From assembly GCA_043750125.1 (NCBI GenBank), contig JAYVCD010000118.1, positions 1-30,579 on the forward strand: a stretch of 30,579 nt of DNA, read 5' to 3'. Positions within the stretch are counted from its first letter, which is position 1. Each line of letters begins with the position of its first letter. The notes beneath the pieces are model-generated. The model was not told where the DNA came from, did no database searches, and worked only from the letters and a program-made list of their open reading frames with translations. Origin of the DNA: Archangiaceae bacterium. Its GTDB lineage: Bacteria > Myxococcota > Myxococcia > Myxococcales > Myxococcaceae. Below, piece after piece: positions 1 through 30,579 of the stretch. The translations under genes were made by a program, and so were the position numbers.

Positions 1-255
1 CAGCTTCGGTCCCGCCTCGAGACCGAGCGAATGGTGATTGAAGTCCACAACGACGGCCCGCCAATTCCTGCGCACCTGCTGCCCCACCTGTACGAGCCGA
101 TGAAGCGCGGCGATGAACACGGCGATCACGCCAACCACAGCATCGGGCTGGGCCTGTACATCGTCCGCCACGTCGCCCTCGCCCACCGCGGTACCGTGTC
201 GGTGTCCTCGGACCCGGAGCACGGCACTACCTTCACCGTCTGGCTGCCGGTCTAA
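1..255 (+). CDS. Sensor histidine kinase, C-terminal HATPase_c domain (5'-truncated by window edge)
   Basis: The frame is open from base 1. It contains the G1 box VHNDGPPIP, the F-box-like LYEPMKRG, the G2 box SIGLGLYIVRHVALAHRG and a terminal GTTFTVWLP. Confidence 0.9.
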   Translation, partial: QLRSRLETERMVIEVHNDGPPIPAHLLPHLYEPMKRGDEHGDHANHSIGLGLYIVRHVALAHRGTVSVSSDPEHGTTFTVWLPV

Positions 256-400
256 ACGGCGATCCGCGCGACGCACCCCGAGGGCCAGCCCGCGCAAGTC
301 GCGTTGCCCTCGCAAAGCTGCAGGCCGACTGCCCGCTTCGCTGAAGCCTCGATCGGGCAAACCGATCAACTGCGACCCCACCCCAGAGGGACCGCCGACC

Positions 401-3400
401 TCAGGCAGCGGTCGGCCTGTCCAACTGGGCCAGCACTTCGGCCTCAGAAAGGGCGCTCAGCTCGAGGTAGGTCGCGGCGATCTGCTCGGCTACTTCGCGG
501 CTCGAGTGAAGTCGCGCCAGCTCGGCGACCAACCCTTCCACCGTCGGAGTCGTAAACAGCGCCCGCAGCGGCAGCTCGACCTGGAAGATGTCTCGCAAGG
601 CCGCGACGACGCGGGTCGCCAGCAGCGAATGCCCGCCCAATTCGAAGAAGCTGTCGCGCAGCCCGACCCGTTCGATGCCGAGCAGCTCGGCCCAGATTCC
701 CGCGACCACCCGTTCGGCATCGGTCGAGGGGCTCTGAAAGACCGAGGCCAGCTCGGGCCGAGCCGCGTCGGGCGCAGGCAGGGCGCGGCGGTCGACCTTG
801 CCATTGGACGTGAGCCGCAACGCGGGCAGCACCACGAACGCCGACGGCACCATGTACTCGGGCAGCTTGGTCAGCAGGTGCGCCCGCAGCTCGCTGCTCG
901 AAGGCGGCGCGGCGTTCGCCACCAGATACGCGACCAGCCTCGCAGCAGCCCCGTCATCGGTTCGGGCCAGGACCACCGCCTGATGAACGCCAGGGTGAAG
1001 CAGCAGCGCGCCTTCCACTTCGGACAACTCGACCCGGAAGCCGCGAATCTTCACCTGGTGGTCGATGCGTCCCAGGAATTCCAGGTCGCCGTCGGGCAGG
1101 TAGCGCGCGAGATCTCCCGTCCGGTAGAGCCGCGCGCCGGGAGTAAACGGATGCGCGACGAAGCGCTCGGCGGTCAGCTCGGGGCGATTGAGATAGCCGC
1201 GGGCGAGTCCGACGCCGCCCAGGTACAGCTCACCGACAGCGCCCAGGGGCATCAGTTGCAGCGCGGCGTCGAGCACGAAGCATTCGGTGTTGTCGATGGG
1301 CTTGCCGACCGGCGGGTGCGCCGGCCAGGCCTGCGGCGTCGCGGACAACGTGAAGGACGTGACGACGTGGGTTTCCGACGGGCCATAGTGGTTGTGGAGA
1401 ACGCAGCCCTTCAGCTGCTGAAACAGGCGAATGATCGGCTGAGTGATCACCAACTGCTCGCCGGTCGCCATCACCTCTCGCAGCCCTTGCAGCACTTCGG
1501 GACGGCGCTCGAAGAGCTCGGCCAGCTGCTGAAGAATCACCACCGGAACGACGATCTTCTCGATCGCGTTCGCGCCCAGAAACGCAGCCAGGCCTTCCAC
1601 GTCGCGCCGCAGCGGCTCGGGGACGATCACCAGCGTGCCGCCCGAAGCCCACGCGGCAAACATCTCGTGAATGCTCGCATCGAAGCTCAACGAAGCCAGC
1701 TGGGCCGTGCGCGCGTTGCGTCGCAGCGTTCGCAGGTGCCACTGCAGCAGGTTGGTCATCGCCCGATGCGGCAGGCAGACGCCCTTGGGTCGCCCAGTCG
1801 AGCCTGAGGTGTAGATGACGTAGACGAGGTGCTCGGGCCCAGCGAGCGGAGTGGGGTTCGAGGTGGACTCCCCCTCGAGCTCGGAACCCTGGGTGTCGAG
1901 ACAAAACACGCGCGCGTGATGCGGCGGCAACTCGGGCAGCAGGTGCGCTTGCGTCAACACCACCGGAGCCCCCACGTCCTCGACCATGAACGCGAGCCGT
2001 TCGCTCGGGTAGGTCGGGTCGAGGGGAACAAAGGCACCTCCGGCCTTCAACACGGCAAGGACCCCTGCCGCCATTTCCAGCGAGCGGTCGAGGAACAGCC
2101 CGACACATACGTCCGGGCCCACTCCCCACGCGCGCAGCCGGTGAGCCAGCTGGTTCGATCGCGCGTTGAGCTCGGCATACGTCAGCGACACGCCGTCGAG
2201 CTCGACCGCGATTCCCGTCGGAGTTCGCAGCACCTGTTCTTCGAAGAGCAGATGAAGCGGCTTTTCAAAGCCGTTGTCGATTTGGGTCGCGTTCAACGCC
2301 ACGCGCTGAAGATGAGCTTCTTCCTTCGGCAAGATCTCGAGCTCGGACAGCGGGCGCTGCGGGGCCTGAACGATCTCTTCGAGCAGGACGCGCAGCCGGG
2401 CCACCATCCGCTCGGCTGTGCCGGAATCGAACAGGTCGCTGCTGTACTCGAGCGTTCCAGAGAGTCCGCACGGTCCCTCTTCCAGGCTCAGCAGCAAATC
2501 GAACTTCGCCGCTGTGAAGCCCACTTCGATTTCCTCGAGCCTCAACCCGTCCTGCTCGAGCACGGGGGTGGGCACGTTCTGCAACACGAACATCGTCTGG
2601 AAGATCGGGTGGCGACTGGGGTCGCGCTGCGGCTGAAGCTTCTCGACCAGCAGCTCGAACGGCACGTCCTGCTGCGCGAAGGCTTCCAGCGAGGTCTCTT
2701 TGACTTGCGCGAGCAGGTCGCGAAACGAGAGCCCGGGCTCGAAGTGGCTGCGCAGCGGAAGGGTGTTGGCGAAGAACCCAATCAGCCCTTCCAGCTCGCG
2801 GTGGGTCCGATTTGCGACCGGAGTCCCGACCACCAGGTCCGTCTGGCCGGTATGGCGGTGCAGCAGCACTTTGAAGGCCGCGAGCAGCGTCATGAACAGG
2901 GTCGCGCCTTCTCGCAGCGCCAGCTCTTCCAATGCCTGCCCCAAGGCCGGCGGCAGGGTAAAGGGAATCGCTGCCCCCTTGAACGAGGGCACTGCCGGGC
3001 GGGGTCGGTCGGTCGCCAGTTCCAGCACCGGAAGGGGGCCGCCGAGCTTCTGACGCCAGTAGTCGAGCGGCGCTTTGAGCTGCGCCTCGGACAGCTGTTC
3101 GCGTTGCCACAAGGTGTAGTCGGCGAACTGCAGGGAGAGCTCGGGCAAGGGCGATGCGCCGCCGCGCGAAAACGCGGTGTAGAGCGCCTTCAGCTCGCCA
3201 ACCAGCACGCCCATCGACCAGCCGTCCGAGACGACGTGGTGGACGTTGAGCAGCAACACCTGCTCGTGGTCCGAGAGCTTCAGCAGCGCGCCGCGAATCA
3301 GCGGGCCCTTCTCGAGATCGAAAGGTCGTTCGCTGTCTTCCAATGCGAGGGCACGCACGCGCGCCTGCGCCCCCTCGGAAGGCAGCTCGACCAGACTGGT

Positions 3401-6400
3401 CTGCGGCAGTGGAAACGGCGCCGCGGGGTGGATCACCTGCGCCGCCTCACCCTGGACCGAAGAGAAGGTGGTGCGCAGGACCTCGTGTCGGCGAACGATT
3501 TCCCCCAGCGAGCGCTGAAGCGCGTCGACATCGAGCACGCCCTGCAGGCGCAACGCGGCGGCAATGTTGTAGGCGAAGAGCCCCGGGTCGAGCTGGTCGA
3601 TCAGCCACAGGCGCTGCTGCGAAAACGACAGCGGCAGCTTCTGCGGACGTTCGCGCCGGGTGGGCGCAAGAGTCGCTTTTTCCGTTCCGGACCCCAGCGC
3701 GGCGGTGATGCCCGCGATGGTCGGGCCTTCAAAGAATCCACGCAACGACAGCTGTTGCCCCAGGGTCTGCTGAATGCGCGAGATCAGCTGCGTCGCGAGC
3801 AGCGAATGCCCGCCGAGCTCGAAGAAGTCGTCCTCGATTCCGACCCGCTCGACGTTGAGCAGCCGCGTCCAGAGCTCGCACAGCGTCCGCTCGAGATCCG
3901 AAGAAGGCGCCACGTAGCCTTCGTCGCGATCCGCGCTGACCGCCGCCGGCGCAGGCAGCGCATGGCGGTTGACCTTCCCGTTGGCCAGCAGCGGCAAGGC
4001 GTCCAGGGCGACGAAGGCTGAAGGAATCATCTGCACCGGCAACCGCTCTTTCAGGTACCGGCGCAGCTGACGCGCCGAAGGGGCCGCGCCCGCACGGTTG
4101 ACCACGTAGGCGACCACCGCTTTTTCACCGCTCGCGTCGGCCCGGGCGACGACCAGCACCTCTTCCAATTGGGGATGCCCGGTGAGGGCGCTCTCGATTT
4201 CGCCAATCTCGATTCGAACCCCGCGAATCTTGATCTGGTGGTCGGCCCGGCCGAGCGTCTCGAGGCTGCCATCGGCCAGCAGCCGCACCCGATCTCCCGA
4301 GCGGTACAGCCGCGCGCCGGGCACCGACGAGAACGGATTAGGCACGAAGCTCGGTGCGGTCTTGGCCGCATCGCCCAGGTAGCCGCGGCCGACGCCCAGG
4401 CCGCCGATGCACAGCTCGCCCGCGACGCCCAACGGCACCCGCGCGAGGTGAGCGTCCAGCACGTACACCTGGAAGTTGGGCAACGTCCCGTGAATCGGAA
4501 TGCTGCCGGTCTTCCGGTCCGCCGGAGCCTCGAACAGCTTCAAACAGGTGACATCGTCCGAGCACTCGGTGGGGCCGTAGGCGTTGATCATCGGGGTCTG
4601 CGGCAGCCGCGCGAACCAGCGGGCGCACAGGTCGGCGGTCAGCGGCTCGCCGGTTGAAATCATCCACCGCAGCGACGACGGGCTGGGCAGCCGCTCGAGC
4701 GCGTCGAGCATCAGCCCCAGCTGGGTTGGAACCAGCTCGCAGATCGTCACCTTCTGGGCTTCGAGCCGGCTCAACAACGCCAGCGCATCGCGCCCGCACT
4801 CGTCCGGCAGCACCGCGACCCGCCCACCGTTGAGCAGCGGGGCGACGCACTGCCACACCGAGACGTCGAAGCTCTGGCGCGCCGTCTGCGCCATGCAATC
4901 CGAAGCAGTGAACCCCATCAGCTCGGCCATCGCCAACACGTGGTTGGTCAGGCCGTCGTGGGTGATCATCGCGCCCTTCGGCAGGCCGGTAGAGCCCGAA
5001 GTGAAGAGGACGTAGGCCAGGTCGCGCAGACCACTGACCCAGACCGGGTTCGAGGTCGAAGCCTCGCTGCCGATCAACGTGTTCAGCATCACCGGTTGGG
5101 CAGACAACTCGCGTGCAAGCTCGAGGTGGGCGGCCTGGGCGAGGACCAGCGGGCACTTCGCCTCGTCACAGACCTTGGCCAGCCGAAGGGCCGGCACGGC
5201 AGGGTCGAGCGGAAGAAACGCTCCGCCGGCCTTCCAGATCCCGATCATCGCCGCCAGGTAGCCGACGCCCCGCTCGTGAAGCACTCCGACGATCGTCTCG
5301 GGCCCCACCCCTTCGGAACGCAGCGCGTGCGCGATCTGGTTGGCCTGGGCGTTCAGCTCGCCATAGGTCAGCGCCCCACCGTCTTCGGTGACAGCAATCG
5401 CATCGGGGGTACGGACCACCTGGGCTTCGAACAGGTGGTGAAAGGGCACCAGCTCGGGCCAGGTCTTTTCGGTGGCGTTCCACCCGTCCTGCAGACGGCG
5501 CACCTCGTCGCCCAGCAGCTCGAGCTGCGCGATGGGCTGGGAAGGATTCTGGGCGATCGATTCGAGCAGCCGCAGGTAGTGAGCTCCCAGCCGGGTGATC
5601 GTCCCGGGGTCGAAGAGATCGGTGTTGAACTCGAAGTCCACCTGCAGCCCGCTGCCGCGCTCTTCGACGGCGACGGTGAGCTCGAACTTCGAGGTCCCGG
5701 TGTTCGGCTCTTCCAGCTGCAGCTCGAGGCCCGGCAGCGTGAGCGCCGACCTCGGAACATTGACCAGGTCGAACATCACCTGAAACAGCGGGTTCCGGGC
5801 CAGGTCGCGCTCGGGCTGCAACGCACCCACCACCTGCTCGAACGGCGCGTCCTGATTCGCGTACGCCTCGAGGGTGGACTGTCGAACCTGCTCGAGCAAC
5901 GCGAGGAAAGTCGGGTTGCCCCGGACATCCGTGCGCAACGCCAGGGTGTTGACGAAAAAGCCGATCAACCCTTCGAGCTCGGTGCGCCCGCGATTCGCAA
6001 GCGAGGTGCCGACGACCAGATCCTCTTGCCCCGAGCATCGGGACAGCAGCACGTTGAACGCGGCGAAGAGCGTCATGAACAGCGTCGCTTCGCGCTCGCG
6101 GGACAGGGCGCGAAGGGCCGCGGTCAACGGCTGGGGAATCTGCAGCGTCACGCTGCTTCCATTGAAGGTCTGCACCGGCGGCCGGGGTCGGTCGATGGGC
6201 AAGTCGATCGAGCTGGGCGCTCCGGCGAGCTTCGCCTTCCACCACGCCAGCTGCTCCTCGAGTCGCGCGCCTTCCAACCACCCGCGCTGCCACAGGGTGT
6301 AGTCGGGGTACTGAATCGGCAGCTCAGGAAGCGCAAAGGGCCGGCCTGCCGCCGCGGCCGCGTAGTGCGACGACAGCTCGGAGACCAGCACCGAGACTGA

Positions 6401-6919
6401 CCACCCATCGGACACGACATGGTGCAGCGTCAATGCGAGCAGCTGCTCGTCTTTCGCCACCTGGATCAATTGGGCGCGAATCAGCGGCCCGCGGGCGAGG
6501 TCGAAGCCCCGCTGGCTCTCGGCCAACGCCCGCTGCATCGCCTGCGACGGATCACCTGCAGCGTCCACCCGGGGAAGCTCAATCGCGAACGGAGCCGCAA
6601 TGCGCTGCACCGGCCCGGTCGGCCCGCGCTCGAACACGGTTCGCAGCGCCTCATGGCGACGCACCACTTCATTCAGCGCCTGGTGCAGCGCGTCGACGTT
6701 CAGCTTTCCGCGCAGCCGCACCAGCCCCGACACGTTGTACTGGGCGGTTCCCGGCTCGAGCTGATCGAGCACCCACAGCCGCTGCTGAGAAAAAGACAGC
6801 GGCAGCTCGGGCGGGCGAACCGCGCGGGGAATCGACGGCACCTTCGAATCGCCGAGGCCCTCGTCCTCGAGCAACATCTCGAAGAGCTCATTTCGCTGCG
6901 CGGATTCAGTGAGTTGCAT
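401..6919 (-). CDS. Two-module NRPS, C-A-PCP-C-A-PCP, no TE/R domain; A1 predicted 2,4-diaminobutyrate, A2 proline-family
   Basis: Two C domains (LSFSQQRLW, HHVVSDGWS twice). Two A domains (YVLFTSGSTGLPKG / YVIYTSGSTGRPKG, YGPTE / YGPSE, LYRSGD / LYRTGD, NGKV). Two PCPs (FFELGGHSLLA). Specificity codes read by eye against GrsA: DVWEITADDK and DAHVMTHVVK. The start overlaps the upstream stop by 14 bp. Confidence 0.96.
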   Translation of the reverse strand: MQLTESAQRNELFEMLLEDEGLGDSKVPSIPRAVRPPELPLSFSQQRLWVLDQLEPGTAQYNVSGLVRLRGKLNVDALHQALNEVVRRHEALRTVFERGPTGPVQRIAAPFAIELPRVDAAGDPSQAMQRALAESQRGFDLARGPLIRAQLIQVAKDEQLLALTLHHVVSDGWSVSVLVSELSSHYAAAAAGRPFALPELPIQYPDYTLWQRGWLEGARLEEQLAWWKAKLAGAPSSIDLPIDRPRPPVQTFNGSSVTLQIPQPLTAALRALSREREATLFMTLFAAFNVLLSRCSGQEDLVVGTSLANRGRTELEGLIGFFVNTLALRTDVRGNPTFLALLEQVRQSTLEAYANQDAPFEQVVGALQPERDLARNPLFQVMFDLVNVPRSALTLPGLELQLEEPNTGTSKFELTVAVEERGSGLQVDFEFNTDLFDPGTITRLGAHYLRLLESIAQNPSQPIAQLELLGDEVRRLQDGWNATEKTWPELVPFHHLFEAQVVRTPDAIAVTEDGGALTYGELNAQANQIAHALRSEGVGPETIVGVLHERGVGYLAAMIGIWKAGGAFLPLDPAVPALRLAKVCDEAKCPLVLAQAAHLELARELSAQPVMLNTLIGSEASTSNPVWVSGLRDLAYVLFTSGSTGLPKGAMITHDGLTNHVLAMAELMGFTASDCMAQTARQSFDVSVWQCVAPLLNGGRVAVLPDECGRDALALLSRLEAQKVTICELVPTQLGLMLDALERLPSPSSLRWMISTGEPLTADLCARWFARLPQTPMINAYGPTECSDDVTCLKLFEAPADRKTGSIPIHGTLPNFQVYVLDAHLARVPLGVAGELCIGGLGVGRGYLGDAAKTAPSFVPNPFSSVPGARLYRSGDRVRLLADGSLETLGRADHQIKIRGVRIEIGEIESALTGHPQLEEVLVVARADASGEKAVVAYVVNRAGAAPSARQLRRYLKERLPVQMIPSAFVALDALPLLANGKVNRHALPAPAAVSADRDEGYVAPSSDLERTLCELWTRLLNVERVGIEDDFFELGGHSLLATQLISRIQQTLGQQLSLRGFFEGPTIAGITAALGSGTEKATLAPTRRERPQKLPLSFSQQRLWLIDQLDPGLFAYNIAAALRLQGVLDVDALQRSLGEIVRRHEVLRTTFSSVQGEAAQVIHPAAPFPLPQTSLVELPSEGAQARVRALALEDSERPFDLEKGPLIRGALLKLSDHEQVLLLNVHHVVSDGWSMGVLVGELKALYTAFSRGGASPLPELSLQFADYTLWQREQLSEAQLKAPLDYWRQKLGGPLPVLELATDRPRPAVPSFKGAAIPFTLPPALGQALEELALREGATLFMTLLAAFKVLLHRHTGQTDLVVGTPVANRTHRELEGLIGFFANTLPLRSHFEPGLSFRDLLAQVKETSLEAFAQQDVPFELLVEKLQPQRDPSRHPIFQTMFVLQNVPTPVLEQDGLRLEEIEVGFTAAKFDLLLSLEEGPCGLSGTLEYSSDLFDSGTAERMVARLRVLLEEIVQAPQRPLSELEILPKEEAHLQRVALNATQIDNGFEKPLHLLFEEQVLRTPTGIAVELDGVSLTYAELNARSNQLAHRLRAWGVGPDVCVGLFLDRSLEMAAGVLAVLKAGGAFVPLDPTYPSERLAFMVEDVGAPVVLTQAHLLPELPPHHARVFCLDTQGSELEGESTSNPTPLAGPEHLVYVIYTSGSTGRPKGVCLPHRAMTNLLQWHLRTLRRNARTAQLASLSFDASIHEMFAAWASGGTLVIVPEPLRRDVEGLAAFLGANAIEKIVVPVVILQQLAELFERRPEVLQGLREVMATGEQLVITQPIIRLFQQLKGCVLHNHYGPSETHVVTSFTLSATPQAWPAHPPVGKPIDNTECFVLDAALQLMPLGAVGELYLGGVGLARGYLNRPELTAERFVAHPFTPGARLYRTGDLARYLPDGDLEFLGRIDHQVKIRGFRVELSEVEGALLLHPGVHQAVVLARTDDGAAARLVAYLVANAAPPSSSELRAHLLTKLPEYMVPSAFVVLPALRLTSNGKVDRRALPAPDAARPELASVFQSPSTDAERVVAGIWAELLGIERVGLRDSFFELGGHSLLATRVVAALRDIFQVELPLRALFTTPTVEGLVAELARLHSSREVAEQIAATYLELSALSEAEVLAQLDRPTAA

Positions 6920-8135
6920 GGACGTTTTCCTCGTTCGCAGCGACTTGATCTTTCAGCGCCGCCAGGTGTTCCAGGCTCGCGAGCACTTCGGCCGGGGCCA
7001 CTCCGAAGTCGATCAAGCAGGCCACTTCGTTCACCCCCGCCCCTCGCAGCCGGTCGGCCATCGCAAGGCAGGTCTGGGGGGTACCAATCAGCGACTGGCC
7101 GTTGAGGTAGCGCTGAAACGCGAAGTCCAGCAGCGCGTCTTCGTCGGCGCGGGTCAAGGTGAGGTCCCCGGTTCCCGTCTGGGCCAGAGATTTGGCCAGC
7201 TCTCCGTGCGAGCGAAGGTAGGCGTGAAGCGGGCCGCGCACGGTCTGCTCGACCTCGCGAGAGTCCGTGCCCAGGAAGGTGTGTGCCATCACGGTCACCA
7301 CCCCCAGCTCGGGAGCGTGACCGTGGCGGGCGCGGGCCTCGCGATACGCCGCCACCCGTTCTGCGAGCTGATCCACCGTGAGATCCAGCAGCGCGGTGAG
7401 CACGTGGGTGCCCCGCTCGCCGGCCTTGACGAAGGTGTCGATCGAACGCGCAGCCGTCATCCAGATGGGAAGCTCGGGCTGCACCGGGCGCGGGAAAGTC
7501 TTCACCAGCGTTTTGGCTCCTCCGCCCCCGACAAACGGCAGCGCCTCGCCACGCCACAGGCGCCGCAGGGCGTCGACGCCCTCGTTGACCGAGTCTTTGC
7601 GATCGGCGTAACGCTCGGGCGCAAAGACGAAGTCGTTCGCGTGCCATCCTGAGGCAAACGCCAGGCCGACCCGCCCGTTCGAGAGGTTGTCCACCACTGA
7701 CCATTCTTCGGCGATGCGCACCGGGTGGTGCAGGGGCAAGACGACGCTGCCCGCTCGCAGCTCGACCCGCTGGGTAATCATCGCCAGGGCGGCCGAGAGC
7801 ACCGACGGGTTGGGGTACAGCCCGCCAAAAGGGTGAAAGTGCCGTTCCGGAGTCCAGACCGCTTTGAAGCCCCGCTGGTCGGCAAAGCGCGCTCCGTCGA
7901 GCAGCAGTTGGTACTTCGGCGCGCCTGAGGGTGACTGAGTCTCGTCGCTGGAAAAGTAGAACAGGCTGAAGTCCAGGTGCCGGCTGGCCTGGCCAGTCAC
8001 CGAGGGCAGAGGCGCGGAACGAGGGGGCACAGGCGGCTGTTCTTTGCGTGCCAGACCGGTGCGCTCGAGCTTGAGCGTGAGCAGCGCGCGCTGCTCGGGC
8101 GAGAGGGCGGCGATTCGAAGCGAGAGGTCGCTCAC
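6906..8135 (-). CDS. Luciferase-like (LLM-class) flavin-dependent monooxygenase, natural-product MupA/Atu3671 type, with N-terminal docking-like helix
   Basis: Motifs FSLFYFS, KYQLLLDGARFADQRGFKAVWTPERHFHPFGGLYPNPSV, LRAGSVVLPLHHPVRIAEEWSVVDNLSNGRVGLAFASGWHANDFV and VNEVACLIDFGV. The GTG start overlaps the PKS stop (GTGA). Confidence 0.93.
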   Translation of the reverse strand: MSDLSLRIAALSPEQRALLTLKLERTGLARKEQPPVPPRSAPLPSVTGQASRHLDFSLFYFSSDETQSPSGAPKYQLLLDGARFADQRGFKAVWTPERHFHPFGGLYPNPSVLSAALAMITQRVELRAGSVVLPLHHPVRIAEEWSVVDNLSNGRVGLAFASGWHANDFVFAPERYADRKDSVNEGVDALRRLWRGEALPFVGGGGAKTLVKTFPRPVQPELPIWMTAARSIDTFVKAGERGTHVLTALLDLTVDQLAERVAAYREARARHGHAPELGVVTVMAHTFLGTDSREVEQTVRGPLHAYLRSHGELAKSLAQTGTGDLTLTRADEDALLDFAFQRYLNGQSLIGTPQTCLAMADRLRGAGVNEVACLIDFGVAPAEVLASLEHLAALKDQVAANEENVHATH

Positions 8136-11100
8136 TTGGCGCTTTCCTGAGCCAGGGCGGAATTCGTGTCGCCCATCGCCTGCTGCATTTCTTCAGCGGA
8201 CATCTGCTCGACCTCGGCCAGCAATTTCTCGATTTCGAGCTGCTCGGCGGCCGAGGAGCGTTCGACCTTGATGATCTGAGCCACGCCCGCCACCGTCGGC
8301 GCCTCGAAGAATCGCGACAGCGGCAGCTCGAGCCCGAACATTCCGCGCAGCTTCGAGATCAACTGAATCGAGAGCAGCGAGTGACCGCCCAGCTCGAAGA
8401 AGTCGTCGTTGATTCCGATTTCAGACACCCCCAGCATTTCTTGCCAGACGACGGCGACCTTCGCCTCGGTCTCGTCCGTGGGCGCGACGTAGGCGGACTT
8501 CATTCGAGGCCGGGCGTGGGCCTTCAACGCCGGCGATGCGTCCGGGGAACGGGGGGTGGTCAGGGCCTGCGCCAGCTGCGCCACTTCCGCGCGCAACACG
8601 GCCAGGGGCCGCGCGGCGACCACCACCTGCGGCCCCGGCTTGCTGGCGAGGATCTGCATCAACGCGTCGAGGGCCTGGCTCGTCTTCAACCCCGTCGGCA
8701 AGCTCGCCACCGGCTGCGCGGCGAAGACCTGCGCGGCATCGACTTTGATCATCGTGAAGTCGCTGATCACCACCAACTCGACTCCACTCGGGTTGGCGAT
8801 CACCACGTCACAGACCAGGGTGCTCGAGTTCTTTGCCTCTGCGCCGTGATAGCGAATGTGACTGAACACCCGGCGTTCCATCGGGTGGTGAACCCGCAGC
8901 GCGCCATAGGTGATCGGCAGATAAAAGCCGTCGGTCACCTGCGGCATTGCAAGCGCGGTCGCTACGTCCAGCAGCGACGGGTGGAGCGCCAAAGTGGGGA
9001 GATCTCCCTCGAACCCCAGGTCCAGCTCGAGCTCGGCGATCCGCTCGCCCTTCCCTACCGCGACCTGCTTCAGGGTCTTCCACCGCTGCCCGTAGACCAT
9101 GTGCTTCTGCGTTTCGAGCAGGCCCAACACGACCTCGGAGCTCTGCGCTTCACACCGCTGCTGCACCTCGGCCACCGCCAGGCAGCGCACCGGGGAAGAG
9201 GCCAGGCCCACGTTCCCGCGAACATGGTCCTGCCACGGCTCGTCGACCCGACCCCGGCTGCGGACCACGAACGCGCCATTCGCGATCGCCGTTCGAACCT
9301 CGCGGGTCTCGTGATCCGAAATCTGCATCGGCCGAACGAAGACGATGTCTCGCAGCTCGACCGTCCCGGTGGCTCCGCGCTCGACGAACGCAGCGCGCAC
9401 CATCTCGAGGTAGGTGGTGCCCGGAACGACGGCGCCCCCGAGGATCCGATGCTCGTTCAACACCCACTGACGCTCGACCCGGAAGTCGGTGCGGTACTCG
9501 ACGGACGCGTCGGTGTCGGTCAGGCAGACGTCGAGCAGCGGGTGGTTCACGGCTCGGCCGACGGCCGCAGGCAGCCTGGACTTCGCCGCCATTCCGACTT
9601 CCTCCCAGGCGTCCCAGTTGATCGAGATCGCTCCGTGCGACTGCGCGAACGCATCGAGGAAGGCGTTGGCCGCCGCGTAGTCGACCTGTCCTGGATCGCC
9701 GAGGATCGCGGAGAGCGAAGAGCACAGAACGAAGAAGTCGAGCGGACGTCCCAGCGCCGCCGCCAACGCAATTGTTCCTTCCAACTTCGGCCTCAAGACT
9801 TCGGCGGCGGAAGCGGGCGTCTTCAGCTCGAGCAGCGCGCCCGAAGAAATTCCTGCGGCGTGGACCACGCCATTCAAGGTTCCGAACTGCGCACGAACCT
9901 GGTCGACGACCTCGCGCATCGCCGCGGAATCGGCGACATCAGCGCTGAAGGTCACGACCCGGGCACCCAGTTGTTCCAGCTTTTCGATATTTCGCAGCTG
10001 CTCTGCAGTCGGGCTCGAGCGGGAAACCAGCGCGAGGTTGGCCTTGGCCACTTGCGCGAACCGTTCTGCAACCGCGCCCCCGATGCCTCCCAGGCCCCCG
10101 GTGATGAGGTACGTGCCGCCCTCGCGCAGCCCGCCCAACGGCTGGCTCTGAACAGGCAGCTGCACCGGCGCCAGCGTCTGGACCCAACGTCGCCCGCCGC
10201 GCAGCGCAACGACGTCTTCGCCCTGCACCCCGAGCTCTTCGACCAACAGCGCGGCGGCATCGCCCGCCTCGAGATCCACGGCGCGACAGCTCACGCCGGG
10301 AAGCTCAGCCTGCAGCACCCGACAGGCGCCCAGCAGCGCGGCCCGTTCAGGACCTTCGGTGTCTTCGCCACAAACGCTCTGAAGCTCGGTCGTCACGATC
10401 ACCAACTCGACCGGATCTCGGCTCTTGCGGGCTGCGATCGCCTTGCCGAGCTCGAGCAGCTCGAAGAACCCTCGCGACACTTCGGCCGAGGCGTCGGGCT
10501 TCAGTGCCCAGAAATGCACCAGGGTGCACGGGCCCGCGGTGCGGGCTACGAGCTGGGCGACCGCGCCTCGCACCCGATCGGAGCCCGAGGCCTGCGCGCG
10601 CACCACTGTCTGGCCGTTCGCCTCCAGACCCAGCGCCACCTTCTCGCCCAACGGGCTTCCGTCGAGCAGCAACATCCAGGTGCGCGCCACAGGGTCGATT
10701 CGCTTCGGGGACAACCGGGCATCGGCCAGACGGGTCCAGGACGGCAGACAGATCTCGGGCTGCGCCAGTGCGCCTTGCGCTCGTTCCTCACTGACCGGCC
10801 GAGCTGCCGTGGCCGCAGCGGGTTCGATGAAGTACCGCTCACGCGCGAACGGATAAGTCGGAAGAGGAACCCGGCCCCGCGCGCCGGCGGAATGCAGCGC
10901 CGCCCAATCGGGCTTTGCGCCTGCGAGCCACACCAGGGCCAACGCCTCGAGGAAGTGGCGCTGGTCGTCCTCTTCACCGTGGGGCAGCGAGCCATAGACG
11001 TGCTGGCCCCGCTGTTCGGTGCGCTGCAGTCGAGCAAACGTCGCGAGCGCCCGACCCGGACCCACCTCGAGCAACACCCGTTCGGTACTCGAGAGCGCGG

Positions 11101-13438
11101 TCTTCAACCCGTCTGCGAAGCGCACGGGCGCGCGCAGCTGCCGCGCCCAGTACCGGGGGTCTGTCGCCTGCTCAGCGGTGAGCCACGTCCCGGTGAGGTT
11201 GGAAAGAATCGGCAAGGTCGGTGCGCGAAGCGTCACCTGCCCCACCCGATGCGCGAACACCTCGAGAATCGGGTCCATCATCGGCGAGTGGAACGCGTGC
11301 GAGGTGCGAAGCCTCTTGCCCGTCAGCTGCCGTGCGGACAGCTGTCCCTCGAGTGCCTCGACCGCTGCCAGCGTCCCCGAGACGACGCACTGGCTGGGGC
11401 CGTTCACCGCGGCGAGCACGAGGTCCGGGCCGAGCAGCGCCAACACTTCAGCCTCGGGCATCGCCACTGCGAGCATCGCTCCCGCCGGCAACGCCTGCAT
11501 CAACGCGCCGCGAGCGGCCACCAGGCCGAGCGCATCTTCCAGCGAAAAGACTCCTGCGAGACAGGCCGCGACGTACTCACCCAGGCTGTGGCCGATCATT
11601 GCCGCCGGGCTGATCCCCAGTCGGATCCAAAGCCGGGCGAGCGCGTATTCCACGACGAAGAGCGCGGGCTGCGTCCATCGCGTCTGGGTCAGCAGCGCTC
11701 CAGCGTCCTTCGCTGCGGTCCCGGTAGCAAAGAGCAGCGCGCGAAGATCTCGACCCAGCAGCGGCTCGAGGACCCGCGCGCAGTGGTCCACGTCTTCCCG
11801 AAAGCCGGGGTCAGCGGCGTACAGCGCGCGGGCCATGCCGACGTGCTGCGCGCCTTGCCCGGGAAACATGAACACCACCGAGGGCGCCTGCACTGCGTCC
11901 ACCGAGCTCAACCCTTCGCGCGCCGCGAGCGCCCGCCCGGCTTCGACGCCGTCGCGACAGACGATGGCTCGACGATGCTCGAAGGCCCGTCGCCCTCGCT
12001 GAAGGGTGAACGCTGCGTCTGCCAGCGACGCTTCGCCCCGCACGAGGTGGGCCGCCAGCGCGTCGGTCGCCTGCTCGAGCGCGATCGCGGTGCGCGCCGA
12101 GATCGTCACCAACTGCCAACCTTTGTCTTCCTTCACCGGCTCGCGCGCCGGCGCCTCTTCGAGCACGACGTGCGCGTTGGTTCCGCCAATGCCGAACGAG
12201 CTCACCCCTGCACGGCGCGGCGTCTTGCCCCGCGGCCACGGACGCAAGGCCGCATTGACGAAGAAGGGCGAGGTCTCGAAGGAAATCGCCGGGTTCGGCG
12301 CGGTGAAGTGAAGGCTGGGCGGCAGCTGCTCGTGGGTGAGGGCGAGCGTGGTCTTGATCAGCCCGGTGATGCCTGCCGCCGAGTCGAGGTGCCCGAGGTT
12401 GGTCTTCACCGAGCCGATCGCGCAAAAGCCCTTGTCCGCGGTGCCGGCTCGAAAGGCCTGGGTCAGCGCCGCGATCTCGATCGGGTCTCCCATCAACGTG
12501 CCGGTGCCGTGCGCTTCGATGTAGGAAATCGAACGCGGCTCGACCTCGGCGACCGCCTGCGCCGCGGCGATTACTTCGGCCTGACCGTCGACGCCCGCGG
12601 CGGTGTATCCAACCTTGCGCGAGCCATCGTTGTTGATCGCCGTGCCTTTGATCACCGCGTGAATGGTGTCGCGGTCGGCGAGCGCGTCTTCGAGCCGCTT
12701 GAGCACCACCACTCCGACGCCGCTGCCGGGGACGATGCCTTTCGCCTCGGCATCGAATGCCCGGCAGTGACCGTCGGGTGAGAGCACTCCGCCCTGCTGG
12801 TATTGATATCCCTGCGACTGGGGGACGCGAACGGCCACGCCACCCGCGAGCGCCATGTCGCACTCGAAGCCGAGCAACGCGCGGCAGGCCAGGTGCACCG
12901 CGACCAACGACGTAGAGCACGCCGTCTGGATGTTGAGGCTCGGACCCTTGAGGTTCAGCTTGTAGGACACCCGCGTCGCCAGGTAGTCCTTGTCGTTCGA
13001 CAGCTCGACCTGCGTCTCTCCAACCGAGGCCAGCAAATCAGGGTGCGAGAGCAGGTTCAGCAGCAGGTAGCTGGGCAGGCTCAAGCCGGCGTAGACCCCG
13101 ACAGGAACCTGGCTGCCCGAAGGCTCGTAACCCGAGTGCTCGAGCGCGGCCCAGGCGGCCTCGAGAAAGACCCGTTGTTGAGGGTCGATCAGCTCGGCTT
13201 CGCGCGGGGTGTACCCGAAGAAGCGGGCGTCGAACTTGTCGAAGTCTTCGAGAATCGCCTTGGCCTTGACGTAGCTCGGGTCGGCCAGCGTCGCGGCGCT
13301 CACCCCCGCAGCGCGCAGCTCTTCATCGGTGAAGAACGAGATCGACTCGACCCCTTGCGCGAGATTGCTCCACAGCTGCTCGATGTCCCGTGCTCCAGGA
13401 AAGCGCCCCGCCAGTCCGATGATCGCAATCGCATCCAT
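8132..13438 (-). CDS. Modular type I PKS, KS-AT-KR-DH-ACP (hybrid-type KS, malonyl-CoA AT)
   Basis: KS: NDKDY, QTACSTS, EAHGTGT, KTNLGHLD. AT: GHSLGE and HAFH. KR: YLITGGLGGIG, HAAG, SS...YAAAN. DH: HRILGGAVVP and HPSLLD. Carrier: FFELGGHSL. RBS GAGGA upstream of the ATG. Confidence 0.96.
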   Translation of the reverse strand: MDAIAIIGLAGRFPGARDIEQLWSNLAQGVESISFFTDEELRAAGVSAATLADPSYVKAKAILEDFDKFDARFFGYTPREAELIDPQQRVFLEAAWAALEHSGYEPSGSQVPVGVYAGLSLPSYLLLNLLSHPDLLASVGETQVELSNDKDYLATRVSYKLNLKGPSLNIQTACSTSLVAVHLACRALLGFECDMALAGGVAVRVPQSQGYQYQQGGVLSPDGHCRAFDAEAKGIVPGSGVGVVVLKRLEDALADRDTIHAVIKGTAINNDGSRKVGYTAAGVDGQAEVIAAAQAVAEVEPRSISYIEAHGTGTLMGDPIEIAALTQAFRAGTADKGFCAIGSVKTNLGHLDSAAGITGLIKTTLALTHEQLPPSLHFTAPNPAISFETSPFFVNAALRPWPRGKTPRRAGVSSFGIGGTNAHVVLEEAPAREPVKEDKGWQLVTISARTAIALEQATDALAAHLVRGEASLADAAFTLQRGRRAFEHRRAIVCRDGVEAGRALAAREGLSSVDAVQAPSVVFMFPGQGAQHVGMARALYAADPGFREDVDHCARVLEPLLGRDLRALLFATGTAAKDAGALLTQTRWTQPALFVVEYALARLWIRLGISPAAMIGHSLGEYVAACLAGVFSLEDALGLVAARGALMQALPAGAMLAVAMPEAEVLALLGPDLVLAAVNGPSQCVVSGTLAAVEALEGQLSARQLTGKRLRTSHAFHSPMMDPILEVFAHRVGQVTLRAPTLPILSNLTGTWLTAEQATDPRYWARQLRAPVRFADGLKTALSSTERVLLEVGPGRALATFARLQRTEQRGQHVYGSLPHGEEDDQRHFLEALALVWLAGAKPDWAALHSAGARGRVPLPTYPFARERYFIEPAAATAARPVSEERAQGALAQPEICLPSWTRLADARLSPKRIDPVARTWMLLLDGSPLGEKVALGLEANGQTVVRAQASGSDRVRGAVAQLVARTAGPCTLVHFWALKPDASAEVSRGFFELLELGKAIAARKSRDPVELVIVTTELQSVCGEDTEGPERAALLGACRVLQAELPGVSCRAVDLEAGDAAALLVEELGVQGEDVVALRGGRRWVQTLAPVQLPVQSQPLGGLREGGTYLITGGLGGIGGAVAERFAQVAKANLALVSRSSPTAEQLRNIEKLEQLGARVVTFSADVADSAAMREVVDQVRAQFGTLNGVVHAAGISSGALLELKTPASAAEVLRPKLEGTIALAAALGRPLDFFVLCSSLSAILGDPGQVDYAAANAFLDAFAQSHGAISINWDAWEEVGMAAKSRLPAAVGRAVNHPLLDVCLTDTDASVEYRTDFRVERQWVLNEHRILGGAVVPGTTYLEMVRAAFVERGATGTVELRDIVFVRPMQISDHETREVRTAIANGAFVVRSRGRVDEPWQDHVRGNVGLASSPVRCLAVAEVQQRCEAQSSEVVLGLLETQKHMVYGQRWKTLKQVAVGKGERIAELELDLGFEGDLPTLALHPSLLDVATALAMPQVTDGFYLPITYGALRVHHPMERRVFSHIRYHGAEAKNSSTLVCDVVIANPSGVELVVISDFTMIKVDAAQVFAAQPVASLPTGLKTSQALDALMQILASKPGPQVVVAARPLAVLRAEVAQLAQALTTPRSPDASPALKAHARPRMKSAYVAPTDETEAKVAVVWQEMLGVSEIGINDDFFELGGHSLLSIQLISKLRGMFGLELPLSRFFEAPTVAGVAQIIKVERSSAAEQLEIEKLLAEVEQMSAEEMQQAMGDTNSALAQESAK

Positions 13439-13448
13439 GGTGATGTCC

Positions 13449-16400
13449 TCAGCTCGAAGGCGATCGCTTCTTGCGTGCCTTCTCGAGCGCGGCCCGTTGG
13501 CGAGAGGCGCGGTCCTGCACCTCGCGGATGCCCTGGTTCGGGTCCGCGGCCTGGCTCAAGAACGCCGCCAGCTCGTGAATCGTGGGGTGCTGAAACAGCT
13601 CGACCATCGTGACGCTGCGACCGAGCACGTCCTCGAGCTTGCTGTGCACCCGAACCATCAGCAGCGAGTGGCCGCCGAGGTCAAAGAAGTTGTCCTGAAT
13701 CCCGACCTGCTCGAGCCCGAGCGCTTCACGCCACACCTTCGCGATCAGCCGCTCGAGATCATTAGTGGGCGCAATCGACGCCCGGGGAACGACCACCGGC
13801 ACCGGCAGCGCCCGGCGATCAATCTTCCCGTTCACCGACAGCGGCAGGCTGGAAAGGAAAGTGAAGATCGCGGGGATCATCGGTTCAGGCAGGCGCGCCT
13901 TGAGCCACGCACGCAGCCCATTCGCGTCGGGGGTCGGGTCGACGGAAACCACGTAGGCCAGCAACTGGGCGCTGCCCGCCGCGTCCGGCCGCGCGATCAC
14001 CACCGCCTGCCGCACCGTGGGGTGGGTGGCCAGCGTCGCTTCGATTTCCCCGGGCTCGATTCGAAAGCCGCGCACCTTGATCTGCTCGTCGAGTCGCCCG
14101 AGAAATTCGAAGTTTCCATCGGGAAGCTGCCGCACCCGATCTCCGGTGCCGTAAAGCCTGGACCCGGTGTCGAAAGGCGCAGGGACAAAGCGCGCCGCCG
14201 TCAGCTCGGGCAAACCGAGGTAGCCGCGGGCCAGCTGCGGGCCACCCAGCCACAGCTCGCCGGGGACACCGGTCGGCACCGGACGCTTGAGCGGGTCGAG
14301 CACCCAGGCCTCGATCGCACCGACCGGCCGGCCGATGGGCAGGCACGCAGTGTCCACCGACATCGCGTCGGACTCGGGCTCGAAGACGAGCGAAGTGATC
14401 GTCGCCTCGGTTGGCCCGTAGCCGCTGATCAACGCCGGCTGAATTCCGACCGCGCGACGCCAGCGCTCGAAGTGAAGGCTCGAGGTCTTCTCGCTTCCCG
14501 TCACCACCAGCCGCAACGACCTCGGGGGACGATTTCGTTCGGACCCCAGCGCCTCGACCCAGATGTGCCAATACGGCGAAGGAAGGTTCACCACCGTGAG
14601 CCGCTCGCGATCCAGGAACTTCACCAGCTCGGGAATGCCCGGCACGCCCTGCTCGGGCCACAGCACCAGGGTGGCGCCCCTGCACAGCGTGGGGAAAATC
14701 TCTTCAGCCGCCACGTCGAACCCGATGCCCGACAGCTGCAGCACGCGGTCGGTCGGTGACAGCCGAAGGAAGCCCTGCGCCCCGTCCAGATAGCTGGCGA
14801 ACGCACCGTGGGTCACGAGCACGCCTTTGGGGCGACCGGTCGAGCCGGACGTGTAGACGACGTACGCGAGCTGCTCGCCTTTTGGCTCGACCTTCGGGGC
14901 TTCAGCGCCCTGAAGGTTCAGCGCCGGGCTCTCGCGATCGATCAACAGCAGCGCTCGCGGCGTCGAAGGCAACACGGCCGCCAGAGGGGTCGTGGTGATC
15001 AGCAGCTGGGCCCGAGAGTCGTCCAGCATGAAGGCCAGCCGGTCGGCCGGAAGGCTGGGGTCCAGAGGAAGGAAGGCGCCGCCGGCCTTGAGAATCGCCA
15101 GCTCGGCCACCACCAGCTCGGGCGAGCGCGGAAGGCAGACTCCGACGATCGTCTCGAGGCCAATTCCCTGTTCGACCAGCCGGTGGGCGAGCCGATTCGC
15201 GCGCTCGTCGAGGTCGCGATAGGTCAGCCTCTCTTCGCCGCACTGAATGGCAATCGCCTCGGGGCTCAGCGCCGCCTGGGCCGCCACCCGACGCGTCACA
15301 CCGACGCAGCTGCCCGCGACACGGGCCAACCGCGGGGCGCGAGGGTTTGCGTCGGACTCCAGCGCGAAGGCCCCCACCGCGGTCTGCGGAGCGTCGACGA
15401 TGCCGGCGAGCAGCACCTGAAAATGCTCGGCCATTCTCGACAACGTCGAAGGCTCGAACAGATCGCTGTTGTACTCGAAGGCACCGGAAAGCCCGGGGCC
15501 CACTTCGGCCAGGCTCAAGGTCAAATCGAACTGGGCGACGCGGCGCGACAACGCCAGCGACTCGATCGACAGGCCTCCCAGTTCCATCCGCGCGCCCGCC
15601 TCGTCCAGCGAGAAGGCCGTCATTCCCTCGTCGGCAAGTGCGTGTGCCCGCTGCAGGACGAACATCGTCTGGAACAGCGGCGAACGACTGGGGTCGCGAC
15701 GCGGCTGCAGGCGTTCGACCAGCAACGGAAGCGGAAAATCTTGATGCTCCAGCGCGCCCAACACCGAACGCCGCGTGCGCTCGAGCAGCGTCGCAAACGA
15801 AGGCTGATCCTCGAACCGCGCTCGCAGCACGACCGGGCTGACCAGGTACCCGAACAGCCCGGTGAAGCGCGAACGGCTTCGACCCGCCGCAGGCGAACCA
15901 ATCAACAGATCGTCCTGCCCCGAGTACCGGTGCAGCAACACCTGAAATCCTGCCAACAACGTCGCGTAGAGCGTCGCGCCGCTGCTCTGGGCGAGCGCCT
16001 TGAGCTTGACGGTCAGCGCCGGGTCGATCGAGAACGCGTGCGAGGCGCCCCGATACGTCTGCACCGCGGGACGAGGCCGGTCGGTGTGAAGCTCGAGCGT
16101 CGGCAGCACTCCGGCCAGGTTCGAACGCCAGTACTCCCACAGCTGCGCGCCTTCGGGACTCTGCAGCAGTGCGCTTTGCCATTGGGTGTGGTCCGCAGGA
16201 GTCGCGCCAGGAAGAGGCAGCGACAGCGGCTTGCCCGCCCGCGCCTGCAGGTACAACGGGACCAGCTCGCTCACCAGTTGGACCAGCGACCAGAAGTCCG
16301 CGACCAGGTGGTGGACGACCAGCAGCAGCACGTGGTCCTGCGGTCCGCGCCGGAAGAGGCTGACCCGAAACAGGGGGCCCCGCTCGAGCTCGAAGCGCTT

Positions 16401-18800
16401 CTGCGAGTCGGCATCGAGGCGCTCTTCCAGCGCTTCAGGGCTCCAGCCCGTGGCGTCCTCGAGCTCGAAGCAGACCTGCGCCTGGGGGTGCAGCTGGGCG
16501 AAGGGTTCGCCTCCGCGCGAAGAGAACGTGGTGCGCAGCGCAGGGTGCCGATCGATCAACGCCTGAAAGGCCTGCTGCAACGCCGTGGCATCGAGCTGCG
16601 AGTGGATCCGCACCGCACGCGCGAGATGGTAGGCGGTGCTGTTGGGCGCCAGCTGGTGCATGAACCACAGCGCGCGCTGCCCGTGCGACAGCGGGGTCGG
16701 GCCGAGCTCGAGCGCCGTCGGCGGTGGCAGCGCAGGCGCGAGAGTGAGTGCGTTGACGAGAGTGGCCGAGAGCTCTTCGACGCTCGCGCCTTCGAGAATT
16801 CTTGCCAGCGGGCAGTCGAGGCCCAGCTGATCCTCGATCATGTTCTTCAGCTCGACCGCCATCAACGAGTCGAGCCCCATCGAGACGATCGGCTCGGTCG
16901 AGCCCACGGTGCGGACGGGAACTTTCAACGCGCTCGCCAACCACGATCGCAGCAGCCCCCCAATCAGCGCCGGCCGTTCGGACAGCGCAGCGGCCATCAA
17001 CTCTGACCTCGAGAGCGCGGGAACAATCGGCTCTTCGACGCTCGCCACCGAAGCCACCACCGACAGCTCGCCTGACTCGAACGCCGCTCGGCAGGCGTGG
17101 CGCTGAATCTTTCCACTCGAGGTCTTGAAGATGCTGCCCGATTCGATCAACGCGAGCGCGTGCAGCTGAAGGCCGTGCTCGTCCGCGATCGCCTGACGAA
17201 CTGCGCGCGCCACCTCTTCGGAATCCGTGTCGCGATGAGCCCGCTCGAGCTCCTGGACCACCACCAGCTTCTCTTCACCGTCGAGCTCGACGCAGAACGC
17301 GGCGCCGCAGCCAGGTCGCAGCGCCGGGTGGCTGCTCTCCACCGTTCGCTCGAGATCCTGGGGGTAGTGATTTCTGCCGCGAATGATCAGCAGGTCCTTC
17401 AATCGCCCGGTGATGAACAGCTCGCCTTGCTGAAGGAAGCCCAGGTCTCCGGTGCGCAGGAAGGGACCTTCGCCGCCCGGAGCCAGAGTCGCGCGGAAGA
17501 AGCGCTCGGTCGCTTCGGGGTTGTTCCAGTAGCCCTGGGCGACGCTGTCTCCCTGCACCCAGATTTCGCCGACTTCTCCGGCACCACATTCCACCCGGGT
17601 GTCCGGGTTCGCGATCGCCAGCCGCTGCCCCTGCGTAGTCTTGCCACCGCCCACCAGGGTGCGCGCTTCGCCCGAAGGTTCGGCGATCTGATGACGCAGC
17701 AGCGCGGCGGCATCGAAGTGGCCCACCACCGGTGCTTCGGCCACGCGGCCGCCTGTGATCAGCAAGGTGCCTTCGGCAAGGCCGTAGCAGGGGTAGAAGG
17801 CTTCCCGTCGGAACCCCGCGGGCGCGAAGGCTTCGACGAACCGGTCGAGGACCTCGGTTCGAATCGGCTCGGCGCCGTTGAAGGCGACGTTCCACCGGCT
17901 CAAGTCGAGCGCCGCGCGATCTTCAGGCGTCGTCTTCCGCACGCAGAGGTCGAAGGCGAAGTTCGGGCCACCGCTGGTGGTCCCGCCATATTTCGAAACG
18001 GCCTTCAGCCACCGCAGCGGCTTGGTGAGGAAGTCGATCGGCGAGAGCAGCGTGCCGGGAAAGCCCCCGTACAGCGGCTGGAGGATCCCTCCGATCAACC
18101 CCATGTCGTGGTACGGCGGAAGCCAGATCACCGCGTGACTGGCGGGGCTGTGCTCGTAGCAATCGTGAATCAGCCCCGAGTTGTGGAGCAGATTTCCGTG
18201 GCTCAACATCACGCCCTTCGGCGTCGAGGTAGACCCCGAGGTGTACTGAAGAAACGCGAGCGTCTGCCGACCGATCTCGGGCGGGGCCCACGCATTTTCC
18301 AGCCCGGGACTCAAGTCGTCCGTCGCCAGCCAGCGCAGCGCCTGAAGATCTCGAGCGTCGGCGAAGGCGCTTTGCATCAGCTCGAGAATGAAGCCCTGGG
18401 TCAACGCGAACTGCGCCCCCGCATCGCTGGCGATTGCCTGCAATCGGGGCAGCGTTCGCGCCAGCCGCGCCGGATTCGGTGGGTACGCCGGCACCGCAGT
18501 GACGCCCGCATACAGGCACCCGAGGAACGCGGTGATGTACTCGAGACCCGGAGGGTAGATCAGCAGTGCCCGGCCCCCCGTCGCTCCCGATTGCTGGAGC
18601 AACGCGGCGACCGCTCGCGCTTTCGAATCGAGCTGCGCGTAGCTGATGCAGACCGCGTCGTCCTCGCCGTCCTGAAGGAATCGGTAGGCAAGGCCATCGG
18701 GCTGATGCGCCGCTCTGCTGCGGGCCAGCTCGACCAGAGTCTGTGCGTCGGTCGCCAGCGCCGGGCGCCGAGAGCCGATCGACAATCCGTGCGGGGACAC
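13449..18800 (-). CDS. Starter NRPS: FAAL-ACP-C-A-PCP (start codon approximate, GTG at 18800)
   Basis: FAAL motifs LAFLQYTSGSTSTPKG, WLPPYHDMGLIG, GGPNFAFDLC, FYPCYGLAE plus insertion, GRNHYPQDLE and KTSSGKIQR. ACP MGLDSLMAVEL. C domain HHLVADFWS. A domain YTSGSTGRPKG with code DVENVGGITK. PCP FFDLGGHSL. The ORF-track start at 19463 lies inside the aminotransferase gene. Confidence 0.94.
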   Translation of the reverse strand: MSPHGLSIGSRRPALATDAQTLVELARSRAAHQPDGLAYRFLQDGEDDAVCISYAQLDSKARAVAALLQQSGATGGRALLIYPPGLEYITAFLGCLYAGVTAVPAYPPNPARLARTLPRLQAIASDAGAQFALTQGFILELMQSAFADARDLQALRWLATDDLSPGLENAWAPPEIGRQTLAFLQYTSGSTSTPKGVMLSHGNLLHNSGLIHDCYEHSPASHAVIWLPPYHDMGLIGGILQPLYGGFPGTLLSPIDFLTKPLRWLKAVSKYGGTTSGGPNFAFDLCVRKTTPEDRAALDLSRWNVAFNGAEPIRTEVLDRFVEAFAPAGFRREAFYPCYGLAEGTLLITGGRVAEAPVVGHFDAAALLRHQIAEPSGEARTLVGGGKTTQGQRLAIANPDTRVECGAGEVGEIWVQGDSVAQGYWNNPEATERFFRATLAPGGEGPFLRTGDLGFLQQGELFITGRLKDLLIIRGRNHYPQDLERTVESSHPALRPGCGAAFCVELDGEEKLVVVQELERAHRDTDSEEVARAVRQAIADEHGLQLHALALIESGSIFKTSSGKIQRHACRAAFESGELSVVASVASVEEPIVPALSRSELMAAALSERPALIGGLLRSWLASALKVPVRTVGSTEPIVSMGLDSLMAVELKNMIEDQLGLDCPLARILEGASVEELSATLVNALTLAPALPPPTALELGPTPLSHGQRALWFMHQLAPNSTAYHLARAVRIHSQLDATALQQAFQALIDRHPALRTTFSSRGGEPFAQLHPQAQVCFELEDATGWSPEALEERLDADSQKRFELERGPLFRVSLFRRGPQDHVLLLVVHHLVADFWSLVQLVSELVPLYLQARAGKPLSLPLPGATPADHTQWQSALLQSPEGAQLWEYWRSNLAGVLPTLELHTDRPRPAVQTYRGASHAFSIDPALTVKLKALAQSSGATLYATLLAGFQVLLHRYSGQDDLLIGSPAAGRSRSRFTGLFGYLVSPVVLRARFEDQPSFATLLERTRRSVLGALEHQDFPLPLLVERLQPRRDPSRSPLFQTMFVLQRAHALADEGMTAFSLDEAGARMELGGLSIESLALSRRVAQFDLTLSLAEVGPGLSGAFEYNSDLFEPSTLSRMAEHFQVLLAGIVDAPQTAVGAFALESDANPRAPRLARVAGSCVGVTRRVAAQAALSPEAIAIQCGEERLTYRDLDERANRLAHRLVEQGIGLETIVGVCLPRSPELVVAELAILKAGGAFLPLDPSLPADRLAFMLDDSRAQLLITTTPLAAVLPSTPRALLLIDRESPALNLQGAEAPKVEPKGEQLAYVVYTSGSTGRPKGVLVTHGAFASYLDGAQGFLRLSPTDRVLQLSGIGFDVAAEEIFPTLCRGATLVLWPEQGVPGIPELVKFLDRERLTVVNLPSPYWHIWVEALGSERNRPPRSLRLVVTGSEKTSSLHFERWRRAVGIQPALISGYGPTEATITSLVFEPESDAMSVDTACLPIGRPVGAIEAWVLDPLKRPVPTGVPGELWLGGPQLARGYLGLPELTAARFVPAPFDTGSRLYGTGDRVRQLPDGNFEFLGRLDEQIKVRGFRIEPGEIEATLATHPTVRQAVVIARPDAAGSAQLLAYVVSVDPTPDANGLRAWLKARLPEPMIPAIFTFLSSLPLSVNGKIDRRALPVPVVVPRASIAPTNDLERLIAKVWREALGLEQVGIQDNFFDLGGHSLLMVRVHSKLEDVLGRSVTMVELFQHPTIHELAAFLSQAADPNQGIREVQDRASRQRAALEKARKKRSPSS

Positions 18801-18805
18801 GGCCG

Positions 18806-20140
18806 TCAGTGCCCGTTCGCGTGCTGCAAAGGCTTGGCAACAGCCGGCCGAATCATCGCGGCGATGGAAATGTCCTGCGGCTGCGAGCCCAGAACTTCCG
18901 CCAGTGCGCTCGACAAAATCTCGAGCCCCGCCACCAGCTGCGCGCGGGGAATGGTGAGCGCGGGCAGCACCTTGAGCACGTTGTCTTCGCGGCCACAGCG
19001 CTCGAGGATCAAGCCCGCCTCGAAGCAGCGCCGTTGTATCTCGGTCGCAGCAGCAGGCCCCCCGCATTGCGCGAGGTCCAGGCCGGCGACCATTCCGATG
19101 CTCCGCACCTGCAGCTGGGGGTACGCGCGGCCAATGGACGTGGCGTAAGCCTGAATCAGCTGGCTCTTCTCGCGCAGGCCCTGCAGGAAGACCTCGTCTT
19201 TCCAGTACTCGAGCGCAGCGGTCGCCGCGACCAGGGACAGCTGGTTGGCGCGGAAGGTCCCGGTGTGTTCTCCGGGCGACCAGCGATCGAGCTCGCGCTT
19301 CATCAGCACCACCGCCATCGGAAGGCCGTACCCGCCAATCGACTTCGAGAGCGTCACGATGTCCGGCTGAATTCCCGCCCGATCGAATGAGAAGAAGTCT
19401 CCGGTGCGGCCGCAGCCCACCTGAATGTCGTCGCAGATCATCAAGATCTCGAAGCGGTCGCACAGCGCGCGAAGCCCCTGGAGGAACTCAGGAGTCGACG
19501 GGTAGACCCCACCGTCCATCTGCACCGATTCCAGAATCACGGCCGCCGGACGTTCGACGCCCGAGCAGCTGTCCTCGAGCAGGCGCTTCATCAGCCCCAG
19601 CGAGTCGAAGGCTCCGTGCGGCCCATCGGGAAACGGAATGAAGGTCGTGTTCGACAGCGGCACGCCCACCGCGGCCCGCACGCCCAGGCTGGCCGTGACC
19701 GAGCTGCTGCCCATCGTCATGCCGTGGAAGGAACCGGTGAACGCGAAGATTCCGGTTCGGCCGGTGATCTTTCGCGCCAGCTTCAGCGCGGCCTCGACCG
19801 CGTTGGCGCCCGTCGGCCCCGGAAACTGAATTTTGTAATCGAGCCCGCGCGGCGCGAGCACGGTGTCGACGAAGGTCTGCAGGAACAACGCCTTCTGCGT
19901 CGTGTAGACGTCGAGCCCGTGAACGATTCCGTCCGCGCCCAGGTACTCGAGCAGCTTTTCTTTGATCGGCTCGGGGTTGTGGCCGTAGTTCAGTGCGCCT
20001 GCGCCCGCGAAGAAGTCGAGGTACCCGCGACCTTCGGTGTCGAAGATCTGAGAGCCCTTGGCGCGCTGGAAAATCTTCGGAAACACCCGGCAGTACAAAC
20101 GGACTTCGGACTCGTGCTGCTCGAAGACGCGCGTCGACAT
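18806..20140 (-). CDS. ectB: Diaminobutyrate--2-oxoglutarate aminotransferase (class III PLP enzyme, EctB/PvdH family)
   Basis: N-terminus MSTRVFEQHESEVRLYCR, then YLDFFAGAGALNYGHN, QFPGPTGANAVEAALKLARK, FHGMTMG, DDIQVGCGRTG, the PLP lysine motif LSKSIGG and PGEHTGTFR. Confidence 0.92.
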   Translation of the reverse strand: MSTRVFEQHESEVRLYCRVFPKIFQRAKGSQIFDTEGRGYLDFFAGAGALNYGHNPEPIKEKLLEYLGADGIVHGLDVYTTQKALFLQTFVDTVLAPRGLDYKIQFPGPTGANAVEAALKLARKITGRTGIFAFTGSFHGMTMGSSSVTASLGVRAAVGVPLSNTTFIPFPDGPHGAFDSLGLMKRLLEDSCSGVERPAAVILESVQMDGGVYPSTPEFLQGLRALCDRFEILMICDDIQVGCGRTGDFFSFDRAGIQPDIVTLSKSIGGYGLPMAVVLMKRELDRWSPGEHTGTFRANQLSLVAATAALEYWKDEVFLQGLREKSQLIQAYATSIGRAYPQLQVRSIGMVAGLDLAQCGGPAAATEIQRRCFEAGLILERCGREDNVLKVLPALTIPRAQLVAGLEILSSALAEVLGSQPQDISIAAMIRPAVAKPLQHANGH

Positions 20141-20142
20141 GG

Positions 20143-20391
20143 TCAGACCTGCCCTGACGCGTTGAAGTCGCCCGGGGTGAGGTTGTGCTTCTTGAAGAGC
20201 TTGCGGACGTAGACGCGATCGATGCCCGCCACCCGCGAGGCCTTCGACACGTTCCCGCCACATCGACGCGCCAGCTGCTCGAGGTACTCGCGCTCGAAGG
20301 CGTTGACCAGCTGCTCTTTGGCCTCTTTGAACGGAACCGGCGAGGCCAGGTCACCCGATGAGTCCTCGTACTTGTAGCTTCCCTCGTCCAT
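20143..20391 (-). CDS. Stand-alone Fis-type helix-turn-helix protein (82 aa), resembling the C-terminal DNA-binding domain of sigma54 enhancer-binding proteins
   Basis: PFKEAKEQLVNAFEREYLEQLARRCGGNVSKASRVAGIDRVYVRKLFKKHNL. GGAGAA RBS just upstream of ATG 20391. The stop lies 2 bp before the aminotransferase start. Confidence 0.85.
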   Translation of the reverse strand: MDEGSYKYEDSSGDLASPVPFKEAKEQLVNAFEREYLEQLARRCGGNVSKASRVAGIDRVYVRKLFKKHNLTPGDFNASGQV

Positions 20392-20527
20392 GGCTTCTCC
20401 CGCGAAGGAGCGCCGGCCCCTTCTGCTTGGGTGAAGGGGGGAGGCCCAAAACGTTGCATTTAATTCTCTCGAATCTCGCAAAACACCCGCGATTCAAGCG
20501 CTTGGCCGGGAAGGTGAGGCACCCGAA

Positions 20528-21571
20528 CTAATCATTGCGAATGATCACCTTCAGCGCGCGCTCTCGCATCGCATGTCCGAAGGTGTCGTAGGCCTTCGCC
20601 ATTTCGCTCAGTGCGAAGCGGTGGGTAATCAACTGGGCCGGCTTGACCTTCCCCGAGGCGACCGTCTTCATCAGCAGCGGAGTGCTGACCGTATCGACGA
20701 GGCGGGTGGTCAGCGTGATGTTGTGGGACCAGAGCTTCTCGAGGTGCAGCTGCGCCGGCTTGCCGTGGACCCCGATGTTGGCGATGTGACCTCCGGCGGT
20801 GACGATTTCCTGGCACACGTCGAAGGTCGCCGGGATTCCGAGCGCTTCGATCGCCACGTCCACGCCCCGGCCTGCGGTGAGCTTCATGATCTTCTCGGCA
20901 GCCTTCCCATCGGTGTTGTTGACCACGTCTGTCGCTCCGAGCTTCTTTGCGACCTCGAGCCGGTTGTCGTCGGTGTCCACCATCACGATCCGGGCGGGCG
21001 AGTAGAACTGCGCGGTCAGCAAAGCGGCCAGGCCGATCGGGCCAGAGCCGACGATCGCGACCGTGTCTCCGGGCTTCACCTGCCCGTTGAGAACCCCACA
21101 CTCGAACCCGGTGGGCAGAATGTCGCTCAACATCACCAACCCCTCTTCGTCCGCGCCGTCGGGAACCGCGTAGAGGCTGTTGTCTGCGAAGGGAATCCGC
21201 ACGAACTCGGCCTGGGTCCCGTCGATCAGGTTGCCCAGGATCCAGCCCCCGCCATTTTCGCAGTGCGAATACATGCCCCTGCGGCAGTTCGGGCAACGCC
21301 CGCAAGACGAGATGCACGAGACGATGACGTGGTCTCCGACCTTGAAGCTGGCGACGTTGGCCCCGATCTGATCGACGACGCCCACGCCTTCGTGCCCGAG
21401 GATCCGGCCGGCAGTCACCGCCGGAACATCACCCTTGAGGATGTGCAGATCAGTTCCGCAGATGGTCGTCTTGGTGATGCGGACGACGGCGTCGGTCGGC
21501 GCTTGAATCGTGGGTTTCGGCTTTTCTTCGAGCCCGCACTTTCCGGGTCCCTGGTACACGAGTGCTTTCAT
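20528..21571 (-). CDS. Zinc-dependent alcohol dehydrogenase (MDR family)
   Basis: TICGTDLHI, GHEGVG, structural Zn site CGRCPNCRRGMYSHC, SDILPTG and Rossmann GSGPIG. AAGGAG RBS at 21580-21585. Confidence 0.95.
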   Translation of the reverse strand: MKALVYQGPGKCGLEEKPKPTIQAPTDAVVRITKTTICGTDLHILKGDVPAVTAGRILGHEGVGVVDQIGANVASFKVGDHVIVSCISSCGRCPNCRRGMYSHCENGGGWILGNLIDGTQAEFVRIPFADNSLYAVPDGADEEGLVMLSDILPTGFECGVLNGQVKPGDTVAIVGSGPIGLAALLTAQFYSPARIVMVDTDDNRLEVAKKLGATDVVNNTDGKAAEKIMKLTAGRGVDVAIEALGIPATFDVCQEIVTAGGHIANIGVHGKPAQLHLEKLWSHNITLTTRLVDTVSTPLLMKTVASGKVKPAQLITHRFALSEMAKAYDTFGHAMRERALKVIIRND

Positions 21572-21632
21572 TTCAGCTGCTCCTTGTCTGACGTGAGAGT
21601 TGAAGTCGGGTTGAGACTTTGATCAGGTCTTG

Positions 21633-21648
21633 AGCAGCGCCCGTGCCA
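21633..21648 (-). promoter_or_regulatory. sigma54 (-24/-12) promoter for the alcohol dehydrogenase gene
   Basis: The minus strand reads TGGCACGGGCGCTGCT, i.e. GG-N10-GC with a consensus TGGCACG, about 60 bp upstream of the ATG. Confidence 0.8.
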
Positions 21649-21669
21649 CGGTCCTCCGGCGGCCGCGGC

Positions 21670-21714
21670 CTTCAGAAGGTGCGCCTCTCCTGGGTTCGTG
21701 CAGCTCTTGCACGA
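21670..21714. promoter_or_regulatory. Tandem palindromic activator box: GTGCA-N5-TGCAC (21698-21712) plus degenerate copy (21670-21684)
   Basis: TCGTGCA-gctct-TGCACGA is a perfect 7-5-7 inverted repeat. Its reverse complement matches 24302-24316 at 14 of 15 positions. Confidence 0.7.
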
Positions 21715-21736
21715 CACAGTCCCCCTCACCGGGGAC

Positions 21737-21752
21737 TGGCGCGCAGATTGCT
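21737..21752 (+). promoter_or_regulatory. sigma54 (-24/-12) promoter for the CxxCH protein gene
   Basis: TGGCGCGCAGATTGCT gives GG-N10-GC with TTGC at -12. Confidence 0.8.
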
Positions 21753-21764
21753 CAGGGCTCCGGC

Positions 21765-21824
21765 ATGACCATTCCCTCTGCCGTTCACCTCACTGAAGCT
21801 TCGTCCCGCCGGGCGCTTTCATGA
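21765..21824 (+). CDS. Possible 19-aa leaderless upstream ORF (MTIPSAVHLTEASSRRALS) coupled to the next gene
   Basis: The ATG sits about 2 nt after the predicted sigma54 start site. Its TGA overlaps the 21821 ATG (ATGA). The 21821 ATG has no obvious RBS. Confidence 0.4.
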   Translation: MTIPSAVHLTEASSRRALS

Positions 21825-22960
21825 TCGCGCTCGTGCTCGCAGTCCTCGCTGTCACTCCGGCCGAGGCGAAGAAGGCGCAGACCGTCGCAGCGATGCATTC
21901 AGCAATGCATGCGGTGGTCAGCCTGCAGCCCTACCTGACCAGCCCGACGGCATTTCGCGATCCCGCCAACGCGTCTGTCATCGGGACCGAGCTCGAGGCC
22001 CTCTCGAACCTCAAGCACCACTTCATGATGCCCGGAAGGCAGAACGTCGCACTCGAGACGCTCGCCGGGGTCTTCGGCGATCACGTCGACGAGGCCCGCG
22101 CCGAGTTCAAAGCTGGCAACACCGAAGCCACCCGGGCGCGACTGCGCGGCATCACCAGCCTTTGCTTCGCCTGTCACACCCGCCAGAGCGTCTCGAAGGA
22201 CTTCGTCGACGTGGCCAAAGTGGTCGAGTCGATGAATCTTCCCCCGCTGCGAAAAGCAGAGTTCTTCGCCACCACCCGCCAGTTCGATCTCGCGCTCGCC
22301 GCCTGGAACACCGCCCTCGAAGCTGCCCCGAAGAGCGAGGCCGAGGCCTTCGACCAAACCGCCGCGATGCGCCAATACGTCGCGGTCCTGGTGCGGGTAA
22401 GGGACGATCGAAAGGCCAGCGTCGCGGCACTCTCGAAGCAGCTGGCGCGAACGGACCTGCCTGTCTTCTCCCGGCGGATCCTCGAGCAGTGGCTGCGCGA
22501 CGCCAAGGTGTGGCAGGCCGACGATTTCGTTGCGAGCACCGCGACCGCCGCGGCGCTGGTGGCCAAAGCGGGCGCGCTGATCGCCAGCTCGGGAGCCGCC
22601 CAGTCGCCGATTTCGGACGAGACCCGGTTCATCCCCACCCTGCGTGCAACCGGTTACCTTCACGCGGCGCTCGAGAAAGAGCCTCAGGCGGGCTCGCGGG
22701 TCGAAGCGCTCTACCTGCTGGGAGTGGCGACCGCCGCCACGCTGGATCCCCTGCTGTGGGACCTCGACAGCCTGTACCTCGAGGCCTGCATTCGAGAGAA
22801 GCCGCACTCCGGCATCGCCCGGCAATGCGCCGACCGAATGTACGATCGCGCCTGGTTCGGTTGGACCGGCAGTGGCGGGACGCGCATTCCGCCCGACGTG
22901 GCGCAGCGGCTGGGAGAGCTCAGGGTGTTGGCGAGCCCGATCGAGCCCGCCGTGCGCTGA
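21821..22960 (+). CDS. Secreted monoheme c-type cytochrome-like protein of unknown function
   Basis: Signal peptide MIALVLAVLAVTPAEA, a single heme motif CFACH, and a helical-looking C-terminal half with a Cys pair (CIREKPHSGIARQC) and GWTGSGGT. Confidence 0.8.
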   Translation: MIALVLAVLAVTPAEAKKAQTVAAMHSAMHAVVSLQPYLTSPTAFRDPANASVIGTELEALSNLKHHFMMPGRQNVALETLAGVFGDHVDEARAEFKAGNTEATRARLRGITSLCFACHTRQSVSKDFVDVAKVVESMNLPPLRKAEFFATTRQFDLALAAWNTALEAAPKSEAEAFDQTAAMRQYVAVLVRVRDDRKASVAALSKQLARTDLPVFSRRILEQWLRDAKVWQADDFVASTATAAALVAKAGALIASSGAAQSPISDETRFIPTLRATGYLHAALEKEPQAGSRVEALYLLGVATAATLDPLLWDLDSLYLEACIREKPHSGIARQCADRMYDRAWFGWTGSGGTRIPPDVAQRLGELRVLASPIEPAVR

Positions 22961-22969
22961 ACCCCGGGC

Positions 22970-24250
22970 TCACGGTTCCGGGCGGCGCACGACGAGCACC
23001 GGGCGCGTGCTCACGTCGAGCACGCCCTGGGCCGTCGAGCCGAACACCAGCTTCGACAGCGAAGTGTTTGCGCGGGAGCCAAGGCAAATCACCGAGCTCG
23101 AGAACCGCTCGGAAGCGGCGACGATCGCGTCGGCCGGCCTGACAGCCACCAGCGCGTGCGCATTGATCAGGACGCCTCGACTGCGCATCTCGGCAGGCAC
23201 CCGTGCCATCAACTGGTCGATGATCTTCCGTTCTTCCGCGGCCGTCGGCGGCTTGCTCGAGACGTTCACCAGGTCCGCCGTTCCGCCGGGCGCCACGATC
23301 CCCAGTCCCCAGGCCACTGCGCTGTCACCGGTGGGCGAGAAGTCTGTGGCAATCAGCACCCGTTCGGCATGGGCAAGCTGCGGAGGTTGATCCGCTTCAC
23401 CCTGCCCTGCAGGCACGCTGACCACCGACATCGGCGCCGTCTGAAGACACTGCTCAGAGACGCTCCACACCCCGGCCAGCGCCTTGCGATGGTGGGTGCC
23501 CAACACCAGCAGATCGATCTTCTCTTCGGAAGCCAGGGCGCCCAGGTGGTCCGAGACACGTCCGGTCGCAGCCATGAACCGCGCGCGGTGGGGCAGCGAG
23601 GCAGGCACCTTCGCGCTCAATTCCCGGTGAAGCGCCTCGAGCAGCGCGGGGTCCACGGCGTTCCAGGTCTGGGGAAGCGGAAGCCCAAACCGGTAGTACT
23701 CGGCGGCCGGAAAGAAGACGTGCCCCGCGACGAGCTCGATTTTTCCAAACTTGCTCAGCTGCTCGATCCACCGCACCGCGATGTCCGTGCTTCGCGTCTG
23801 GTCGACCCCCAACATCACCCGAAGTGTCCGCTTGCCCCGCGCCCACTCAATCAGGGGCTCCGGGTTTCGTACCGCCAGAAGGGGTGCCTCCAGATGCAGC
23901 CCCAGCCGAGCCAGCAGGCCCGTACCGGTAAACCCGGGGTCCCGGGGCACATCACCGGCGATCACCAGCGACACCTTGTTGTCGGCCACGAAGGGCGGCA
24001 GCGCGCGGTGGAGTTTTCCCATCAGCAACGCGGGATGAACATTAGCCCCGAGCTTCCGCAGGCGAGCCGCCTCGCCCTTCAGGGTGTCGTTGGCCGTCGC
24101 CAACACCTGCTCGCCAAACGCCTTGGCCGTGTCGTTGGCGAGCACGAAGACCAACCAGAGATCCACACCCCGTTGGCGGGCAAGCTCGGCAGCGACGGTG
24201 GATGCATGGATCGCTTCGGGGGAAAAATTGGTCGCGCAAAGAATGGACAT
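22970..24250 (-). CDS. Universal stress protein, three tandem Usp-like domains
   Basis: Domain starts ILCATNFS, VMLGVDQT and VLIATDFS, with IDLLVLGTHHR, ICLGSR and LVFGSTAQGVL...RPVLVV. Start taken as ATG 24250, not 24397. Confidence 0.9.
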   Translation of the reverse strand: MSILCATNFSPEAIHASTVAAELARQRGVDLWLVFVLANDTAKAFGEQVLATANDTLKGEAARLRKLGANVHPALLMGKLHRALPPFVADNKVSLVIAGDVPRDPGFTGTGLLARLGLHLEAPLLAVRNPEPLIEWARGKRTLRVMLGVDQTRSTDIAVRWIEQLSKFGKIELVAGHVFFPAAEYYRFGLPLPQTWNAVDPALLEALHRELSAKVPASLPHRARFMAATGRVSDHLGALASEEKIDLLVLGTHHRKALAGVWSVSEQCLQTAPMSVVSVPAGQGEADQPPQLAHAERVLIATDFSPTGDSAVAWGLGIVAPGGTADLVNVSSKPPTAAEERKIIDQLMARVPAEMRSRGVLINAHALVAVRPADAIVAASERFSSSVICLGSRANTSLSKLVFGSTAQGVLDVSTRPVLVVRRPEP

Positions 24251-24262
24251 GACCCGACGCAG

Positions 24263-24278
24263 AGCAAGCTGCGAGCCG
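24263..24278 (-). promoter_or_regulatory. sigma54 promoter for the usp gene (predicted leaderless transcript)
   Basis: The minus strand reads CGGCTCGCAGCTTGCT (GG-N10-GC, TTGC). Predicted +1 is about 24252 and the ATG is at 24250, with no RBS. Confidence 0.7.
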
Positions 24279-24301
24279 CTGAGCGCTCTTCTGAGAAGAC
24301 C

Positions 24302-24344
24302 GTGCAGGAGCTGCACCCCAACGGTTCCGGCGCAGGCCCCGCAG
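24302..24344. promoter_or_regulatory. Tandem palindromic activator box: GTGCA-N5-TGCAC (24302-24316) plus degenerate GCGCA-N5-CGCAG (24330-24344)
   Basis: GTGCAG-gag-CTGCAC inverted repeat, with the same 13-bp gap to the second box as at 21670-21712. Confidence 0.7.
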
Positions 24345-24365
24345 CGACCTTCCGGGGCCGACGCA

Positions 24366-24381
24366 AGGCACGGACGTTGCG
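24366..24381 (+). promoter_or_regulatory. sigma54 promoter for the small coiled-coil protein
   Basis: AGGCACGGACGTTGCG gives GGCACG-N4-TTGC, followed by a GGAGGA RBS and ATG 24412. Confidence 0.8.
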
Positions 24382-24411
24382 TAGGGCACGGGCTCAACCC
24401 CTGGAGGATTC

Positions 24412-24654
24412 ATGAGCGACACGACCCATCGTTGGGCGGACGAAATGAAAGACGGCTTCGAAGTGCTGAAGGCGATGCGGGACGAGCTGAAGGTCCAGAT
24501 GCATCTGGCGGGCATGGACGCGAAGACCCGGTTCGCCGAGCTCGAGCACCGGCTGGACAGCGAGCAGCTCACCGCGCGAAAGAACCTCACCGAGCTGACC
24601 ACCAGCTTCCGCATCTTCAAAGATGAGCTTGGGAAGCAGGGGAAGCGCCCGTAA
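24412..24654 (+). CDS. Small coiled-coil hypothetical protein (80 aa)
   Basis: Strong RBS GGAGGA, GC3-biased codons and an amphipathic helix LKAMRDELKVQMHLAGMDAKTRFAELE. Confidence 0.85.
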   Translation: MSDTTHRWADEMKDGFEVLKAMRDELKVQMHLAGMDAKTRFAELEHRLDSEQLTARKNLTELTTSFRIFKDELGKQGKRP

Positions 24655-24843
24655 AGGACGTTCGACCAAACCGTCACAGTGTGTCGATGACGCCTGTGGC
24701 GGAATTGCAACGTCACCCAACCCAGGTTCAACCTGGGTCCGAGTGCGCGGGAGAAGCGTTTCTCACCCACCGTCTGATCTCGATTCCTCGGGGACGGTAA
24801 AGCGGCAGTCGCAGAGATGTGACCTACGCTGAGCACTTCCCCC

Positions 24844-25123
24844 CTGGAGCGTCATGTCCTTTCGTTCGCTGCCCGCGTCGCGAGCCTGGCGCTGTCGGGT
24901 TGCTCGAAGTGGCGGGTGATCGCCGACAAAGATCCGGGAGCCCTTCACGGGCAGACGGCAATGATGATGCTGCCCTTGAGCTTCGATTCGGCGCAGATCG
25001 ACGGTGATCCCGCATCGAAGTGGCTCGCAGATCAGGACGCCGATCAAAAGGCGGCCTGGGCTGCGGAAAAGGAATTCATCGAGTGAGATCGTCGCGAAGT
25101 ACCTTCACCAGCGAACGAAGTAG
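24844..25123 (+). pseudogene. Degraded lipoprotein gene remnant
   Basis: Frame 24844-25086 has no ATG start but reads ...VASLALSGCSKWRVIADKDPGALHGQTAMMMLPLSFDSAQIDGDPASKWLADQDADQKAAWAAEKEFIE*, with lipobox LSGC. A shifted frame continues EIVAKYLHQRTK* to 25123. Confidence 0.45.
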
Positions 25124-25221
25124 CCCATGGCGGTCGCCTCGAAGCGCGTTCGCCGGAAGGTTCGGGGGCGAGATCCTCTTGTGGTTTCCGCTGGTGCGCA
25201 CCCCACCGCCTCGGCGCGGGT

Positions 25222-25266
25222 AGCGCCTGAGGCTGCACCCGGCGCGTATGGCTTACGGTCGGTCAT
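25222..25266 (-). pseudogene. 5' stub of the ArsR partner gene (probably SRPBCC/AHSA1 family)
   Basis: The ATG overlaps the ArsR stop (ATGA) behind AAGGAAAG. MTDRKPYAPGAASGA resembles the N-terminus I recall for SRPBCC partners of this ArsR type, after which the sequence stops looking like that family. Confidence 0.5.
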
Positions 25267-25610
25267 GTCTTTTTCTTTCCTTTCTTCGAGGGCACCTTGT
25301 CCATCCGCCCAAGGTGTTGTTCCAGCGCATCGACGTGCTTCGACCAGAAGCGCCGGAACGGAATGAGCCACGCGTCGAGCTCCATCAGCGGCTCGGGTCT
25401 TAGTCGATAGAGCCGCCGCTGCGCTTCGATTCGTGATTCCACGAACCCCGCCTCTCGCAGCACCCGCAGGTGCTTGGAGACCGAGGGCTGCGAAAGTCGA
25501 AGCTCGCGCTCGATCTCGCCCACCGAGTGCTCAGCCGAAAGCAGCAGGCTCAAGATCGCCCGTCTGTTGGGTTCCGCGACGATGGCAAATGAGGATTCCA
25601 CGCCAGACAT
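25263..25610 (-). CDS. ArsR/SmtB-family transcriptional regulator (alternative GTG start at 25601)
   Basis: AEPNRRAILSLL, SVGEIERELRLSQPSVSKHLRVLREAGFV, QRRLYRLRPEPL and FWSKHVDALEQHL. Confidence 0.93.
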   Translation of the reverse strand: MSGVESSFAIVAEPNRRAILSLLLSAEHSVGEIERELRLSQPSVSKHLRVLREAGFVESRIEAQRRLYRLRPEPLMELDAWLIPFRRFWSKHVDALEQHLGRMDKVPSKKGKKKT

Positions 25611-25625
25611 ATCTCCGAGCGTTCA

Positions 25626-25643
25626 TATTCCCGTCAAGGCATA
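25626..25643 (-). promoter_or_regulatory. Putative ArsR auto-operator surrounding a TTGACG -35 element
   Basis: The minus strand reads TATGCC-TTGACG-GGAATA, an imperfect (5/6) inverted repeat directly upstream of the gene. Confidence 0.45.
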
Positions 25644-25747
25644 CGGGCGATCCAATGTCTCGTGGACTCCACTGTGCGCCGACCTCACGCGAGCGGATCG
25701 CGCGTGGAGTGCGCACGCCTTGTTTTGCAGTCCGGGGGGAACTCCCT

Positions 25748-26176
25748 TCAGGGCTTCTTTTTCTTCGGAGGCTTCGGAGGCTTCGCTTTGCGCGAGCTGT
25801 TGAGTGCGATCGCCTGGCGAATGAGCGCCTTGAAGGCAGCCACGGCCACTTTTTCACCCTCGTGGATGTCGATCGCCCGGCGCAAATTTCCCTCGAGGCT
25901 CGAGTTGAACAGACGAGCCGGATCCTTCAGAAACGCGCCCTTGGCGAAGGTGAGCTTCACGACACTTTTGTAGGACTCGCCGGTGCAGATGATGCCGTCA
26001 TGCGACCAGACCGGAACGCCCATCCACTTCCACTCCTCGATGACTTCCGGGTCAGCTTCCTTGATCAGCTTGCGCATTCTGCTCAGGGTTTCCCCGCGCC
26101 AATCGCCGAGCTCGGCAATTCTGTTCGAGATCAGCTCCGATGCCGACTGCCCTGCGCTCTCGCCCGACTTCTTCAT
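25748..26176 (-). CDS. DUF1801 (YdhG-like) domain protein
   Basis: LGDWRGETLSRMRKLIKEADPEVIEEWKWMGVPVWSHDGIICTGESYK...FNSSLEGNLRRAIDI. GAGGA RBS before ATG 26176. Confidence 0.9.
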   Translation of the reverse strand: MKKSGESAGQSASELISNRIAELGDWRGETLSRMRKLIKEADPEVIEEWKWMGVPVWSHDGIICTGESYKSVVKLTFAKGAFLKDPARLFNSSLEGNLRRAIDIHEGEKVAVAAFKALIRQAIALNSSRKAKPPKPPKKKKP

Positions 26177-26294
26177 GGTCTTGGTTCCTCGGTTGAGACG
26201 GGAGCCTTCGAAACAAGAGCCCTTGGTACGGGAAGCTCGGGGCCCGCAGAAAGGTGCGAACCGTACACCAGGACCACCCTGTGCCGGCGCGCGC

Positions 26295-26490
26295 CTACGG
26301 CAGTGGAATGAAATCCGTCTCGCCCGCGATCGCGCCAAACCGTTGCGCCTTCCAGTCGGCCCTCGCCTGCTCGATCCGTTCCTTCGAGCTCGAGACGAAA
26401 TTCCACCAGATGTGCCGTGGGCCGTCGAGCGGCTCTCCACCAAAGGCGAGCAGCCCGCCTGGAAGATCCGCCGTTCGCGCGGCAACAATC
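26295..26490 (-). pseudogene. Pirin family C-terminal fragment
   Basis: [30 protein letters not shown]...ETDFIPLP* is the typical pirin C-terminus. There is no N-terminal cupin domain and no room for one before 26748. Confidence 0.85.
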
Positions 26491-26747
26491 AGCGGGCCCA
26501 CTCCACCGTCTTGATCTGCACGTCGAGGGTCGTTTTGCACGTCGCCAGCGCAGCATCGACGAAGTCGTGAGGACCGGGCGCGGAATCGCCACCGCCCCAC
26601 GTCGGCCGCGACCTCAGCCGTCTGTAGACTCCACAGGGGCTCCCCGATCGGCCAACGTTTTGGGTCAACGACCCGCAGTCACGAAGCTGCGGGGCGCCGC
26701 TGGGGAAAGGTTCGGGTTTTGCTTGCCGACATCGCTATGTTGCTCGC

Positions 26748-27551
26748 ATGGCCGAAGTGACCGATGCCCAGCTTCTCGAGCAACTGAGGAAGGGAGACCC
26801 TCGGGCGACCGAGCAGCTGCTCGCCCGCCACGAGCAGAGCATCTACCGGTTCGGCCTGCGGATGTGCGGCAATGAGGACGACGCGCGCGACGTGCTCCAA
26901 GAGACGCTGCTTGCCGCGTTCAAGAACCTGGACGCGTTCCGCGGCGACGCGCAGCTGTCGACCTGGCTGTACCAGGTGGCGCGGAGCTTCTGCATCAAGC
27001 AGCGCCGACGGCACGAAGGAGAGCCGGCGCGGCACGAGTCGATCGAGGGCGCGGAGGTGGGCGCGATCGCCATCGACACCGCTGCGCCCGACGCACGGGC
27101 GCACGCGACCGAAGTCGGGCACGTGATCGAGGCCGCGCTGAACAGCCTCCAGCCGGAGCAGCGCGAGGCAATCGTGCTCCGCGACGTAGAGGGGCTCTCT
27201 GCCGAACAGGCAGCCGAGGTGGTGGGCGTCAGCATCGCGGCGCTGAAGAGCCGGCTTCACCGCGCGCGGCTGGAGCTGAAGCAGCGCATGTCGGCGGTGC
27301 TCGACGACGATCACGAAACCGGCATGGGCTGTCCTGAACTGCAGCACGAGCTGGCGGCCTATGCGTCGTCGGAGATCGATCAGGCCGCGTGCGTGCAGAT
27401 CGAAGCGCACCTCCAGAAGTGCCCGCGCTGCGCTGCCGCGTGCGACTCGCTCAAGCGGACGGTGTCGCTGTGCCGCGCGATTCCCGGAGGAGCAATTCCG
27501 GCTTCGGTTCGGGCGGCGGTGCGCCGCGCGCTGCAACGGATGCCGGCCTGA
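26748..27551 (+). CDS. ECF sigma-70 factor with fused C-terminal zf-HC2 (ZAS) zinc finger
   Basis: Region 2: DARDVLQETLLAAF...FRGDAQLSTWLYQVARSFC. Region 4: LQPEQREAIVLRDVEGLSAEQAAEVVGVSIAALKSRLHRAR. These are followed by C-x26-HLQKCPRC. Confidence 0.93.
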   Translation: MAEVTDAQLLEQLRKGDPRATEQLLARHEQSIYRFGLRMCGNEDDARDVLQETLLAAFKNLDAFRGDAQLSTWLYQVARSFCIKQRRRHEGEPARHESIEGAEVGAIAIDTAAPDARAHATEVGHVIEAALNSLQPEQREAIVLRDVEGLSAEQAAEVVGVSIAALKSRLHRARLELKQRMSAVLDDDHETGMGCPELQHELAAYASSEIDQAACVQIEAHLQKCPRCAAACDSLKRTVSLCRAIPGGAIPASVRAAVRRALQRMPA

Positions 27552-28044
27552 CGCAGTGTTGAGCTCTGATCGCAGCGGCTCGTGAATCGAAGTCTGGCTG
27601 GGCCCCTTTCTGAACTTCGCTGGCACTTGCGGCGCGGTTGATCCCCATCGAGGAGTGCACCTCGAACTTCGGCTGAGCGGCAATCGCGCGCTTCACCGAG
27701 CATTGCTCGACCACCTTGAGGACGGCAGCGCGGTACTTCTCGGGAAAGGACGCCGGCAGCACGAGCTCGAGGTCGACCGACTGCAACGTGCCGGCATCAT
27801 CCAGGGACGGCCGCTCGACGATCCGAATCTCTTCGAAGGGGATTTGGCGGGCGGCGCAGAAGCCCTGGACGAAGATCCCGGCGCAGGTCCCGATCGAGGC
27901 GAGGAACAACTCGAACGGAGAAGGCGCAGTGTCGGTGCCACCGTTGTTCAATGGCTGATCGGTGTGGATGACATGGGCGCCGACTAGCGCATCAATCTTG
28001 CGCCCACCGGTCAGCGTGATGGTGATTTCCTGAACCTTGGACAT
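27451..28044 (-). CDS. OsmC family protein with read-through tail overlapping the sigma gene
   Basis: TDQPLNNGGTDTAPSPFELFLASIGTCAG and FPEKYRAAVLKVVEQCSVKRAI, with both conserved Cys. GGGAGA RBS. The domain ends near 27650. Confidence 0.88.
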   Translation of the reverse strand: MSKVQEITITLTGGRKIDALVGAHVIHTDQPLNNGGTDTAPSPFELFLASIGTCAGIFVQGFCAARQIPFEEIRIVERPSLDDAGTLQSVDLELVLPASFPEKYRAAVLKVVEQCSVKRAIAAQPKFEVHSSMGINRAASASEVQKGAQPDFDSRAAAIRAQHCVRPASVAARGAPPPEPKPELLLRESRGTATPSA

Positions 28045-28113
28045 TGGCGTTCTCCCTTTTCTCGTTAGAGCCAGGTTGCGCCAGTTTCGATTCAGCGGAC
28101 TCGCTCGAAGGCG

Positions 28114-28460
28114 CTACCAGCGGCTCATCGCACCAGGTTGTGCACCTGGGCGAAGCCACTGCGACGTAGCCGGCGAGCGCCCAGTGCGCTGCGCATCCCG
28201 CTGGCGCAGTAGAGGATCACCGGCTTCTCTCTCGAGCCCACCTCTTTGAGGCGGCCGCCGAGCTCGTCGATGGGAATGTTGCGGGCGCGCTCGAGGTGAC
28301 CCGAGGCGAACTCGGCGCGCGAGCGGACGTCAATCAATGCAGCCCCCGACAACACGAGGGCGCGCGCGTCTGCGCTCGACAGTTTCCCGCGGGCCCGGCC
28401 GTACAGAAACAGCGGCACGCCGAATGCGGCGGAAACCCAGAGAAGATCGGTGGGGGTCAT
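28114..28460 (-). CDS. Single-domain rhodanese with N-terminal membrane anchor; apparent 1-bp frameshift in the last codons
   Basis: LIDVRSRAEFASGHLERARNIP and active-site loop YCASGMRS. The in-frame stop is at 28125 (VHNLVR*), but the shifted frame gives GAMSRW* ending at 28114. Confidence 0.88.
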
Positions 28461-28565
28461 AAGCACTTCGAGCCTCGGGGAGCCAAGAACGATTCAAGCC
28501 TGCTCAGAACCGTTTCCTGTGAGGGCCGGCTCTCACCTGTCACAGCATCCCCCCAAGGAGACCAC

Positions 28566-28814
28566 ATGACATTCCCGCGGTTGATGGCATCCCCCGCTGG
28601 CCGCGCGATCCGAATCGTCGCGGGGCTGGCTTTGATCACGTTGGGCCTCACCCTGGTCCACGGCGTCGTCGGCTGGGTCCTGGTGGCGGTCGGCCTGGCT
28701 CCACTCCTTGCGGGCACCCTCAACGTCTGCCTCATCGCTCCGCTGATCGGAGCCCCGTTCTGGGGCGCAGACGCGTTGTCGTCCCCTCACAACTCCGCTC
28801 AGCTCGCCAAATGA
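28566..28814 (+). CDS. DUF2892 / YgaP-like small membrane protein
   Basis: AAGGAG RBS at 28555-28560. GRAIRIVAGLALI, two hydrophobic helices and the conserved Cys in AGTLNVCLIAPLIGAPF. Confidence 0.85.
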   Translation: MTFPRLMASPAGRAIRIVAGLALITLGLTLVHGVVGWVLVAVGLAPLLAGTLNVCLIAPLIGAPFWGADALSSPHNSAQLAK

Positions 28815-28980
28815 AGAAGCCAGGATTGAGACGAGAATGCGCGACAAGCTTACCCGCGTTCTCGACCGGTTGACTTGAAGCGATCGCGGCGCCAGTCGAA
28901 GTGCTCAGGCCGGTAGTCGTCACCAGCCAAATGCAGCCCGAGCGCACGGCCTGGGCTTGGTGACGGTCGAGGTTGGTTTC

Positions 28981-30570
28981 TCATTTGCCCTCTGACAGCA
29001 GGGCGTCCTGGCTGAACGCAGGCCCCTGCACATCCATCGCCACTTCCCGGCCGTCTGCGCGTGGAGCAATCACGGGGTGGCGATCGAGATAGCTGCGCAG
29101 CATCTGATGAACGCTGGCAGGCAGAATCTTCACTTCGTGCACGCCCTTGAGCCGGCACACGACGTCCAACACCTCTCCTGCTCGCTCGCAGCCGGCGAAT
29201 GTGTAGCGCAGGCCATCCTGCACATCCTTTCCGCCGACCTTCAGCGACCGCAGTCGCTGGCCCGCCTCGCCGTGCGCCGCGAAAACCAGCTCGACGCCCG
29301 ACAGCCGTGGGCCCCAGCCGCCCGACAGCTTCCAGGGATTTTTGGAGAAGACGAGCTCGAGCTCCTGCTCGAGGTACGCCCGCAGCTCGGCCCCGGTGAT
29401 CCAGCCCATCTTCACGCGCGCGTCTAGCGGCAGCAGGCTCCACAGCTGCCCTACGGTCAGCGGCCCGGCGAGGATCGGTGGCGCGAATCGGAAACCATTG
29501 GTTGAGCCGATGTCTGCCTGGGCGCTCTCGCGTACGGCGTCGGCGACGAAGTTGTCCGCGCTCGTCTCGAGCACGTCATAGCGCGCGAGGATCGTCTCGC
29601 TGTGCCCGACTACCTCGTCCATCCTCTTGCGGAACGGAGCGATCGCCACGGCCACCAGCTTCTTCATCGCCGGATCCTCCGGGAAATCGTTTTCGCGCAC
29701 CGGGATTAACTGGAAGTCGTGGGCCACCACTCCACCCTCTGGCCCCACTGTCAGATCAAGCCGGCCGAGGAACGAGCCCATCGAGCCCGGCTCGACGATC
29801 AGCGTTCGCCCTTCGATGATCGGCGCCGTCGTCCGCTCATGGGTGTGCCCCGAGAGGATGACGTCGAGCTCCGGAATTTCGCGCGCGAGCTGCCTCGACA
29901 CCGTCAAACCGGTGTGGTCGATCAAAACGACCAGATCGGGCTTCTTCTGGTTCTTCAGCTCCTGCACAAAGGCGCGCAGCCCCGTCATCTGGGTGCTGTC
30001 GAGGCCACGCACCTGGTCGGGCGGTTGCCGCGTCGTCGTCGTCGGGTCGGTGACGCCTATGAACGCCACTCGCACTCCGCCGCGCTCGAGAATGATCGCC
30101 GGCGCGAACAGCCGCTGGTGTGTCTTCGCGTCGTGGAAGTTGTACGCGAGCACCTTGCACTTCACTTCACGCATCAGCTTGCGGAACTGCCTGGGTCCGT
30201 AGACGACCTCCCAGTTCCCGGGCACGCACAGATCCACGCCCAGCCCGTTGAACGGGCCGACCACCGCCTCGCCTTTGCTCCACGCCGCGGGTGCCGAGCC
30301 TTGAAACGTGTCTCCGCCATCGACCAGGAACGAGGGCCCGCTCGCGTCAGCCCGCGCCTGATCGATGGCAGTCTTCAGCCGGGCAAACCCGCCCATCTGC
30401 GGATAAACAGGGTCCTCACCCGGCATGAACTCCGGATGCGTTTCGAGCTGCGCGTGGGTGTCTGCGATGTGCAGCAGCGTCATCTGCCGCGGGGTTGCCG
30501 CAATCACAGCCATCGTCAGACTCATCGAGAGGATCATGATCGTCCGCACGTGCAACCCACGGTCCGCCAA
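28981..30570 (-). CDS. Metallophosphoesterase/5'-nucleotidase-fold protein, SoxB-like (start uncertain; ATG 30537 plausible, frame open to window end)
   Basis: LLHIADTHAQL, DGGDTFQGS, PGNWEVVYG, DH and SGHTHE, followed by a 5'-nucleotidase C-terminal domain (NGFRFAPPI). The N-terminus is hydrophobic. Confidence 0.85.
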   Translation of the reverse strand: MADRGLHVRTIMILSMSLTMAVIAATPRQMTLLHIADTHAQLETHPEFMPGEDPVYPQMGGFARLKTAIDQARADASGPSFLVDGGDTFQGSAPAAWSKGEAVVGPFNGLGVDLCVPGNWEVVYGPRQFRKLMREVKCKVLAYNFHDAKTHQRLFAPAIILERGGVRVAFIGVTDPTTTTRQPPDQVRGLDSTQMTGLRAFVQELKNQKKPDLVVLIDHTGLTVSRQLAREIPELDVILSGHTHERTTAPIIEGRTLIVEPGSMGSFLGRLDLTVGPEGGVVAHDFQLIPVRENDFPEDPAMKKLVAVAIAPFRKRMDEVVGHSETILARYDVLETSADNFVADAVRESAQADIGSTNGFRFAPPILAGPLTVGQLWSLLPLDARVKMGWITGAELRAYLEQELELVFSKNPWKLSGGWGPRLSGVELVFAAHGEAGQRLRSLKVGGKDVQDGLRYTFAGCERAGEVLDVVCRLKGVHEVKILPASVHQMLRSYLDRHPVIAPRADGREVAMDVQGPAFSQDALLSEGK

Positions 30571-30579
30571 AGCTTCGGG

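Follow-up and report, generated by a model that had tools for sequence, protein, structure and literature searches.

A split NRPS-PKS assembly line in an uncultured member of the Myxococcaceae, predicted to oxygenate the alpha carbon of an arginine-malonate unit

On the DNA analyzed here, a contig of 30,579 nucleotides referred to below as the window, lie the first two-thirds (5′ side) of an assembly line of the hybrid NRPS-PKS type. Its host is uncultured and belongs to the family containing Pyxidicoccus (Myxococcaceae). Judging from domain content and from comparison with relatives, we think it fairly probable that this is a split assembly line in which a luciferase-like monooxygenase (LLM) oxygenates the alpha carbon of an Arg-malonate unit. 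A literature search found no paper describing the architecture of the window, the nearest case being the myxoglucamide pathway, mxg, of Cystobacterineae sp. MCy9003 (Angew. Chem. 2026, PMC13638107), which agrees with the original prediction, where the architecture was not recognized as that of a characterized pathway.

Open reading frame calls place six close-set minus-strand genes at 401–20391, with intergenic spacings of 2, 5, 10, −4, and −14 nt in order of transcription; the coordinates reproduce exactly the spacings that had been predicted. Pfam and NCBIfam likewise confirmed the predicted order of genes and domains, which in protein terms runs from a Fis-type HTH protein and a Dab-forming aminotransferase through FAAL-ACP-C-A-PCP, KS-AT-KR-DH-ACP, and a stand-alone TIGR04020 LLM to C-A-PCP-C-A-PCP. 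The HTH protein is the sixth gene, which the prediction had counted but left unnamed. The features are as follows:

20143–20391, minus strand: Fis-type HTH protein of 82 aa, first gene of the operon (Pfam HTH_8, E 6.4e-06)
18806–20140, minus strand: diaminobutyrate-2-oxoglutarate transaminase, EctB/Dat-like (NF006733; Pfam Aminotran_3)
13449–18800, minus strand: FAAL-ACP-C-A(predicted Arg)-PCP, loading module and module 1, 1783 aa (Pfam, NCBIfam, A code)
8132–13438, minus strand: PKS module KS-AT(predicted malonyl)-psiKR-KR-DH-ACP, with KR ahead of DH (Pfam; motifs)
9599–10117, minus strand: KR domain, PKS residues 1108–1280 (PF08659, E 2.7e-50)
8729–9544, minus strand: DH domain, PKS residues 1299–1570, C-terminal to KR (PF21089 and PF14765)
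6906–8135, minus strand: stand-alone FMN-dependent LLM of the MupA/Atu3671 family (TIGR04020, 496.6 bits)
401–6919, minus strand: NRPS C-A(predicted Dab)-PCP-C-A-PCP, modules 3 and 4 (Pfam; A codes)
1–255, plus strand: 3′ fragment of a histidine-kinase gene, cut at the contig start (Pfam HATPase_c, profile positions 35–108)

The HTH gene starts with an ATG at 20391 downstream of a GGAGAAG motif, and its stop codon lies 2 nt ahead of the aminotransferase start. The FAAL-NRPS gene starts with a GTG at 18800; a longer version in the ORF list, reaching 19463, was rejected as a spurious upstream extension into the space of another gene. The LLM gene also starts with GTG, in a 4-nt overlap with the end of the PKS gene. 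Scans found neither sigma-70 promoters nor intrinsic terminators at either operon end, and non-biosynthetic genes flank the operon on both sides within the window.

The building blocks can be predicted in part. The AMP-binding subfamily models that score best on the FAAL domain are all FAAL models (NF004509, NF009124, FadD21, and FadD32; E 1e-153 to 1e-134, all under their full-protein cutoffs), and Pfam places an ACP and then a C domain downstream, in support of the FAAL lipoinitiation proposed originally. The aminotransferase exceeds the cutoffs of NF006733 (588.5 bits, cutoff 438) and TIGR00709 (436.3 bits, cutoff 401.6) and falls slightly under that of the ectB equivalog TIGR02407 (548.5 bits, cutoff 552.2; all NCBIfam), so that the predicted formation of Dab is upheld by NF006733, and the enzyme is the predicted supplier of L-2,4-diaminobutyrate (Dab). 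The Stachelhaus positions come from motif anchoring and MAFFT alignment rather than from a dedicated predictor, and the codes were compared with the Arg and Dab codes in Tables S12 and S21, respectively, of PMC12283262; a full-text search for four specificity-code strings returned no papers, the codes being letter-spaced in that supplement. The code of the first A domain, DVENVGGITK, is identical at 8 of 10 positions to the Arg code of LybB, and every one of the six tabulated “DVE” codes stands for Arg or homoarginine, which argues for the basic first residue of the original prediction and suggests Arg in particular. The second code, DVWEITADDK, differs from the commonest Dab code (DIWELTADDK, 20 occurrences in Table S21) at two positions only, where I is replaced by V and L by I, and this 8/10 identity supports Dab as the third building block, as had been proposed. 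The “Pro-like” reading of the last A domain fared less well: its code, DAHVMTHVVK, agrees with Pro codes (DVQ[FY]IAHVVK) solely at the last four residues, HVVK (positions 322–517), and has A236 and H239 where Pro codes have V236 and Q239. No code beginning with DAH occurs in the reference table.

All of the PKS motifs quoted in the original prediction were recovered, namely NDKD at residue 148, (Q)TACS at 172 (Cys172), GHSLG at 616, and HAFH at 714, the last of which supports a malonyl-specific AT; HGTGT lies at 310, GGLGGIG at 1114, and YAAAN at 1254. The KR domain has its NADPH motif and catalytic Tyr and lacks the LDD motif. It precedes a DH domain with H1330 (in an HxxxGxxxxP motif), Y1449, and D1491, followed by an ACP at residues 1660–1722 (Pfam). 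The His-to-Asp spacing of the DH is 161, versus 162 between H1396 and D1558 as numbered for the mxg protein MxgC (PMC13638107). In P0122, which is MxgC-like, the His, LGP motif, and Asp of the DH fall within 3 residues of that published numbering, and its order is therefore KR then DH; the domain order of MxgC itself was inferred from the published residue numbers together with this homologue. The window PKS has only 38% identity to P0122 over the KR-DH-ACP region, and the DH motif that is YGQ (at 1449) in the window PKS reads LGP in P0122 and YGP in P0008. The best full-length PKS match among 40 relatives has 47% identity.

The LLM (P0002) is a protein of 409 aa that matches TIGR04020 over model positions 1–341 of 341, above the cutoff of 244.45 bits (NCBIfam), and also matches Pfam Bac_luciferase; its N-terminal extension is only 55 aa, and Pfam finds no Condensation domain in it. 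The nearest PKS homologues of the window, P0007 and P0008, are KS-AT-KR-DH-ACP-LLM fusions in which the LLM follows the ACP, and the LLM is likewise fused to the PKS in loci L092 and L044. A search with the LLM anchored 80 loci in species-representative genomes; none was orthologous to the window, and the best identity among the matches listed was 58%. KR preceded DH in 17 of the 18 anchored loci with a detectable DH, a count biased by a DH probe taken from a KR-then-DH module, while several other anchored loci carry KS-AT-ACP or KS-AT-KR-ACP without DH. Searching from the PKS instead gave five KR-then-DH modules, three with an LLM within 5 kb and two cut by contig ends. The module recurs with a TIGR04020 LLM in Acidobacteriota, Chloroflexota, Planctomycetota, Burkholderiales, Cyanobacteria, and Myxococcota, as judged from the titles of the records matched; the two may be fused or split, or the LLM may lie inside an A domain. 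An apparent 800-aa ORF resembling MxgE, at locus G289, was set aside as an A-embedded LLM of a different cluster. LLMs can also epoxidize, or hydroxylate at other sites.

Pfam detected no TE or R domain and no terminal C domain within the window, and the PF00975 matches in the metagenome-assembled genome (MAG) fall on other contigs (C274, C125, and C102). The operon had been called compact in the sense of complete, which is not supported, given that the assembly line continues on two further contigs of the same MAG, C155 and C375. Together these encode a PhyH protein, C-A(predicted acidic)-PCP, KS-AT-ACP-R, an MFS exporter, and a penicillin-amidase-family acylase, corresponding gene for gene and in the same order to the 3′ end of a related cluster that is contiguous in genome G278. 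The C155 genes are 61% (PhyH), 46% (C-A-PCP, versus at most 36% to other G278 modules), and 53% (KS-AT-ACP-R, over 1282 aa) identical to their G278 counterparts; on C375, the MFS gene is 52% identical, and the Penicil_amidase match is full-length (754 bits). The A code on C155, DVRHLALLAK, matches a Zmn16 code listed as “AMA” at 9/10 positions and an Asp code of FclI at 7/10. C155 ends in a PAS-HisKA kinase gene that is open at its 3′ end, and the window starts with the HATPase_c fragment; two paralogues put approximately 21 aa between the halves, and these are the sole complementary kinase pair among 920 contig ends. The two ends share no exact sequence overlap, and it is from synteny and the complementary halves of the kinase gene that the window and C155 are judged to be probably joined. 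Between C155 and C375 there is an exact overlap of 9 nt, through which the reductase frame runs seamlessly. Cloning only the 20 kb proposed originally would therefore give an assembly line without a release step, and the genes of C155 and C375 would be needed as well. The original description of the product as a lipopeptide is uncertain for the mature compound, since the cluster has a conserved gene for an acylase at its end. Approximately 7 kb, with genes for FIST and a kinase and two ORFs without Pfam matches, separates module 4 from PhyH and module 5; two of the four genes are on the opposite strand, and this interruption could mean a disrupted pathway or separate regulation.

Two syntenic clusters share the core of the window. 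L092, a metagenome contig, has FAAL-ACP-C-A-PCP, KS-AT-KR-DH-ACP-LLM, and C-A-PCP-C-A-PCP at 47–75% identity per domain and the same three A codes, although its PKS and LLM form a single fusion protein and the contig stops in the last PCP. G278, on contig C31, shares both the core and the Dab aminotransferase (58% identical), PhyH, C-A-PCP, KS-AT-ACP-R, MFS, and penicillin amidase genes, but carries one more C-A-PCP module behind the LLM, with the aminotransferase gene mid-cluster rather than at the cluster head. Across the window, L092, and G278, the first A code begins DVENVGG, DVENVGA, and DVENIGA, respectively, the second is identical in all three, and the third is kept as DAH[V/I]MTHVVK. 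The FIST/kinase insertion and the HTH gene are both lacking from L092 and G278, and for this reason the membership of the HTH gene in the pathway is uncertain.

The only characterized case of an LLM acting with this module type is mxg, where the FMN monooxygenase alpha-oxidizes a gamma-amino acid (PMC13638107). Mutants in FMN-binding residues of OxMxgE lost the alpha-keto/alpha-hydroxy group and were left with a beta,gamma-ene (PMC13638107, section 2.10). The mxg pathway resembles the window in its FAAL-ACP lipoinitiation, in the extension of an aminoacyl-PCP by a malonyl-specific PKS with KR and DH (active in mxg), in having an FMN monooxygenase in the operon (required in mxg for the alpha-hydroxy/alpha-keto group), and in a next NRPS module that forms the (keto)amide in mxg and is predicted to do so here. 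There are also differences. With Glu and an alpha-KG dioxygenase in place of the Arg-type first A domain, mxg makes a vinyl group; an essential C domain is fused N-terminally to the monooxygenase MxgE, and MxgC, with its LGP motif, ends in an E domain; release is by TE rather than by an R domain as on C155/C375. Further enzymes of mxg are a P450, a glycosyltransferase, and MxgH, an O-acyltransferase; the pathway lacks a Dab gene and incorporates just one more amino acid. Pfam finds no E, TE, P450, or GT domain in the window. The mxg-like G307 locus, where a C-LLM protein scoring 452.7 bits on TIGR04020 lies beside P0122, shares the KR-then-DH order and the TIGR04020 LLM with the window.

In syrbactin and glidobactin assembly lines, which are not known to include an LLM, the PKS module is the last one, and its TE closes a lactam of 12 members. 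A malonate-extended amino acid processed by KR and DH could be vinylogous in both settings, and the original prediction invoked such a Michael acceptor, with a complete and compact window, the DH product retained as a vinylogous amino acid, the LLM tailoring otherwise, and an acyl-basic amino acid-(C2)-Dab-Pro-like lipopeptide as the product. The retained DH residues (His, Asp, and the Tyr of YGQ), the apparently active KR, and the non-biosynthetic flanking genes all fit this reading, which we nevertheless consider improbable. The window PKS is internal, and the LLM, four more modules, and reductive release come after it; the cluster lacks both a free-standing starter A-PCP and a terminal PKS-TE that could close a macrolactam, and the absence from the window of TE, R, and terminal C domains goes with orthologues of the G278 terminal genes on contigs with complementary ends. 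Moreover, the KR-then-DH module travels with the LLM, which is fused to the same module type in the nearest homologues, and the sole characterized case leads to alpha-oxidation (PMC13638107). A vinylogous product is thus not favored. Alternatively, the LLM might hydroxylate C-alpha while the DH is silent or acts only as an isomerase, giving an alpha,beta-dihydroxy or alpha-hydroxy-beta-keto gamma-amino acid instead of a 2-oxo/2-hydroxy-3-methylene unit. For palmerolide, a link between an LLM and alpha-hydroxylation near KR-only or non-reducing modules has been proposed (module 9; PMC8739492), an LLM domain is annotated in microginin micD (PMC9594780), and the anchored loci without DH point the same way. 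In both of these systems the LLM sits in or beside a PKS or NRPS module, as in the window, but the assignments are bioinformatic and the modules described lack the KR-then-DH arrangement. We judge a silent DH unlikely, given that the catalytic residues are intact in the window, that MxgC DH mutants are reported to have lost production (PMC13638107), and that the strict KR-DH-ACP-LLM fusion pattern argues that the DH belongs to the functional unit.

A decaying cluster, its assembly line broken by the FIST, kinase, and other genes so that no mature product is made, would account for the four unrelated genes between module 4 and module 5, and the cluster is absent from all four same-genus genomes searched, which are fragmented MAGs. 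This seems quite improbable to us: the six window genes and those of C155/C375 are all open with intact catalytic motifs, the A codes are conserved with L092 and G278, and the NRPS tail of roughly 40 aa past the last PCP could be a docking element.

In the alpha-oxygenation model that we prefer, FAAL-ACP would load a fatty acid, module 1 would add Arg, and the KS-AT-KR-DH-ACP module would add malonate, with reduction and dehydration to follow. By analogy with mxg, the LLM would then oxygenate C-alpha of the ACP-bound enoyl intermediate, or of its beta,gamma-shifted form, to give a 2-hydroxy or 2-oxo 4-acylamino-7-guanidinoheptanoyl unit, from which module 3, by coupling to Dab, would form an alpha-hydroxy or alpha-keto amide. 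Module 4 would contribute one further residue, and, some 7 kb on, module 5 on C155 an acidic residue, possibly hydroxylated by PhyH; the final KS-AT-ACP-R would extend the chain once and release it reductively. Export would fall to the MFS protein, and a PvdQ-like acylase may, again by analogy, strip off the fatty acyl group. In the pyoverdine pathway (PvdL, PvdH, and PvdQ), the peptide is reportedly acyl-primed and deacylated later, with a Dab aminotransferase and with Dab entering the chromophore. Vioprolide and corramycin also have acyl-primed “pre-drug” pathways with later deacylation (PMC10099666). Like the window cluster, such pathways start with a FAAL and encode an exporter at the cluster edge together with a hydrolase or acylase, and the mature product lacks the fatty acid in the known cases; their module content is wholly different, and the role of the C375 acylase is suggested by analogy. 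Corramycin itself was rejected as the product, its pathway being described there with a FAAL-ACP-C-HAD-T start, 12 modules, and a TE end, and a “ketoamide” literature match (PMC11626197) concerned RiPP spliceotides and was irrelevant.

An alpha-ketoamide derived from Arg and placed beside Dab could, on a more tentative and rather doubtful extension of the model, be an Arg-mimicking electrophilic warhead of the protease-inhibitor type, made as an N-acyl pre-drug, released reductively, exported, and deacylated by the PvdQ-like enzyme. Alpha-ketoamides are privileged protease-inhibitor warheads. If the model is correct, the assembly-line logic for alpha-oxidized gamma-amino acids described in 2026 would here have its second example, and its first based on Arg. 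The pairing of KR-then-DH modules with an LLM offers a simple genome-mining signature for such units.

The source genome (6.17 Mb, 460 contigs, 89.4% complete) contributes one entire contig, C118, as the window. ORF calls with Pfam and NCBIfam bear out the predicted six-gene minus-strand set at 401-20391, and the junctions, read base by base, have the predicted spacings of 2, 5, 10, -4 and -14 nt. The genes, with the left flank of the operon (ORF calls and Pfam; flank, Pfam), are:

20143-20391, minus: Fis-type HTH protein, 82 aa
18806-20140, minus: class-III aminotransferase
13449-18800, minus: FAAL-ACP-C-A-PCP (FAAL, fatty acyl-AMP ligase)
8132-13438, minus: KS-AT-KR-DH-ACP
6906-8135, minus: luciferase-like monooxygenase (LLM)
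401-6919, minus: C-A-PCP-C-A-PCP
1-255, plus: 3′ end of a histidine-kinase gene, left flank

A GTG at 18800, 5 nt past the aminotransferase stop, fits as the start of the FAAL gene; the start of the longest ORF, at 19463, was rejected because the extra stretch runs across the aminotransferase gene in a different frame and has a noise-like translation. By NCBIfam, the aminotransferase belongs to NF006733 (diaminobutyrate-2-oxoglutarate transaminase; 588.5 bits, cutoff 438) and the LLM to TIGR04020, the MupA/Atu3671 family (496.6 bits, cutoff 244.45).

The PKS motifs are intact. Its KS has Cys172, His310, His350 and NDKD at 148; its AT has GHSLG and HAFH and is read as malonyl-selective by established AT rules; its KR has the NADPH-binding motif and the YAAAN tyrosine and lacks the LDD motif; and its DH has HxxxGxxxxP at 1330, YGQ at 1449 and Asp at 1491. 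In canonical cis-AT modules DH precedes KR. Judging from homologues, the KR-then-DH order is not an oddity of this single gene. P0007 and P0008 (48% and 47% identity, 2204 aa), the proteins closest to the window PKS in the KR-DH-ACP region, carry an LLM fused behind the ACP; PF00296 is present in 4 of the 119 other proteins listed, many others having a terminal C, E or TE domain. A Pyrinomonadaceae MAG (L044) has the order C-A(MT)-PCP, KS-AT-KR-DH-ACP-LLM, C-A. Compared with the fused P0008, the window PKS bears an acidic helical tail at its C-terminus after the split (8132-8270), and the N-terminal 55 aa of the LLM (6906-8135) are an added segment absent from P0008; tail and segment may possibly form a docking pair. 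The last NRPS has a similar acidic tail beyond its final PCP.

Among 80 LLM-anchored loci, KS was found in 58, KR in 30 and a detectable DH in 18, and the DH lay behind the KR in 17 of these 18, a count in which canonical DHs are under-detected, the probe having been derived from a KR-then-DH module. A PKS-anchored search of 40 relatives gave five KR-then-DH modules, three with an LLM within 5 kb and two cut by contig ends. A frequent two-gene form consists of formyltransferase-A(LLM inserted, TIGR04020-type)-PCP followed by KS-AT-KR-DH-ACP, for example at L080:7559-18825, with a C-terminal TE, and L057:7538-17890, with no TE match in Pfam, and also at L026, L027, L035, L041, L043, L045, L066, L074 and L075. 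By tblastn, the pattern occurs in Caldimonas, Ramlibacter, Polyangiaceae, Rhodopirellula, Planctomycetaceae, Acidimicrobiales, Anaerolineae and others, as named in the sequence records. We know of no characterised product for this cassette. Cultured myxobacteria present another LLM context, a protein of ~3,900 aa with KS-AT-ACP and an LLM about 2 kb later (L008, L014, L017 and L024, from Cystobacter fuscus, Pyxidicoccus caerfyrddinensis, Myxococcus eversor and Myxococcus sp. CA023); no KR or DH was detected in these four loci, three of them (L008, L014, L017) have a FAAL-like match upstream, and the layout is reminiscent of beta-amino-alpha-hydroxy fatty-acid lines.

The characterised precedent is the myxoglucamide (mxg) pathway. 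There, on MxgC of a FAAL-primed line, malonate is added to a modified Glu held on a PCP, with KR and DH active; the DH of MxgC has H1396, LGP at 1516 and D1558, and FMN-binding mutants of the MxgE monooxygenase domain yield a shunt product without the alpha-keto/alpha-hydroxy group but with a beta,gamma double bond (PMC13638107). The MxgC-like P0122 (Pyxidicoccus trucidator per NCBI; 2271 aa) is encoded in G307, a genome of the same family as the source MAG, which thereby falls in the Myxococcaceae, and comprises KS-AT-KR-DH-ACP with a C-terminal C/E-type (Condensation-family) domain. Its residues H1398, LGP at 1519 and D1561 correspond to H1330, Y1449 and D1491 of the window PKS; through P0122, the MxgC type and the window PKS show a common KR-then-DH layout. 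The product of the gene adjoining P0122 joins a C domain and a TIGR04020 LLM (452.7 bits) in one chain, so this mxg-like monooxygenase is of the same family as the window LLM. The G307 locus (G307:C53:36000-70000; L124 and L125) holds the C-LLM didomain, FAAL-ACP-C, C-A-PCP and KS-AT-KR-DH(LGP)-ACP with the C/E-type domain. Its C-LLM gene lies upstream, whereas in published mxg it stands at the operon end, and tblastn found no C-A-PCP-TE gene directly behind the G307 PKS.

An mxg orthologue was nevertheless rejected as the identity of the window cluster, which lacks Glu, the alpha-KG dioxygenase, a C domain on the LLM, E, TE, P450 and glycosyltransferase; the DH motif is YGQ rather than LGP, and the cassette is the sole part shared with mxg. 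Corramycin was likewise rejected as the product. The original prediction had also suggested a Michael acceptor of the syrbactin type, a scheme that does not fit this cluster. Searches of the accessible literature found no published description of the architecture.

The cluster had further been called compact, which does not hold in the sense of complete: Pfam finds neither a TE nor an R nor a terminal C domain anywhere in the window, and terminal genes of the type seen in a relative, G278, lie on two other contigs of the MAG, C155 and C375. In practical terms, the 20-kb "operon" by itself is without a release step. No LLM orthologue was found among GTDB species representatives (identity up to 58% among the 80 matches listed), nor a PKS orthologue in 40 relatives, where full-length matches reached 47% at best. 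Two syntenic relatives were found. L092, a metagenome contig of 20,608 bp, encodes FAAL-ACP-C-A-PCP, KS-AT-KR-DH-ACP-LLM as a single protein and C-A-PCP-C-A-PCP to the contig end, with 47-75% identity per domain to the window. G278, a genome of about 10.1 Mb from the same family as the MAG, has one contiguous cluster in the order FAAL-ACP-C-A-PCP; KS-AT-KR-DH-ACP; LLM; C-A-PCP; C-A-PCP-C-A-PCP; Dab aminotransferase; PhyH; C-A-PCP; KS-AT-ACP-R; MFS; penicillin amidase.

On C155 (14,536 bp), one strand carries PhyH, then C-A-PCP, then KS-AT-ACP-R cut by the contig end; the opposite end has a FIST gene together with a PAS-HisKA kinase whose 3′ end is open. This kinase breaks off where its HATPase_c domain starts, the window begins at HATPase_c profile position 35, and about 21 residues are missing between the fragments by each of two paralogues from other genomes. 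Among 920 MAG contig ends, the C155 end is the only one where such a kinase runs off and the window start the only incoming fragment; no sequence overlap was found between the two, and the join is indirect. C155 and C375 share a 9-nt exact overlap across which the reductase frame continues unbroken, and the genes that come next on C375 are for an MFS transporter and for a penicillin-amidase-family protein of full length (754 bits). The C155 genes have their best matches in the terminal genes of G278 (PhyH 61%; C-A-PCP 46%, other G278 modules ≤36%; KS-AT-ACP-R 53% over 1282 residues), and the C375 genes match G278 at 52% (MFS) and 47% (amidase). The pathway order window, C155, C375 is thus very probable. 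Between modules 4 and 5 lie ~7 kb of inserted genes: FIST, the kinase and, between PhyH and these two, a pair of ORFs without Pfam match (C155 7904-11809, locus L114), one at 7964-9181 minus or 7904-8980 plus and the other at 9521-11809 plus (762 aa). Beyond the acylase on C375 (L126 4626-10871) are a gene for an FAD_binding_4 oxidase, read from the other strand, and a single isolated C-A-PCP gene (7446-10871), which could be more pathway parts or the edge of another cluster.

Ten-residue A-domain codes were obtained by manual anchoring on the A4, A5 and A10 motifs, with positions in the reference enzyme assumed rather than computed and the register checked by MAFFT alignment of 12 A domains; the closeness of the A2 code to a Dab code validates this register. 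A1, in the FAAL protein, reads DVENVGGITK, identical at 8 of 10 positions to the LybB Arg code DVENVGAINK (PMC12283262 Table S12), and all six D-V-E-initial codes in that table specify Arg or homoarginine. A2 reads DVWEITADDK, which shares 8 of 10 positions with the most frequent Dab code, DIWELTADDK (20 occurrences in PMC12283262 Table S21). The last A domain had been taken as Pro-like. Its code, DAHVMTHVVK (A3), does share the HVVK ending, which is Pro in 8/8 codes of the supplement, but Pro codes have V236 and Q239, and no D-A-H code is in the supplement listing (PMC12283262); A3 is therefore given no substrate. The codes are conserved across all three clusters (window/C155, L092 and G278). 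At the terminal A domain, C155 reads DVRHLALLAK and G278 reads DVRHFALLAK; the former agrees with the Zmn16 code, given as 'AMA', at 9 of 10 positions and with an FclI Asp code at 7 of 10, and the residue is therefore read as acidic.

The operon is flanked by unrelated genes. The right flank encodes a Zn-dependent alcohol dehydrogenase, a protein without family, tandem USP, an ArsR regulator, a DUF1801 protein, an ECF sigma factor, OsmC, rhodanese and 5′-nucleotidase (Pfam, NCBIfam). The dehydrogenase (threonine/inosose dehydrogenase-like; 20528-21571, minus) precedes the operon in the same orientation, at a distance of 136 nt, and was not found beside the related clusters in L092 and G278; it is probably outside the pathway, a role in keto/hydroxy interconversion being conceivable. 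The sigma-factor ORF (26748-27551, plus; 267 aa) has Sigma70_r2 and r4 and, at residues 195-229, a zinc finger of the anti-sigma type (zf-HC2); it looks like a fusion of sigma and anti-sigma factor, unless the ORF is mis-joined.

Architecture, intact motifs, supply gene and synteny of the continuation are established here; the chemistry would run as follows. Fatty acyl-ACP would be condensed with Arg, the hybrid KS would add malonate to the acyl-Arg, and KR and DH would give a 2-enoyl or its 3-enoyl (enamide) tautomer. The LLM would oxygenate C-2 while the substrate is on the ACP; the KR-DH-ACP-LLM fusions suggest that it acts in cis, before the next condensation. On chemical reasoning, the 2-hydroxy-3-enoyl product could tautomerise to a 2-oxo acid, and the module 3 amide bond to Dab would then yield an alpha-keto or alpha-hydroxy amide. 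One further residue (A3) and the acidic residue would follow, PhyH possibly hydroxylating the latter or another residue, then an additional malonate without reduction; the R domain would release an aldehyde, which could cyclise. The role given to the LLM would follow that of one characterised relative, mxg. In pyoverdine biosynthesis, PvdQ performs a deacylation comparable to the proposed acyl removal. Because G278 and the MAG alike keep MFS and penicillin-amidase-family genes beside the R module, export and acyl-chain removal are tentatively assigned to their products, as the weakest step of the pathway. Export and acyl-chain removal are likewise proposed for vioprolide and corramycin (PMC10099666).

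The interest of the cluster lies in the predicted Arg-derived alpha-oxidised gamma-amino acid beside Dab. Myxobacteria commonly carry orphan hybrid clusters; a further point of interest is the phylum-wide KR-DH-LLM signature, characterised once, only in 2026.

Follow-up and report, generated by a model that had tools for sequence, protein, structure and literature searches.

A free-standing luciferase-like monooxygenase (LLM) of the TIGR04020 type, encoded between a polyketide synthase (PKS) and a nonribosomal peptide synthetase (NRPS), probably acts in trans, docking through a helix pair on the acidic tail of the PKS and hydroxylating C2 of the ACP-bound β-ketoacyl chain. The window, by which we mean the entire 30,579-nucleotide stretch of DNA that was analysed, carries the following features.

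1..255, plus strand: carboxy-terminal fragment of a histidine kinase, matching positions 35-108 of the HATPase_c profile
401..6919, minus strand: NRPS with two modules (C-A-T-C-A-T) and no TE; the final one of the window, internal in the pathway
422..487, minus strand: acidic tail of the NRPS, which likely pairs with short basic heads on contig C155, those of the C-A-T subunit and of a 405-aa protein
6857..6919, minus strand: short acidic head of the NRPS, which likely pairs with the Lys-bearing tail of a module encoded on contig C375
6906..8135, minus strand: gene of the free-standing LLM, 409 aa from a GTG start, TIGR04020 / PF00296
6951..7970, minus strand: monooxygenase TIM-barrel core of the LLM (profile, model, fold match)
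7974..8060, minus strand: LLM linker, residues 26-54, Pro-rich, variable in length, low-confidence (alignment, AlphaFold2)
8061..8135, minus strand: LLM head, residues 1-25, two predicted helices; putative docking domain, "long" N-terminal subtype
8132..13438, minus strand: PKS, KS-AT-KR-DH-ACP; likely carrier of the LLM substrate
8174..8245, minus strand: acidic two-helix tail at the PKS C-terminus; putative C-terminal docking domain, with Glu preceding the first hydrophobic position
13449..18803, minus strand: FAAL-ACP-C-A-T starter subunit, its start placed just behind the aminotransferase stop
18806..20140, minus strand: diaminobutyrate aminotransferase (EctB/Dat-like), likely supplying Dab

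The LLM and its N-terminal head

Residues 56-395 of the LLM match TIGR04020 at 496.6 bits (curated cut-off 244.45) and cover the whole model, positions 1-341 of 341. The closest solved structure by sequence is the OX domain of PuwE (6KET; E 1.5e-108, 48% identity), which is also the top Foldseek match of the AlphaFold2 model (E 4.3e-39, TM 0.92 over the target). In that model (pTM 0.85) a luciferase-type TIM barrel lies behind a predicted helical head at the extreme N-terminus (helices 2-9 and 13-25) and a flexible linker, whose pLDDT is 44-61 by 10-residue block. The N-terminus and Pro-rich linker described in an earlier sequence-only reading are as quoted, with the linker running to about residue 54. 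The GTG start overlaps the PKS stop, and in the genome of the closest relative, G164, the LLM gene abuts it. Long overlapping ORFs at 6700-7704 and 6419-7105 are assumed to be shadow frames of GC-rich coding DNA.

The head is conserved across relatives and the linker behind it is not. Its recurrence is more than chance: about 100 of 119 other listed proteins, counted by eye, begin with the same head, the list being length-filtered and score-ranked in a way that favours head-bearing proteins. Of the genome's 54,339 stop-to-stop frames, only 5 reached at least 18 bits on a head profile, four of them at the LLM or NRPS proteins. Mapped by eye onto the type 2 docking domains described in PMC11221535, in which an N-terminal domain (NDD) has hydrophobic residues at i, +3 and +11 followed by a basic residue and a C-terminal domain (CDD) has an acidic residue followed by i, +3, +8 and +12, I8/L11/L19 and K22 of the LLM head fit the NDD spacing and the PKS tail has the hydrophobic positions of the PaxB CDD. 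This spacing and acid/base pattern is short, and hence weak alone. Among known docking systems, the LLM head comes closest to the type 2 / PAX three-helix bundles (CurG/CurH, Bam_5925/5924, PaxB/PaxC; PMC11221535, PMC9113145), with the difference that here the head belongs to a tailoring enzyme, which would use one tail jointly with a C domain. Sharing itself is known from SLiM/β-hairpin docking, where several partners, halogenases, methyltransferases and reductases among them, are brought to the same carrier by one tail (PMC9113145); that system resembles the present proposal in serving more than one partner per tail and differs in its β-hairpin fold. No published account of a helical docking head on an LLM was found in the literature searched.

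Searches with the isolated segments were negative. Solved docking domains gave no match at E<=10 to 31- and 52-residue single queries, a search of low power; heads and tails matched no docking family in Pfam; and TubC_N, the β-hairpin docking domain, had no Pfam match, the predicted head being all-helical. A complex prediction of the PKS ACP-tail with the LLM head scored 0.15 against a mark of 0.32, with controls not folded, and is counted neither for nor against docking. Charges were compared across 37 tail/head rows, whose kin are not independent: where the key tail position was acidic the head was positive in 17, neutral in 3 and negative in 0; where it was basic the head was negative in 5, neutral in 1 and positive in 0; and the tail was neutral in the other 11.

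The window NRPS starts (at 6919) as the sequence-only reading had described, but the view of its head as an eroded relative of the LLM head does not hold. This head scores 2.5 bits on the LLM-head profile, has a net charge of -5 over its first 28 residues and keeps its acidic form in G164; judged by sequence, it is a distinct acidic subtype and not a rival for the PKS tail. Both acidic tails noted earlier are present, yet the tally of two tails and two heads was incomplete, since three tails and five heads are found over three contigs.

Gene order and descent of carrier-adjacent LLMs

Gene order was compared across 160 related loci, the best 80 of each of two scans. A head-bearing standalone LLM is present in 24 of them, in 22 cases directly after a carrier with an acidic tail; these upstream carriers are evidently PKSs in 17 cases and NRPSs in two, and three are too short to tell. 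A C-domain gene follows the LLM in 19 of the 24 loci and bears the same long head in 18 of the 19. The recurring order is therefore one tail followed by two heads. The family is not uniform, since unrelated genes follow the LLM in two of the 24 loci (L081, L104) and the upstream carrier is an NRPS PCP in two others (L010, L131). Nor is the head needed in every lineage, because the same slot is taken in 7 of 18 cases by a standalone LLM that has no head, six of these coming after a tail and five before a head-bearing C domain. The cassette occurs in loci labelled Acidobacteriota, Chloroflexota and Gammaproteobacteria as well as in this genome's own family.

Fused relatives tell a complementary story. 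Among proteins with a C-terminal fused LLM, 9 of 12 have it behind a carrier, and the PKS-ACP-LLM fusions keep the tail and lack the head. In five the linker still contains the whole acidic tail, with a head-bearing subunit next in every case. KR is missing from all six complete fused modules scanned, and the catalytic Tyr is absent from 6 of 15 partner KRs, which points to a β-keto thioester as the common substrate.

In an LLM tree of 40 of 162 rows, the window LLM groups with that of G164 (100/96) and then with the fused L001 (95/84), after which four KS-AT-ACP-LLM fusions join (90/85); three other fusions are nested within the head-bearing LLMs (100/99). The window LLM falls, with moderate support, among carrier-adjacent LLMs and apart from those inserted in A domains. 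All 84 A-inserted LLMs lay across a split supported at 0.82 in the earlier of two trees, and the corresponding split in the 40-row tree is 85/81, with one A-inserted row on the window's side. Gene order, fused relatives and the tree thus favour the earlier suggestion that the LLM shares the PKS tail, but the likely co-sharer is the NRPS on C375 and not, as had been supposed, the window NRPS.

Probable continuation of the assembly line and product release

A profile scan confirmed that the window NRPS has no TE. Its counterpart in G164 (50.5% identity over 2209 aa) is internal: contig G164:C31 runs past it to a KS-AT-ACP-R subunit. The best own-genome matches, those of the downstream C-A-T and KS-AT-ACP-R subunits among them, lie on C155 (52%, 45%, 61%) and C375 (41-67%). 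The reductase profile PF07993 matches C155, and reductase halves on the ends of C155 and C375 align to G164 residues 1193-1424 and 1423-1556; PF00975 had no match listed on C118, C155, C375 or G164:C31. These two further contigs likely hold the rest of the line, with a reductase at its end, and for this reason the LLM arrangement is probably a widespread form of in-line tailoring and not a new mode of product release. C375 carries the likely missing module, a single-module NRPS with an LLM-type head; although nothing else in the genome matches the G164 counterpart better, the similarity is not close (40.7% against 38.4% for the next best).

Split genes and gene order are the sole evidence for the joins between contigs, because no public-run contig compared with C155 bridges its ends, the pieces from two runs stopping at its last base. 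The histidine kinase fragment at 1-255 is convergent with the NRPS and next after its end, and a PAS-HisKA part ends open at the C155 end, which suggests that C155 adjoins the window, although the join of C155 to C118, the contig of the window, has no sequence overlap. The ends of C155 and C375 overlap by 9 nt; no exact end overlap of at least 12 nt was found between C118, C155, C375 or C419 and any contig. The locus is thus likely a lipopeptide cluster of roughly 60 kb over three contigs with reductive release, and not a compact TE-less cluster.

Proposed chemistry and its alternatives

In the favoured scheme, an acyl-aminoacyl unit would come from the FAAL-NRPS and be extended with malonate by the PKS. 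On the one PKS tail, the head of the LLM would alternate with the near-identical one of the C375 module, the next condensation subunit being likely this single-module NRPS. By analogy with MupA and PuwE, FMNH2 from an unlinked reductase together with O2 would yield a 2-hydroxy-3-oxo thioester, and reduction of this by the intact KR would give a 4-amino-2,3-dihydroxy unit. The chain would then pass from the C375 module through the two-module window NRPS and the C155 C-A-T subunit to KS-AT-ACP-R for reductive release. What the scheme builds on is observed, namely gene content, domain families, conserved order, motifs and the split reductase; binding, chemistry and product are predictions. As noted earlier, no flavin reductase family occurs among the 11 window ORFs scanned; PF01613 was not found in this 89% complete genome, whose sole PF03358 match is a weak one on C441 (28.8 bits). 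A flavin donor not linked to the gene is usual for two-component LLMs. The PKS KR retains its K/S/Y/N residues and glycine motif and the DH its His and Asp motifs; both are apparently intact and could use up the β-keto substrate or offer an enoyl, a point against the scheme.

MupA (mupirocin), OocM and CalD are trans-acting LLM α-hydroxylases of trans-AT PKS bimodules, and MupA, assayed with added Fre, hydroxylates only the ACP-bound β-keto thioester (PMC10952193). Like the window LLM, these are free-standing TIGR04020-type enzymes at an inter-subunit junction with an external flavin reductase; for the window LLM we infer the β-keto substrate. The window differs in its cis-AT PKS/NRPS junction, in having no KS0 and in the dedicated helical head of its LLM. 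An AT is built into its PKS, and NRPSs come next in the line, so that the LLM would work like MupA but not within a trans-AT bimodule with a downstream KS0. The PuwE OX domain, the proposed source of the 2-hydroxy group of puwainaphycin (PMC4219810), is placed, as here, after the ACP of a PKS and before the C domain of an NRPS; it is fused in cis behind an aminotransferase and leads to a 3-amino-2-hydroxy acid, whereas here the LLM is free-standing and the module has KR and DH. Two candidate precedents were rejected: the 5-amino-2,3-dihydroxy unit of corramycin derives from a PKS module, yet no monooxygenase is mentioned in the main text of the paper on it, and a preprint on an HDAC inhibitor concerns a different oxidoreductase.

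Docking on the PKS tail might instead serve other chemistry, such as epoxidation of an enoyl, or else a Baeyer-Villiger-type oxidation of the β-keto intermediate or its shortening, which we regard as unlikely. The PKSs of the window and G164 both have KR and DH, unlike most of the family, and could present a 4-amino-2-enoyl thioester, and LLMs are known to catalyse epoxidation (mensacarcin) and to take part in chain shortening (CalD, MndB; PMC8739492). An enoyl cannot be the shared substrate, however, because the nearest fused relatives lack KR and DH, and among solved structures the PuwE OX domain is the nearest relative. Hydroxylation through direct contact between barrel and ACP, the head being a dispensable remnant or a minor boost to affinity, is slightly less probable still. 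The headless LLMs in the same slot agree with it, as does the activity of MupA without a recognised docking motif, no 4-helix-bundle or DHD motif having been found at the mupirocin, calyculin and oocydin junctions (PMC10952193). Against it stand the conservation of the head beside a linker that is not conserved, the absence of the head from fused forms, and the resemblance of LLM heads to the C-domain head of their own cluster, which exceeds that of shuffled pairs (65.4 versus 59.9, p 0.00035, kin not being independent).

Docking on the tail of the window NRPS, with oxidation of a PCP-bound peptidyl intermediate mid-line, seems improbable. Charge does not exclude it, because the key position of that tail is acidic too, and L010 and L131 have a PCP upstream; but two short basic heads on C155 already match the tail closely, the LLM head belongs to the long type, which is found after PKS-type tails, and the PKS stop is overlapped by the LLM gene here and abutted by it in G164. 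MtaG and MelG MOX presumably belong to the same broad LLM family of NRPS/PKS lines. The sequence-only reading had offered docking on a terminal NRPS and oxidative, MtaG-like release as an explanation for the missing TE, and this proposal, the least probable of those considered, is largely refuted. The lack of TE in the window, the proposal that MtaG/MelG MOX gives a terminal amide (PMC11411415) and the head-bearing LLMs of L081 and L104 without an NRPS behind them would agree with it. But the NRPS is internal, the line runs on to KS-AT-ACP-R rather than ending at the module concerned, and MtaG-type MOX lies within the A domain of a terminal TE-bearing module (PMC11411415), whereas the window LLM is free-standing and, with moderate support, falls outside the A-inserted group.

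A more far-reaching reading, which we also think unlikely, treats the helical head as a portable, charge-coded plug by which tailoring enzymes would take turns with the following condensation domain on a carrier tail, and has docked C2-hydroxylation plus KR and DH action convert a malonate extension into a 4-amino-2-oxo-acyl (α-ketoamide) unit. Such a plug would be used twice in the pathway, by the LLM and the 405-aa protein. An α-ketoamide route through docked C2-hydroxylation and KR/DH was absent from the papers searched.

As principles, one tail with several partners, docking domains on oxidoreductases and trans α-hydroxylases have all been published before, so the surprise is limited. If docking of the LLM on the PKS tail is true, a mining rule follows, by which a PKS tail, a head-bearing LLM and a head-bearing C domain would predict a 2-hydroxylated extension, and the head would provide a 25-residue tag for attaching an α-hydroxylase to engineered PKS/NRPS junctions.

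The monooxygenase gene and its neighbours

The free-standing luciferase-like monooxygenase (LLM) is encoded on contig C118, which the window spans in full, in a 6.17 Mb genome assembly (G000) of 460 contigs that is 89.4% complete, and its setting in the window is as follows.

Window, minus strand: diaminobutyrate aminotransferase and FAAL-ACP-C-A-T protein
8132-13438, minus strand: PKS, KS-AT-KR-DH-ACP
6906-8135, minus strand: LLM
401-6919, minus strand: NRPS, C-A-T-C-A-T, without TE
Beyond the NRPS in the window: kinase fragment, convergent

The GTG start of the LLM gene overlaps the PKS stop. With a TIGR04020 score of 496.6 bits against a cut-off of 244.45, the protein is a member of this family and its sole match in the 89.4% complete assembly. 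The closest solved structure is the PuwE OX domain (6KET), and a structure model built from a 46-row alignment has helices at residues 2-9 and 13-25, then a linker of low confidence and a barrel modelled with confidence. Translation gives the N-terminal residues quoted in the sequence-only reading, and the acidic C-terminal tails that it described on the PKS and the final NRPS are both present, confirming the observation as a whole. The domain order of the PKS is unusual, with KR and DH motifs both intact; it is common to the window and a relative, G164, unlike most PKS partners of LLMs bearing the N-terminal helix pair (the head). A short unlisted ORF 5' of the aminotransferase (about 20140-20390, minus strand) resembles the C-terminal helix-turn-helix of sigma-54 activators, and is possibly a gene remnant or a small regulator.

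A pathway probably divided among contigs

Apart from the window, the best LLM match in 301 genomes of the order is encoded on contig C31 of G164 (60% identity, including the head), in a cluster with the following gene order.

First part: FAAL-ACP-C-A-T, tailed PKS, head-LLM, tailed head-C-A-T, tailed C-A-T-C-A-T
Second part: aminotransferase, PhyH dioxygenase, C-A-T, KS-AT-ACP with a terminal domain
Third part: MFS transporter, acylase, further genes

The internal C-A-T-C-A-T protein of this cluster is the match of the last NRPS of the window (50.5% over 2209 aa). The best matches to the G164 PhyH protein (61%), C-A-T (45%) and PKS (52%) are on a second contig of our genome, C155, and those to the MFS transporter (48%), acylase (49%), FAD oxidoreductase (67%) and cytochrome c (55%) are on a third, C375, whose head-C-A-T is 40.7% identical to that of G164 (next best, 38.4%). 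All four NRPS/PKS pairs tested between the two genomes are reciprocal. The pathway is apparently a single cluster of ~60 kb interrupted by the assembly (window 401-20140, G000:C155 and G000:C375), with an intact homologue at G164:C31 19799-62000. The C155 PKS ends in PF07993, the family to which thioester reductase domains belong, and is truncated there by the contig end; the PF07993 fragments carried by C155 and C375 match stretches of the G164 protein that follow directly on each other, and the contigs overlap by 9 nt. The opposite end of C155 interrupts a PAS-HisKA kinase gene, and the window begins with the remainder of a HATPase_c domain; because the ends share no sequence overlap at this join, C155 is placed beside the window by inference.

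The two clusters differ in several respects. The head-C-A-T module, directly behind the LLM in G164, has moved to the far end here, and the kinase and a 405-aa protein without a Pfam match are inserted here. The FAD oxidoreductase, the cytochrome c and a small protein (G000:C375:4288-7377) accompany the cluster both here and in G164; a cupin-like gene is found here only.

No thioesterase is among the matches listed for the window contig, C155, C375 or G164:C31, and since the line continues to a PKS with PF07993, it likely ends in reductive release. Oxidative release by the LLM, which had been proposed to explain the missing TE, did not survive this comparison, as the window NRPS is internal in G164 and the best matches to the downstream genes lie on C155 and C375. 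For the same reason, that the line continues past this NRPS to the PF07993-ended PKS, we rejected the LLM as an MtaG-type release domain; that role is MtaG's (PMC11411415, accessible text), not the LLM's. For the PLP aminotransferase in the G164 cluster, the best match here (50%) is on a further contig, G000:C419:3-2081 (minus strand). The in-frame N-terminal region of this match resembles a hydroxyphenylpyruvate dioxygenase-type domain, and the protein could act on a reductase-released aldehyde.

Candidate chemistry of the monooxygenase

In the window NRPS, the first A domain has a pocket resembling the Dab code, which fits the aminotransferase in the window. The FAAL start and the acylase suggest that the product is made as an acylated precursor.

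Fused relatives point to the probable substrate of the LLM. A fused C-terminal LLM sits behind a carrier in 9 of 12 such proteins, and the complete fused modules scanned are all KS-AT-ACP-LLM without KR (6/6). Among 15 KRs that partner head-LLMs, 6 lack the catalytic Tyr; the KRs of the window and G164 are intact. Five carrier-LLM fusions, all headless, retain a full acidic tail in the linker, and in each case the next subunit carries a head. A likelihood tree of 40 of the 162 LLM domains places the window LLM with that of G164 (100/96), then with a fused LLM, L001 (95/84), and then with four PKS fusions (90/85); three further fusions nest among head-LLMs (100/99). In this tree a branch with 85/81 support leaves one of 14 A-domain-inserted LLMs with the window LLM, and in the full quick tree all 84 A-domain-inserted LLMs are parted from it by a split with support 0.82.

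The most probable role of the LLM, held in place by its head, would be hydroxylation of C2 of the beta-ketoacyl-ACP, with docking helping it to act ahead of the KR of the module. The DH may then idle, leaving a 2,3-diol, or may dehydrate to an enol and hence an alpha-keto amide. Rivals to C2 hydroxylation are epoxidation and Baeyer-Villiger chemistry (PMC8739492, accessible text). PuwE OX has been proposed as the maker of a 2-hydroxy group (PMC4219810, accessible text), and MupA hydroxylates only ACP-bound substrate, with reduced flavin supplied by Fre (PMC10952193, accessible text). We infer that the LLM works like MupA and OocM, whose trans-AT KS0 bimodule setting it does not share.

Proposed docking in the pathway and across the family

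The window, C155 and C375 together hold three tails and five heads. Against a profile of LLM heads, the LLM (itself a member) scores 39.9 bits and the C375 module 34.9, compared with 2.5 for the window NRPS and 5.8 and 3.6 for the two C155 heads. In type 2 and PAX-type docking domains, hydrophobic spacing is fixed and an acidic tail residue faces a basic head residue (PMC11221535, accessible text), a pattern with which the sequences of PKS tail and LLM head agree by eye. Among 37 tail/head rows obtained by crude pattern matching, in which kin are not independent, an acidic key tail residue is met by a positive head in 17, a neutral one in 3 and a negative one in none, and a basic residue by a negative head in 5, a neutral one in 1 and a positive one in none; the residue is neutral in the other 11. 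Lys occupies this position in the C375 tail, the window NRPS has a strongly acidic head, and the G164 counterparts agree on both points. Profile scores and charges together indicate that the PKS tail likely serves the LLM and C375 heads, the C375 tail the window NRPS, and the NRPS tail the C155 heads. The 405-aa protein (G000:C155:7967-9190, minus strand; equivalent to L195:7967-9190) begins with a head nearly identical to that of the C-A-T two genes downstream and has no match among the G164 cluster proteins; with that C-A-T it forms a second case of one tail and two heads in the pathway.

By eye, the same helix pair, followed by a variable linker, opens about 100 of 119 other listed homologues, a length-filtered and score-ranked list that does not give a frequency. 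Two scans, taking the best 80 of 596 and the best 80 of 575, gave 160 loci: 112 embedded LLMs, 24 standalone with head, 18 headless standalone, 4 with other extensions and 2 cut. Within this set an acidic-tailed carrier precedes the head-LLM in 22 of 24 loci (evidently PKS in 17, NRPS in 2, too short to tell in 3), and a condensation subunit follows in 19, bearing the same long head in 18; three other loci end too soon, and L081 and L104 run into unrelated genes. The usual head-LLM layout is an internal junction with one tail and two heads. This layout, the tailed fusions and the tree support the proposal that the LLM shares the PKS tail for on-line hydroxylation.

Helical docking on oxidoreductases and one tail for several partners are both already published, in that a review (PMC9113145, accessible text) reports predicted PAX-type domains on oxidoreductases and SLiM tails recruiting several partners; a related helical pair involves a carrier (PMC8251938, accessible text). 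A literature search, whose reach did not extend to the primary PAX paper and its supplement, listed no paper on the LLM docking cassette itself.

The locus L107:9534-15411 encodes, in this order, a FAAL, a small acidic-tailed protein and a head-LLM. This head-LLM groups with FAAL-ACP-LLM fusions in the 40-domain likelihood tree, from which we consider it likely that heads were acquired more than once. Seven of the 18 headless LLMs in the 160 loci (L007, L031, L032, L033, L045, L080 and L091; five in cyanobacteria-labelled records) occupy the same slot between PKS tail and head-NRPS, which disfavours a strict need for the head and makes these seven natural controls for its contribution.
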